Shown here: positions 1-64,000 of the stretch, piece after piece
How positions within the stretch are numbered: position 1 is the first letter of the stretch
Layout of the letters: every line of letters begins with the position of its first letter
Origin: Selaginella moellendorffii
Taxonomy: Eukaryota; Plantae; Lycopodiophyta
DNA length: 64,000 bases
Reading direction: 5' to 3'
Assembly (NCBI RefSeq): GCF_000143415.4
Contig: NW_003314262.1
Span: forward strand, 2,840,603-2,904,602
Made by a program: the position numbers and the translations under genes
The notes under the pieces: model-generated
Seen by the model: only the letters and a program-made list of their open reading frames with translations
The model's database searches: none
Told to the model about the DNA's origin: nothing

Positions 1-3
1 CTA

Positions 4-316
4 GATTGGCGTCGGGAAAGCTTGCGATCACAGTCTACTTCCATGGAATCTTTGTGCACAGGGAAATCTACGATCTGTGCCAGAAAACAAGCTGTCCAGT
101 GGAAGCAGGAAACTTTGTGCTCAAGAGCTCCCAAAACTTGCCATCGGTCACGCCATCGGTAAGAAGATCTTCGTACAAACTTTGTATCTAAAGTTTTTTT
201 TCTTGCAGGGAGCGTATCGATTGAAGCTCGAGATGTTAGACCCCAAGAACAAACTCCTCGCTTGCGCGATGGTCAATTTCGATATTGTAAGACCAAATCC
301 ACTCGCCGATCAATGA
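4..316 (+). CDS. 3' part of an ML (MD-2-related lipid-recognition) domain protein; 5' end is outside the window
   Basis: SGKLAITVYFHGIFVHREIYDLCQKTSCPVEAGNFVLKSSQNLPSVTP, intron 159-208, then GAYRLKLEMLD..LACAMVNFDI; typical plant ML-domain pattern. Confidence 0.85.
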
Positions 317-537
317 GAAAGGATTTAATTCTAGCCGTAGAGTTTGTGATCCAACCGCTACAATTGCCCCACGCCATCCGTGAGAACGTTATACTACGCG
401 TCCGTGGTGGCAGTGGGCGTTTCTGGGGTTTCTATCCTTTCTTTGGATCACTCTCGATCGATCGCGCGCCGTGGAATGCCACCGATTTTCTCCGCGATCG
501 CCCTCGTCTCGGCAGGAATTCTTGGATCGCGCCCCCG

Positions 538-1960
538 ATGGACATCGCCGTGGGCGGCAACATGGCCGCCAGGCCCAAGATGCTGATGTGCTACCTCTGC
601 GGCCGCGAGTATGGAACAAAGAGGTAAAGCTTCGATTCGATCTCACTGCCGCGCGATCTTGCTGTGAGACTTTGGTGATATTTCGTGGCCAGTTTGCCGA
701 TCCACATCCCGCAGTGCCAGAAGAAATGGCTAGCTGAGGAGGAGCTCAAGCCGCCAAAGGAGCGCCGGCCATTGCCGCTGCCGCCCGCCGAGATTCCCAT
801 CGCGACGAGCTCGGGAGGCTACAATGTGGATGCATTCAACGACGCGTGAGCTCCATTCCAAATTTCTTGCTTTGATCCTCAAGTTCTTTCTCTCTCTTTC
901 CTTCAAAGATTTCTCTCTCTTTGTCGAGAATTTCCATTCTTCTCAGACTCAGAGTGAGCTCTTCCAATCTATTCCTTCGTAGACATTTCATTTCATTCTC
1001 TCTCATCCTTTGTCCATTCTTCTCTTCCAATCCCTTCCCTTGAAGTCCATTTCATTCTTTTTCTCTCTCTTGGTCGAGAATTTCCATTCTTCTCAGTGTG
1101 AGCTCTTCCAATCCATGTAGATCATTCTTTCTTCCATCACTCTCTCAGAGTGAGCCCTTCCAATCCGTTCCTAGATCATTCTTTTCTTCCATCTCTCTCT
1201 CTCTCTCTCTCTCCCCCCTCAGAATGAGCTCTTCCTATTTCCTCTTCGTGATCAAAGTTCTTACTGATTTTGTGGATGAATGTTTCGCAGGGCCTATGCG
1301 CAATGGGAAGGCAATTTGGAGCAATGCCCTCACTGCGATCGAAAGTTTCGTCCGGAAGCTTTCAAGCACCATCAAAAGAGCTGTACGGCCCTTCGCCCCG
1401 CCAAAAAAGCTGGAACCGGGCTCACTGCCGCGGCGCTCTCCAATCGCCTGCCACCTGGACTCGTCCAACGTGGCGCAAGTACGTCCGTCCATTCCCTTTT
1501 TTTAAATCCTTTGCTTGAAACAAGGACGTTTCTTCCAGAACAGGTTGCTGGATCATCTTCCTCTGGGGCTTCGAGATTGAAGGCAAGTACATTTTATCTC
1601 CGAGAACTTTGGAAGCTTGTCATCTAATGCTTGCACAATCTAAACAGATCTTGATTAAAATTCGTGCTCGCCTCCATCTCCTCTCAGCTGTGATCATGCA
1701 CAGGTTGAAGTAGAAGTCGGGGGCTCCAGCTCCGGTTCCAAAGGACGACAAAAGTGGTCGCTCCCGTGCACGACTGTGAGTGTTCCTATCGATTCTTTTC
1801 TTTCTTTCCGCGAGAACTCACGAGAGAAATTTTTGATTGCGAGAAGACTCCATGTAATCCGGGAGAAAGGTGTGACAAATGCGACGTTCCTTATGGTCGA
1901 TCGGATGCAAAGTTTTGCTCGGAATGCGGTGCCAAGAGATCGACGCTGCCAACCAAGTAA
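538..1960 (+). CDS. C2HC zinc-finger protein, ZNF474/ZC2HC1-like, multi-exon
   Basis: [24 protein letters not shown], second finger CPHCDRKFRPEAFKHHQKSC, C-terminal ribbon CDKC..KFCSECG; GT-AG introns at about 624-691, 846-1290 and further downstream. Confidence 0.75.
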
Positions 1961-2460
1961 GAAAGAAGTAAGGTTTAATCTTCTTCTATGATTTCGATGC
2001 GGGAGTTCTCACAAGAAGCCACACGCTTGTGATCTCGTGTTCTTCCAGGAACAATTCGCTTCGTGTCAAAGTTTGAAAGAGGAATATACTCATAACCGGA
2101 ATCATTCCTGTCCGATTCTCTCTTCGTTTTGCCTTTTTTTAGCATGCTAACCAAATAGGAGCATTAAGCGCCGTATCAACGACCGGGATGCGTTGGTCGT
2201 ACGTGGCACGATCGCGGCCCTCGAAACGCCGCTTCTACGATTATTTTTTCCGCTAGGAGGACGGCAAGGCGCTAGGGATTGAGAAGAAAGAGTGGCCTGC
2301 GAGAGATTAGGCGCGGCGATGGTGGATGCGCGAAAGGTCGTGGACTAGTCGGCGCGAGCTTGGAGATCCACTCTAGCTGTAGGGTTTTGGGCCGGGCTGC
2401 TAGGGCTTTTCGACGCAATCGTCGGCAATTCCTCGCGGAAATTCCAGCTTGCTCGTCGCG

Positions 2461-5188
2461 ATGGAGGAGGATTTGGACTGCCCGCTGTGCATGGAGGAGA
2501 TGGATATTACGGACCGGCACTTGAAGCCGTGCCACTGCGGCTACCAGGTTTGAGCTGTGGAAGAAGAAATCGGTGGAGCGTTGTCGATAATCCGTGTGTG
2601 TGCTTCGCAGATTTGCGTGTGGTGCTGGCACCAGGTGATGGAAAATGCGGCCAAGGAGAACACCGAAGGGCGGTGCCCGGCATGCCGAACGCCATATGAC
2701 AAGGACAAGGTCGTCGGGACGCGGTTAAGCTGCTCCGAGTAAGAACTTTAGACTTTAGATGAGGCTGTGAGAAAAGGCTGATTCTTTGCTCGTCATTGTG
2801 ATTGCAAGGCTCGAGTTTACAGCCAGCAAGAGGAAATCGCACAAGGCCAAGTCGAAGACGCAGGAGGGAAGAAAGCATCTAAGCAATGTACGAGTAGTAC
2901 AGCGTAATCTCGTCTACATTGTCGGCTTTCCGGTGAACTTCGCTGATGAAGAGGTGAGACTTTGTTTCTCTGTTCTTCGGGTCTTGGTAACGCCATGCCG
3001 TGTGAAGCAGATGCTGGAGAGGCGAGATTTTTTTGGGCAGTATGGCAAGATTTTGAAGGTTGCGGTATCTAGGCAGCATTCGCATAATGGTCCCACTGCA
3101 AGCGTGTAAGTTTTAGTTTGTTCAGCTTTTGTGTTTGAGAACTCACACAGATTATTCTTCGTCAGGTATGTGACTTTTGTCAGAGATGATGATGCAGTGA
3201 AATGCATAAATGCTATAGATGGTTGCATCTTTGAGGGAAAGTTGTTGAGGTATCAACTACAATCATCAGATTGTAATGCGCGACTGATAAATTTGTTTCT
3301 GGCTGCAGAGCTTGTTTCGGGACTAACAAGTATTGTAACTCGTGGCTAAAGAATTTGGTGAGTCTCGTTTAATTTTCCGATTGCTCTTACTGACTCGCCT
3401 TGTGAAGCCGTGCAACAACCCGGATTGTCTATACTTGCATGACGAGGGGCCCGACGAGGACAGCTATACCAAGGAGGAGATGATTGCAAAGTATGGCAAG
3501 TATGTGTCGATCCTGACCATCTTTCGCTTGCACTGACTTTTAGCTTCTTCCAGTAAGATCCAGTTTAATGATCTTACAAGGCCGCCTCATCGGGCCGCCG
3601 GAGTCTTGCCGCCACCTGCGGAAGGGAGCTGCTCAGCTGCGGTATGCATTCTGTTTGTTTTAAGCTTGTACATCATTTCACGACGTTTCTAACTTGCCAG
3701 ATGGGACAAAGTCAACAGACTCCGAACAAAGTTCCAGTTTCAAAGCCAGCTAGTTCTCCTGTGCCGAAGCTGACTAATCTTCCTCCAGCTGCTGCATGGT
3801 AGGACGTCCACTTTTTGTTTTTCCACTTACAATATTCTTCGACAGGGGTATGCGAGACACACCAGCAAAGACCATGAAAGCCGAACCTCAAACAGACTCC
3901 AGTCAAGAAAGCACCAGTCCTGTTCATGCATACCGATCATCTATGGATTCACAGCATGATGGGGACGCCTTTCAGGAGAAAGCAGCCAGTGATAATCCGG
4001 TTCAGTTGAACGTCGGCGAGATGAGTATCAGTCTTGGCTCCGATCTTCCCAATGGACATGCACTATGCTCCGAGATTTTGAGCCCTCCTGGTGCCGAGAG
4101 CAACATGATCTCTGCGTTAGAAAGACTGGACCTTGGTGTTCAAGACACAGAAACTCCAAGGCCGAGCAGTTCTTCAAGCACTCTGGATCCAAAGCTTGCG
4201 CGAGCGACGAGCAACGAACCTGCCGAAAGTAACATCATAGCTGACATATTGACCATGGACTTCAGTGAGGACGGTGCGAGTCCAGGAGATTTGACAAAGC
4301 TTTTCCTGACCGGGAGATCTACACCGAAGCCGGCTGACGATTTTCTGGAGTCTCCTCTTCCTTGGAAGCCTCATGGGAAGCAGCAGTCACGCTTTTCTTT
4401 CGCTCGTCAGGAAGACATAGGCTACGAACCGTCGACCAGCAATCAACATGCTCTTGAGAGTACGCTGGGTGGATTTCCCTTGGAAGCACCGTTGCTCTCT
4501 AGAAGCCAGTCGATATCGTCTGCTGATCCTGGTAAGCTATGTGAGCTACAGTAGTTTTCACTTATTTCTTCTCTTTTGTTTCAGTGCATACCTCTACGAT
4601 GAAGGCACGGTTATTTGCACCGCCGGGATTCTCTGGTACTTCGGTTCCTCCTCCGGGGTTCTCTCTCAGGAGCTCTAGCAGTATGCCCCCCAGTCCTGCA
4701 GGTATGTCGCCTTTCATTTGCTCAATGCTCGATCCAGGATGTCTTGTATAGGTGGCCGACTCAACGAATTCGATCTCATTGATCCTGCGATTATGGCGGT
4801 TGGTCGAAGCCCTTTGCAGAACGATATCTCTAGGACGATGCGGCTTCAACATAAAGCAGGCATTCGGCAGTTTTTCCCTCCTACAGACCATGGCGACGTG
4901 GGTGCTTTGGCGAGGCAGTACGACAATCCACTCTCTCCGTATTCTCCAAGTTCTGCGAGGAACTACAGGGCCGTTTCGACAGTAGATAATAGCTGGGTAG
5001 GGGGTTACAGCGCTGAGGCCTTGGCGAAGTTCAAGAGAGGTGGCATCGGATTGGGTAGCACGGGAGTTCCGAACTCCATGAGACCTGGCGATGGCGACAG
5101 TATCTTCTCCTCGAACAGAAACCAAGCCTTCGATCACTACATGAGCGAGCAGTCTTTCCAGGCCGATATTCAGGGGGCATTTGTATAG
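2461..5188 (+). CDS. NOT4: CCR4-NOT subunit 4 (C4C4 RING + RRM + C3H) E3 ligase, multi-exon
   Basis: CPLCMEEMDITDRHLKPCHCGYQICVWCWH..GRCPACRTPY; RKHLSNVRVVQRNLVYIVG; FFGQYGKILK; FGTNKYC..CNNPDCLYLH. Confidence 0.93.
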
Positions 5189-5659
5189 CACGGACGATTT
5201 CTTCACAGCATTCGCGCGCACGGGAGGAGAAAATCTTTCTTCACGTAGGCATTGTGTCGACTTAGGTGAGCTACTTCTTCCCTTTCTGTTTGCTGCGCTT
5301 GTTTCTAACGCGGTTGAAAATGCTGTTACAGAATAAAGAACTTGAAGCTGGTGGGAAAGGACGTGCGCGAAAAGATTCACGTCAAGGAGAGGCCCAGGCT
5401 GTTGCGCGAGTGTGAATAACCGAGAGCTTGACAATGTAGGCACCTCTTTTTTTTTTTCCTTCACATTTCGTTCTGCGAATTACAATTTTTTGGACTGATG
5501 GCAGCAGGGAAATGTGGCTGTCTGTTCATATGTATAAAAGAGAGATTTTTGTTTCAACCCGATCGGTACCAAGCGTCTGGTAAAGAAAAACAAAGCGAGA
5601 AGCTTGCTTTCAATTTTGATTTGCGTGACGAGTTCGTTATTCTAACTAGTGCTCCTTGG

Positions 5660-6028
5660 CTATGGGGATCTCTTGCAGCGGTAAGTGAAACGGGAGGACG
5701 GGATACCACACTGGAAGGGGATTTTGTCGATGGCTGGCCAGTTGGGGATCATCTGGGGGCTTTGGCCGTACAGAAGCGATGAGGCGAGCTGGCTCCAGCG
5801 GACGTGCTTGGAAGTGGTGCAAGCGCAGGCGTCGTCGTGGGTGAGAGCTCGGAGCGCGCTGCAGCATTCTGGCGATGGCGGTGGAGGCAGGATGTCGAAG
5901 GCCGAGACGAGGCAGGGCTGGAACTCCTCCCGGACTTGGTCGCACAGATTGGGTGACGAGAAACAAGAGCAGCAGCAGTGGAGATAGCAGCAGCACAGCA
6001 GCCAGAAGAAGCGCTGGGGGATTGTCAT
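5660..6028 (-). CDS. nsLTP/prolamin-superfamily 8-Cys secreted protein
   Basis: Hydrophobic N-terminus from ATG 6028; C-X9-C..CC..CXC..C..C pattern (PSPECCSAL, ACAC, IPFQC). Confidence 0.75.
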   Translation of the reverse strand: MTIPQRFFWLLCCCYLHCCCSCFSSPNLCDQVREEFQPCLVSAFDILPPPPSPECCSALRALTHDDACACTTSKHVRWSQLASSLLYGQSPQMIPNWPAIDKIPFQCGIPSSRFTYRCKRSP

Positions 6029-6542
6029 CTTGGTCGCGAGAGCAACACGAGGGAGAACTTGGCGTGGAGCGAGAGGTTTTGAAGATCGCGCTAGAAGTCT
6101 CGGACATAGTATGAGCAACCTACTTGGAATTCATACTTTTTCAAAGATTGAAAGATCTACCACCTTTATCGAATATTTTAGACCTTTGTCGAATGATTCT
6201 CCATTTTAGGGTTTGATCTTCACCTTTTCTATTTTGTATTTTGTTCCAAAAAGGCTTACTTATTACTAGTTTGCAAACTAGAAGTCTTATGTTTATATAC
6301 TAACTTACGTTTTGCAATTGCAAGAGAAAATTCTCTGTATCCATAGGGCACAGTGTTCGTTGATGGGTGAGAGTTTTCGAGATTTCTCTACTATTGGTTC
6401 TCTAAATTCCATATGGATGCCCATTGTAATTGCCACACGAAGTTGGCATCGAATTTGCATTTTGATCTAGTTGAGTGACGTGTAAAACGATCCCGGGAAC
6501 CTGGTGATTGGAACCTGGTTTCCAAAGTTTTGTTCCGAGTTG

Positions 6543-9500
6543 TCAAATCGTGGTTCGCTTTGCACGCTTTCCTCCTCCCGCTGCTACTCCCCCTCCTGCT
6601 TTGTGTTGCTGCTGGACGCTGCAACTGGAGCTGTTGTTCTGTCCCGGCGACGAAGAGAATATGGAGCTCGAGGGCCTCTTGAAGCTCCTGGAAGTTGAGA
6701 GCAGCGGAGTAGCAGCTGGCTGATTCCGGTACTTGAAGTTCTCCCACAGCGTGAAGATGTCGTTGCTCGGCTTCTTCCTCTTAACTCCACCACCTTCTTT
6801 TGTAGCAGCAGCAGGAACACTTGCAGTAGCGTCCTTTCTCTTCCTCGTCGAAGTGCTACGAGTCGGAGTCTCGTCGTGCACCATCAGAGGTGGCGCTGCC
6901 GGCGGGGGTCTCTTGAGATTCTTCTTGCTTTGCTCGCGAGCGCTCAGCCAACTCTTCAAAGCGTCCTTGACGGAGGAGGACGACGAAGATTGGCGCCTGT
7001 TTGAGGAGAAGCCAAAGCCGCTCGCCGTGTACTTCTTGCTGACAATGTCTTCTCGCCCCTCGATGTCATCGAGAGCCACCGCTTCAAAGGTGTGCGCCGC
7101 TGGAATAGCTGGCGACTCGTCCCAGTCCTCGTCTAGCTGCCCGGCGGGCGGAAAGTATGGAGCCGACGTGAAATGGTCCCCCGAGTTCCATTCCTCGTCC
7201 AGCTCGGCCGCGGGAGGAAAATACTGGAATTCATGTCTGTCGCTGCACGATGGAGGCTTCTGTTCTAGAGGTTCGACTGCACGCTGTCGTCCATATCCGT
7301 CTATAAAGTCCTGATTCTTTTGTCCACGTCCCACACGTCTCTCGACTTGTCCATACTCGCACTGGGATTTGAAGAGCTGCAGCGAGTGGGAAGATATGGC
7401 GAAAGGCTTTGCGGCTGCGAGCTGCTCCGGTGGTGCCATTGCTATGAAGGCGGCGAGAGTTTTCTCGGAAGATAAGATGGCGTGAGCGGTGAGCGGGTTG
7501 ATTGTCGGCGACTCTGTCAGAAATGCTTCCGCCACAGTGGGGGACTCTGTCATTCGAGGAAACGTACGAGAGGTGGCGCTGGTTTGAGCTTCCTTGACGC
7601 AGCTCAAAACGATCGAGTCGGTGTTTGCCGGATCACGGGAAACGAAGCATTGGGCGTGGATGCTGAGACCAACGGCTGCTGCGTAGACGTCATCGATATT
7701 TTGAAGGACGGCAGTCGTGAATCTTCTGTCACCTTCAAAGACCTGACAGAGAATACAATATCAGTTATAAGAGGGAGCAAACTGAAGAGCTTACCATGAT
7801 GCATTGCTGGAAGGCAAAGCTGATGGCCTTCATATCATTGTCGATAATGCTCTCGATCCACGCCGAGACGCCCTCCACACTGTTCGCTTGTTCATGCATG
7901 CAGAGCTTCTCCGGGCTGTAAAAGACGAGGCACTTTGTAGGACTCAGAATGACGTCGATCGGTAGCCTTAGTTCCCTCTCCACCACCTGCGCTCCACCCT
8001 TTTCAACAGCAAGAATTCGCTGGTACGTACTCCTCCTGGAAATCAGTCCGTGCTTGTTGACGAGCCTGCTGTTCACCACGAAAATCCCCGTGCATGTCTG
8101 ACTCGACGGCAGCCTTGCACCAGGAACCCCAAAGTTGCCACTCCGCCGCTTAGCATCGGTTCGCTTAGCATCACGTAGAGGCACCTTTAGATCGAGTGAA
8201 ACGTGCGCTTCGCTGACTCTAGCCGGACCGATGGGCTCTGTGGGAAATTCCAATGGTGGCAGTTTTGAGTCTTGAGAGACGCTACTGCTCTCCCTGCCTG
8301 GTTGATGTGGAGCTGGAGCAGTGGCGATTTTCTCCACAAGACCCCAGAGATGATGGCTCCTGAAGTAGAAGCACCGGTGATCATTGCAAGTGTTGCTTTC
8401 GGAGAGATGCCAGTCCAGATATATGAAGTCCGTGGCAGACGGCTGAGAGTACTTGGCAAGAGAAGCCAGAGTCCCAAAAATGAATTCTTCCACCTTTTCC
8501 TCCCTGTCGCTGAAGTGGAGCGCTGGAACCGGCAAAAGCTTGACGAGATGGCAGCGTAGAGAAAGCTCTGGAACGAGCACCAGCTTCTCATACAATTGTG
8601 GCGTCACTATATAGTTGTCCAGGAACTCGAGCTGGACGTGCTGCATGGCCAATGAGTCTACCATCTGTGCGACAGTGTGTTCCTCTAGTCCCGCATCAGG
8701 GATATCAACTTGCTTAGTTTCCAGCATGGAAACTTTCCCAAGAGTCGAGCTCCCGAACAGCGATTCTTCTTTCGGTCCTTGCTGATCAAGAGATGGAAAG
8801 TATGGCAGGGATAGCTCTGGGATGATAACTAGCTTCTCGAACACCTGTGGTGCCGCCAGCTGCTCCAAAATCCCGAGATCGATTGGCTGGATAGCTAGAC
8901 CTGATGCTAAAGCCTGTGGATCCCAAGCCAGCTCCTCACTGTGTTCTTCCATCCCAGAGCCATCCAGTGACGTGAAAAGATCTGGAAAATCCACCTCCTC
9001 GCTCTCCAGAACGAATATCTGCCTTGAAACGCGAGAAGGGAAATTCCGAGAGACCACCACCGGCTGGAACTCCACAGGCTCGATGTGGAGAACCGCGGCC
9101 TGGCGATCCAGGGCAGCCAATTCTCCTTCTTCTTCTTCTTCCAGCGGTAGCTCACGCTGCGCGCTGAAAATCTCTTCTTGGATTGAGAAATCCTCTTCCG
9201 GAGAATCAACCTCGGGGATTTCCAGCACGAATATCGGCAAGCACGGCAGCGTCGGCGGCGCCCTGGGGACTTGATCTAAGATCGGCCGGCATTCCAGCTT
9301 GAACGGGAGAAGACTCTCCAAGAGCTTGTCCCGGAGGCCCGGCCGGAGTGATTCCAAGCACGCGCCTAGCTCCGGCAGCGGCCTCTCATCGATTTGCTGC
9401 TGTGCTTGCGCGAGGACGATCTCCGGTAGCTGCGATCGCTGCTGCTGCTGCTGCCGATCGAAATCTTGGAGCTGGAGAGCGCAGACATGGAGGATCGATC

Positions 9501-9570
9501 TTGCGCAGGCAAGCGTGGCATTCTCGGCGGCCCTGTCGAAGAAATCCGCGTCGAGATACCTGAGCCGCAT
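6543..9570 (-). CDS. SHOC1: SHORTAGE IN CHIASMATA 1 (Zip2/XPF-like meiotic crossover protein), 2 exons
   Basis: N-terminus MRLRYLDADFF; DFIYLDWHL; RRSTYQRILAVEKGGAQVVERELRLPIDVILS; INPLTAHAILSS; intron 7794-7743 joins the two long ORFs in frame. Confidence 0.88.
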
Positions 9571-9760
9571 CACTTGTCCGTTAAACCCTAGTTCTTTTAG
9601 AAGAATATTCCAGATATTTGCAATAAACAAAAAAGGTTAGCTTCATCAACCATGAAGTTAACCATAACTTTATCGAATATCCCGATTACAGGGTCACTTT
9701 ATCGAATATTCTTAAGATTCTCCTTCTTCTTGCAAGGGTTTAGGGTTTATCTCCAATGGC

Positions 9761-12459
9761 ATGAGAAGGACGCTTGCGCTGCACCAATGCAGTCGCAGGC
9801 CTCACAAGAAGCCTCTTCTAGACAGGGGCAGCCTCGCGGGATCTGGATCCGGCGACGCCGTGAGAAGGGAATTGGATCGCCTGGAAGCCCTCGATCGCGC
9901 GGCCGACGCGGATACCTATGCCGTCCTCATCCGCCAATGCACGCTCGCGCGGGCAGTCCCCGAGGGCCGGCGCGTCCACGCCCACATCTCCAAGCACGGA
10001 TGCCGCGACTCCTTCCTCCTCAATCTCCTCGTCCAGATGTTTGGGCGATTCGGCTGCGTCGCGGATGCCAGCCGCGTCTTCGATTCCATCCCGGCGAGGA
10101 ACTGCTACTCGTGGAACATCATGGTCGCGGCATTTGCCCAGAACGGGCATTTGCAGCAGGCCAGGATCACCTTCGATCAAATGCCGCCCAGCGACAGGAG
10201 CGTGATCTCCTGGACGGCGCTCATCACCGCGCACTCGCAGAACGGTGCCGCCGCCACCGCGATCCAGCTCTTCGCGCTCATGGATCTGGATGGGATCCGC
10301 GCCGACACCATCACCTTCGTAAGCGTCATCGATGCGTGCTCGAGCTTGCGGAGAATCGACCTCGGCATCGCCGTTCACGTGGAGGCCCGGGAGAGCGGTA
10401 CAGAGATGCACTACGCGGTGGCCACCGCGCTGGTTAGCATGTACGGCAAGTGCCGGCGATTGGAGCGCTCGAAAGAGATGTTCGATCGGATGGAAGAGCG
10501 CAACATGGTGACGTGGACGGCCATGATCACGGCGTATGCGCAGAATGCGCAGCTCGACTGGGCGGTGGAGATCTTCCGCCAGATTCCGGAAAGGAATGTC
10601 GTGTGCGCGACCGCGCTCGTCGCAGCGCTTGCCCAGAACGGGCATTTGCGCGACGCCGAGGAGCTGTTCTTGGGCATGGAAGATCGCAACAGCGTTTCGT
10701 GGGGGACGATGATCGCGGCTTACAATCAGAGTGGAGATCCCGCGAAGGCGCTGGAAGTGTTCGATGCGATGGAAGGCGATGGGATCCGGCCGGACAAATG
10801 CGTGTTCGTGAGCGCGCTCGAGGCCTGCGGCGCGCTGGGCGATCTCGCGGTGGGCCGGAAGATCCATCGCCGGATCGCCACGGCGAGGATGGAGGAGAAT
10901 TTGATCGTCGCGAATGGGCTCATCGCGATGTATGGGAAGTGTGGCGGCGTGGAGGAGGCGAGAGCGGTGTTTGATTCGACGCCCCAGAGATCCCTCCTCT
11001 CGTGGAACCTGATGATCGCAGCGTATGCCCAGAATGGGCATCCCCGCCACTGCTCGATCGGATGCCCGAGAGGGATCTGGTGGGCTGTAACACGGTGCTC
11101 ATCGCCGACGCCCACGACGCCAATGTCGCCAGCGTCGAGCGATTGTTCGCGGCGATGGAGGAGGGCGATGTGGTGTCAAGGAACGCGGTGATGCTCGCGC
11201 TGGTGCTGTGCGATCGCGAGGAGGAGGCGCTGGCAGGCTTCCGGATCATGGATCTAGATGGCATACAGCCCAATCGCGTGACGTTTCTCTCGATCCTGGA
11301 CGCGTGCTCGTCGCTCGCCTCGATCGAATTCGGCCGCGTCGTGCACGCTTGCATCGTCGATTCGTGCTTCGCGGGCGATGTTCACGTCGGGACGTCGCTG
11401 GTGACGATGTTTGGGAGATGCGAGCACGCCCAAGAGGCGGACGCGGCGTTCCACGCCATCGTCGCGAAGAACATCCTGGCCTGGACTGCGATCCTATCCG
11501 CAAATGCTCTCTCCGGGCATTTGGATGCCGCGAGAATGGTATTTGATCTTCTTCCACTTCGCGACCTCGCGGCCTGGAACGCTATGATCACTGGATACGC
11601 GCAGTTCGGCCACAGTGATCCAGCGCGAGAGCTCTTCGATCAGATGCCGGAGAGGAATGTGATATCCTGGACTGGAATGATCTCCGCGTATGCCTATAGC
11701 GGGCATCGTCGCGAAGCTCACGATCTCTTCAAAGCCATGGATCTTCTCGGCCAGCGACCGAACAAGATTACGTATCTCAAAGCGCTCGAGGCCTGCGCTG
11801 GGGGGATCACCGCCGCGGAGGCCCGGACGATCCACGCCAAGGCGATCGAGAGTGGATACAGCAGTGACACCCAAGTCGCGGTGGGACTCTTGAATCTCTT
11901 CGAGAAGTGTGGAAGCCTTGCGATCGCGGAGAGAGTTTTCGATGATCTTGGCGAGAGGAAGACGGTGGTGGCGTGGAGTATCATGATCAGCGCCTATGCC
12001 CAGTCCGGGCGTCCCTGGAGAAGCTTGGAGCTCTTCACGGAGATGGTGCAGAGTGGTGTGATGCCAACGGAGATCACGGTCGTGAACTTGCTCTCGGCTT
12101 GCAGTCACGGCGGGTTCTTGTATCACTCGTGGCTGTTCTTCGTGTCCATGGTTGGCGACTATGGTCTGTGTCCGATCTTGGATAACTACGTGTGCCTGGT
12201 GGATATCTTGGGACGGACAGGGCAGCTTTTGCTGGCGCAAGAGTTGCTCGAAGCGATGCCGTATGAGCCGAATGATATCGCGTGGACTTCGCTGCTAAGC
12301 TCTTGTAAGACGCAAGGCGATGGCGGGCGCGGAGCTAGCGTTGGGGACCAGGTGATGGATCTGTGTCCGAAGCACTCTGGGCCGTATAGACTCGTCTGGA
12401 ATGTGTGCGTTGGTGGTCTGGAAGAAGGAAATGGATTAGCTCTTTCTGGTATAGGATAA
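9761..12459 (+). pseudogene. PLS-class PPR protein (E-type end) with one frameshift near 11050
   Basis: Two overlapping ORFs (9761-11191, 11002-12459) of SW..MIAAYAQNGH / LVSMYGKCG repeats; LLSACSHGG and YVCLVDILGRTG near the C-terminus. Confidence 0.8.
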
Positions 12460-12477
12460 ACATCTATAAGCCATCCA

Positions 12478-12709
12478 AGTACCTTCTCAAGCTTTAGTCG
12501 AATCACATACTACAGTATCTGTGAGACCAGCTCCCGGGAGCTAAGAGGTCGCTGATAATCTTCATCAAATCCCGAGTTTTGTATGTTGCAAGTCTTCCAC
12601 CAGTGGTTTGTCCTGAGTAAAAAGGATCAAAACAGGTACCTTCTCAAATCAAATCACATACTGTTGTAGAGTATCTTTTCTCGGAGCTAAGAGGTCGCTG
12701 ATATCTTCA
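12478..12709 (+). repeat. Diverged direct repeat, two copies of about 75-85 bp
   Basis: gtaccttctcaa..aatcacatact..gtatct..ggagctaagaggtcgctgata..tcttca occurs at about 12479-12565 and 12636-12709. Confidence 0.75.
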
Positions 12710-13162
12710 CTTACTTCCCAAGCCTTGTATCGTTTGTCGAAAAATTGGGAAACACTTATTCTTTCTCTAACAACTTGAGTTCGTTGCGTACCGCACAATG
12801 GAAAGATTGCCGAATCCGTCGCACATCGCTGCTGCAAAAGTATTATAATACTCTTTTTTGGTTAGCACCACTTTGCCTAACTCTCAATCCGCATGAAGGC
12901 TATCTTAACAATTTGATCGCTGCGAGTACTAAACAATATCTAAACGATGAGCAAAGAATGCTGCGTGAGCAACCAACTTGGAACCAGAAACTCTCGAGCA
13001 AGATGAAAACAAAGAAGAAATGAAAGCCAAAACTTCCAACGAAAGATCTGCTTATAAGCCAGCTCACCACTAGCATTCTCTCCTGTCTCTCTATCTCTTT
13101 CTCAAACTCCTTCTCTCAAGTATACACACAATCGCTAAAGAAGGAAAGAAGGAAAGCATACG

Positions 13163-13579
13163 ATGGATCACAGGGAAACGAACGCTACCTCATGGTCGAT
13201 CCTTGTGTTGCTCCTGGGAGCTGGAACAATCCAATGCGCCATGGGCCACTTTGGCGAGAAAGGAGGAGGCAGCGTCACCAATCCCGCCATCCCCGACGGC
13301 GATCGATGCCTCCAGCTGCGCGAAGAGCTGGTCCCGTGCTCCGCGTCGCTCTACGGGATCTTGCCGCCGGCCCCCAGCGCCGAGTGCTGCAGCGCGCTGT
13401 GGTCGCTCACCACCGAGGCCGTGTGTAGCTGCGCCGTCGGCCCCGTGGGGTGGAAGGAGATCTTCCTCCGCGTCATGGGAGATGGAGGATTGATCAACAT
13501 ACCCGCGGCGCTGCGCATCCCATTCCAATGCAAGGTCGCGCGATCGCGCCCAGGATTTCTCTGCTCGCCGCCGCTATAG
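13163..13579 (+). CDS. nsLTP/prolamin-superfamily 8-Cys secreted protein, paralog of 5660-6028
   Basis: Signal peptide; CLQLREELVPC..ILPPAPSAECCSAL..VCSC..IPFQC..C; TATA-like TTATAA at about 13052. Confidence 0.8.
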   Translation: MDHRETNATSWSILVLLLGAGTIQCAMGHFGEKGGGSVTNPAIPDGDRCLQLREELVPCSASLYGILPPAPSAECCSALWSLTTEAVCSCAVGPVGWKEIFLRVMGDGGLINIPAALRIPFQCKVARSRPGFLCSPPL

Positions 13580-14064
13580 CACGATCGATCGGAAATATTT
13601 TTTAGCCCTATTTATACGGATGGAATGTACGGATGAAATGGAGATCTTCCCTGTTTTTTCCTTTCCTTCCCCCATTTTTCTCTTATTCCTGGACTAGGGT
13701 TAGGGATTGTGGTTGTGCGAGGTACGTGGATCGATTGGGCGTGCGGCAACGGCGAGGCGGTATCCTTGCGGTAGGCTCTCTCCGTGCCAGATCTAGGCTC
13801 ACAGCGCTTTTCTGTCGCGTCGCAGCTCTAGATCTGGCGATACGCGACGATTTAGGCCCGGATTCATCACTGGATCGTAGAGCGGGCGATGATATATCGC
13901 CAATGGGACAGGAGGTTCGTGGCCATTGCGGAAAATTCTCGATGGCACAGTGATTTTGGGTTTGCTTGTAGGTGTTGAGCGAGAATTGGGCCGAGGAAGA
14001 ACGGCTGGCCGTGGTGCCTCTCGAGGGTGCTAGCGCTTCCACTCCAGATGTGTCTGTTGGACTC

Positions 14065-16557
<2,493 letters not shown>

Positions 16558-16755
16558 TTTTTTTCTTATTTTTTGGCGGATTATTAACATCAGTCCAGTG
16601 AGGCCTTTTCAGCAGAAGCTATTGATAATTCGGCTGAAAGCAAGAGTTAAACAAACAAGTGATAATAGATTCTCCTTCCCACGTCGGCGGCCGCATGGTT
16701 CCGGCGGTTGTGAAGGAATATCCTACGACACACAACCACCGTATGTGATGAGGCA

Positions 16756-18120
16756 ATGTATCCAGAGCGTTTTGTTCTTTTGGGATTCATATTCTTGTTT
16801 ACGATTGGTCGGGTGGCATTTGACACTTTTCAGCAGCACTACTCTCCTCCAAAGGTAGACTCTTATTAAACTTATTGACAATGCGATTCTAATCCTTTCT
16901 CTCTTCGTTTTTCATTCCAGGTCGCTACTCGCGTTTCAGCACCGGGAAGCAGCAGCGGCAGCAGCAGCAGCGACCACGATGGCAATGCCTCCCGTGTTGC
17001 GATTTGCCTGTTGGGACAGCTGCGACACTTCGAGCTAACCGGTCCGAGCATCCGGAAGTTCGTCATCGACGCACACAAGGACGCTGATATCTTCCTCAAT
17101 GTCCCGCTGGACGAGAACACCTGGAAGATCGCACTGCTCGGGGTCAACGCCCGCTTCCGGATCGCCAGGATCTTCAGGGCGTATGACATGCTCGAGAGCA
17201 CGATGCACAAGGAGCTGCTCAAGTCGAAAAGCTCTCCAAACGGCGTCCAAGTAAGTGGAAAACGAGGAACTTTGTTCTTGCCTTCTCAAAAACTCTTGCT
17301 TTCTCAGGGCCTCCTGCAGTACTTCAGCCTGGTCGAAGGCTGCATGCAGCTCATCGTGGCCTACGAAAAGATGCACGGCTTCCAGTACAAATGGATCGTG
17401 AGGACAAGGCTGGACGGCTACTGGACCGCGCCACTCCCGGCCACCATCTTTCGTCCCGGAGTCTACACGGTGCCGTATGGTTACGACTTTGGCGGTCTCA
17501 ACGACAGGCTCGGTGCTGGGGACCGGCAGACGACCATGGCCACCATCAACCGGCTCAGCATCCTCCCCAGTCTCCACGCGCAAGGCTACCGCAACATCCA
17601 CTCGGAGCGCGTGTTCGAGGTCCACCTCCGTGTCTCGGGCATCCGGGTGGCGAAAGAGATGCTGCCGTTTTGCATCTTGAGCCACCGGAACTTCCCCTGG
17701 CCGGTGCTCGAGACCCCAGTGGCGTCCATCCTCAGCAAAGGTCCTCTCAACGGAGCTTACTGCAGACCGTGCACTCCCAAGGCCGGGCAACGAGAGTCCA
17801 ACCGGATCGTGAGGAAGCTGTACAGGAACACGGGGTGGTGGAGCGTGGACAGGTCCGGGTGGATTCCCACGGATGGAGTGACGCTGGAGCTGTGCGATGC
17901 GTCGAAGCAGGCGTGGGAGGATGGCTGGGAGGCGGTGTTTGACAGGGCCTCCGGGAGGGAGGCCGCGGAGATTCGGATGAGGCTCGGCAACGCGTCGCTG
18001 GCGGACTGTATCGAGCAGAATGAGGAGTTCCAGCGAGGGTGGGAGATTTGGGACGGGATGTCGCCCAAGGATCTGTGCTTGCACTCGAGAAGAGATGGAC
18101 AAAACTTTCCTTTGCATTGA
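16756..18120 (+). CDS. Uncharacterised plant membrane-anchored protein, possibly glycosyltransferase-like
   Basis: Exon 1 16756-16854 (MYPERFVLLGFIFLFTIG anchor) splices in phase 0 to 16921; RVAICLLGQLRHFELTGPSI, WIVRTRLDGYW, FGGLNDRLG, GPLNGAYCRPC. Confidence 0.7.
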
Positions 18121-18179
18121 AAGATCTTGTTCTCTTTTCCCTGAAGACTGTAAAACTAAGCACTTTGCTTACGCTGGTG

Positions 18180-19420
18180 CTAAGTTTCCGGATTCTCGGT
18201 CTTGGAGAGAGAAATGACGTTGAAGTCTAGCGATCCGGGGTTCATGGAGACGAAGTTTTGGATGACTTTCACGGAATCCTGGAGAGAAGAGTGTCTAGAG
18301 AACTTGTTTGATGTGATCACAAGCTTGTGTTACCTTGAGCACTGATGATGGAGAGGAAGGGCCATGGTAGACTGGTTGTTCTTTACGGCCATCTAGCTCG
18401 TAGAGACCACCTAGGCAAGAGAATGAAATAAGTTTAGATTATTTTTGAGCGACGTTTGCACGTACCATCCACGCAGACAAAGCAAATGAAATGCAGGTTC
18501 ACTGGAGTGTCGATCGCTGGAGGCTGAAAAAACCAGTTTTTCAATGACAAGAAAGATCAAAACTTTGATGAATTGATTACCGCAGTGTCTCCGGCAGCTG
18601 CTGCGACGCAGTGAGCACCCTCGAGTTCCCTATCGTTTTCGAGATAGCTCGCTCTCTAAAACAAAAAAAGAAGAAGAAATCAATAAGGAAGAACTCAACC
18701 ATGCCAATGTACTTCAGAAGGAGATAACTTGCTGGTCGACTCAAAAAAACGTTTGAAGTACGACCCCTCTGCTGGAAAGATTTTAGTACTGTAAAACTAG
18801 AGATGATCGATATAGAGGGGACTTGCCGTGCTGAATTTGAGAAGTGTTGTTTCCAATCGCATGTAGCAGACCGATGGTGCCACAAGCATTCCCGACTGTC
18901 TGTTTCATGAAATAAACGCTCTCGCTCACCTGTTACAAGGAAAGAAAAATAGGAAACGAGATGAGTTCCTCTATCAACAAGAACAAAGAAAGAAAAACAA
19001 AGACTAAACTTCTGTCCCTCTCGACGAAGTTTTTCTTCCTGGGATTTACTCGCAGCTTCCGACTGCAAAAGAATGGACCAGCAAAGAATTAAACTCAAAA
19101 ATCCCCAAAAAAACATATTTTCTGCTTACCTCGGCATTGATCGGGTAAAGAAAGAGCACGGCGAGCACAGGCGCCGGAACCATAGCCAGCAGATCATCAT
19201 CAAAGCCATAGACATCGTAGAAAGCAGCAGCTTCGCTCAATCCGAGGCTGTGGCAAAACTGCAAGAGAGGAAAACCAAAACCAAAATTTCTTGAGCTGCC
19301 GCAATCGCGCCGATGCCGATCGGATCGAGAAAAATGCAATGCGCGTCTCACCTGATTCATGATGTCGGGATTGGCCTCGAGCGGCAGCCATCGCTTGGCC
19401 CCGGGAGCTTCGTCCGCCAT
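18180..19420 (-). CDS. UCH3: Ubiquitin C-terminal hydrolase (peptidase C12, UCH3/UCHL3-like), multi-exon
   Basis: [15 protein letters not shown]; [21 protein letters not shown]; [18 protein letters not shown]; HFICF; YELDGRK; FNVISLSK. Confidence 0.92.
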
Positions 19421-19601
19421 CTAAAAGCCCTAATTGGGTTTCTCTTTTCTTCCAAATGATTTTTAGGGCTCTTGAGTCTCAGTAGCTAGGGTTTTTCCAA
19501 GCCGTGCCGGCGTGAGGCGACGGCGTGTCTTTCTACTGCTATTTGCTGCTGCTCGCTGCGCAAAATTGTAGGCGCGCGAGCGTCGACCGGTGGAGCGCGC
19601 A

Positions 19602-22600
19602 ATGGGAACGTCATTGCCTCCCAAGGAGGCAAATCTCTTCAAGCTCATTGTTGTAAGTGAAAGAAATTCTCTGGGGGGTTTAGGGTTTAAGCGATTTTCT
19701 CTTCCTCTATCCAGAAATCCTATGAGACGAAGCAGTACAAGAAAGGCCTCAAGGCAGCTGACCAGATTCTCAAAAAATTTCCGGAGCATGGAGGTAGAGT
19801 TCCTTCTCTGCGAGTTTTAGTATCTAATTTTTTTCTTCTTTGTTATGCTCTCAAAACAGAGACTTTGGCGATGAAAGGATTGACGCTAAATTGTATGGAT
19901 CGAAAGACCGAGGCTTACGAGCTGGTTCGCAAAGGATTGAAGGTACTGTTTTTCTGTAATCTTATATATACATGATATAGAACAATGTTTGGTATCAGAA
20001 CGATGTGAAGAGCCATGTTTGCTGGCATGTCTATGGCCTTCTCTACCGCTCCGACAGGGAATACCGCGAAGCTATAAAATGCTACCGCAATGCGCTTAGA
20101 ATAGATCCGGAGAACAAGCCCATTCAGATACTCAGGGATCTGTCTCTGCTGCAAGTAAGTAGTGTAGAGGCTTTGCCTCAAGACAGTTTTGTTACAATTG
20201 TTCTGTGCCAGGTGCAAATGAGGGACCTCGACGGCTTTGTGGAAACGAGGAGGCAGCTGCTAACTTTAAAGCCTAACCATCGGAACAACTGGATATGTTT
20301 CGCCATTGCGCAGCATTTAAACAGCCGGTAATATTCTGTAGTCTGTACTGATTGGAATACGGTGCTCATATTGTAATCGTGCTAGAGCCGATATTGCTGT
20401 CGAGATTCTTCAGGCTTATGAAGGGACGCTTGAAGAAGATTTTCCTCCGGATAACGAGCGTTATGAGCATAGCGAAATGCTTTTGTACAAGGTGCGTTTT
20501 TATGGACGCGAATGGAAACTAATGCCGCCTCTACCAGGTGTCTCTTTTGGAAGAATCAGGAGCATTAGAAAAAGCGTTGGAAGAGTTGAGAAATAAGCAG
20601 GCTAAAATTGTGTGTAATCGGTTTTGTGATTGGTCACTCATACATTGCTCTCATTTTCAGGTTGATAAGCTTGGTGTAAAGGAGGTGACGGCTGGTTTGT
20701 TATTGAAGCTGAATCGTTTTGAAGAAGCCGAGAAAGGGTACAGGAACCTGATTGAAATTTGTCCTGACAATACTACGTAAGCTAGTCGATACATTTGCTA
20801 TCCACTGACTCCTCAATACTCGTGTCAATGCAGGTACCACGAAAGCCTGCAAAAATGTATTGGCATATCGCAACATGATGCGCGGACGGAGGAGGACACT
20901 GCGAAGCTCGTTCTGCTCTACGACGATCTTAGGACAAAGCATCCAGATTCTGCTGTTGCCAAGGTACTGCCTAACCTTTTTTCAATTTTACTAGTTAGCT
21001 TGTTTTGTTTTCAAGGGGTTGATGTTCCTAACTATCCCCCTTTCAATCTAAGAACATGAACATTAAATGACAGGTTGGTTGCTTGTGCTGGGAAATTTTG
21101 TCTTCAGCGCATGCCATTGGATTTTTTGGAGGGAGATTCGTTCCGCAGAGCACTAGACAAGTATATTAGACCATTTCTAAGAAAGGTATGATTCCTGCCG
21201 TAGTGAAATCATAAATGTTTTACAATCGTGATTCAGGGAGTACCATCGCTATTTTCAGCACTGCGTCCTCTTTATTCTTCTTCAAGCCGGGTAAATATTT
21301 GCTTGCCTCTTGCTTCGATCTAAATAGTGTTTCTGCAACAGGCCATCATTCTAGAGGAGGTCATTTTGGAGTTTGAAGATTCTTTGAGAAAAACTGGATG
21401 TTTTCCCTCGAGGTACCGAACTATTTTCTCTGCGTTTGGGTTTTAACGTTTTCTTTGTAGCACTGAGAAAGAACCTCCGTCTGCTTTCATGTGGATACTT
21501 TATCTGTTGGCGCAGGTTTGTACTTCAGCAGGTAGAAGCATTTCTGATGCGAGTTGTTGCAGCATTTTGACCGTAAAAGGGACGTTGAACGCGCCGTGGA
21601 GAAGATAGACGAGGCGATCAAGCATACGCCTACGGCAATTGACTTATATCTTGTGAAGGTATGGAAGGTACAGTTGAAGCGTTCTCACCGGGTCTCTTCT
21701 TGCAGGGAAGGATATTAAAGCATGCCGGTGATCCCGTTGCTGCGGCATCCTTAGCTGACGAGGCAAGGACAATGGACCTTGCTGACAGATTTGTAAATAG
21801 CGAATGCGTGAAGCGCATGTTGCAAGCCGACCAGGTTGAACTTGCCGAGAAAACTGCCGCGCTCTTCACCAAGGATGGCGATCAACATAACAATCTGTAT
21901 GACATGCAGTGCATGTGGTAAGTATTTTTTTTGTGTTTTAGATGCTCTAAAAGTCCTCGCCTTAGGTACGAGCTGGCATCCGGAGACAGTCATTTTCGAC
22001 AAGGAGCTTTAGGCAAAGCTTTGAAAAAGTTTGTGGCCGTGGAGAAGCATTACAATGATATGACGGAGGACCAATTTGACTTCCACACGTACTGTCTTCG
22101 TAAAATGACTTTGCGCGCATACGTTCATATGCTGAGATTTCAAGACCGTCTGCACTCGTTTCCCTTTTTCTACCGAGCTGCTTGCAGCGCCATACGGTCC
22201 GTTTCGGTTCAGTGATGACTCCGTATTGACATTCTTGATTCAGGTGCTATTTATGTATATATGATTCGCCACCGAAGACCGCGGTGGAGGAAGAAGCAGT
22301 CAATGCTGGATTGACTCCTTCAGAACGGAAGAAGCTGCGTCAAAAGAGCAGAAAAGCAGAAGCTCGAGCTAAAAAGGTCGGTTTTATGCATATGACACAT
22401 TCGGTTACAAGTGTCCTCTGTTATTAGGAAGCCGAGAAGGCCAAGGAGGAAGAGAAGGCATCGAATGCCAGCAAAGGTGCAAAGAAAGGAACCCAGGCGC
22501 CGAAACCTTTTGATAACGATCCCGACGGCGAGCAGCTTGTTCATGTAAGTACTTTTACTGGCTTTCAGCTGTGTGCTGAACTGGATTTCAGGTGGAAGAT

Positions 22601-23584
22601 CCCCTGGGCGAGGCATTGAAGTATTTGAAACTCTTGCAAATGCACTCACCGGACTCGCTTGAAACACATCTTCTTGCTTTTGAGATTTACATGCGTCGGC
22701 AAAAAGTTCTCCTGGCATTCCAGGTTGGTTTGTGCAAACATTTTTCATCCTGGCTTAAACTGTCCCACAGGCTATCAAGAGGCTCATCAGAGTGAACAGT
22801 GACCATCCTGACATTCATCACTGCCTGGTATTTCTTTCTCTTGTTGTTCTCGGAACAAATGTTTGAAGAATTGTCTGCAGTGTCGTTTTTATAACATGGT
22901 GGACAACAAGCCAGAACCTGATTCTACGGACAAGCTGGTTTGGGAAGTGGTCGCTGCGGAGCGATCTTTGCTAAGGTCTTGGTTTTTCAATGTCTAAAGC
23001 AAACTCATTGTCGCTTCTTTTGCTTGGCAGGGATTTTGGGAACAGAACTCTGTTAGAGATAAATAAGGACTTCTTGGACTGTCATACTGGTACGATCAAT
23101 TTTCCATCTCCTATGAGCTTTCCTAATGCCTTCTACCATTTTTAGATTCGCTGCTACATAGAGTCGTCGCAGCCGAGGTCCTCCAACTGCTATCTCCTGG
23201 CGAAAAAGATGCCTCCGTAAAAATTGTTTTGGATTCAAGGTATGTGGTAACTGCAGAGGATTCTCGTCTCAAACGTTTCGTTTTTGCAGTGGCGAAGAGA
23301 AATGGGAGCTCAAGCAATGCATGACGGTGCACAAGAAGCTACAATCAGTGCTTGATGATCCAGATGCCGCTGAGAGTAGGCCTCGAAAACTGGTTTTGGA
23401 TTCGTTATGACTGAAGTGTTATTCTTTCTGAACAGGATGGCGCGCTCGCTGCGCGCAGCTCTTTCCTTACTCGACATACTTCAAAGGATTGAAGTCTTCT
23501 TCCATGACTGGCTCGGCGGAATCGGGTACAGTGGCGGTAGATAGAGGGATTGATACCCACGACGCGGTGAATTCAACATCTTGA
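19602..23584 (+). CDS. NAA15: NatA N-terminal acetyltransferase auxiliary subunit, more than 20 short exons
   Basis: [30 protein letters not shown]; [18 protein letters not shown]; [11 protein letters not shown]; [19 protein letters not shown]. Confidence 0.95.
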
Positions 23585-24347
23585 GCTTAGCAAGGGTGGT
23601 CTCAACACTAATTTTTGATTTTTCCGATGAAATAATAGGAGCAGCACCTAGCAAGAAGACAACAGACGTATTTTTGTTCCGGGTACAACTTTTTGTTTGT
23701 TACGTGCATTGGCAATCAATTTTTCCTTTGTTCATGGTTCTTGTTTCATGAGTCCCCTTCTCGTGTTTTAGTTTGTTCTTGAAAACTTGAAGCAAAACCC
23801 TGCTGGATGAACCAAAGCGTCAACTGAATCACGATCAGACTTCCCGGATGCAAACTTTCAAGGGACCAATTTGTTTATCCATTTTAACTCTCGCGCTATA
23901 CCAAGTTTCCATTGAAATAAAGAAACAACAAACAGAGAAGTTGAAAACACTAACAAACTCAAACGACAAGTCACTGTCTTCATCTGCATCACTCCCTTCT
24001 TCAATCCCTGAAAACATCTCCAGCTGGGCCTGTAGAGCCTTGCAATGCCAGCAAACTCTTGCTCGAAAACCTCAAACTTCCGGAAGTAGTGGCCAGCCGA
24101 AAGCTTTTGGAAAGCCTCGCCAACACCCAAGCATCGTCTTCGTCCGGGCTGTAACGGCTGCAACGGTCGAAGTCCATTATCTCCACATCGTAGAAATCCG
24201 CAGAAGAAAAAGGAAAGAAAGCTTCGTCAATTGTTTCGAAATGATACTTTTTTGTCACCTTTATTTTTTGAAAAGAAACGGTTTATGTTTATTTATCCAT
24301 AAGCTATTAGGCCTGCTTCGTTCAAATAAGTTAGAAACCCTACCAGG

Positions 24348-24986
24348 ATGGAGGTTTTTAAGAAGGAAGGATTTAGCGGCATGGGTGCTTTGGGCAGTCC
24401 ATCTGATTATTTCACTGACTGCAATCAAAAGCTTATCAAGTTTCGCATGTGTGCGATCCCAGTGGATAGGGAATCAAGAGCTACCAGGTTTGCAAGTGCC
24501 GTGAAATGTATGCTACAACACCCTTTTAAAGGAGCCCCAATGCTAGTCTTTTGTAACGACAAGGATACTGCATATGAAATCAAACAGGTTTTGGATGCCA
24601 AGAGAGTGACAATGGCAACAGTAACTTTAGTGGAGGAATTGAGCACTTTGGAGAAAAAGAGGGTCAAAGACAAGAGAGCGGTGGTTATTGTCACAAAAGA
24701 TGTGATTGACAAGGTCTGTTTGCCTGGAATTTTTAAGGTGGTGGTGACCTATGATAAACTGAGCGCATCAAATCTGGAGACTTTATTGAGTTGGACAAAA
24801 TTTGATACTCGATTTCTTCCTGGTTTCTGGCCTTGTGTGGTTACTCTATATCAGAACGAGGAGTTTTTGGAAAGCATCAAGCAGTTAGCACATTGTGTCT
24901 GCATGACTAAATTGTACGAGAGAGAGCGGACAATGCAGAAATTCAGTGATGCATATGCGGATTTCTTGTTTAGTCCGAAAGCATAG
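24348..24986 (+). CDS. Intronless 212-aa orphan protein resembling a degenerate SF2/DEAD-box helicase C-terminal (RecA2) domain; intact copy
   Basis: MLVFCNDKDTAYEIKQVL resembles motif IV; VIVTKDVIDKVCLPGIFKVVVTYD resembles motif V; telo-box AAACCCTA just upstream of the ATG. Confidence 0.55.
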   Translation: MEVFKKEGFSGMGALGSPSDYFTDCNQKLIKFRMCAIPVDRESRATRFASAVKCMLQHPFKGAPMLVFCNDKDTAYEIKQVLDAKRVTMATVTLVEELSTLEKKRVKDKRAVVIVTKDVIDKVCLPGIFKVVVTYDKLSASNLETLLSWTKFDTRFLPGFWPCVVTLYQNEEFLESIKQLAHCVCMTKLYERERTMQKFSDAYADFLFSPKA

Positions 24987-25387
24987 GTCGTTTCTGCATT
25001 TTGCTAACTTCTATTCGGTTCTAGTCACAAGAAAGTTGAATAAGTTTCATTTTCTGGTTTAGTAATCATATGCTTCTCAAGAAAAGGTGGTGGGAGCTAA
25101 ATTTCATGTTTTCGCTTTTTCTTATTAAAGAGGAAAGTTGATCCTTTCAAAACGACTATTTCATGGTTTGGCACATAGAAATCAATGTCTCGTGTTCTGG
25201 CTGCCGTCAAATTTATACCATTTCTGTGATAATTGGATACATTACGTCTAACGACTATGTCAAGCATAACATGCTGGCTAAATAGTCAGAACCGAGTGAC
25301 GCTGTAGCAATCTCGCTGGACTTGGTCTCCACTTCCTCCATCCTATAAATTGCCTCCACTTCCAATCCACCACACAGCAGCAAGTTT

Positions 25388-25422
<35 letters not shown>

Positions 25423-25455
25423 TCTCACTACACTTCGAAAGTTTCTTCTACCAAG

Positions 25456-25857
25456 ATGGCGAGCAAGTCCCAGCTGATGCTTCTGGCCATGTTTGTGACA
25501 GTCCTCCTGGTTGGAGTGGACGTTGGTGGCATCGCAAGCGCAGCAGCCCAGCAGAAATGCAAGTCTGGATGGAACTGGGACGGCTACAAGTGCATCCAGT
25601 GTCCCAAAGGGTGGTACTGGTATAGCAACGATTGCCACAGATGCCTCTCCGGTTGGAAGTGGAGTGGAAGCAAATGCGTGAGCTGCCCGAGCAACTGGTA
25701 CTGGTACAACAACAAGTGCCACCAATGCCCGTCCGGATGGAAGTGGAGTGGAAGCAAGTGTGTGAGCTGCCCGAGTGACTGGTATTGGTATAACAACGAT
25801 TGCCACCGCTGTCCGTATGGCTGGAAATGGAGCAAGGCTCACTGCACCAAGAACTAA
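25456..25857 (+). CDS. Secreted Trp/Cys-rich 14-aa tandem-repeat protein, copy 1 (133 aa)
   Basis: Signal peptide to AAA|QQ; 7 x C-x-x-x-W-x-W-x4-C-x-x; TATAAAT at 25344; AATAAA downstream. Confidence 0.9.
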   Translation: MASKSQLMLLAMFVTVLLVGVDVGGIASAAAQQKCKSGWNWDGYKCIQCPKGWYWYSNDCHRCLSGWKWSGSKCVSCPSNWYWYNNKCHQCPSGWKWSGSKCVSCPSDWYWYNNDCHRCPYGWKWSKAHCTKN

Positions 25858-25996
25858 GTCAGTTAACTCCAGCGAGAAAGAAGTACCTTCCAATTCGTTA
25901 GTTCATTGCGTCTTGTCCTCGAGATAATGTGCCAGCGTCTTTGGCAATTGATTTGATTCGAATAAAAGCACCTACTTGTTTTGAATATCGAACCTG

Positions 25997-27267
25997 TCAT
26001 CGTGCTGCAGCAGCAACCTCGGCAGCAAAGTCCTTTTCAAGCCTGGGAAAATGAAGCCAAGAATTGGTTCGTGAAGGCTTGGATTGTAACAAGGACTTAC
26101 TTTTCGATCCCCTCCCCGACTTCTATTCGCAGGAATCCCTCGATCTTGGCCGTCTTCCCGATTTCTTTGGCCGTCTCTTTTAGCAGGACCTGAAAGATCA
26201 AATCCTGAGGCTGATGAGACACATTCGAATGATGTGACTTACTTTGATCCGTTTCGTTTCGTCTGCAACGTACTTCTGCTCCAGAAGAACAACCTCTTCC
26301 ATGTATTTGGCAAGCCTGCCTTCGACCATCTTCTGAACGACGTTCTCTGGCTTTCCAGCAGTCGAGGCCTGCAACAACAAAACAAAAAAACAATAGACAA
26401 TCAATAAAAGGCAGAGAAAAACAAATGCCTTGCACCTGTGCTTTGCAGATGTTCCGCTCATGCTCCAGTACTTCAGAGTCCACGAGTTCCTTAGACAAAA
26501 ACAGCGGCCTTGCAGCAACAACATGCATTGCAAGAGACGAGCCCAAGCTTTTCAGTGTTTCCGAATGCGAGCCTTCTTGATCATCTTCAACCTCGAGCGA
26601 AACGAGCCCCGCGAGCCGAGATAAACCTTTCAGAATAAATCTGTGAGAAACGAGCAAACAGTGGAATTTACAAGTACCTGATGCCGGACTCATGTGCAAA
26701 TACGAGGACACGATCCCTCTTTGCGAAGACATATATAAAGCTCTTCGAAGTCTCACATTTTCTCCAGTGATAGCGGCAACTTCCGAGACTGCGTCGCGTA
26801 CACAAAGCTCTCTGGTGATTGATGCGTGATCCAGCTTCACATTTACAAGCTGGAAATTTCCAAACATGAAAGATCTTTCCTTCGAGAGAACAGACTTACC
26901 TCTAAATCGTGCAAATCAAGAGCAGCTGGTTTAGAAGAAAATTGTTGGACAGCTTCCAATGTGGATGCCGCTTTTGCGACTGACAGCACCTGGAAAAATC
27001 GTGAGCAAAACTAAAAGCCGAAGAAGATCATCCATCACTTACAAGGCTCTGGAAGAGATCGTTTCGAGCAACAAAGTCAGTCTCGCTGTTAATCTCTATG
27101 ACCGCGGCACCTTTCTCGAAGTGTGCCAGTCCAAGCAATCCTTCCGCAGCCACACGAGAAGATTTCTTCGTCGCGGCAGCAAGGCCCTTCTTCCTCAGCT
27201 CAGTAAACGCATCCTCTATAGAAAAATCCAAAGAAAAAATAATTCTTCCTTCCTTTAACATTAGCAT
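25997..27267 (-). pseudogene. 5'-truncated mitochondrial EF-Ts, copy 1 (native exon 1 missing; possible substitute ATG at 27267)
   Basis: [55 protein letters not shown]; sequence stops inside intron 1 at the duplication junction. Confidence 0.85.
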
Positions 27268-27463
27268 TATCTCCACATCGTAGAAATCCGCAGAAGAAAA
27301 AGGAAAGAAAGCTTCGTCAATTGTTTCGAAATGATACTTTTTTTGTCACCTTTATTTTTTGAAAAGAAACGGTTTATGTTTATTTATCCATAAGCTTCTG
27401 GAACCTTTGATTCTTATTACGCCTAATTCTGCTTCTTTCAAATAAGTTAGAAACCCTACCAGG

Positions 27464-28600
27464 ATGGAGGTTTTTAAGAAGGAAGGATTTAGCGGCATGG
27501 GTGCTTTGGGCAGTCCATCTGATTATTTCACTGACTGCAATCAAAAGCTTATCAAGTTTCGCATGTGTGCGATCCCAGTGGATAGGGAATCAAGAGCTAC
27601 CAGGTTTGCAAGTGCCGTGAAATGTATGCTGCAACACCCTTTTAAAGGAGCCCCAATGCTAGTGTTTTGTAATGGCAAGGATACCGCGTATGAAATCAAA
27701 CAGGTTTTGGATGCCAAGAGAGTGACAATGGCAACAGTAACTATAGTGGAGGAATTGAGCACTTTGGAGAAAAAGAGGGTCAAAGACAAGAGGGCAGTGG
27801 TTATTGTCACAAAAGATGTGATTGACAAGGTCTGTTTGCCTAGAATTTTTAAGGTGGTGGTGACCTATGATCTCGCTATAATTGGTATCAGAGCAAATGG
27901 CACAAGTTTGATTCTCATTGATTAGGGGCTATCTAAAATATAATATACCCTTGAGCAAGGTATATTTCTACTCCTAAATTTGAAAATCGTACATATGCGT
28001 ATGTCCTTCCTTTTGTGGAACATCTTAGACGAAGGTATTCACCATGGGATTACAGTACAAGTGGATGACTAATTGTCTTAGATGGAATAGTTGATCTACA
28101 CAATGGAGGGATTGGTAGATTTAGTGTGGAAATGGAAGTGTTAGTTCCCTTTGGCTCAGTAGGGGTTGGTAATCAATAGTCAATGAGGACATTGACATCT
28201 TTGAAGGGGGGTGAGTGTAGCGCATGTGATTATAGAATGAAATTTGAATATACTGTCACCGTGGATCTTTGGAACCTTGGGAGGGAGATAAATGGGGATA
28301 AAATGGGCTCTCTCATCAAGTTATTATCCCTTTTTCAATTGGTTTAAAGGGAGAGAAATAAAGTTTGATAAACTGAGCACATCAAATCTGGAGACTTTAT
28401 TGAGTTGGACAAAATTTGATACTCGATTTCTTCCTCGTTTCTGGCCTTCTGTGGTTACTCTATATCAGAACAAGGAGTTTTTGGAAAGCATCAAGCAGTT
28501 AGCACATTGTGTCTGCATGACTAAATTGTACAAGAGAGAGCGGACAATGCAGAAATTCAGTGATGCATATGCGGATTTCTTGTTTAGTCCGAAAGCATAG
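27464..28600 (+). pseudogene. Helicase-C-like ORF copy 2, interrupted by a TRIM insertion
   Basis: Matches 24348-24986 except for a 494-bp insert after VVTYD. Confidence 0.85.
27872..28365 (+). mobile_element. Non-autonomous LTR element (TRIM-like), circularly permuted with one split LTR
   Basis: CGCTATA (27874-80), then PBS TGGTATCAGAGC (27883-94), ~320 bp internal, PPT GAAGGGGGG (28203-11), then TGTAGCG (28216); TGAT on both flanks. Confidence 0.75.
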
Positions 28601-29052
28601 ATCGTTTCTGCATTTTGCTAACTTCTATTTGGTTCTAGTCACAAGAAAGTTGAATAAAGTTTCATTTTCTGGTTTAGTAATCATATGCTTCTCAAGAAAA
28701 GGTGGTGGGAGCTAAATTTCATGTTTTCGCTTTTTCTTATTAAAGAGGAAAGTTGATCCTTTCAAAACGACTATTTCATGGTTTGGCACATAGAAATCAA
28801 TGTCTCGTGTTCTGGCTGCCGTCAAATTTATACCATTTCTGTGATAATTGGATACATTACGTCTAACGACTATGTCAAGCATAACATGCTGACTAAATAG
28901 TCAGAACCGAGTGACGCTGTAGCAATCTCGCTGGACTTGGTCTCCACTTCCTCCATCCTATAAATTGCCTCCACTTCTAATCCACCACACAGCAGCAAGT
29001 TTTGCGAGAGAGAGAGAGATCTCACTACACTTCGAAAGTTTCTTCTACCAAG

Positions 29053-29454
29053 ATGGCGAGCAAGTCCCAGCTGATGCTTCTGGCCATGGTTGTGACAGTC
29101 CTCCTGGTTGGAGTGGACGTTGGTGGCATCGCAAGCGCAGCAGCCCAGCAGAAATGCAAATCTGGATGGAACTGGGACGGCCACAAGTGCATCCAGTGTC
29201 CCAAGGGCTGGTACTGGTATAGCAACGATTGCCACAGATGCCTCTCCGGTTGGAAGTGGAGTGGAAGCAAATGCGTGAGCTGCCCGAGCAACTGGTACTG
29301 GTACAACAACAAGTGCCACCAATGCCCGTCCGGATGGAAGTGGAGTGGAAGCAAGTGTGTGAGCTGCCCCAGTGACTGGTATTGGTATAACAACGATTGC
29401 CACCGCTGTCCGTATGGCTGGAAATGGAGCAAGGCTCACTGCACCAAGAACTAA
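29053..29454 (+). CDS. Secreted Trp/Cys-rich repeat protein, copy 2
   Basis: Intact 133-aa ORF, 2 aa different from copy 1. Confidence 0.9.
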   Translation: MASKSQLMLLAMVVTVLLVGVDVGGIASAAAQQKCKSGWNWDGHKCIQCPKGWYWYSNDCHRCLSGWKWSGSKCVSCPSNWYWYNNKCHQCPSGWKWSGSKCVSCPSDWYWYNNDCHRCPYGWKWSKAHCTKN

Positions 29455-29593
29455 GTCAGTTAACTCCAGCGAGAAAGAAGTACCTTCCAATTCGTTATTT
29501 CATTGCATCTTGTCCTCGAGATAATGTGCCAGCGTCTTTGGCAATTGATTTGATTCGAATAAAACCACCTACTTGTTTTGAATATCGAACCTG

Positions 29594-30865
29594 TCATCGT
29601 GCTGCAGCAGCAACCTCGGCAGCAAAGTCCTTTTCAAGCCTGGGAAAGTGAAGCCAGGAATTGGTTCGTGAAGGCTTGGATTGTAACAAGGACTTACTTT
29701 TCGATCCCCTCCCCGACTTCTATTCGCAGGAATCCCTCGATCTTGGCCGTCTTCCCGATTTCTTTGGACGTCTCTTTTAGCAGAACCTGAAAGATCAAAT
29801 CGTGAGCCTGATGAGACATATTCGAATGGTGTGACATACGTTGATCCATTTCGTTTCGTCTGCAACGTACTTCTGCTCCAGAAGAACAACCTCTTCCATG
29901 TATTTGGCAAGCCTGCCTTCGACCATCTTCTGGACGACGTTCTCTGGCTTTCCAGCAGTCGAGGCCTGCAACAACAAAACAGAAAAACAATAGACAATCA
30001 ATAAAAGGCAGAAAAATAACAAATGCCTTGCACCTGTGCTTTGCAGATGTTCCGCTCATGCTCCAGTACTTCAGAGTCCACGAGTTCCTTAGACAAAAAC
30101 AGAGGCCTTGCAGCAACAACATGCATTGCAAGAGACGAGCCCAAGCTTTTCAGTGTTTCCGAATGCGAGCCTTCTTGATCATCTTCAACCTCGAGCGCAA
30201 CGAGCCCCGCGAGCCGAGATAAGCCTTTCAGAATAAATTTGTGAGAAACGAGCAAACAGTGGAATTTACAAGCACCTGATGCCGGACTCATGTGCAAATA
30301 CGAGGACACGATCCCTCTTTGCGAAGATATATAGAAAGCTCTTCGAAGTCTCACATTTTCTCCAGTGATAGCGGCAACTTCCGAGACTGCGTCGCGTACA
30401 CAAAGCTCTCTGGTGATTGATGCGTGATCCAGCTTCACATTTACAAGCTGGAAATTTCCAAACATGAAAGATCTTTCCTTCGAGAGAACAGACTTACCTC
30501 TAAATCGTGCAAATCAAGAGCAGCTGGTTTAGAAGAAAATTGTTGGACAGCTTCCAATGTGGATGCCGCTTTTGCGACTGACAGCACCTGGAAAAATCGT
30601 GAGCAAAACTAAAAGCCGAAGAAGATCATCCATCACTTACAAGGCTCTGGAAGAGATCGTTTCGAGCAACAAAGTCAGTCTCGCTGTTAATCTCTATGAC
30701 CGCGGCACCTTTCTCGAAGTGTGCCAGTCCAAGCAATCCATCCGCAGCCACACGAGAAGATTTCTTCGTCGCGGCAGCAAGGCCCTTCTTCCTCAGCTCA
30801 GTAAACGCATCCTCTATAGAAAAATCCAAAGAACAAATAATTCTTCCTTCCTTTAACATTAGCAT
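29594..30865 (-). pseudogene. 5'-truncated mitochondrial EF-Ts, copy 2
   Basis: Same exons and same truncation/junction as copy 1. Confidence 0.85.
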
Positions 30866-32859
30866 TATCTCCACATCGTAGAAATCCGCAGAAGAAAAAG
30901 GAAAGAAAGCTTCGTCAATTGTTTCGAAATGATATACTTTTTTTGTCACCTTTATTTTTTGAAAAGAAACGGTTTATGTTTATTTATCCATAAGCTTCTG
31001 GAACCTTTGATTCTTAATTCTGCTTCTTTCAAATAAGTTAGAAACCCTACCAGGATGGAGGTTTTTAAGAAGGAAGGATTTAGCGGCATGATGAGAGGCC
31101 TTGCGCTGGCTGAGGCATGCCAGTTTCCGCATAGGCATCCATCTGGGAGAAGATGTCCAGAGCGTCTTGGATATGGCCTGATCTAGAACTCCACACCACT
31201 GCATCTCATTTGTCCCTTCGGAAGCACTCCTTGCAAGACCGAGCCTCTGGGCCTTGGAGCAGTTGATAAGCTCTGCTACCACAACTGGATCCGATTTAGG
31301 CCCTAAAATGGGCACTCGATCGTGAAGAAAGCTCATTTGTAGCAATGCATGCTTGCAACTGGTAAACGTGAACGTATCAGCCTTACCACCTTCAAGAGAG
31401 CTTCTTCGGGATAGCTGGTCTTGGACCATGGTGTTCCATCTCTCAAACTGCTAGCTTCAAAACATGTGACTTCAAAGCATTTTACCAACAACTAGATCAT
31501 CCCTGGTCAGAACATCTCCTCCAGTATAACACAGAAACTCCATGGCTCTTGAGCTGATCATGCCTGTGCTTATCCCAGACCTTGAAGAACTCGAGAATCC
31601 GTGGAGGAGAGCAACCAGCGTAAAGTTGCTTGCTAAGAAACCTTGTTTGAGAGCAGGCAGCCCAATGCAAACTCAACGAATCTAGAGTTGTCATTCTCCG
31701 GCATCATTGCATCCCCAGAATAAACAGCAGGGAAGAATGACAAGGCAACATTTTATCCACCACTTGAGAAATATGGTCCAGTTGAAGGATGTTCCAGGAT
31801 GGAGTGCTATTCCACTCGAATTGCTTCCATGATCCTTTGCTTCTGAGCGAGGCAGAGGATCATCGCTGTCCCTAGCCCCACATCCTTGTTTTCAGAGAAA
31901 TTCTCAAACACAGTCATTGCTTTCTCTGGATTTCCACAGCGGCCGTAGCAGCGCACCAATGCAGTGGACATGGCAACGTCCCATTCCTCACGACACAAGC
32001 ATGGATCTCTTCTCCATTGCCCAGATCGTCACAGCAAAGGCATCCTCTCGTAAATTGCAAATGCCTCATTGCATTGCCCGCACTGGGCATGAGCGTCGAT
32101 CATCGCGTTCCAGGCCAGCAAATCTTTCTGTCCAAGATTCTTAACAGCCAGACGAGCTTCATGGAGCAATCCACACATCCTCCGAATCTCTGTGGCAATC
32201 TGCAAATCCCTGCTAAGCCCACACTCCTCGAGGAGCGATCGAACAAGGTTGCCCTGTTCCAGCGTCAAGCAAGACCTCACCAGAGGGAGTGAACCTCCGG
32301 CTTCACTCCGTCCAAGCACATCTCCCCAAGAACATTAAATCTCTCATCCCTGCTAGCGTAGGCTGCGATCAAGAAGCCCCAAGGTAAGACATTCTTGTCG
32401 GCGATGGCATCGAATGCCGTGCGTGTGTCGTCCGTGCTGCCGCATTTGCCATACATCTCCACAAGAAGATTGCCGATCCTGGTGAGCGAGTGGCGGCCAT
32501 GGACTCGCAGCTGCGCAATCAGAGCGTGCAAGAGCTTGCCTGCTTCCAGGGCATTTAATCTGCCACATCTCAACACAAGAGCTCCAAACTCCTCCGCGTG
32601 GATCGCAATGTGGACACTGTTAACAGTTTATCCATGTCAGCATCGCTGGAAGAAAACCACGTGGCACTAATGTTTATAAGCCACGTATAAAGTGGTGCGT
32701 GGCCACGAAAACTTTCACCAGTCGGTAGGGTCGCAGTATCTCGCAGCTCAACGCAGCTCTTGATGCTTCCATTCCGCAGTTTGGCTCTCGTGGACTTGTT
32801 CCCAGAGTAAGTTGTAAGTGCTTAGACCAAAGAGTCGAGGCGCGTCTAACTTAACACAG

Positions 32860-33581
32860 ATGTTTCCATCAGAAACGATGCAGCATCTCTTGACTGCGAG
32901 GAAAGCTGAGATACCGCTCAAACCACACGCAGAAGGGTGGCACGCTCGTTGGCCGGGAGGCATTGGTGATCCATTTGAGCCTTACATGGTGAGGATTAAG
33001 TACATCCTATCATGAGAGCTGACTTGCGAGGAGTTTGCAGCAACTTCTCAAGCAATTCCTTAACATCGCATTGACATTTCACGCAAGGTAAGGAGAAACT
33101 TTCTCTATTCTCAGAAGAAGTAACCTTAGTTTCGTGCGTAAACAGGGCGATGGAGCAGCTAACAACGTTTGGAGCTGTAAGAGCAGCCAGCAAGAATGCA
33201 AGGGATGCTGCTTACATCAGGACACAAGCGGCGGCGGCGGGAATTTCAGTCAAGGAGTACCAAAGGTTATTGGACATGTTCATGAAGATCGACTCTGAAA
33301 ACACAGGGTAAGCAAAAACTCCTTTTTTACTTGGACAGCGACTCAATTTCCAAGTAACTTGCAGGAAAATCACCAAGGGCGAGCTCATGGTGAAGATGAA
33401 ACGCGACAAAGATGTCTGTGTACTTTCAAAAAGTCTCCTCTCCAACGGTGCTAAAAACTTGAATCTCTTTTGTGTGCTGTAGATCGCTGCCTTCATGCAG
33501 TTGTCCAGAGCACGAAACAAGGATGGCCGACGAGAGTCCTTCGAGAGTGTCTTCAACCGGATTGACAACACAGGCGAGTGA
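32860..33581 (+). CDS. Five-exon EF-hand calcium-binding protein, probably 3'-truncated
   Basis: Exons 32860-32988, 33041-33087, 33146-33307, 33365-33413, 33483-33581 splice in frame: ..LLDMFMKIDSENTGKITKGELM..FESVFNRIDNTGE*. Confidence 0.65.
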
Positions 33582-34134
33582 AGGATGGCAGGCAGATCCC
33601 CGCAGAGCTTGGTCATGGCGGGATTGTTCTTGCTGAGGAGGAGCCGGAGGTTCTGGAGCTGGAAAATCTCCTTGGACTGCCCCAAGTTATCTGTGGAGCA
33701 GCTTGAGGCCTGGCCTTCATGATGACCAAAGGTTGAGGATGATGCTCTTGAGGTCTTGGCAATCGCCATCATGCTGTGGATCCTTAGGACCTTCTTCAGG
33801 ACGTAGAGCTGGCACAGGAAGGATGGATTGCTAAGCACTTGATCGTGCACTGCTGGGCCTGGCTTCAAGCTGCCACAATGCTTGCAATCTGGGCATCAAT
33901 AATCCAAGTATTGCTATGGTTCTTGGACTGCTGCGAGTTCTCCTCCCAACCTGAGGCTGCTCTGATCACGATGCTCCGAGCCCAGCACACCAAGCCATTC
34001 CTGAGCCCTCAGAAGTTATGTGTCATGGATTAGTCATTGATGCTCATGTGAATAAACATTTGCCACGTGGACGTGCAAAAAATTTACATGTGCAGAGCTA
34101 CAAATTGCATGCCATAAGTTAGTTAAAAGGCCAA

Positions 34135-34430
34135 GAGTTGCTAGATAATGGTTGTTCTCACAACTTCATGTCAAGAGCAATGCTACAGTGGCTGGGCTTG
34201 ATGACTAAGGAACCATTGGACGTCAGGGTGGCAAATGGCAGTGACGACGGTTCCTGTCTTTGTTCTTCCAAATCCTGCAAAGTCGTTCATAGTGATGACA
34301 TATGCAAGTGATGCTGGAATCAGTGTTGTGCTCATGCAAGACAATAATGTAATCGCTTTTGAAAGTCATAAATTTTCAAGTGCTGAATCTCATTACTCAG
34401 TTTATGATAAAGAATTTATTGCCAGAAACA
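34135..34430 (+). mobile_element. Ty3/gypsy pol remnant (protease and RNase H-like fragments)
   Basis: LLDNGCSHNFMS..VRVANG; PVFVLPNPAKSFIVMTYASDAGISVVLMQDNNVIAFESHKFSSAESHYSVYDKE; second copy at about 52360-52645 on the - strand. Confidence 0.75.
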
Positions 34431-36337
34431 CATTCTCACGGGGGGTGGATTTTGAAGTCATGTCGATCATCAATGCGCTACAGCATTAAAAGTTTCAATT
34501 AGTCAGTGATAACAATAGAAAAAAATAACATTTCGGGACAAGATGATTACAAATTTCAACAAACATCACTGGAGTGTCAACTTCCGGGCCATGATGCATT
34601 GCTTGGAGCGTAATCCGTGTGCATAGTCCTTCTAAGTTCGAAAGTTAACCAGCATTTCTACCTTGCTTGACGGCAACTTCTTTTAAGAGTCCGAAGGTGG
34701 TGAAACAAATTTGACAGAAAAGAGCAAGAAAATTAAAGCTTACTAGTCTGATAAAAGTTACAGCAGTTTGTTCATGAAGATAATCTCCATGCCACAATGT
34801 TGTGATGGTGGAGATTGTCTTCGCCAACAATCGAGCCAGCAGTCTCACATTTCCCATAGGGAAGTTACAAGAACAAATTTCTAAACAAGGGTGGGGTTTG
34901 AGCCACAAGCAAAGTCACATCCTTGGACCTGTTGGAATATCTGAGGAATCTAGTGCTCTTCCACAATCATGAGGCCATATCTCAGTCTCCCACCATCCTC
35001 CAAAAGCTCTCCACCATCGCACACGGTAGCAATTCCTTGCTTTTAAGAGAAGAGTTAGACTCTCCCATCTCTTGCGCAGCTTGAGCACCCAACTCGTCCA
35101 AGAAGATCAACCATATGAAACAGGTGACCACCAACCGCTCCTGGTCAAGATACTCATAAAAGTCACTTGATTTGGCTCCACTGTTGCATCCTCTGGAACA
35201 GTTCCATTGACTTAGAGTTCCAGCTGTGCTAAGTGTGAGCTGAGATCATGGCAGTCCATGAGATTGGAGTGGAAGCTCATCCTGTCAAACCTTTGCATAA
35301 GAGCATTGTCTCCGACTTGAACATGAAATCCCGGGTGCTTTGGGCAGTCCATCTGATTATTTCACTGACTGCAATCAAAAGCTTATCAAGTTTCGCATGT
35401 GTGCGATCCCAGTGGATAGGGAATCAAGAGCTACCAGGTTTGCAAGTGCCGTGAAATGTATGCTACAACACCCTTTTAAAGGAGCCCCAATGCTAGTCTT
35501 TTGTAACGACAAGGATACCGCATATGAAATCAAACAGGTTTTCAATGCCAAGAGAGTGACAATGGCAACAGTAACTGTAGTGGAGGAATTGAGCACTTTG
35601 GAGAAAAAGAGGGTCAAAGACAAGAGAGCGGTGGTTATTGTCACAAAAGATGTGATTGACAAGGTCTGTTTGCCTGGAATTTTTAAGGTGGTGGTGACCT
35701 ATGATAAACTGAGCGCATCAAATCTGGAGACTTTATTGAGTTGGACAAGATTTGATACTCGATTTCTTCCTGGTTTCTGGCCTTGTGTGGTTACTCTATA
35801 TCAGAACGAGGAGTTTTTGGAAAGCATCAAGCAGTTAGCACATTGTGTCTGCATGACTAAATTGTACGAGAGAGAGCGGACAATGCAGAAATTCAGTGAT
35901 GCATATGCGGATTTCTTGTTTAGTCCGAAAGCATAGAGTGTTTCTGCATTTTGCTAACTTCTATTCGGTTCTAGTCACAAGAAAGTTGAATAAGTTTCAT
36001 TTTCTGGTTTAGTAATCATATGCTTCTCAAGAAAAGGTGGTGGGAGCTAAATTTCATGTTTTCGCTTTTTCTTATTAAAGAGGAAAGTTGATCCTTTCAA
36101 AACGACTATTTCATGGTTTGGCACATAGAAATCAATGTCTCGTGTTCTGGCTGCCGTCAAATTTATACCATTTCTGTGATAATTGGATACATTACGTCTA
36201 ACGACTATGTCAAGCATAACATGCTGGCTAAATAGTCAGAACCGAGTGACGCTGTAGCAATCTCGCTGGACTTGGTCTCCACTTCCTCCATCCTATAAAT
36301 TGCCTCCACTTCTAATCCACCACACAGCAGCAAGTTT

Positions 36338-36371
<34 letters not shown>

Positions 36372-36401
36372 CACTACACTTCGAAAGTTTCTTCTACCAA
36401 G

Positions 36402-36803
36402 ATGGCGAGCAAGTCCCAGCTGATGCTTCTGGCCATGGTTGTGACAGTCCTCCTGGTTGGAGTGGACGTTGGTGGCATCGCAAGCGCAGCAGCCCAGCAG
36501 AAATGCAAATCTGGATGGAACTGGGACGGCCACAAGTGCATCCAGTGTCCCAAAGGCTGGTACTGGTATAGCAACGATTGCCACAGATGCCTCTCCGGTT
36601 GGAAGTGGAGTGGAAGCAAATGCGTGAGCTGCCCGAGCAACTGGTACTGGTACAACAACAAGTGCCACCAATGCCCGTCCGGATGGAAGTGGAGTGGAAG
36701 CAAGTGTGTGAGCTGCCCCAGTGACTGGTATTGGTATAACAACGATTGCCATCGCTGTCCGTATGGCTGGAAATGGAGCAAGGCTCACTGCACCAAGAAC
36801 TAA
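36402..36803 (+). CDS. Secreted Trp/Cys-rich repeat protein, copy 3
   Basis: Intact 133-aa ORF, protein identical to copy 2. Confidence 0.9.
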   Translation: MASKSQLMLLAMVVTVLLVGVDVGGIASAAAQQKCKSGWNWDGHKCIQCPKGWYWYSNDCHRCLSGWKWSGSKCVSCPSNWYWYNNKCHQCPSGWKWSGSKCVSCPSDWYWYNNDCHRCPYGWKWSKAHCTKN

Positions 36804-36921
36804 GTCAGTTAACTCCAGCGAGAAAGAAGTACCTTCCAATTCGTTATTTCATTGCGTCTTGTCCTCGAGATAATGATTTGATTCGAATAAAACCACCTAC
36901 TTGTTTTGAATATCGAACCTG

Positions 36922-38417
36922 TCATCGTGCTGCAGCAGCAACCTCGGCAGCAAAGTCCTTTTCAAGCCTGGGAAAATGAAGCCAGGAATTGGTTCGTGAA
37001 GGCTTGGATTGTAACAAGGGCTTACTTTTCGATCCCCTCCCCGACTTCTATTCGTAGGAATCCCTCGATCTTGGCCGTCTTCCCGATTTCTTTGGACGTC
37101 TCTTTTAGCAGAACCTGAAAGATTAAATCGTGAGCCTGATGAGACATATTCGAATGGTGTGACATACGTTGATCCGTTTCGTTTCGTCTGCAACGTACTT
37201 CTGCTCCAGAAGAACAACCTCTTCCATGTATTTGGCAAGCCTGCCTTCGACCATCTTCTGGACGACGTTCTCTGGCTTTCCAGCAGTCGAGGCCTGCAAC
37301 AACAAAACAAAAAAACAATAGACAATCAATAAAAGGCAGAGAAAAACAAATGCCTTGCACCTGTGCTTTGCAGATGTTCCGCTCATGCTCCAGTACTTCA
37401 GAGTCCACGAGTTCCTTAGACAAAAACAGCGGCCTTGCAGCAACAACATGCATTGCAAGAGACGAGCCCAAGCTTTTCAGTGTTTCCGAATGCGAGCCTT
37501 CTTGATCATGTTCAACCTCGAGCGAAACGAGCCCCGCGAGCCGAGATAAACCTTTCAAAATAAATCTGTGAGAAACGGAGCAAACAGTGGAATTTTACAA
37601 GTACCTGATGCCGGACTCATGTGCAAATACGAGGACACGATCCCTCGTTGCGAAGATATATAGAAAGCTCTTCGAAGTCTCACATTTTCTCCAGTGATAG
37701 CGGCAACTTCCGAGACTGCGTCGCGTACACGAAGCTCTCTGGTGATTGATGCGTGATCCAGCTTCACATTTACAAGCTGAAAATTTCCAAACATGAAAGA
37801 TCTTTCCTTCGAGAGAACAGACTTACCTCTAAATCGTGCAAATCAAGAGCAGCTGGTTTAGAAGAAAATTGTTGGACAGCTTTCAATGTGGATGCCGCTT
37901 TTGCGACTGACAGCACCTGGAAAAATCGTGAGCAAAACTAAAAGCCGAAGAAGATCATCCATCACTTACAAGGCTCTGGAAGAGATCGTTTCGAGCAACA
38001 AAGTCAGTTTCGCTGTTAATCTCTATGACCGCGGCACCTTTCTCGAAGTGTGCCAGTCCAAGCAATCCTTCCGCAGCCACACGAGAAGATTTCTTCGTCG
38101 CGGCAGCAAGGCCCTTCTTCCTCAGCTCAGTAAACGCATTCTCTATAGAAAAATCCAAAGAAAAAATAATTCTTCCTTCCTTTCCACAATCTCATCAAGA
38201 GCATACCTTCGTTCCATTCACATTTCACCAGCACTTCCTTGACATCCTTGATCGGCGCCCCGGTCCGCTCGCGCAGCGTCTTGATGAGATCGGTGCGCGA
38301 GGAAGCATCGACAGAGAAAGATTTCGCACCGATTGCAGTGATTCTAGGCAATCCACGCACCGATCGGCCCCTACAAATCGCCGTCGCCGCGCGCCATAGC
38401 GGAGCTCCTCTCGCCAT
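36922..38417 (-). CDS. TSFM: Mitochondrial elongation factor Ts, complete copy
   Basis: Arg-rich transit peptide [21 protein letters not shown]; [17 protein letters not shown]; [10 protein letters not shown]; ends [11 protein letters not shown]. Confidence 0.92.
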
Positions 38418-38513
38418 TGCAAGGCACATTTTAGGGCTTGGACAAGAAAGAAAGAATTTGATGGGGTTTTAGAAAAAATTGCCATTGACGGGATTCGAAC
38501 ACTCGACGTATTG

Positions 38514-40402
38514 TTAAAGAGCATTTTGGCTCTTTTTTTTCCCATTTACCTTGTCAGCAATGAGCCCAGTAAAAGTCCCCGGTAACTCCGACCCATAGAC
38601 ATGGCCCATTTTCTCGCGCTTGGTTTCCAAGTAGCGCTTGTTCTCGTCAGTGATAGTGGAGATCACCGAAACGCGGCCAGTGATCGCTAAACCATAGCCT
38701 TTCAATCCCATATACTTTGCTGGATTGTTGGTCATGAGCTTCATCGTTCTAACACCCACGTCCCTTAGAATCTACAAAACGAAAGTTCGATCAGTCGCAA
38801 GGTTTTCGAGTGTTTGATCCATTACCTGTGCTCCAATTCCATACTCCCGCGAATCGACTGGAAGGCCGAGCTCTACGTTTGCTTCCACAGTGTCACGGCC
38901 CTCGTCCTGTAAGTTATATGCCCGTAGCTTGTGTCCCAGGCCGATTCCTCGTCCTTCGTGACCACGCAAGTAAACCAGCACTCCCCTCCCGGCTTTCTCG
39001 ATTTGCATCATCGCGATCTCGAGCTGGTTGCCACAGTCGCATCGCTTGGAACCGAAAACGTCCCCGGTGAGGCACTCCGAGTGGACACGGACGAGGACAT
39101 CCCGGCCGTTGCCAATGTCACCCTGGAAGATTTTTTAAGTCGAGTGTATGGAAAAGAGTGTTTTTTACCTTCACAATGGCAATGTGTTCGATGCCATCGA
39201 GCTTGGATTTGTAGCTGTACGCTTTGAAAAGCCCCCACCTTGTTGGAAGCCTCGAAATGGCTGTTCGCTCGACCAGCTTCTCGCGTTTTCTCCGGTACCT
39301 ACGAGCACAGCCTGCGTCTCAGAACGAAACATACGAAAAACAACAATGAGCTTCCAGTACCTGACCATGTCGGCAATGGAGATGATGTGTAAGTTATGCT
39401 TTTCCGCAAACACTTGTAGCTGTGGCAAACGTTGCATGCTTCCATCCTTCTCGTTCACCAGCTCACAGATCACTCCGACGGGTGGCATTCCAGAAAGCAC
39501 AGCGAGATCAACCGCGGCTTCCGTGTGTCCTGCTCGCTTCAAAACTCCACCTTCTCTATAACGTAGAGGATAAACGTGCCCCGGTTTCTTAAAATCGCTC
39601 GCAGTGGCATTTGGCGACGCAAGCATTGAAATGGTTCTCGCACGGTCCTCGGATGACACACCCGTGGTTGTCCCTTGGCCATCCTGTAGCACAAAGAATT
39701 TAAAACTAAGAATTCGAGCCAAAAGTGAAGAACAAAAAAAACTACTAACCACAGGAATCGTAAACGCTGTAGATAGTGCTTCCTCGTTCTCTTTGTCCGA
39801 AACCATCAACTTTACGTCCAATCGGTCCAGAATTTCACCCTTCATGGGGACGCAAATGATCCCAGTGCAATGGCTTCGCAGGAACTCGACCTTCTCGGGA
39901 GTCACCATGGAAGCCGCCATTATCAAGTCACCCTCGTTCTCTCGATCCTCGTCGTCCACAACAATGACCATCTACATGAGGAGTTCTTTAAGACGCACAA
40001 GAAGAAAAAAACAAGAAAGGAGGAAGGAAGGAAAATTTTTTCTAGCAAGCACCCATACCTTACCTTGCCTTGCTTGAAAGCCTCCAGCGCCTCGGCGACG
40101 GAGCTAAATCCCTCGGACGGACGATCGGGATCCCCCTCGATCTCGCTGCTCTCGAATTCCTCCTCTACAGGATCGAAATCCATCCTCACGCCGCCTACCT
40201 CGGCAGATCCACTGCCGGACGACGAATTCACCGCGCCATTCCCCTTCTCGCATCGCACAGCGAATGCTCCTCGCCTGATGCGCACGGCGGCAGCGTAGCC
40301 GATCCTTCGCGGCGATCTCGCAACCATTCGCACTGACGCGCCGCCGCCATTGAGATTGAGCTGGATCGCGACGGGATTTCCATCCAAGCGCATCATCCTC
40401 AT
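38514..40402 (-). CDS. RIBA: Bifunctional DHBP synthase / GTP cyclohydrolase II, plastid-targeted
   Basis: [17 protein letters not shown]; [11 protein letters not shown]; [21 protein letters not shown]; [12 protein letters not shown]; LMTNNPAK. Confidence 0.95.
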
Positions 40403-40557
40403 CGCGCCCTTTCTTCCCAGAAATATTTCTGGATAGAACAAAGAGCCCTAAAGTAGAGCACGCAGAATTAGAGTTTAAACCTTACACGGGTTTTAGACGT
40501 GGGATCCCGGTCTGACGTGGCGGCTTATATTTGGGCCTAAGTTCCACGTCATGGTAT

Positions 40558-40577
40558 TTTCCAGAAGATTCTGGAGC
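40558..40577 (+). promoter_or_regulatory. Heat-shock element
   Basis: tTTCcaGAAgaTTCtgGAG about 140 bp upstream of the DnaJ ATG; TGACGTGGC, TGGGCC and CCACGTCA motifs at 40513-40551. Confidence 0.65.
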
Positions 40578-40713
40578 TAAAGCTATCAGGGTTTTGAGGC
40601 GATCGGTCGATCGACTGCGCTGTGAAATTTCCGGATTCGCGAGAGTAGTGTAGCGAGATTCGAGCTTCTAGGATCAAGAAAGGGGGAAAATCCTTGCTAG
40701 CGACTAGGAATCG

Positions 40714-42001
40714 ATGGGGATAGATTACTACAGCGTGCTCAAGGTGGACAAGAATGCCACCGAGGATGATCTCAAGAAGGCCTACCGCAAGCTCGCCATG
40801 AAGTGGCATCCCGATAAGAATCCCAACAACAAGAAGGAGGCCGAGGCCAAATTCAAGCAAATCTCGGAAGCGTATGAGGTATGATCCATCCCTCTTTTTT
40901 CTCTCCTCTCGATCGACTGTGGCTGATCGATCGATTTCTGTGATTCGCAGGTGCTGAGCGATCCCCAAAAGAGGACGATCTATGACCAGTATGGCGAGGA
41001 GGGTCTCAAGGGCCAAGTTCCTCCTCCCGGCGCCACGGGAGGGACGAATTTCGCGAATGGCGCCGGGCCCAACGTGTTCGTGTTCAATCCTAGGAACGCC
41101 GAGGACATCTTTGCCGAGTTCTTCGGTGGATCCAGCCCGTTTGGGATGGGAGGTTTTGGGAGGAGCGCTAGCCGGTCGCCCTTTGGCGATGGAATGTTTG
41201 GGGGCTTTGGTGGAACCGAGAACGTTTTCAGATCCTTCGGCCAGGATGGTGGATCTCTGTCGACCGGTCCGAGGAAAGCTCCGGCGGTGGAGAACAAGCT
41301 CCCGTGCAGTCTCGAGGAGCTCTACACTGGCTCCACCAGGAAGATGAAGATCTCTCGCAACATCGCCGATCCCAGCGGGTAAGTTTCTTTGGAAAGTTAG
41401 AACCTTGCTAGAACTTCGCTAGAACTTCCTTAGAACTTTGCTAAACCTTGCTAGAACCTTGCTAGAACTTCGCTAGAACTTTGCTAGAACTTCGTTAGAA
41501 CTTTGCCTAGAACGCTCTTATGGAGGATTCTAACGTGAGAGCTTCTTGTTTCTTTACAGGAAGACAATGCCTGTGGAGGAGTTTCTTACTATCGACGTGA
41601 AGCCGGGGTGGAAGAAAGGCACCAAGATCACTTTTCCAGAGAAGGGAAACGAGCAGCCAAACTTGATACCGGCGGACATCGTCTTCGTGATCGACGAGAA
41701 GCCACACGACGTTTTCAAGCGCGACGGCAACGACTTGGTGATGACACAGAAGGTGTCCCTGGCCGACGCTCTAACAGGAACGACGATCACAGTGAACACT
41801 CTCGACGGAAGAACGCTCACGATTCCCATCAACGACATCATCTCTCCCGGCTACGAGAAGATTGTTCCACGGGAAGGCATGCCGATCGCCAAGGAGCCAG
41901 GCAGGAAAGGAGACCTCAAGATCAAATTCGACGTCAAGTTTCCCACGCGACTCACTCCAGAGCAAAAGGCCGCCGTGAAGAGATACTTGACCACTGCGTG
42001 A
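40714..42001 (+). CDS. Class II (DNAJB-type) J-domain co-chaperone, 3 exons
   Basis: [16 protein letters not shown]; G/F-rich linker; [11 protein letters not shown]; [13 protein letters not shown]. Confidence 0.95.
41398..41513 (+). repeat. Intronic 11-bp minisatellite (TAGAACYTYGC) x ~10
   Basis: Read directly in DnaJ intron 2. Confidence 0.9.
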
Positions 42002-42153
42002 AGAAGAGTTCCTGGCGAGCTCCAGCGGCAGTGGCATCGTAATTTTGTAAGTGTAAAGACGTCCTAAGAAGTACGTAAGTCTGTTCTTCGTTAAAAAAAT
42101 TCCTTTGCTCGGTAAATTCAACTCTTTACTCGCAGATCTCTGTCTCTCCCTCT

Positions 42154-43878
42154 TTACTTGGAAGAGTTTGCAGTAGCGATCATCTGTAAGAACTCCGCCC
42201 GCTTCTTGCCATGGACGGCAAAATCGCCCATTGTCGCCAGCGTTCCTGTAGTGCTGCCGGTTTTCTTCACGCCTCGAGAGATCATACAGACGTGCCCAGC
42301 CTCGACGACAACCATGACGCCGCTAGCAGCAGTGGAGCTCATCACAGCGTCGGCGATTTGCCTCGTCAATCTCTCCTGGACTTGGAGCCGGCAGCTGTAC
42401 AGCTTGACAATCTTCTCGAGGATGCCCCGACTAGCTCTGGGATGAGAGCTCGGGTGGTTTTTCGCTGGAAGAACTCCGACGTGAGCCACTCCGGAGAATG
42501 GAAGAAGATGGTGCTCGCATTGGGAACAGAATGGAAGATCCAGCACAGCTACCATCGTCACGTGGTGATCGCCATCCTGTTCTACTGCTGCTACTCCATT
42601 CCCGAGTATGAAGTCCCTAGAGAGCCGGCTCCCGTGCGTTGATGCTAGCAGCCAGCGAACGTAGCGAGAAGGCGTGAGCTTGAGCTCCTCCCGCGTTGGA
42701 TCTTCGCCAAGAGCTCGCAGCAGCGTCACCACCGCCTCGACCATCGTCTCAAAGTTGGGGTGCGAAGATCTCTCAGCGGCGGCGTCACCGGCTAGTAGCG
42801 GACAGATCGCCGGCTTCTTCGTCACCGAGAGCTGCGAGCTTCCACTCAGCTGGAGCATGGCAACGAACTCTTGCCAGTCTTCCGAGCCACGATCGTCGTC
42901 CTCGAAGCTGCCTTTCCTGGCGCAGACCGATCGTCGAATCCAGGAAGCCGGCTCCTTGCTGCTTCGAAGCTCGCGGGGACACTCGAGATGCCAAGTCTCT
43001 CCAACCACGGCCACCCCGAGAGGCTTAAATCCGTCCCAGAGAGCTCCTGCGATCTCGTTGGCGAGACGATCCGGGCTTTGGAGCCGAGCTGCGAAGATCT
43101 CCGCGACGCGGGGGAGCTTGCTGAGGCCGACGACGCGCTGCTCGGAGGGAATGTAAGCGATGTGACAGCAGAGCTTGAATGGTAAGAGGCAGGACTCGCA
43201 GGTGGAGAAGAGCTCGATGTTTCGGACCACCACCATTCCTCCGCAGCCGCCACCTTTGCCGTTTCCAGGGCCCGCTTCTGCAAAGAGAGCTCCACCGATG
43301 GTTTGCTCCGCCGAGAGTCCATAGCCTATGGTCCAAGTAAGAGAAGAAGTTTAGAAGAAAGCTTGAAACGTAGAAGCCTGTCCAACAGAGCTTAGAACTC
43401 TCTCCAAGCTCTATAAAGAAAGAAGATTTCTAAGCTTGAAAACTTAGACCTCTATCCGACATGAAAAAAAAAGAGTTCTATACGAAAGTCTCGGCTCGCG
43501 AGATTTAAAAAAGAAAAGCTTTGTCATCTAGCAGAGAAGACCGACGCAAAGAACCAATCACTCAAGAGAAAGAAAGGAAGGGACTGTGATGCAAGCGCTA
43601 CGCGATCGAAATCTCGCCTTGGAAGAGAAATGCTAACCTTTAGTGGCAGAGAGGAAGGCATTGGCGACCCTGGACGGCGTCTTGATCAGTCCATTGCGCG
43701 AGAGATCCTCGCCCAGCCCCTGGAGCAGCGCGCGCACCGAGCTCACCAGCCGCGAATCGGCTACCAGATCGCCGTCGCCGTCGTCCACGAGACAATCCTC
43801 GTCGCTGGCTGCTGACCTATCGGAATCGCTGGCGCTGCTGGCGCTGCTCACAAACTCCGCGATCGGCAATGCCCCCAT
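42154..43878 (-). CDS. GCH1: GTP cyclohydrolase I, plant tandem two-domain type, 2 exons
   Basis: LGEDLSRNGLIKTPSRVA; FSTCESCLLPF; VVGLSKLPRV; SQCEHHLLPF; RLQVQERLTRQIA; HVCMISRGV. Confidence 0.93.
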
Positions 43879-44236
43879 AGCCCGAGCGATCGATCGCCCG
43901 ATCGAGGAAAGAAGAAGAATAGATCGATCGATCGCCCGCGCCGACAAGAATGCCTCCCCGCCGTAGAAGAGAGACAAAGGAATTCGAGTAGGACTCTTCC
44001 AGTCCACACAAAATCATACCTCGCACTTTAGGGTTTTTTCATCATGCCATGGGGCCAAGGCCGTACGGGCGCCACCAACCGTACATTAACGCAATCCAAA
44101 ATTAATTACTTTTATTATTAGATTTATTTTTGCGTTTTTATTAATAAAATTAACATGCGCATAAACCATATTCAACTCTCCCAAGAGCGTTTAAAGAGGA
44201 AGTTTCCTCCCATTTTTAATCTTGGAGATCGTTGCA

Positions 44237-45444
44237 ATGTTGAGGGTGATTTTCCTGTTGGGCTTATTGGTTCTTTTGTCTCAGCATAATCTATGCAAAG
44301 GTCATGCCGAAGATGATCTTCACCCCGCTCTTGTTAATGCGAATGAGAGAAAGATCGACGTTTATGTTGGGCCGAGCAGCGATTTCAAGACGATCCAGGC
44401 CGCCATCGATGCTGTTCCACTGGAGAACAAGCGGCGCTATATAATCCATGTCGCCAGCGGAGTTTATCGGTAATCACTATAGCATTACTATCATTAATGC
44501 TTGTGTTCTCTTGCAGCGAGAGAATCACGATTCCAGCAAGCAAGGATTTCATCACGCTCTTGGGCAACTTTGATGACAAGTTTGCGACGATTGTTGTGTC
44601 CGCTGGAAACGAGCCCACACTCTCAGTTCAGGCAAAGTACTTTGTTGCGCAGTTCATCACATTCAAGGTACTTCCGAGTTCTTGTCTCTTCAACTTTTAT
44701 TAATATGAAGTTTAGAACGATGCACCATTTGTTTATGCTGGAGCCGTAGAAGAACAACAAAGCAACACCGTAGCCGTGCAAGTATCGGGTGACTTTGCGG
44801 CGTTTTACGACTGTTTCATCACTTCGAGCCAGCATACGCTCTCTGAAGACCGCGGCAGACATTTCTACAAGAGGACCTTCATCCAAGGCAGTATAAACTT
44901 CATCACTGGACAAGGAAGGTCATTATTCCAGGTAAATATGAAACTGAAGAAGAATTGCTTCGTCCGTGACGCTTATATGATCAATTCTTTGCGTGCACAG
45001 GAGTGTAATATCGTCTCCAACTCGAGGAACAACACTGGAGGGATTACTCTTCAGTCTAAGCCAGAGCGATCGTGGGGTTACTCGTTCGTCAACAGCTACT
45101 TTGGAGGAACTGGGCAACTGTCTTTCGGCCACCCTTGGAAAGATTTTGCCCGCGTTGTGCTTATCAGTAGCTATTTCGACGAAGTTGTAATTCCAAACAA
45201 CTGGGACAGATGGCCATACAACAATGGCAATGGGTATGAATCTAGATATTGGCTCGTAGGCATGTAATCGTTTTTCTGTGTGATTTCCAGGAACGTTTTG
45301 TTTGCTGAGTACGATAGTCAGGGTCCAGGGGCTGTCCCCACGAAGCTTGCCAATTGGGTGAAACACTTGAGCGAAGAAGAGGCTCAGGACTACAGCAGTA
45401 TTGCGTTTGTGGATGGGGAAGAATGGCTGTTCTTGGAAGTCTAA
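44237..45444 (+). CDS. Pectin methylesterase-like protein (no PMEI pro-region), catalytic residues substituted
   Basis: Signal peptide; DFKTIQAAIDAVP; GVYRERITIP; SGDFAAFYDC; FAEYDSQGPGA; five short GT-AG introns with the frame kept. Confidence 0.85.
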
Positions 45445-47479
45445 ACTTATAATTTTCACTAACAATTTTCACTAACAAGCTAAACATGTCTAAATTCCAA
45501 CTTCATAATATAAACAAGATCTAACCGCAGCTTCCAACTTGCATGGCGTTTGAAGTTTCGCGTTTCCCAATGATATGTATGTTTCTGTTTTGAGATTATA
45601 CATGTCCATGTCCAAGTGCAACAAAAGTGTCCCACTTATCCACTTATGGGAATTGAATCCGCTCCTAAACGACACCACAAACACTGATCTTAAAGCTAAA
45701 GCTCCAGAAATCCATAATTCTACAAGGATGAATAGTCATGGCGATGTTGGTGACACTCCTCAAATCCGGATCGACACAGCACTATGACAAGTAATTTTTA
45801 AGAAAGGCATGGTTTGTAATTAGGAGCGGATTACATAAAAAATCAGGGTAAGTTTAGTTGCCTCTTCCAAAGTAGCGTTTCTTAGCATTTTGTCATACCT
45901 CATTTATATGGAAAGTAAAATTATAATTAAATGCCATATATTCAAAACTCTATAAGCCAATTACTACTGTAACACTAAAAGCACTTAATATTCTAATTGT
46001 TCTTCTTGTTCGAGTTAAAAAAATTATTAAGAGTAATTCTTATATTATCTCTATCTTCATAATTTTCTTGATTAAGGATATAATTATTATTATTAATATT
46101 AAATATTGTTAATGGAATATCTTTTTGTTTTATATTATTATTTTCATACCCCATTACAACTGCTTATTGATCCTAGATAGTATATTTCTAATTGTTTGTG
46201 AAAGCTGAATTATAATAATTAAAATCTCATTTTGTCTAAGTGTGTTTTTTTCTCTATAGTCTAAAGTATAATCATCAGGAGTAACAAAATATAAAAAATT
46301 AAGAAAAATTTCATAATAAATTTGAAGTTTACCTATACAATATATCTAAATTACAAAATGAGAAATTAATAAAAAAACAAGAAAGGATAAAATACTTTTA
46401 TGAGTCAAGTGGGTATTCCAAGATCAATATTTTAATTTTAATTTTATTATATTTTATCAAATGATCTCAGCTTCAAAAGTATTTTTAGATTATCTATCTA
46501 GGAGATTGTAGTAAGAGATCAGAACCTGGATATAAAGGAATCTAAAATGAGGGGGAAGCATGGCAGAAATGTGGTAAAACATGAAAAAAATGAAAAGTCT
46601 AAGATGGTGGGCATCATTATAACACAAGAATCTCAAACTTGGAGGATGGTGGGCCTTGGACAATCATGGCCCTTTGTTCTTTTAAGAATAATTTTCATCT
46701 TCTTTAGAAAGAAAAGATTGTTGTTTGTGAAAAAAAATTTGGCTTGCAATCAGCCATTGATTGAAACCGACTATAGAAACACAGTGATCTCGAGCATGAG
46801 AAGCTGTTGGAAGACGTCTCTAACAAGCTGGAATAGCCAATAGAAGAGGCTCGCCATCTTCTTTTGGAGAGGGAATCTTACATGACTTGCTGTGGGAACA
46901 CAGACGTCTCCAGTAAGGAAGAAGATTCTTTAGAGCTTGCTGTGAGTTTGCAATCAAATATAGGAATATAGTGATCCCATTGAGAGGTCTTGATGAAGTC
47001 TTCAACTTAGAGCAGCCTAGCAAAATCTATGTGCAAGAAAAAGCTCGCCACCTTCTTTGGCGAGCTGGCTGGTAGAATCTTTGTGTGGATGATTATAAAC
47101 ATGCGTAAGAGATGGTGGAGCATGGAGGGGAGTTAGAGGCCCAATATCACGGTTCTTGGAACTATTTGACCATTCCAACTTCATATCCTTATTATAATAT
47201 AGTAAGAAAGTTTCCAACAGCAGCTTCCAACCTGCATGGCGTCTGAAGATTCCACAGGCCGTTTACACACGTACTAGTTCTTGACTATATCAAGAGCAAC
47301 AAAGTGTACGCGGTAAGAAGTCAAAGCCGAGTGAAGACGATTATTTAGACTTCGTCCCTTCCAACATCTCGGTGCTATAAATTCCCCAAACCACACCCTG
47401 ATCTTTAAGAAGCTAAAGAAGTTGGAGAGATCTAGATCATAGTTTAGAATCTGATATCACAATTCTGAGATCAATCATC

Positions 47480-47779
47480 ATGGCGAGCAAGTCCCAGCTG
47501 ATACTCTTGGCGATGTTTGTGACATTCCTCCTAGGGGGAGTGGACGCCCAGCAGCGATGCAAATCCGGATGGAACTGGGATGGTGAGAAGTGTATCCAGT
47601 GCCCGAAAGACTGGTACTGGTATGGCAACGGTTGCCACCAATGCCTCTCCGGATGGAAGTGGAGTGGAAGCAAATGCGTGAGTTGCCCAAGCAGCTGGTA
47701 CTGGTATAGAAATGGCTGCCATCGCTGCCCTCCTGGTTTGAGCTGGAGTGGTGGTGGAAGCCGCTGCATTAGGATGTGA
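47480..47779 (+). CDS. Secreted Trp/Cys-rich repeat protein, diverged copy 4 (99 aa, 5 repeats)
   Basis: MASKSQLILLAMFVTFLLGGVDA|QQRCKSGWNWDG..; TATAAAT at 47376. Confidence 0.88.
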   Translation: MASKSQLILLAMFVTFLLGGVDAQQRCKSGWNWDGEKCIQCPKDWYWYGNGCHQCLSGWKWSGSKCVSCPSSWYWYRNGCHRCPPGLSWSGGGSRCIRM

Positions 47780-48309
47780 TCACACAACACTGCTGTAATA
47801 TGACTTCACCACGGCATTTGCAGGAATAAAGATTTTCTGTAATAAACCTGGAGTTTGAAGGAAAACTGTGGCATTTGCAGGAATAAAAGCTCTTGCAGCT
47901 TCGATTGTAGCATTCCCATTAGCCGTGTTGAGGAAGCAATCCACCTGCAATTAGAGTTTTTGAGGTGGCTTTTCTTGGTTTGATCGGTTTGGAGATGTTA
48001 TCTAGCCCCCCTTATTTTGACTCAAAGTTTGCAACCTTTGTAATTTCTCCGTAATTTCTTGTTGCATAGACTATGAAGGGACTGTCCAAGAGAGACTGGT
48101 GGGCGGCGAGGACATTTGAACGCAAGGACTATTGACTTCGTATTGGATGCTACGCCAAAAGATCTGATGGCTCTTGTCGTAGACATCCCCATGCATTGTC
48201 CATTATGCTTGGCTGCATGTACTCAACTTCATATGGTGGAGGATTACTCGTCTCAAGCTCGAAGGAGACGGCTGTAAAGCTCGGCTTACACATTTAGCAT
48301 GAACCTTGG

Positions 48310-49105
48310 AATCTTTCACATGGTGTAGAAATCGTCTCTTTTTTCAATTGTTTGCAGTTAAGAGCTTAAAATATGAGAAGATTCCAAAAGAATGTCCGAA
48401 TATTTCAAAAGAATCTGCGAGAAGAGATCTGGAAGGTGGGAAAAAGTTGGTTAGGGCAGTGGAAGAGATGGAGCACGAGTGGAGTGCAGAGCCAGAGCTT
48501 GAGGATGTGGTGCAAAGGAGCAGACATGGTTACTGGGTGGCTGTGAGTGAGGTGTCCTGAGCAGGTTTGGCTTGCGAGCAATCAGAGAATACGCACTGCA
48601 TTGTGGACAGGCATGGCTATGCCTGTTAGCTGATGTATTGGCAGAGTTTCTTATGAACCAAGAGCAATTTATTTCTCCATTGTAGTTTCAGAAGTGTTGA
48701 TTTAGGATTAACTTGTGTGTGCTTGTAATAGTTGTCATTTTGATGACAACTACTACACAAATCCCAAGTCAACACTTCTGGAACTACAATGGAGAAAGAA
48801 ATTGCTATTAGTTCATAAGCAACTCTGCCAATACATCAAGTAAGATGTGTAGCATAGTGTGTATTCTCTGATTGCAGACTTACTCCATGTGACACCTCAC
48901 TCACATCCGCTGTGTGACCATATCTGCTCTCTTCTGTGCTACACCCTCTGGCCTCAGCTCTACTTAGCCGTGTTCCACTGGATCTCTTCGCACAGATTCT
49001 TTTAGAATATTCAAATATTCTTTTAAAATCTTCTCAACTTCTCATAAAGCTCTTAACTGCAAAAAATTGAAAAAAGAGACAATTTCTGCCATCGACAGAT
49101 GGAAG
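48310..49105. repeat. Long imperfect inverted repeat (foldback), arms ~380-420 bp
   Basis: gtctcttttttcaatt..tgcagttaagagctt pairs with aagctcttaactgca..aattgaaaaaagagac; central tagttgtcat-ttt-gatgacaacta at about 48729-48752. Confidence 0.9.
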
Positions 49106-49838
49106 ATCTCAGCACGTTATGCTTCGCTCCTCCAAACATGCACTTGGCAAGATTGATCTTGTGATCCTGCAGGCAGATCGCTTTGACATATACCCTGCAG
49201 CGAGCATTCTACACAGAAGAACCTTCGCTGGTAAGCTGTCAAAAGAGCTCCTCGCCTCTCTAAAGTTTTGGGCGAACACAGTGATTATTGAATTAGTCAA
49301 TCACTCGGGGCATGGTTTCAAACACTCTCCTTGCTTCCAATGCATAGCCTGTTTGGCATACAATTCTCTCACAGGCATCTTGCCCTTCAGGCGATCATGT
49401 CAGTAAGATTATCAATGTAAATGTTTGTACTTAAGTGTAAATGTGGGACTTGACAGGAATTTAACAGGAATGCAAAAACAAGAGCATCATCATCAAAAAT
49501 AATATGAAACCTAAAAATAAAAGAAAAAACTTGTACTAGAGCACTGTTGTTCAAGACATTTAAAACAGTTTAGAAAAAAGAAAAAATAAAAGAGAAAGAC
49601 AAAGCTAGAGAAAGAAATCCAAAATCTCCTTCCTCTTCCTCTGCACAAGAGAGAAACCAAAGAATGGTTTTTCTTCTCTTTTCTTTTGTCCTTCTCTCCT
49701 CCTTGCTCCTGTCATTGATCGATGAGGGGATTCCTGAATTCGTAATCACGGAAACAATATATGAATCAATATCATGTAAAAAGATTTGAATTTAATATAC
49801 TTTTTCAAGAGTCAAAGGGTCAACGCAATACTTCCTCT

Positions 49839-51840
49839 AGTGTCCACATTGCGATCCACGCGGAGGAGTTTGGAGCTCTTGTGTTGAGATGTGGCAGATT
49901 AAATGCCCTGGAAGCAGGCAAGCTCTTGCACGCTCTGATTGCGCAGCTGCGAGTCCATGGCCGCCACTCGCTCACCAGGATCGGCAATCTTCTTGTGGAG
50001 ATGTATGGCAAATGCGGCAGCACGGACGACACACGCACGGCATTCGATGCCATCGCCGACAAGAATGTCTTACCTTGGGGCTTCTTGATCGCAGCCTACG
50101 CTAGCAGGGATGAGAGATTTAATGTTCTTGGGGAGATGTGCTTGGAGGGAGTGAAGCCGGAGGTTCACTCCCTCCGGTGAGGTCTTGCTTGACGCTGGAG
50201 CAGGGCAACCTTGTTCGATCGCTCCTCGAGGAGTGTGGGCTTAGCAGGGATTTGCAGATTGCCACAGAGATTCGGAGGATGTGTGGATTTCTCCATGTCT
50301 GGCTGTTGAGAATCTTGGACAGAAAGATTTGCTGGCCTGGAACGCGATGATCGACGCTCATGCCCAGTGCGGGCAATGCAATGAGGCATTTGCAATTTAC
50401 GAGAGGATGCCTTTGCTGTGACGATCTGGGCAATGGAGAAGAGATCCATGCTTGTGTCGTGAGGAATGGGACGTTGCCATGTCCACTGCATTGGTGCGCT
50501 GATACGGTCGCTGTGGAAATCCAGAGAAAGCAATGACTGTGTTTGTGAAAACAAGGATGTGGGGCTATGGACTGCGATGATCCTCTGCCTCGCTCAGAAG
50601 CAAAGGATCATGGAAGCCATTCGAGTGGAATAGCACTCCATCCTGGAACATCCTTCAACTGGACCATATTTCTCAAGTGGTGGATAAAATGTTGCCTTGT
50701 CATTCTTCCCTGCTGTTTATTCTGGGGATGCAATGATGCCGGAGAATGACAACTCTAGATTCGTTGAGTTTGCATTGGGCTGCCTGCTCTCAAACAAGGT
50801 TTCTGAGCAAGCAACTTTATGCTGGTTGCTCTCCTCCAAGGATTCTCGAGTTCTTCAAGGTCTGGGATAAGCACAGGCATGATCAGCTCAAGAGCCATGG
50901 AGTTTCTGTGTTATACTGGAGGAGATGTTCTGACCAGGGACGATCTAGTTGTTGGTAAAATGCTTTGAAGTCACATGCTTTGAAGCTAGCTGTTTGAGAG
51001 ATGGAACACCATGGTCCAAGACCAGCCATCCCGAAGAAGCTCTCTTGAAGGTGGTAAGGCTGATACGTTCACGTTTACCAGTTGCGAGCATGCATTGCTA
51101 CAAACAGTCAGTACAGTGTTACAAAAAATGGCGTGGAATGGCCCTCAACATTTTTTAGTTCTTTTTGTGCAAGTTCAGCATAATCCACGCTCCATCCCAG
51201 ATCCTCATGACCCTAACCATGATTTCCTGCGGTAATCGGCATCCTTATCAACTGCTCCAAGACCCAGAGGCTCGGTCTTGCAAGAGGGACAAATGAGATG
51301 CAGTGGTGTGGAGTTCCAGATCAGGCCATATCCAAGACGCTCTGGATATCTTCTCCCAGATGGATGCCTATGCGGAAACTGGCATGCCTCAGCCAGCGCA
51401 AGACCTCTCATTGGGATTTCATGTTCAAGTCGGAGACAATGGTGGTCAACTCTCTTATGCAAAGGTTTGACAGGATGAGCTTCCACTCCAGGAGCAGATA
51501 TCATCTCATGGACTGCCATGATCTCAGCTCACACTTAGCACAGCTGGAACTCTAAGTCAATGGAACTGTTCCAGAGGATGCAACAGTGGAGCCAAATCAA
51601 GTGACTTTTATGAGTATCTTGACCAGGAGCGGTTGGTGGTCACCTGTTTCATATGGTTGATCTTCTTGGACGAGTTGGGTGCTCAAGCATGCGCAAGAGA
51701 TGGGAGAGTCTAACTCTTCTCGTAAAACCAAGGAATTGCTACCGTGTGCGATGGTGGAGAGCTTTTGGAGGATGGTAGGAGACTGAGATATGGCCTCATG
51801 ATTGTGGAAGAGCACTAGATTCCTCAGATATTCCAACAGG
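49839..51840 (+). pseudogene. PPR pseudogene, deletion-riddled relative of 57631-59907
   Basis: Colinear nucleotide similarity to the intact PPR, with frameshifts and deletions. Confidence 0.88.
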
Positions 51841-52895
51841 TCCAAGGATGTGACTTTGCTTGTGGCTCAAACCCCACCCTTGTTTAGAAATTTGTTCTTG
51901 TAACTTCCCTATGGGAAATGTGAGACTGCTGGCTCGATTGTTGGCGAAGACAATCTCCACCATCACAACATTGTGGCATGGAGATTATCTTCATGAACAA
52001 ACTGCTGTTTCAGCTCTAACTTTTATCAGACTAGTAAGCTTTAATTTTCTTGCTCTTTTCTGTCAAATTTGTTTCACCACCTTCGGACTCTTAAAAGAAG
52101 TTGCCGTCAAGCAAGGTAGAAATGCTGGTTAACTTTCGAACTTAGAAGGACTATGCACACGGATTACGCTCCAAGCAATGCATCATAGCCCGGAAGTTGA
52201 CACTCCAGTGATGTTTGTTGAAATTTGTAATTATCTTGTCCCGAAAATGTTATTTTTTTCTATTGTTATCACTGACTAATTGAAACTTTTAATGCTGTAG
52301 CGCATTGATGATCGATATGCACTTCAAAATCCACCCCCCGTGAGAATGTGTTTCTGACAATAAATTCTTTATCATAAACTGAGTAATGAGATTCAGCACT
52401 TGAAAATTTATGACTTTCAAAAGCAATTACATTATTGTCTTGCATGAGCACAACACTGATTCCAGCATCACTTGCATATGTCATCACTATGAACGACTTT
52501 GCAGGATTTGGAAGAACAAAGACAGGAGCCGTCGTCACTGCCATTTGCCACCCTGACGTCCAATGGTTCCTTAGTCATCAAGCCCAGCCACTGTAGTATT
52601 GCTCTTGACATGAAGTTGTGAGAACAACCATTATCCAGCAACTCTTGGCCTTTTAACTAACTTATGGCATGCAATTTGTAGCTTTGCACATGTAAATTTT
52701 TTGCACGTCCACGTGGCAAATGTTTATTCACATGAGCATCAATGACTAATCCATGACACATAGCTTCTGAGGGCTCAGGAATGGCTTGGTGTGCTGGGCT
52801 CGGAGCATCATGATCAGAGCAGCCTCAGGTTGGGAGGAGAACTCGCAGCAGTCCAAGAACCATAGCAATACTTGGATTATTCATGCCCAGATTGC

Positions 52896-55000
52896 CCAGA
52901 GATGCTTGATTTTTAGGGTAAAAGTTGGGCTTTTTCCAAAAGATTTGAGATGGGGTTATTATTGGCCTATAAGCTACAATCGGGCTAAACATGCTATTGT
53001 AAGCCACAAGGACATGCAAGTCCTCAACTTGGTGGACATTAAGATACCCCTCCAATATATTTTTCTATCTGCTCAACTACAATATTAATTCTTCCATCAT
53101 TGCCTTGGGATCCCCCATGGCATCTCTTTTTCTTTTGCATTGACATCAATTCATGTAGTGCTTCTTGCAACTCCAAAACCACCACATATCAATCGTGGAC
53201 AATAGCCACCTCATTCTTGCTCACTTCTTGAACTTGTTAAATCACTTTGTGGTAGGGATTGTGAAGATTCTAGGCTAAACTATGAGAATCCATTGACACT
53301 CACATATTTCGCATGAGAGGGACCATTCCATTGAGATTTAGTAGCATGGCTAAAAGGAACCTCAGGCATGACCTCAAGCTTCTCTAGAGAATGGTGAGAA
53401 TACTCTATATCCAAATCTTTTTCAGTGGAAAGACATGAAGTCACCTCAGAAAGATTGGTTGCTACTGCCTTGCCACTCAGGCCTTTGACCCGTGCCAATT
53501 GTGATCCTTCTACAAAGTCTCCCACTCAAGGAAAGCTTGCTCTTTCTCACATCCTCCTCACTGTTGAACTCCAAACATACCCATACCACCCTCTTAAGCA
53601 TCTTTTCCCTTGGCACTAGCTAGAGGTGTTGCCATTGGTGTCTTTCCTTGGGTGTGCTCTTTTTCCTTCTCAGCAATATCAATCTCACTCTGCTTTGCTT
53701 TGTAGAATATTCACCCGGTCTTGAATTGGATCTACCATTGGCCATCTACCTACATTCAACTCATCAAGAAGATGCCACAACAATATTGGGTTAGTGATTA
53801 ACAAAAGAAACTCACACTTTAGAAGCTAATTCTCTCCCCCATATATAAATCATCACACAATGTCTCTAATATCAAGAAGGGTGCAATGAACAAACTCATC
53901 ACTCAAGCTACATGGTATGGAAAATCTGACATGTCAGCCTAGTGATGCTTCCCTGATCTCTCACTAATATAACCCTGTCACCCTTTGCTTGCTAGTGGTG
54001 GCCTTACAATGCAAAACAAGTTTGCACACTTGACTTAGCCTTGCAGTGCACTTAAGATGCCAACACAAGATCTCCAAACATGCTTACTTCGAGGTACTCT
54101 AGACACTAAAAGAAACACACTTGCTGTTCAAACAAAAAACCCATACAAAACAAACATGAGCACACTTCAATCCAAGCTATACTCAAGATGCTCATAAGTA
54201 ACCACACTCACTCTAGAACACACTAAGACATGTTGTCAAATACAGAATCCCCAAGGGGTGGGGTGAGGTTTGGCCTCACCTAACCCTCACTCCACTCTTA
54301 TTCTCCAGCTCTGAGGGATCTCAGAATTCCCTCATAAACCCTAATCCACATCACTACCTACTAGGAAATTGAGAGCTTACTTTGTTCCAAGTAATACTGA
54401 GTTAAAAATTCGAGACAAGCTTCATGACTTTAAGCAACAAGGTACCCATGTTCAAGAATTTTTATCCTTGGTCTTGGAAGTAGAGGACATGACAAATAAA
54501 TAAAAAATGCACCAATGTATATGGGGACTAAAGAAAGCTCTGTGTAGAGGTTGAGAAGGCCTTACCTAACATTTTTGTGGATGCCATGGAATACTTGCGA
54601 CATTCATGGCGATCTGGAGGATATGAACTTTAAAAGGAAGTAGACAGCTAGGAGTCATGGACAAAGAAATTTAAGCAACTGAGTATGGGCTCTGTTACAT
54701 TTACAATGACCCAGGACATCTCTTCTGGTAGTGCCACTTAAGACCAAGAAGACTGGAGAAGTGGCATCCTCCTCCACTCCAGCAGCCACGCAAGCAACAT
54801 CACACCCTAAGCTTCCGAACGTCTTACCACAGATGAGTGCTGCTCAAGCAAAGGCTAAATTTGGGCTGCACGATACCTTTTGGTTGAAGATTTACCAAAG
54901 AATATTCTAGAATATACTTTGTTGTCACCCATGCACTATATGCCCATTCTAATTCATACACAATTCAACATAGGCATTGAGCCAATAATATGTAGATCAG
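52896..55000. mobile_element. Degenerate LTR-retrotransposon debris
   Basis: GYYWP integrase-like motif at about 52950; gag-like ELKIRDKLHDFKQQG at about 54400; broken zinc knuckle CYIYNDPGHLFW*C at about 54695; no long ORF. Confidence 0.5.
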
Positions 55001-55689
55001 AACTTATGTTGCAGGCTCTTGTTTCTTGGCTGTGAGCAAGTTGCAGCAAACTCATTGTGTAGGTGGAATGGGGTTTGTTCAAACATGTGATGGTATGCAA
55101 GAGATGAAAAGTGTTGGTTGCGGTGGTGTTGGTCTTCCAGAGCCAATGTTAAGTGCTTTGATCAAGAAAGCTGAAGATCATGAAGGTTCCCACCAATCAA
55201 TCTTCTCCTAGGCATGCTACAAGGTTGGATCTTATTCTCATTTGATCCTCTTGCTGGCAAGTCCTTGTTCATGAGTACTACCAAATCAACAACAAGGAGC
55301 ATTTCAATTTGTATTGATGAAGGCTTTTTCACATGAGTTTGATCCAAGAGGAAGTTGACAAAGGCAGTTGTGCAGAGGAAGATGTTTTTGAGCGAGAAAT
55401 CATTATGCAGCTCATACAATGGAACAACGTCAGCAACAAGAGCTGCCACAAGCATCGCCAGGACGAATTTTCAGTATCACCAGGACGATTTTCAACACTA
55501 GGCCGTGCATTGTCCAGGCATGGTGGAAGTTATCTTCTAATACAATACATGAGAGCTTGGAATCTTGCTAAGTGACAAAATTTAATAGCTTTCTTGTATG
55601 GTTTGAGGATTCCTTTGCCGGAAGTGAGAGCTGAGAGGTTCGAACAAGTGAAAGTACACTGAGTCACGGTATTCCTAGCAGAAAGCCAT

Positions 55690-56575
55690 CAGGTGTTCAA
55701 GCTAGATATCGTGACCGTTCGCTATTGCATCATCCTGTAAACCTTAAATTGCAAACCCGACTACCGAACAAGGTAAACGTACCTCTTCTAGTTTCATGAT
55801 GGCTTGGGACGCGCCGGCAGCATCAAGCAGAAGGATGTTGTAGTCCTTGATGTCCTTTTTCTTCTTGGTCACATCAGTGTTCATAGCTTGGATCTGCACA
55901 AAATATTGTTGTAAGAAAAACTATTTTGCGAGAACATAAACAACGAAAAGAAACAATACTTCAGAATCCACTTCCGCTCCGTCTTGCCGTGTCACAGACG
56001 TGAGTACGTCAAACAAAATACCAGCTGTCTGATAAGCTTTCGCAAGCGACGCCCTGTTAATCCAAATCACAGTGAAGCTTTGACATTCAAATTCATGGCT
56101 ATGAGACCTGTCCTGATGGTCGGCCTCCGAAGCCCTGACGTGTTTGTCGTAATAGTTTTGGTAGAAGCGCTGCATCTCCCGCGCATCGCTTCTTTCACGC
56201 CTCGCAAGCCTGGAGGGCTCCTCATCCTGCCCAAAAGAAATAAGAACACCAAGACAGCGAAAAAAAAAGAAAACTCCAGACCTTCTCCAGCCGCAGCAGA
56301 AGCGCCGTCTTGAACTGCCGGACTCCTCGACCACTCGAAGAAGGATCATCATAGTGAGCTCTGTCGTAAGCATAGAATCGACCTATCAATCCACGAGAAG
56401 AACATAGATAAGAAACCGACCATTCTAAAGAATCGCTATATAAAAACTTACAAAGATAAAGCCACTCGTTGGCTGTCTTGGCAACACGGAGTATGGCGGC
56501 AATAGGACCCAAGGACGATGGCACGACCTCGCTATCGAATTCGGTCCGGAACGTCCCATCGTCGTCATTGCTCAC
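55690..56575 (-). pseudogene. Callose synthase (GSL/CalS) 5' fragment
   Basis: FDSEVVPSSLGPIAAILRVA; DPSSSGRGVRQFKTALLLRLEK; SDAREMQRFYQNYY; LAKAYQTAGILFDVL; YNIL; deletion in exon 1 and no glucan-synthase domain downstream. Confidence 0.85.
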
Positions 56576-56847
56576 GACGATGGAGATCGATCAGAGGCGG
56601 CGTAATATCGAATCTCTACTCCAATAGATGATGGATCCCAAACCTGCAAGCATTGTGAGCCTGAAATCCTGGACAGGCAGGAGATGCGAGCTCGCTACCT
56701 AATCGCCGAGGCGCCAAAACCCCAGGGTTCTTGCTCCTCGCCTAGACGATGAACAGCGATAGTCCCAGCACGAAAGCCGCCATTTGCTTCTGGCGCTCCC
56801 TGCGGGGTGTCAAGAACACTTGCGGTTCGATTCTTCCACTCTTAATC

Positions 56848-57604
56848 TGTTGAAAACTAAGGAAGAAGACAAAAACTCTATCACTCAGATATCATCTCAT
56901 TATACATACACGGGTAAAAGTCAGATCCACCACGTGTCATCACGTGTCTCAGCCGTATGGTGATCCTACCCCACTCAGCCGAGATCAGCGTGTGAAGGCT
57001 GTATCAGAAAAAATAAACTAATGCTAAACCACTGTGAATCTATCTCACTCCCCCCACTCAGCCAAGAAAAGCTGAGTTCATGAAATTAGCATTTTGTGGT
57101 GTTGAACAACAGTAGCAGCACATTCCAAGGTACCCAAGCTTGCACACAGCTCAGTTTGTACCAGGACCTGTTAGGAACCAGCATTTTGTTCCATCTCCCC
57201 CACTCAAATGTGATCTCTCCATCAACCTCAAGGCCCTTGCGCACAGCAATTCCCAGGAAGAGAAGAAGCCTCTTGGCAGCATCAGCAAATCTCCAGCCCA
57301 AGGTAGCTTTCCCTTGTAGCAGCAGAGGCATCAAATCGTCTCCAACAGTAGCAAGCAGTGCCACAACCCTTCCAATTCAAATCCAGGCCAGGCTCGATCA
57401 AGAACCGCCTCCATTTTAGGGTTGCCTGCACAAGACAAAATAAACAAGAAAACCTCCATCTTGATATTTGCAATTCACAGCCGCTCTAGATCAGGGGGCT
57501 CGTCGTCTTCCTCCTCTTCCTCCTCCATTCAGCCTAGGGTTTAATCCCTGAGCTCTGATACCATGTTGAAAACTAAGGAAGAAGAGAAAAACTCTATCGC
57601 TCGA
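56848..57604 (-). mobile_element. Non-autonomous LTR element (TRIM-like): full 200-bp 3' LTR, 516-bp internal region, 5' LTR truncated to ~40 bp
   Basis: tgttgaaaactaaggaagaaga.aaaaactctatc at 56848 and 57564; PBS TGGTATCAGAGC (57563-57552, - strand); PPT GGGGGGAG next to the LTR start TGAGATA at 57047. Confidence 0.85.
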
Positions 57605-57630
57605 TGGTCGAATTAAGCAACCTTTACTAA

Positions 57631-59907
57631 ATGCCACGTAAGTGGATAACTTATGGGCGAATGGTCAACTCTAAGTCCAAAATGCTTCTTCCGCTGGACG
57701 CAGAGGAGTTTGGGGCTCTTGTGTCAAGATGTGGCAGATCCAATGCCCTGGAAGCAGGCAAGCGCTTGCACGCCCTGATCGCGCAGCTGCGATTCCATGG
57801 CCGACATTCGCCCACCAGGATCGGTAATCTTCTCGTGGACATGTATGGCAAATGCGGCAGCGCGCACGACGCGCGCACAGCATTTGATGCCATCGCCGAC
57901 AAGAACGTCTTCTCTTGGGGCTTCTTGATCGCGGCCTATGCTAGCACGGATGAGAGATTTAAGGTTCTTCGGGAGATGTGCTTGGAGGGAGTGAAACCGG
58001 ACAAGGTGGCGTTCCTTAGACTGGTGAGGTCTTGCTTGACGCTGGCGCATGGCAACCTTGTTCGATCGCTCCTCGAGGAGTGTGGGCTTAGCAGGGATTT
58101 GCAGATTGCCACAGAGCTTTTGAGGATGTATGGATCACTGCAGGAAGGCCGAATGGCTGGAAATTTTTTTGAGAGTCTTGGACAGAAAGATCTGGTGGCC
58201 TGGAACGCGATGATCGATGCTCATGCCCAGTGCGGGCAATGCAAAGAGGCATTTGCAATTTACGAGAGGATGCCTTTGCAAGCGGACAAAGTCACCTACA
58301 CGACGCTTCTTTCATGCTGTGACGATCTGGTCGATGGAGAAGAGATACATGCTTGTGTAGTGAGGGATGGGATCGAATGGGACGTTGCCATGTCCACTGC
58401 ATTGGTGCGTTGCTACAGTCGCTGCGGAAATCCAGAGAAAGCAGTGGCTGTGTTTGAGAATTTCTCAGGGAACAAGGACGTGGGGATGTGGACTGCGATG
58501 ATCCTCTGCCTCTCTCAGAACCAAAAGATCACGGAAGCAATTCAAGTTTTCCGAGAGATGGAACAGCAAGGTTTCCGAGCAAGCAGCTTTACGTTGGTTG
58601 CTCTCCTTCAGGGATTGTCGAGCTCTTCGAAGTCTGGGTTTAGCACAGGCATGATAAACACGATCAGCTCGAGAGCCATGGAGTATCTGTGTTCTACTGG
58701 AGGAGATGTTTCGACCAGGGACGATCTAGTTGTTGCTACAGCACTGGTGAAATGCTTTGGAAGTCACGCGAGAATCAATGAAGCTGAGGAGGTGTTTGAG
58801 AGATTTCGACTCTGTAGATTCGACTTGGTGCTCTGGAATGCCATGGTATGGGCTTATGCCGAGACCAGCAATCCTGAAGAAGCTCTGTTCGTGCTGAAAA
58901 AGATGGATCTGGAAGGTGGTAAGGCTGATACGTTCACGTTGGCGACTGTTTTAACTGCGTGTGCTACCAGTTGCGAGCATGCATTGCTACAAACGAGCTT
59001 TCTTCATGATCGAGCGACCAGTTTGGGGCTTGGATCCGATCCAGTCGTGGTAGCAGCACTTATCAACTCGTACTCCAAGTCCCAGAGGCTCGGCCTTGCG
59101 AGGAGCGCTTTCGAAGGACTACCGACAGACAAACGAGATGCAGTGGTGTGGAGCTCCATGATCATGGGATATGCAAGATCAGGCCACATCCAAGACGCTC
59201 TGGAGATCTTCTCCAAGATGGATCATCCGGACAAGATCACAATCGCGCAGGTGCTGGATGCCTACGCGGACCTGGCATGCCTCAGCCAGTGCAAGGCCGC
59301 TCATCGGGATTTCGTGTCGCCAAACCAAGAGCTCGAGTCGGAGACAATGGTGGCGAACGCTCTTGTACACATGTACGCGAAGTGTGGGAGCCTGGACGAG
59401 GCCAGGAGAGTTTTCGACAGGATGAGTTTGCAGTCCAGGAACATCGTCTCGTGGACTGCCATGATCTCGGCTTACGCCCAGCACGGCCGGAGCTCCGAGT
59501 CGATGGAACTGTTCCAGAGGATGCAGCAGCGAGGAGTGGAGCCGAATCAAGTGACTTTCATCAGTATCTTGAGCTCTTGCAGCCACTCGGGCTTGATCGA
59601 TCATGCAGCGTACTGTTTCTACAGCATGGAGCAAGATCACAGCTTGGTGGCGTCCCAGAGTCATCTGGTTCATATGGTTGATCTTCTCGGACGGGCTGGG
59701 ATGCTCAAGCACGCGCAAGAGATTGGGGAGTCTAGCTCTTCTCGCAAAAGCGAGGAATTGCTTCCGTGCGCGATGGTGGAGAGCTTGCTTGGAGGATGCT
59801 ACACGCAAGGAGACCGAGAGATGGCCTCCAAGATTGTGGGAAGAGCGCTAGAATCTCCCTCGGCGTACGTTAAATATTCCAACATTCGTCAGGTCCAGGT
59901 ATCTTGA
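57631..59907 (+). CDS. PLS-class PPR protein, intact, short E-like tail and no DYW domain (start could be 57661 or 57682)
   Basis: 758-aa ORF; LVDMYGKCGS, SWTAMISAYAQHG, ILSSCSHSG, MVDLLGRAG, SAYVKYSNI. Confidence 0.9.
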   Translation: MPRKWITYGRMVNSKSKMLLPLDAEEFGALVSRCGRSNALEAGKRLHALIAQLRFHGRHSPTRIGNLLVDMYGKCGSAHDARTAFDAIADKNVFSWGFLIAAYASTDERFKVLREMCLEGVKPDKVAFLRLVRSCLTLAHGNLVRSLLEECGLSRDLQIATELLRMYGSLQEGRMAGNFFESLGQKDLVAWNAMIDAHAQCGQCKEAFAIYERMPLQADKVTYTTLLSCCDDLVDGEEIHACVVRDGIEWDVAMSTALVRCYSRCGNPEKAVAVFENFSGNKDVGMWTAMILCLSQNQKITEAIQVFREMEQQGFRASSFTLVALLQGLSSSSKSGFSTGMINTISSRAMEYLCSTGGDVSTRDDLVVATALVKCFGSHARINEAEEVFERFRLCRFDLVLWNAMVWAYAETSNPEEALFVLKKMDLEGGKADTFTLATVLTACATSCEHALLQTSFLHDRATSLGLGSDPVVVAALINSYSKSQRLGLARSAFEGLPTDKRDAVVWSSMIMGYARSGHIQDALEIFSKMDHPDKITIAQVLDAYADLACLSQCKAAHRDFVSPNQELESETMVANALVHMYAKCGSLDEARRVFDRMSLQSRNIVSWTAMISAYAQHGRSSESMELFQRMQQRGVEPNQVTFISILSSCSHSGLIDHAAYCFYSMEQDHSLVASQSHLVHMVDLLGRAGMLKHAQEIGESSSSRKSEELLPCAMVESLLGGCYTQGDREMASKIVGRALESPSAYVKYSNIRQVQVS

Positions 59908-60169
59908 AACCGTGCTGGCCTCGAGCGTTAGTCGTCCACACCTTTTTACATACATCTGGAGAAGCAAGTTCCCCAACAAACCCTTCCAATCAAATCCGCC
60001 CAAAGAGATTTGCTCGTGGATCCTGAAAGAGCGCTTGGAGGAGACGATCCAGAAGTCCAGAACATCTCAGCTGTCACTATGGCGAATGATTGGAGCGCGG
60101 TGGAGTGGACCAAGTCGTCCGGCTCCAGCATTCGATGGAAGAATTCGATGAAACCTTGCGTCCAGGAGC

Positions 60170-61145
60170 ACGGACATTGCGATCGATGCGGTGGAGTTTG
60201 GGGCCCTTGTGTCGAAATGTGGGACGCATGCAAGCGCGGCTGCAATTCCATGGCCGCCACTCGCCCACCAGTATCGGCAATCCTCTGGTGGACATGTATG
60301 GCAAGCGCACGACAAGCGCGGGGCATTCGATGCCATCGCCGAGAAAAACGTCTTCTCTTGGGGCTTCAAGATTGCGGCCCATCCTTGCAGCGAGGAGGTG
60401 GATGAAGCCGGACACAAGGTAGCGTTCGTTAGCCTGGTGTAACGCTGGAGGAGTGGCCTTTCAGGGATTTCGCCACATAGATTGCGAGGAAGTATGGATC
60501 GCTGCAGGAAGGTTGACTGGCTGGAAAAAATTACAGAAAGATCTGGTGGCGATGATCGATGCTTATGCCCAGTGAATTTGCAAGTTTGCCTGCGCGTGGG
60601 ATCGATTGGGACGTCGCTATGTCCACAGCACAGGTGAAAAGCTTTGGGAGTCGCGGGAGGATCAATGAAGCGGGCTATGCCGAAGAAGCTGCTCAAAAAG
60701 GAAGGCTGATAAGTTGTGGAGTAGATAAAAGCACGACTGGATCGGATCTAAGCCTCTGCTCGATCGTCAAGAAAGCTCAATAGCTATAGCAAATGCATGC
60801 TCGCAACCGCTCGCAACTGGTAGCACACAATTAGAACATCCAAGACGCTGGGCCACATCCAAGACGCTATGGAGATCTTCTCCAAGATCGATCATCCGGA
60901 CAAGATCATAATCGCCCAGGTGCTATGCGAATCTGGCACGCCTCAGCCAGTGTAAGGCCGCTCATCGGGATTTCATGTTGCCAAACCAAGAGCTCGAGTT
61001 GGAGACAATGGTGGTCAACGCTCTTGTACAGGAAAGTTTTTGACAGGATGAGCTTCACCGTGTGCAATGGTGCAGAGCTTGCTATTGGAGGATGCTACAA
61101 GACCGAGAGATTCCAAGGTTGTGGGAAGAGCACTAGATTTGCTAG
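60170..61145 (+). pseudogene. Heavily deleted PPR pseudogene, tandem relative of 57631-59907
   Basis: Colinear blocks such as ccatggccgccactcgcccacca, ggccacatccaagacgct, ccaaaccaagagctcgagt. Confidence 0.85.
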
Positions 61146-61712
61146 TTACGATGGTGAATTTGCTTGTGGCAACAGTAACTGCCAAACTCATGAATGCACG
61201 CAACAAACCCTACTCTTTGCTGTGAAATTTGTTTCTTTTAAGAACTTGTGAGACTGCTTTAAGTATGTTTTACGAAAACATGGCACCAGTTGAGAGATAC
61301 AATTGCAATTGCTTGTGCTGCATGGAGCTCCTTGCAACTCAATGTTAACAATAGAAACAATAAAGTTTTAGGGGCAAGATGCTTACCAATCTTGACACAG
61401 TGTAAGATCACATCACGTTCTCCCTGGGCTTGGAGATGTTCTTCAACACATGGAAGTAAGTTTTGCAAACTTTCAAGAACCTACGGGTATTTATTTCTTG
61501 CCAGTTTAATTTTTCTTCACTCACTTCAATGTAAATGAAAAAAAGAGTAATGGTTTGACAGCTCTGCGCGTATACGAGAACGGTGGTTGTAGTTAATCGG
61601 CCTTGGCCCAGGACCACTTGATCATGACCTTCATGGAACGTGTGCTCGTATGGCCCAGGGGAGATCCGGAAACTGGTGTAGCCATACGTCGTATCCTCCT
61701 GCAAGGATGTTA

Positions 61713-61795
61713 ATTCCAAAAATGTGGCTGGATGTTCTTGTTCTTCTGCTTCTAATCATCGCCTCCTCATTCTTCGGAAAATCGCAAGCTCAACA
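61713..61795 (+). repeat. Inverted copy of the P450 5' coding end (63421-63506)
   Basis: attccaaaaatgtg..ttctgcttctaatcat..cgcctcctcatt..gcaagctcaaca matches the P450 sense strand. Confidence 0.85.
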
Positions 61796-61928
61796 CAGAT
61801 AGGAAGGTACCACCAGAACCAAAGGAATATTGGTGCCAGTGGCTCCGGAAAACGATTGTCATTCAAGTCAAAGACTGGATATGTTTGGATCAGCGCACTG
61901 ATATATAATAGTCCGGCAGTTGAATTCC

Positions 61929-63539
61929 TCATTCATACAGAGATTTGCAGCTCAACCGGGGACTTGCGACAGCTGTTAGCTCTGAAGCCAGCTTGCTTGC
62001 GATTGTACCACCCTTCTCCATCAGGTCGACCGAGTTTTGATCCGGTGGAAGGCTCCAATCAAAGGCATGAATCAGGCTTGCAACTGCAAAGGGGATGAAA
62101 CGAACAGCAACTGGATGCCCCGGGCACATCCTGCGTCCAGCAGAAAATGGGATCATCTCCAGCTGCGCTTCTTGTCCGACCACCTTGATCTCCGTTCCTT
62201 GAAAGCGTTCAGGACGGAAGTCTTCTGGGTCAAGCCAGTGTTTTGGATCTCGTCCAATTGCCCAGATGTTGATGAGCACAGTGGACTCTTTCGGGATCTT
62301 GTAGCCAGCTAGAACAGCTTCCTTGGGATTAAAATGAGGGACTCCAAGTGGGCCTGTTGGATGAAGTCGCAACACCTCTTTCAGGATTGCGTGCATGTAA
62401 GGCAAGCCGGGGACATCTGAAGGCCTTAGGAGGCGCTCGGTCCCGATTGCCTCTTGGATTTCTTCCTGCGCTTTTTGCATGACAGGGGGATTCTGAATCA
62501 CTTCTGCCATCGCCCACTCTACAGCTCCCTTCATGTCGTCAATTCCCGCTACAACCAGGTCCTGAAACAAACATCCGACATAGCCCTGATTAGAAAACTG
62601 TCCATGGAGAACTTTGCGGATACTTACAGTGACGAGGGCCATAATTGATATATCTGAGAGATTATTATCAGCATCGTCTTGCAGAGACAGAAGCACATCC
62701 GTCCAGTCCTTGGGAATGAATTTCTTGCCCGAGGATTCAATGTCGAGTTTGCACTGTTTGTGTTCTTGGATAATACCAGCAAGAAGAGACTCCAACTTTG
62801 GCATCAGATCATCCCTCATTCTCCGGTTCACTCCATGGAGATCAAGACAATCAAGTGGCGGTATGAACTTCCCGACATTGATGCTCAGGGTTTGCTTCTC
62901 AATCAGGCTGATCAAATCCACAACCGGCACATCTCTCTTTCCAAAGAGAACCTGGCAGAACGCACCAGAGACAAACTTACCAATGAAATGTTTGAGATTG
63001 ATGACTTTGGAGGCGGTGGCAAGACGTCCAATATCTTTGACCACGAGCGCCATTTCAGATTCTTGGTAAGCAGCAGCAGCATCCAGCCTGCTGGGATTCA
63101 GCAAGTGTCGAGCCGTGATCATCTTCAGGTTCTTCCAGGACTCTCCATAAGGAGCAAGCACAACATCTTTCCATCCGAAGCTGAAGTATTCTCCGAATTT
63201 TGAAAGTGGCCTGTAAGCAAACTCCACATCATGAGCTCTCAGGACCTCCCTGGCCATCTCAGAGCTGTTCACAACTATGTAAGACACAAGCCCGAGCTTG
63301 ATATGGATTATGGGTCCATAGATCTTTGTGAGGCTTGCAAAGTGACGGTGCAGCGGATTCCTGAGAGAAAGAAGTGATCCTAAAACTGGGAGAGGCATAG
63401 GACCTGGTGGAAGCTGACCATGTTGAGCTTGCACTTTTCTGAGGAATGAGGAGGCGATCATGATTAGAAGCAGAACAACAACAAAAGCCAGGCACATTTT
63501 CGGAATCAAGCTTTGAAGTGAAAAACCTAAATCCATCAT
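61929..63539 (-). CDS. Cytochrome P450, A-type (CYP71 clan); one 66-nt in-frame intron (62627-62562)
   Basis: Membrane anchor, LPPGPMPLPVLG, KEVLRLHP, PERF, PFSAGRRMCPG. Confidence 0.93.
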   Translation of the reverse strand: MMDLGFSLQSLIPKMCLAFVVVLLLIMIASSFLRKVQAQHGQLPPGPMPLPVLGSLLSLRNPLHRHFASLTKIYGPIIHIKLGLVSYIVVNSSEMAREVLRAHDVEFAYRPLSKFGEYFSFGWKDVVLAPYGESWKNLKMITARHLLNPSRLDAAAAYQESEMALVVKDIGRLATASKVINLKHFIGKFVSGAFCQVLFGKRDVPVVDLISLIEKQTLSINVGKFIPPLDCLDLHGVNRRMRDDLMPKLESLLAGIIQEHKQCKLDIESSGKKFIPKDWTDVLLSLQDDADNNLSDISIMALVTVSIRKVLHGQFSNQGYVGCLFQDLVVAGIDDMKGAVEWAMAEVIQNPPVMQKAQEEIQEAIGTERLLRPSDVPGLPYMHAILKEVLRLHPTGPLGVPHFNPKEAVLAGYKIPKESTVLINIWAIGRDPKHWLDPEDFRPERFQGTEIKVVGQEAQLEMIPFSAGRRMCPGHPVAVRFIPFAVASLIHAFDWSLPPDQNSVDLMEKGGTIASKLASELTAVASPRLSCKSLYE

Positions 63540-64000
63540 CTGATTTTAACTTGACAATTAATGAGCCAAGTCAAGTCCAACTATATGTATGGTTGGTACT
63601 GATTGATTCCAATGACTCTTTCATGGGCTGACTTTTGGTTGTTGAGTTAAATAATTGAACTATCTGTGATGGTTGAATTGAAAAATGTTATAACCAAGAA
63701 TAGATCTTTACCTATTCTTTGAGAACATCTGCACTTATTGCCACATGTTTTAACTGCTCGGGCACAACCCCGTGAAGGCCACATACACACCTGTTAACTG
63801 CCAAAATGGGCTTGCACCCAAGTTGCCTATTCTATGTGGTAATGGGCTGGTAGAGGCTTTCTGTATAGGTTGTGGAGGCATTAACAAGGATTGAATTGTT
63901 GGTCATTATTGTATCTAAATTAGTTCTTCTGCATATGCTCTTTAGGTAACTTAACATGGCTGCTACCAAATAAAATATAAGTTACAATACTATCTTTGTG

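Follow-up and report, generated by a model that had tools for sequence, protein, structure and literature searches.

The window, a 64-kb stretch of DNA with the sequence of Selaginella moellendorffii GL377566.1, carries four functional genes of the RNA-polymerase-II type that are under purifying selection and encode small Trp- and Cys-rich repeat proteins. Sequence profiles suggest that their 14-residue module is a Trp-enriched derivative of a widespread unit, C-P-x-G-x-x-W-[ND]-G-x-x-C-[VI]-x, known to Pfam as DUF5874 (PF19202). The account as a whole, in which these genes specify secreted, DUF5874-derived hairpin rods acting as putative binders in the apoplast or wall, is one we consider probable though far from certain.

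Four genes under purifying selection

The first-pass annotation had proposed four genes for cationic Trp/Cys repeat proteins, and this is borne out by intact frames, purifying selection and sense RNA. All four are intronless open reading frames on the + strand (25456-25857, 29053-29454, 36402-36803 and 47480-47779), with the following features:

25343..25351, + strand: TATA-box motif CTATAAATT of copy 1, 113 nt upstream of the ATG
25391..25420, + strand: (GA)15 microsatellite in the copy 1 5' leader, shorter in copies 2 and 3
25456..25857, + strand: copy 1 CDS, 133 aa, 7 repeats, intronless, AlphaFold2 pLDDT above 90 over the repeats
25456-25548, + strand: predicted signal-peptide coding part of copy 1
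25612..25832, + strand: internal tandem unit of copy 1, 84 nt (28 aa, type B + type A), period 84, 2.6 copies, 82% matches
28958..28966, + strand: TATA-box motif CTATAAATT of copy 2, 95 nt upstream of the ATG
29053..29454, + strand: copy 2 CDS, 133 aa, differing from copy 1 at 2 aa, covered by RNA
29558..29563, + strand: AATAAA polyadenylation-like signal of copy 2, about 105 nt downstream of the stop, as read from the sequence
36293..36301, + strand: TATA-box motif CTATAAATT of copy 3, 109 nt upstream of the ATG
36402..36803, + strand: copy 3 CDS, 133 aa, protein identical to that of copy 2, 2 synonymous differences
47375..47383, + strand: TATA-box motif CTATAAATT of copy 4, 105 nt upstream of the ATG
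47480..47779, + strand: copy 4 CDS, 99 aa, 4 perfect repeats and 1 degenerate, 73% aa identity to copy 1

A six-frame scan of the window for C-x3-W-x-W-x4-C returned 25 matches, every one of them inside the four reading frames (7+7+7+4), and tblastn across the window found no fifth copy; at least one further paralogue lies elsewhere in the S. moellendorffii genome. Copies 1-3 are a near-identical 3.6-kb tandem triplication of recent date, with mostly synonymous differences, and the diverged copy 4 is older. Amplification is also visible within copy 1, where repeats 3 and 5 share 88% and repeats 4 and 6 share 81% of their nucleotides. Pectin methylesterase paralogues adjoin hairpin-repeat genes at two loci.

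Comparison of copies 1 and 4 gives a dN/dS of 0.11-0.13 (dS about 0.8-1.15) in this frame, whereas the other five frames give 0.36-4.1 or contain stops (minus frames, 0.36-2.7). Nucleotide similarity between these two copies is restricted to the CDS, and the flanks of copy 4 cannot be aligned with those of copies 1-3 except at the TATA-box motif. This 9-mer occurs four times in the 64 kb against 0.28 expected, each time on the + strand and upstream of one gene, and AATAAA is found 3' of the stop. None of the four proteins was present in a collection of 15 billion proteins, and two public gene models are mis-spliced chimeras beginning at such genes; copy 4 forms the start of the mis-spliced model SELMODRAFT_403507.

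Transcription, which had been put forward earlier as a check on the genes, is moderate and extends across many studies. Fourteen RNA-type runs from seven studies contain 0.48-0.67 of the words from a stretch of which 57% is CDS. A 666-nt RNA contig of copy 2 spans 28841-29496 with the CDS free of gaps, and in the stranded run X34 the sense depth on this copy is 8.6-11.3, compared with 20-23 on the neighboring EF-Ts gene, dropping past about 29500. A T specific to copy 3 (equivalent of 29403) is present in three of four X34 sense reads, and such diagnostic letters indicate that more than one copy is transcribed. Copy 4 is represented in fewer RNA runs, with up to 0.43 of the sampled words. The RNA data also contain repeat-number variants and, in contigs, GA tracts of lengths other than (GA)15. 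Antisense reads from the 3' end of the convergent EF-Ts gene overlap the genes and in run X35 exceed the sense reads, so that unstranded contig evidence is ambiguous when taken alone. It is very improbable, and largely refuted, that the reading frames are chance products of a repetitive stretch transcribed only as the antisense EF-Ts 3' end, or that minus-strand ORFs (e.g., 25255-25893) encode the real product: antisense coverage is continuous with EF-Ts exons and long minus-strand ORFs are present, but purifying selection is found in the + frame only, sense-strand reads exist, the TATA motif and predicted signal peptide are kept in the diverged copy 4, which has no EF-Ts neighbor, and the minus-strand ORFs begin at TTG in a frame that varies among copies.

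The repeat module and its relatives

The predicted pre-proteins are probably secreted. By von Heijne-type rules applied by eye, the N-terminus starts with a basic n-region, continues into a hydrophobic core of 15 residues and has small residues at -3/-1, and AlphaFold2 places a low-confidence helix at residues 4-18 of this region, followed by disorder. The signal peptide would be cut before Gln-Gln; that of copy 4 is 8 residues shorter through a deletion in the c-region, with the A|QQ junction kept. Neither a transmembrane segment nor a GPI-like tail nor an N-glycosylation sequon can be read in the sequence. If cut after residue 31 (A-A-A|Q-Q), copies 1-3 yield a mature chain of 102 aa, 12.3 kDa and pI 9.0 that contains 14 Cys, 14 Trp (14%), 7-8 Tyr (7-8%), 14 K+R and 4 D+E for a net charge of +10, reproducing the length, Cys and Trp counts and charge near +10 given previously. 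It carries seven 14-residue units, C-x3-W-x-W-x4-C-x2, in which types A and B alternate along the array as noted from the start. Copy 4 (mature chain ~9 kDa) had been credited with five repeats; four are perfect, and the fifth is a degenerate C-x12-C with one Trp.

The window proteins reach none of the Pfam thresholds. Their best sub-threshold matches are TNFR_ELAPOR1_6th (PF23091; 25.7 bits, E 1.1e-5, gathering threshold 33.2 bits) and Ephrin_rec_like (PF07699; 15.2 bits, threshold 23.1); Furin-like_2 (PF15913) gives 13.1 against 28, and DUF5874 gives 11.7 bits with copy 1 (E 0.36) and 10.7 bits with copy 4, against a gathering threshold of 27.1. The Pfam models of defensin, thionin, hevein, snakin/GASA, nsLTP, cyclotide and puroindoline have no match even at E<=10, in agreement with the original judgment on Cys spacing. 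Assignment to a classical plant AMP family was rejected, as an array of seven C-x10-C-x2 units has the Cys spacing of none of these families.

Relatives emerge at the level of profiles. Phmmer returned 40 cluster representatives at E from 5e-30 to 1e-10, and the regions through which the best relatives, from bacteria, fungi and alveolates, align are assigned by Pfam to DUF5874 (37-54 bits, cut-off 27.1). When the window family was aligned with these regions, hhalign gave a probability of 99.4% and E 7.8e-22 over 95 columns, scores of a kind that composition and periodicity inflate in Cys-rich periodic sequences. Identity to the relatives is 37-42% over about 98 aa, several hits repeat the exact CxxC-x10-CxxC lattice 12-38 times, and the A1 profile matches ELAPOR1 chains at 1e-10. 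These profile comparisons demonstrate relatedness to DUF5874-type modules, and to call the family "unrecognised" is too strong. To our knowledge DUF5874 has no known function, and no mention of it was found in the literature searched.

DUF5874 modules occur in fungal, bacterial (with DUF11) and protist proteins and share with the window proteins a unit of 13-14 residues and the framework C-(x1-2)-C-P-x-G-x-x-W-[ND]-G-x-x-C. By column statistics, C, P, G, the second W, G, C and V/I are common to both. Repeat 1 (..G-W-N-W-D-G..) conforms to the consensus C-P-x-G-x-x-W-[ND]-G-x-x-C-[VI], type-A repeats match it save for Ser at the [ND] position, and type-B repeats retain only C, P, the second W and C. 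The window proteins differ in having a strict CxxC joint in every repeat and a first Trp where relatives carry Q/T/Y, and the alternating type-B hairpin W-Y-W-Y-N-N is found as an array in none of the 150 best hits. They are also tiny and stand-alone, whereas the relatives embed their modules in proteins of 200-3000 aa. Judged from these alignments, the second Trp belongs to the shared module, and the first Trp and type-B WYWY hairpin are Selaginella-specific. The lycophyte scaffold is a variant, enriched in Trp, of a widespread Cys-rich repeat of the DUF5874, TNF-receptor or furin-like type.

Predicted hairpin rods

AlphaFold2 models built with an alignment (pLDDT 83 overall, above 90 in the repeats) and from the single sequence (78) both contain seven hairpins, one β-hairpin per repeat, and the disulfide-stapled hairpin ladder first envisaged is a fair description of these models. 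In each module strand 1 would be W-x-W-x and strand 2 x-C-x-x, and by analogy with TNF-receptor A1 or "beta-finger" modules each hairpin would be closed by a disulfide between its own two Cys, seven in all. The DSSP register of the models pairs the second Trp across the hairpin with the second Cys and puts both Trp on the face that also bears the stapling Cys, so that the Trp may pack against disulfides in the interior instead of being exposed to a binding partner. The "aromatic face" of the first-pass annotation is doubtful at this position: the second Trp, conserved in the shared module, is probably part of a structural mini-core and not of a ligand-binding surface.

Fold searches, also suggested at the outset, returned only weak matches: Foldseek against the PDB gave E of at least 0.028 and TM 0.2-0.34, VIA matches had Z of at most 3.9, and the Atlas match had TM 0.40. 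Superposition is generally poor for elongated flexible rods. Membership of a fold consequently rests mainly on sequence profiles. The matches are confined to Cys-rich rods, namely TNFR (4-1BB, TNFR1, HVEM, CD27 and CD40), ELAPOR1, R-spondin, furin/PC5, mGluR-CRD and MST1, with MST1 chains the best in the PDB, and those in AFDB and Swiss-Prot include a QI74 protein, one named "cell wall cysteine-rich protein" and Balbiani ring protein 3. To call the proteins "only loosely" furin-like understated the case, given the DUF5874 profile kinship and weak fold matches that all fall on TNFR, furin-like, ephrin-receptor-like or mastigoneme Cys-rich rods. The predicted fold class is a Cys-rich rod of the TNFR/furin-like growth-factor-receptor type.

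TNF-receptor A1, ELAPOR1 TNFR-like and ephrin-receptor-like (GCC2/GCC3) proteins share C-P-x-G-aromatic ... C single-hairpin modules forming a rod, but the window proteins lack two-disulfide B-type modules, and with neither a transmembrane segment nor a death domain they show no receptor architecture. Furin-like (FU) and growth-factor-receptor Cys-rich domains likewise form CxxC-spaced hairpin ("beta-finger") rods, and this group (R-spondin, PC5/6, Giardia VSP, ciliate Cys-repeat proteins and Chlamydomonas MST1) provides the top, albeit weak, Swiss-Prot, PDB and Atlas fold matches; its members are large, with several domains, and WxW arrays occur in none of them. The Cys-rich domain of MST1 has been described as a growth-factor-receptor-type rod that forms antiparallel homodimers and filaments (PMC11015965).

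Candidate functions and origin

What might such a rod do? Our preferred but tentative prediction, to which we give somewhat less than an even chance, is an apoplastic or wall-located binding protein. The product would be a rod of 12 kDa (9 kDa for copy 4) with pI 9 and a charge of +10, built of seven (copy 4: five) 14-residue modules, and its polycationic Lys/His and Tyr face could attach to polyanionic wall polymers or microbial envelopes. Such attachment may serve to defend the plant or protect its wall, and gene amplification would raise the dosage. Circumstantial pointers to a binder are the +10 charge, the Trp/Tyr content, the tandem amplification and the lack of a transmembrane segment, GPI-like tail and sequon. 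Puroindolines and hordoindolines, regarded as lipid-binding and antimicrobial, offer a compositional analogy only, being secreted, basic, Cys- and Trp-rich plant proteins of ~13 kDa; their fold is helical, of the nsLTP/2S-albumin type, and sequence or Pfam similarity is absent. A more specific proposal, which we rate as speculative, is a new lycophyte-specific class of putative defence or wall-binding miniprotein, in which the first Trp and the WYWY hairpins would make a continuous aromatic-plus-cationic surface on a rigid seven-hairpin rod, with a polymer (de-esterified pectin, chitin or cellulose) or else the membranes of microbes as the target of that surface; the scaffold may derive from a microbial DUF5874 repeat that was transferred horizontally.

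A self-associating structural or adhesive wall protein, with rods packing side by side or end to end through Trp/Tyr interfaces in the manner of MST1, fungal QI74-type and chironomid Balbiani-ring proteins, is unlikely. It is consistent with moderate expression across many studies, with the hits to QI74, to "cell wall cysteine-rich protein" and to Balbiani ring protein 3, and with MST1 at the head of the PDB Foldseek list, its domain being described as forming homodimers and filaments (PMC11015965). Yet all of these structural matches are weak, the chain is only 102 aa with no Pro/Hyp-rich or anchoring region, and a charge of +10 disfavors homotypic packing where no polyanion is present.

As to origin rather than function, a DUF5874-type repeat gene may have passed horizontally from a bacterium or fungus into the Selaginella lineage and been domesticated there. 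The genes are intronless, none of 280 hits comes from any other plant, bacterial relatives include P0003, which lies amid bacterial housekeeping genes, and DUF11 proteins, the other placeable relatives are chytrid, ascomycete and Amoebophrya, and identity is 37-42% over about 98 aa. However, short Cys-framework repeats evolve fast, may converge and give no reliable tree, protein databases are blind to small unannotated plant genes such as these four, and the promoter and polyA signals are of the usual eukaryotic kind; we consider such a transfer quite unlikely.

Least probable among the functions is a secreted ligand, a Cys-rich peptide bound by a receptor ectodomain as in R-spondin furin repeats with LGR/ZNRF3 or EPF/LURE/RALF with receptor kinases. 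Plant Cys-rich peptide ligands are comparable in size, R-spondin Fu1-Fu2 is among the structural matches and copies 1 and 4 are strongly conserved (dN/dS 0.13), but threefold near-identical amplification and repeat-number variants better fit dosage or bulk roles, the window holds no receptor candidate, and the internally repetitive sequence offers no distinct epitope. Selection counts against the binding protein that we prefer: a dN/dS of 0.13, which is strongly purifying, is unlike the diversifying pattern frequent in arms-race defence genes.

Gene content, selection and transcription of the Trp/Cys copies

The first-pass annotation had proposed four genes for secreted, cationic Trp/Cys-rich proteins, and all four are present as plus-strand ORFs at the coordinates it gave, bearing out the observation in every detail. 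The pattern C-x3-W-x-W-x4-C occurs 25 times in the window, each time (25/25) within these ORFs, and tblastn finds no additional copy or pseudogene in the 64 kb.

Trp/Cys genes and their convergent neighbour (window coordinates)
25456-25857, + strand: copy 1 CDS, ORF of 133 aa
29053-29454, + strand: copy 2 CDS, ORF of 133 aa
36402-36803, + strand: copy 3 CDS, ORF of 133 aa
47480-47779, + strand: copy 4 CDS, ORF of 99 aa
26100-27217 and 29480-29638, - strand, and 38209-38238: EF-Ts, mitochondrial-type, spliced, with six GT-AG introns of 50-67 nt

In copies 1-3 the mature chain is 102 residues long and includes 14 Cys, 14 Trp and 7-8 Tyr; 14 Lys+Arg stand against 4 Asp+Glu, and the pI is 9.0. A type A hairpin (G-W-K-W-S-G-S-K) alternates with a type B hairpin (W-Y-W-Y-N-N) along the repeats, and in the DNA the recently expanded unit, a B and an A hairpin together, measures 84 nt. 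Copy 4 has five repeats, four of them perfect and the last degenerate. Each of copies 1-3 sits in a 3.6-kb unit, and the three units (24175-38183; 96-100% identity) are spaced 3597 and 7349 nt apart; the greater distance reflects an insertion of ~4 kb that separates copy 2 from copy 3.

Copies 1-4 are genes on four independent grounds: selection, promoter, RNA runs and stranded reads. Similarity between copy 4 and copies 1-3 is restricted to the CDS, with no alignment of the flanks, and dN/dS for this comparison is 0.13 overall and 0.11 across the repeats (dS ~1.15), against 0.36-4.1, or stops, in the five other frames. Copies 1-3 differ at six positions, four to five of them synonymous. The 9-mer CTATAAATT is found four times in 64 kb (0.28 expected), always on the plus strand and 95-113 nt upstream of one of the four ATGs; AATAAA-type signals lie downstream of the stop codons. 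The 5' leader of copies 1-3 contains a (GA)n microsatellite (25391-25420, 29005 and 36330-36350), whose length varies among copies and among RNA contigs of different samples through GAGAGA and GAGAGAGAGA insertions.

In fourteen RNA-type sequencing runs from seven studies, 0.48-0.67 of the words sampled from a 701-nt region (57% CDS) are present. Copy 4 shows a partial word share, up to 0.43, in fewer runs, and its transcript structure is judged from word shares alone, the raw reads examined covering 4,801 nt at copies 1-2. EF-Ts, on the minus strand, yields first-mate-on-plus reads only in the raw data of the stranded runs X34 and X35, and first-mate-on-minus reads therefore represent plus-strand RNA. 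Sense-strand reads are present in both runs, with a depth over copy 2 of 8.6-11.3 in X34 and 1.4-3.1 in X35. The letter of copies 1 and 3 is carried by 8 of 12 sense reads at position 29205, and that of copy 3 by 3 of 4 at position 29403; by these diagnostic letters, sense transcription comes from at least two Trp/Cys copies. A 666-nt RNA contig is colinear with 28841-29496, and an intron is therefore absent. At 29326-29415, five sense reads of X34 lack 88 nt and carry 4 extra nt, a net loss of 84 nt or exactly one A+B unit, which indicates a transcribed five-repeat allele or paralogue elsewhere in the genome or population, outside the window.

The terminal exon and 3' end of EF-Ts run antisense across the adjoining Trp/Cys gene, forming a convergent overlapping pair; antisense exceeds sense in X35, and unstranded contigs fuse the two transcripts. 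The upstream EF-Ts exon into which reads continue occurs once, at 38209, so EF-Ts is full length only beside copy 3 and 5'-truncated beside copies 1 and 2.

Faulty models in the public annotations

The window is part of S. moellendorffii scaffold GL377566.1, the 22-kb locus of SELMODRAFT_403507 being 100% identical to positions 37480-59507. The exact sequences of the four proteins are absent from a collection of 15 billion proteins, and no description of the family was found in the literature searched. Protein searches found only two Selaginella entries, both faulty models. SELMODRAFT_403507 (157 aa spread over 2 kb; 47480-49507) begins at the copy 4 ATG, keeps that ORF for 34 residues and exits at a GT donor within repeat 1, and is a mis-spliced model. 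XP_024531936.1 (P0005), the RefSeq “putative pectinesterase 11,” is 91% identical to copy 1 over residues 1-53, and its Trp/Cys N-terminal part is fused to an intact pectin methylesterase (PME); it is a chimeric model. Its locus is on another scaffold, and the model demonstrates that the genome has one further Trp/Cys paralogue or more. The PME portion has Q-D-T-L and D-F-I-F-G, where the PME paralogue in the window (44222-45444), 2 kb upstream of copy 4, has Q-H-T-L and N-F-I-T-G. Trp/Cys genes thus lie beside PME paralogues at two loci, an adjacency that could reflect segmental duplication or a functional link.

Small secreted proteins rich in Cys make up a large part of the extracellular biology of plants, and one that is chronically under-annotated. 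The present family has several copies, is expressed and is under selective constraint; neither public annotation of this reference lycophyte genome contains it, and its unannotated genes corrupt at least two gene models, SELMODRAFT_403507 and the RefSeq “pectinesterase 11.”

Sequence relatives and predicted fold

Is the family as unrecognised as first proposed? It is unannotated, and no Pfam family scores above threshold, the best hits being TNFR_ELAPOR1_6th (25.7 vs. 33.2 bits needed), DUF4215, Ephrin_rec_like, Furin-like_2 and DUF5874 (11.7 vs. 27.1). However, the query-matching stretches of its relatives reach 37-54 bits on DUF5874, and hhalign aligns the window family to them with 99.4% probability. 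These relatives are visible only by exhaustive search of representatives, a word-indexed protein search returning one mis-modelled Selaginella protein and nothing else. With phmmer, 1.84 billion cluster representatives gave 280 matches at E<=1e-3 (40 at E<=1e-10), almost all long, multi-repeat proteins, some with up to 38 occurrences of a CxxC-x10-CxxC lattice. Arrays of C-x3-W-x-W-x4-C are found in no other phmmer match. The match P0003 is bacterial, with thymidylate kinase, DNA polymerase III delta' and TatD as neighbours; the other placeable relatives are bacterial DUF11 proteins, and further ones come from one chytrid, one ascomycete and the alveolate Amoebophrya. None of the 280 matches is from a plant other than Selaginella. 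An origin of the family by horizontal transfer is possible, though unlikely.

Column statistics define a common module, C-P-x-G-[QTY]-x-W-[ND]-G-[ST]-x-C-[VI]-x, which makes the second Trp a family feature and most likely a structural residue. At the position of the first Trp, the relatives usually have Q, T or Y.

Several other matches were set aside. P0035, P0047 and P0049, metagenomic signal-peptide proteins of 134-137 aa, resembled full-length homologues by length, but were matched purely via a W-x-W hairpin motif and have Cys-free G-W-T-W-D repeats; they may belong to an unrelated family of Trp-zipper-like repeats, whose composition makes an actinobacterial source probable. P0010, whose 14-residue W-E-W repeat contains a single Cys, resembles a translated DNA tandem repeat. 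PDB profile matches to sushi repeats, those of complement receptor included, were judged to be periodic C/G/W coincidences, no single stretch passing alone.

AlphaFold2 with an 80-row alignment gave a mean pLDDT of 83 (>90 throughout the repeats), and 78 from the single sequence. Either model contains seven beta-hairpins, one per repeat, with W-x-W-x as strand 1 and x-C-x-x as strand 2, placing the second Trp opposite the second Cys across the hairpin. With the register taken from DSSP, one face would hold both Trp and the second Cys, and the opposite face would carry Lys/Lys (type A) or Tyr/Tyr plus Lys/His (type B). Both models, used as queries in fold searches, returned one class only, always weakly (E>=0.007, TM<=0.40, Z<=3.9): 4-1BB, TNFR1, HVEM, CD27 and CD40, ELAPOR1, the FU repeats of R-spondin, the Cys-rich regions of furin/PC5, class-C GPCR Cys-rich domains, ciliate furin/VSP-like clusters, and the Cys-rich domain of the Chlamydomonas mastigoneme protein MST1, described as a growth-factor-receptor-type rod that drives antiparallel dimerisation (PMC11015965). 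An ESM Atlas feature search scored <=0.71 and provided leads only.

The C-x10-C spacing, x2 joints and C-P-x-G-aromatic motif are shared with TNF-receptor A1 modules and with “beta-finger” modules in the Cys-rich regions of receptors. In such modules a disulfide links segment one to segment three, and by analogy seven intra-repeat bonds are predicted. Alternatively, 1-3/2-4 bonds could form inside 28-residue A+B units, consistent with the 84-nt expansion unit.

Interpretation and possible function

The most fitting description of the family is a Trp-enriched miniature, unannotated and so far Selaginella-only, of a hairpin-repeat module that is widespread and functionally uncharacterised. The finding is real, tidy and useful for annotation; neither the fold nor the system is categorically new. 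With only 102 residues and seven modules, the mature protein provides the DUF5874/TNFR-like modules with a minimal stand-alone representative, which would suit studies of module structure, disulfide map and binding.

What, then, might these proteins do? Purifying selection, and a structural function that probably falls to half or more of the Trp residues, speak against simply taking these residues as an aromatic binding face. Extracellular binding of wall polyanions or microbial surfaces is our tentative first choice, because of the polycationic charge, the exposed Lys/His/Tyr faces, the gene amplification and the lack of an anchoring or catalytic part. If Trp/Tyr/Lys surfaces do bind wall polymers or microbes, the family would add a new type, one outside the seed-plant repertoire, to the plant lectins or antimicrobial proteins. 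The rival readings, a self-associating structural role and, less probable still, a signalling ligand, are both unlikely.

Near-identical Trp/Cys words (0.25-0.48) also occur in three runs labelled with the codes of three other organisms (X12, X14 and X33; codes B, C and H), and may derive from congeners, mislabelled samples or contamination.

What the first reader, a model, noticed from the sequence alone, without database searches (positions are those of the whole stretch)
31091..35333. 4.2 kb insertion is an exact circular permutation, suggesting eccDNA integration
The right end (..gaaatcccg) and left end (atgagaggcc..) join without gap to rebuild the PPR sequence ctcat|cgggatttc, which is contiguous at 59301-59313 and at 51411/51412. 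The target catg|ggtgct lost no bases and has no TSD (1-nt microhomology). A second new junction near 33580, where an EF-hand gene meets an LRR-like fragment, is the candidate circularisation point. With the TRIM above, two independent circle-like insertions hit the same ORF in adjacent repeat units.
Basis: partly seen in the sequence, partly recalled or inferred. Interest (0 to 1): 0.8.

Follow-up and report, generated by a model that had tools for sequence, protein, structure and literature searches.

The report
Circle-shaped DNA insertion in spikemoss
One of the two chromosome copies of the spikemoss Selaginella moellendorffii carries a 4.2-kb patchwork of dead-gene pieces whose order is an exact rotation of its source, the footprint expected when a free DNA circle is cut once and pasted into a chromosome, a process documented in mammals and yeast but hardly at all in plant germlines.

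Summary
Window 31091-35333 (4243 bp; S. moellendorffii GL377566.1) interrupts the third unit of a 3.1-kb tandem array of mitochondrial EF-Ts gene copies. Four uninterrupted sites, two in the window and two on the other haplotype, show that no target base was lost or duplicated. The two insert ends abut to the base in a sibling copy (49839-52895) and in the intact PPR gene (57631-59907).

- a 3-kb chunk "S" (decayed PPR gene plus a retrotransposon RNase H fragment), rotated;
- 965 bp of an old pseudogene copy of an EF-hand gene;
- 300 bp of unknown origin; the "LRR-like" label found no support.

The other haplotype lacks the insertion and the sibling copy.

My best reading (about 0.6) is that a multi-fragment extrachromosomal circle was opened inside S and ligated into a break by end joining. 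This remains an inference. The donor carrying the 1265-bp non-PPR part was not found, and the whole genome could not be searched.

The neighbouring "TRIM circle" sits at the same site in both haplotypes, so it is older, and its permutation is unverifiable. The "same ORF hit twice" point is not significant.

This is a new member of a known kind, of moderate interest.

The parts
24175..38183 (-). Tandem array of three ~3.1-kb units carrying mitochondrial EF-Ts gene copies. The complete gene XP_024535210.1 lies at 36921-38428; units 1 and 2 are 5'-truncated copies. This array is the recipient locus.
   Evidence: Self dot-plot; Pfam EF_TS; gene calls in L003; unit alignment showing 1.3-2.2% substitutions in a mosaic pattern.
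31091..35333 (.). The 4243-bp insertion. It is present only in unit 3 of this haplotype and has no TSD, no target loss, and no terminal repeats of LTR or TIR type.
31091..32618 (-). Segment Y: the 5' part of a decayed PPR gene (family S), running from the break point back to about 16 codons after the start.
   Evidence: 97% identity to the reverse complement of 51411..49839. It shares deletions with the sibling copy relative to the intact paralogue.
32619..33583 (+). Segment Za: an old pseudogene copy of the EF-hand gene LOC9649878. It holds a promoter-proximal piece (32625-32664), then exons for residues 102-286 of 330, and ends 10 nt into an intron. The first ~100 codons are missing. It is annotated as a 103-aa EF-hand_7 gene.
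   Evidence: phmmer hit P0158; Selaginella orthologue P0172; 88-90% nt identity to L004/L007; tblastn; alignments A3 and A4; gene call in L003.
33584..33883 (.). Segment Zb: 300 bp of unknown origin between the EF-hand fragment and the start of X.
   Evidence: No match in the window or in L001-L007 at word size 7. No Pfam hit. No usable atlas hit.
33884..35333 (-). Segment X: the 3' part of the PPR pseudogene, about 1 kb of its downstream DNA, and an LTR-retrotransposon RT/RNase H fragment (33926-34512, coding on the + strand).
   Evidence: 96.7% identity to the reverse complement of 52895..51413; Pfam RT_RNaseH 1e-14 for 34235-34489; match to the gypsy-like fragment on the other haplotype.
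49839..52895 (+). S_w: the linear sibling copy of S (3057 bp) with exactly the same two outer boundaries as S in the insert. It lies in AT-rich DNA and is also absent from the other haplotype.
57631..59907 (+). Intact PPR paralogue (XP_002961545.2), about 88% nt identical to S. It serves as the outgroup showing that the two insert ends are contiguous (59301-59313).
   Evidence: Pfam PPR; 100% hit P0001; three-way alignment.
24376..24393 (+). Empty target site in unit 1. The same 18-mer occurs at 27492-27509 in unit 2.
30980..31429 (-). ORF that starts in the PPR fragment and reads across the left junction into the truncated EF-Ts copy. It forms the N-terminus of RefSeq model XP_024536172.1 (453 aa).
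   Evidence: ORF list; gene call in L003; P0183 N-terminal sequence is PPR-derived.
55734..56847 (+). 90-91% copy of the 5' end of a callose synthase gene. At the parent locus this gene lies directly next to the EF-hand gene. It sits in the same hemizygous block as S_w.
   Evidence: BLAST of L004 and L007 against the window; absent from L006.

Best explanation
A 4243-bp extrachromosomal DNA circle was integrated into a double-strand break in the EF-Ts array.

Composition of the circle (shown). It was a patchwork. One part was a 3-kb linear chunk S, consisting of a decayed PPR gene plus a retrotransposon pol fragment. The second was a 965-bp fragment of an old EF-hand pseudogene, and the third was a 300-bp piece of unknown origin.

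Assembly and integration (inferred). The pieces were joined end to end and closed into a ring by end joining. The ring was later opened by one break inside S, with both ends kept intact. It was then ligated into a blunt or 1-nt-overlap break in the third array unit by classical non-homologous end joining. This would explain why there is no target-site duplication, no lost base, and an exact one-turn rotation.

Timing and consequences. The event happened on one haplotype only. It was roughly contemporaneous with the appearance of a second, linear copy of S about 15 kb away on the same haplotype. The junctions, the composition, the empty sites and the hemizygosity are shown. The circular topology of the intermediate and the end-joining pathway are inferred. 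The insertion sits at the start codon of a 5'-truncated EF-Ts copy and gives it an annotated PPR-derived N-terminal extension. No function is claimed for this.
For: 1. Exact cyclic shift. The insert ends map to adjacent bases in the sibling copy and in the intact paralogue.
2. Clean target. Four empty sites are identical across the junction, two of them on the other haplotype.
3. No transposon hallmarks. There is no TSD, LTR or TIR.
4. Internal junctions consistent with fragment ligation. The EF-hand homology ends 10 nt into an intron. S ends at the same two bases as in the sibling copy but is joined to different DNA.
5. Likelihood argument (my own calculation). A single cut of such a ring falls in S with probability 2978/4243 = 0.70. 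A random linear chain of four fragments gives the Y...X arrangement in 16 of 384 orders and orientations, or 0.04.
6. Recent and local. The insertion and the sibling copy are both absent from GL377581.1. S_i and S_w differ by 1.2% substitutions, against 0.55-1.0% between the haplotypes.
7. Precedent. AB->BA insertions in human genomes are almost all intrachromosomal (bioRxiv 10.64898/2026.09.03.749254). The signature and its false positives are described in PMC7188851.
Against: - No circle was observed, and no sequencing reads were examined.
- No donor locus containing Za or Zb next to S was found, so a tandem or composite donor elsewhere in the genome is not excluded.
- The sibling copy has a private 140-bp patch and lacks Z, so the direct source of S is uncertain.
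- The other haplotype has two array units rather than three and may have lost the relevant unit junction by unequal crossing-over. It shows that the site can be empty, but not strictly that it is the ancestral allele of unit 3.
- Four fragments joined as a linear chain remain possible, at the 4% level per event.
Confidence: 0.6

Rival explanations
1. Linear multi-fragment capture. A local shattering or repair event released linear fragments (Y, X, Za, Zb, with S broken once). These were ligated as a chain directly into the chromosomal break without ever forming a ring.
For: The insert is a patchwork with blunt-looking junctions. A second hemizygous patchwork block (49079-57659) holds the other S copy and the neighbouring piece of the same callose-synthase/EF-hand paralogue. 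This fits one fragmentation event feeding two insertion sites.
Against: Only 16 of 384 orders and orientations of four fragments place Y first and X last in the right orientation (my calculation). The two halves of S keep every base at the break, which is more natural for one cut in a ring.
Confidence: 0.15
2. Replicative template switching (MMBIR, FoSTeS or SDSA with several switches), or a linear copy of exactly one period taken from a tandem donor array (S-Z)n elsewhere in the genome.
For: The region is rich in duplicated PPR, EF-Ts and retroelement fragments. PMC7188851 lists tandem-duplication false positives.
Against: Copying would have to start and stop at adjacent donor bases and return to the target without loss or gain. 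For a 4.2-kb period that is a coincidence of about 1 in several thousand. Junction overlap is only 1 nt, whereas microhomology-driven switching usually shows 2 nt or more. No tandem S array exists in the window or in the fetched loci.
Confidence: 0.13
3. Assembly artefact in the 2011 Sanger whole-genome assembly, for example a mis-join among 97-98% identical repeats or a chimeric clone.
For: The site lies in a 3-unit tandem array. A 97% sibling of S lies 15 kb away. The assembly contains two haplotypes.
Against: The flank and the insert share no sequence at either junction that could cause a false overlap. The window has no N gaps. Two coordinated false joins giving an exact rotation plus three further internal junctions are very unlikely. 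The insert copy differs from the sibling by 33 substitutions and several indels, so it is a distinct locus.
Confidence: 0.05
4. A transposable element carrying captured gene fragments (Pack-type DNA transposon, Helitron, or a retroelement circle) that inserted by its own enzyme.
For: S has been placed at two sites with identical boundaries. Its two ends carry a 12-nt imperfect direct repeat (10 of 12 matches, read). S also contains a retrotransposon pol fragment.
Against: There is no TSD, TIR or LTR, no Helitron 5'-TC/3'-CTRR ends, and no A|T target. The break is inside the PPR pseudogene, not at an element end. No transposase or integrase ORF is present.
Confidence: 0.04

Closest known systems
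eccDNA-mediated duplication / AB->BA insertions in human germline genomes (Takahashi & Innan 2020, PMC7188851; bioRxiv 10.64898/2026.09.03.749254)
   Same: The inserted sequence is a cyclic shift of a contiguous source. Source and insertion lie on the same chromosome. Integration is by end joining without a TSD.
   Different: This case is in a lycophyte. The ring is a chimera of at least three unrelated fragments. Junction overlap is 1 nt, whereas the preprint reports enrichment for 5 nt or more. The full source interval was not located.
Serial translocation by circular intermediates at the cattle KIT locus (Durkin et al. 2012, Nature 482:81; cited in PMC10462705; details from my own knowledge)
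   Same: It shows a heritable circularly permuted insertion, with a circularisation junction inside the insert and the original order rebuilt by joining the insert ends.
   Different: The cattle segments are hundreds of kb, carry a functional gene and give a phenotype. This case is 4.2 kb of pseudogene fragments with no known phenotype.
Multi-fragment (chimeric) eccDNA and its reintegration in cancer cells (reviewed in PMC9527254)
   Same: The ring is built from several non-adjacent genomic fragments and then re-enters a chromosome.
   Different: Those events are somatic and occur in tumours. This one is fixed in a germline haplotype of a plant.
Filler-DNA or gene-fragment capture at double-strand breaks in plants (NHEJ filler insertions; from my own knowledge)
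   Same: It gives patchwork insertions of unrelated genomic pieces without a TSD.
   Different: Filler DNA is normally tens to hundreds of bp and linear. It does not predict an exact rotation of a 3-kb segment.

Membership tests
eccDNA-mediated (AB->BA) insertion | [quoted passage not shown] | tested here: met
   The ends map to 51411 and 51412-51413 of the sibling copy and are contiguous at 59301-59313 in the intact paralogue.
eccDNA-mediated (AB->BA) insertion | The recipient site is known in its uninterrupted state. | tested here: met
   Two paralogous units in the window and two units on the other haplotype are empty.
eccDNA-mediated (AB->BA) insertion | The source exists as a linear, non-tandem interval covering the whole insert. 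This excludes the tandem-duplication false positive described in PMC7188851. | tested here: inconclusive
   A linear sibling covers S only (72% of the insert). The 1265-bp Z part has no donor in the window or in L001-L007. No genome-wide search was possible.
eccDNA-mediated (AB->BA) insertion | A circularisation junction lies inside the insert. | tested here: met
   There are three internal novel junctions (32618/9, 33583/4, 33883/4). Which of them closed the ring cannot be told.
eccDNA-mediated (AB->BA) insertion | Physical evidence for the circle, or read support for the junctions. | not testable with these tools
   No read data or Circle-seq data were accessible.
LTR retrotransposon / TRIM | Terminal direct repeats, PBS and PPT, and a 4-6 bp TSD. 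| tested here: not met
   The insert has no long terminal direct repeats and no TSD. Only an internal pol fragment is present.
Helitron | 5'-TC and 3'-CTRR ends with a 3' hairpin, and insertion between A and T. | tested here: not met
   The ends read ATGAG... and ...TCCCG, and the target is CATG|GGTG.
TIR DNA transposon / Pack-type element | Terminal inverted repeats and a TSD. | tested here: not met
   No inverted repeat pair lies at the termini, and there is no TSD.

The most novel reading that the evidence does not exclude
A single local fragmentation event on this haplotype produced free DNA pieces from an old pseudogene cluster (PPR chunk S; callose-synthase 5' end; EF-hand fragment). S was copied extrachromosomally. 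One copy was stitched with other pieces into the 8.6-kb hemizygous block at 49079-57659. The other was closed with the EF-hand piece into a multi-fragment ring that re-entered the germline 15 kb away. If so, this would be chimeric eccDNA acting as a vehicle for gene-fragment shuffling, and for the creation of a PPR::EF-Ts fusion model, in an early-diverging land plant.
Probability: 0.2. Interest if true: 0.7.

Novelty: new member of a known kind. Interest (0 to 1): 0.5.

Why it matters
Heritable reinsertion of non-transposon DNA circles is documented for cattle, yeast and, recently, human genomes. For plants the literature I could search treats it as possible but hardly shown (PMC10462705, PMC10948907).

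This locus offers base-exact junctions. It also offers paralogous and allelic empty sites and a linear sibling copy on the same haplotype, and the haplotypes are heterozygous in the sequenced plant. The mechanism is therefore directly testable by PCR, long reads and Circle-seq in a small, well-assembled genome.

The locus also shows how such events can create new annotated open reading frames, here a PPR-derived N-terminus on an EF-Ts copy. In addition, annotated 'genes' such as the 103-aa EF-hand protein at this site are fragments carried in by the insertion.

Tried and rejected
- **Native 5' region of the PPR gene.** I tested whether the DNA just beyond the S boundary is the native 5' region of the PPR gene. 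An 8-mer matches at the same offset as in the intact paralogue, but local alignment is not above shuffles. I rejected this as evidence.
- **GL377581.1 locus L002.** I first took it for the allele. It is a 90% rearranged paralogous piece.
- **Exact protein look-ups.** Look-ups of raw ORFs found nothing. P0002 and P0184 are not on record for contig retrieval.
- **The functional EF-hand gene as direct parent of Za.** Its two alleles (L004, L007) are only 88-90% identical to Za, so the direct parent is an older pseudogene copy that I could not find.
- **Origin of Zb.** blastn at word size 7, tblastx, Pfam and the protein atlas all gave nothing.
- **TRIM-like insert as a tRNA-derived SINE.** ARAGORN and Rfam found nothing. 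The match to the tRNA-iMet primer-binding site and a polypurine tract fit a TRIM better.
- **Short matches between the target's right flank and the insert.** The matches (14/16 and 13/14 nt) are about what chance gives, roughly 0.2 expected each. I did not use them.
- **Earlier notes of this scan.** The search of earlier findings by sequence and by words gave no related locus.
Full report
**Where we are.** The intact PPR ORF at 57631-59907 is 100% identical to Selaginella moellendorffii XP_002961545.2. The fetched loci place the window on scaffold GL377566.1 of GCA_000143415.2, with record coordinate = window + 2,840,602. The insertion is GL377566.1:2,871,693-2,875,935. The window contains no N.

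**The recipient.** A self dot-plot shows three tandem units of about 3.1 kb between 24175 and 38183. They carry copies of the mitochondrial elongation factor Ts gene on the minus strand (Pfam EF_TS; gene calls). The unit next to the DHBP-synthase gene holds the complete 369-aa gene. The other two units lack its first exon. The units differ by 1.3-2.2% substitutions in a mosaic pattern, which suggests gene conversion.

**The observation.**
- The flanks of 31091-35333 are contiguous in units 1 and 2, at 24383/24384 and 27499/27500.
- The empty site reads ...GCGGCATGGGTGC.... The filled site reads ...GCGGCATG + insert + GGTGC.... No target base is missing or duplicated, and one G can be assigned to either side.
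- 31091-32618 matches the reverse complement of 51411..49839. 33884-35332 matches the reverse complement of 52895..51413.
- Base 35333 fills the one remaining position. It corresponds to C in the intact paralogue and to T in the 51412 copy, a CpG-to-TpG change.
- The insert is therefore an exact one-turn rotation of a sequence that is contiguous elsewhere.

**Anatomy of the insert.** I call the shared 3-kb segment S.
- S in the insert (S_i) and the copy at 49839-52895 (S_w) have identical outer boundaries but different neighbours.
- S is a composite of old DNA. It is a PPR gene about 88% identical to the intact paralogue. It lacks roughly the first 16 codons and carries many deletions shared by S_i and S_w. 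It also has about 1 kb of downstream DNA holding an LTR-retrotransposon RT/RNase H fragment (Pfam 1e-14).
- Between the two ends of S in the insert lie 1265 bp with no match in the window.
- A phmmer search with the first EF-hand exon alone (by reference; the exons were not joined) found a conserved 330-350-aa plant EF-hand protein. Its Selaginella member is LOC9649878.
- 32748-33583 is 88-90% identical to that gene on GL377632.1 and to its allele on GL377607.1, covering residues 102-286.
- 32625-32664 matches the gene's promoter-proximal DNA, so about 600 bp holding the first exons are missing.
- Homology stops 10 nt into an intron, at 33583.
- The remaining 300 bp (33584-33883) matched nothing in any locus, in Pfam or in the atlas. 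'LRR-like' is therefore unsupported.
- In summary the insert is Y | Za | Zb | X, with three internal junctions.

**The other haplotype.** Cluster members of the EF-Ts and PPR proteins revealed alleles on GL377581.1, and I fetched 44 kb around them.
- That scaffold is collinear with the window, with about 1% substitutions in the genic flanks.
- It has only two EF-Ts units, and both insertion-site equivalents are empty.
- It also lacks S_w. Where the window has 8.6 kb (49079-57659) it has a 1.5-kb gypsy-like pol fragment. Part of that fragment is 85-97% similar to the pol fragment inside S.
- Both S copies are thus private to this haplotype.
- S_i and S_w differ by 1.2% substitutions, against 0.55-1.0% between the haplotypes. 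They separated about when the haplotypes did.
- The unit-number difference is best explained by unequal crossing-over (my inference from which units carry the TRIM-like insert). The allelic scaffold therefore proves that empty sites exist. It does not strictly provide the ancestral allele of unit 3.

**A further link.** The window holds a 90-91% copy of the 5' end of a callose synthase gene, at 55734-56847 inside the same hemizygous block as S_w. At the parent locus that gene lies directly beside the EF-hand gene. The two hemizygous patchworks thus each contain one S and one of two neighbouring pieces of the same old paralogue. I could not derive a simple rearrangement connecting them, because the orientations do not fit one inversion or one excision. 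The coincidence still suggests a common source region.

**Mechanism.**
- An exact rotation with a clean target is what a ring cut once and ligated into a break produces. I estimate that a single random cut falls within S with probability 0.70.
- A linear chain of four fragments gives Y first and X last in the right orientation in 16 of 384 arrangements (0.04).
- Copying exactly one period from a tandem donor, or returning to the adjacent base after several template switches, needs a coincidence of about 1 in several thousand.
- No transposon hallmark is present.
- The 1-nt overlap points to classical end joining rather than microhomology-mediated joining.
- S has the same ends in both copies but is joined to unrelated DNA. 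The simplest inference is that S existed as a free linear fragment. One copy was ligated into AT-rich DNA to give S_w. Another was closed with Za and Zb into a ring.
- I put 0.6 on the ring and 0.15 on a linear chain. Template switching or a tandem donor gets 0.13, an assembly artefact 0.05, and a transposon 0.04. The small remainder is left unassigned.

**Comparison with the literature.**
- The signature and its tandem-duplication false positives are described for human segmental duplications (PMC7188851).
- A 2026 preprint reports 82 AB->BA insertions in human genomes, 80 of them intrachromosomal.
- The cattle KIT case is the classic example (cited).
- Plant papers discuss reintegration as possible but unproven.
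- This is therefore a new member of a known kind. It is notable for its host, its multi-fragment composition, and its testability in a heterozygous reference plant.

**Consequences.** The insertion lies 35 nt into a hypothetical 212-aa plus-strand ORF with no Pfam domain. It also lies exactly at the ATG used by the gene model of the truncated EF-Ts copy on the other haplotype. RefSeq model XP_024536172.1 starts inside the PPR fragment and reads across the left junction. The 103-aa 'EF-hand_7' gene is the carried-in fragment. No function is claimed for any of these.

**The companion claim.**
- The 495-bp insert at 27872-28366 has a 12/12 tRNA-iMet primer-binding site 11 nt from its left end. 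It has a polypurine tract followed by TG about 160 nt from its right end, and TGAT on both sides.
- It occurs at the same site, with the same ends, on the other haplotype, so it predates the haplotype split.
- No second copy was available to show that its two ends rebuild one LTR, so 'permuted one-LTR circle' remains unverified.
- Two insertions 372 bp apart in unit coordinates have about a 24% chance expectation, so a 'hot ORF' is not supported.

**Limits.** The whole genome and the reads could not be searched. The donor of Za and Zb, and the question of which junction closed the ring, remain open.

Noticed in passing
window 27872-28366 and L005 12715-13222: The TRIM-like insert is allelic in both haplotypes, yet the two copies differ by 10.5% substitutions, 88% of them transitions. 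The 366 aligned flanking bases compared in the same alignment differ by 4.4% (16 substitutions), and the array units differ by 1.3-2.2%. This suggests much faster C-to-T decay, probably driven by methylation, inside the element.
   Followed up: partly
window 49079-57659 versus L006 8441-9978: An 8.6-kb hemizygous patchwork block holds S_w, AT-rich DNA, a callose-synthase 5' fragment annotated as a 146-aa Vta1 gene, and the PPR upstream region. It replaces a 1.5-kb gypsy-like pol fragment on the other haplotype. It may share a source with the 4.2-kb insert.
   Followed up: partly
window 24175-38183 versus L005 10240-16923: There is copy-number polymorphism of the mitochondrial EF-Ts tandem array: three units on GL377566.1 and two on GL377581.1. 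The units show mosaic similarity that indicates unequal crossing-over and gene conversion.
   Followed up: partly
window 49839-49852 and 52884-52895 (ends of S): The two ends of S carry an imperfect 12-nt direct repeat, TG(T/C)CCA(C/G)ATTGC with 10 of 12 matching. It is shared by both S copies. Its meaning is unknown.
   Followed up: no
window 51104-51244: S_w carries a private ~140-bp replacement patch that is absent from S_i and from the intact paralogue. This is an indel with filler that arose after the two S copies separated.
   Followed up: partly
L002 10001-11308 (GL377581.1:1563385-1584692): A distant paralogous piece fuses the 3' end of the DHBP-synthase/GTP-cyclohydrolase II gene with rearranged EF-Ts fragments (90% identity). 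It is annotated as a 223-aa chimeric protein, SELMODRAFT_411911.
   Followed up: no
L006 13877-16423 versus window 61533-61561: The other haplotype has about 2.5 kb between the PPR cluster and the P450 gene that this window lacks. This is another structural difference in the same 20 kb.
   Followed up: no
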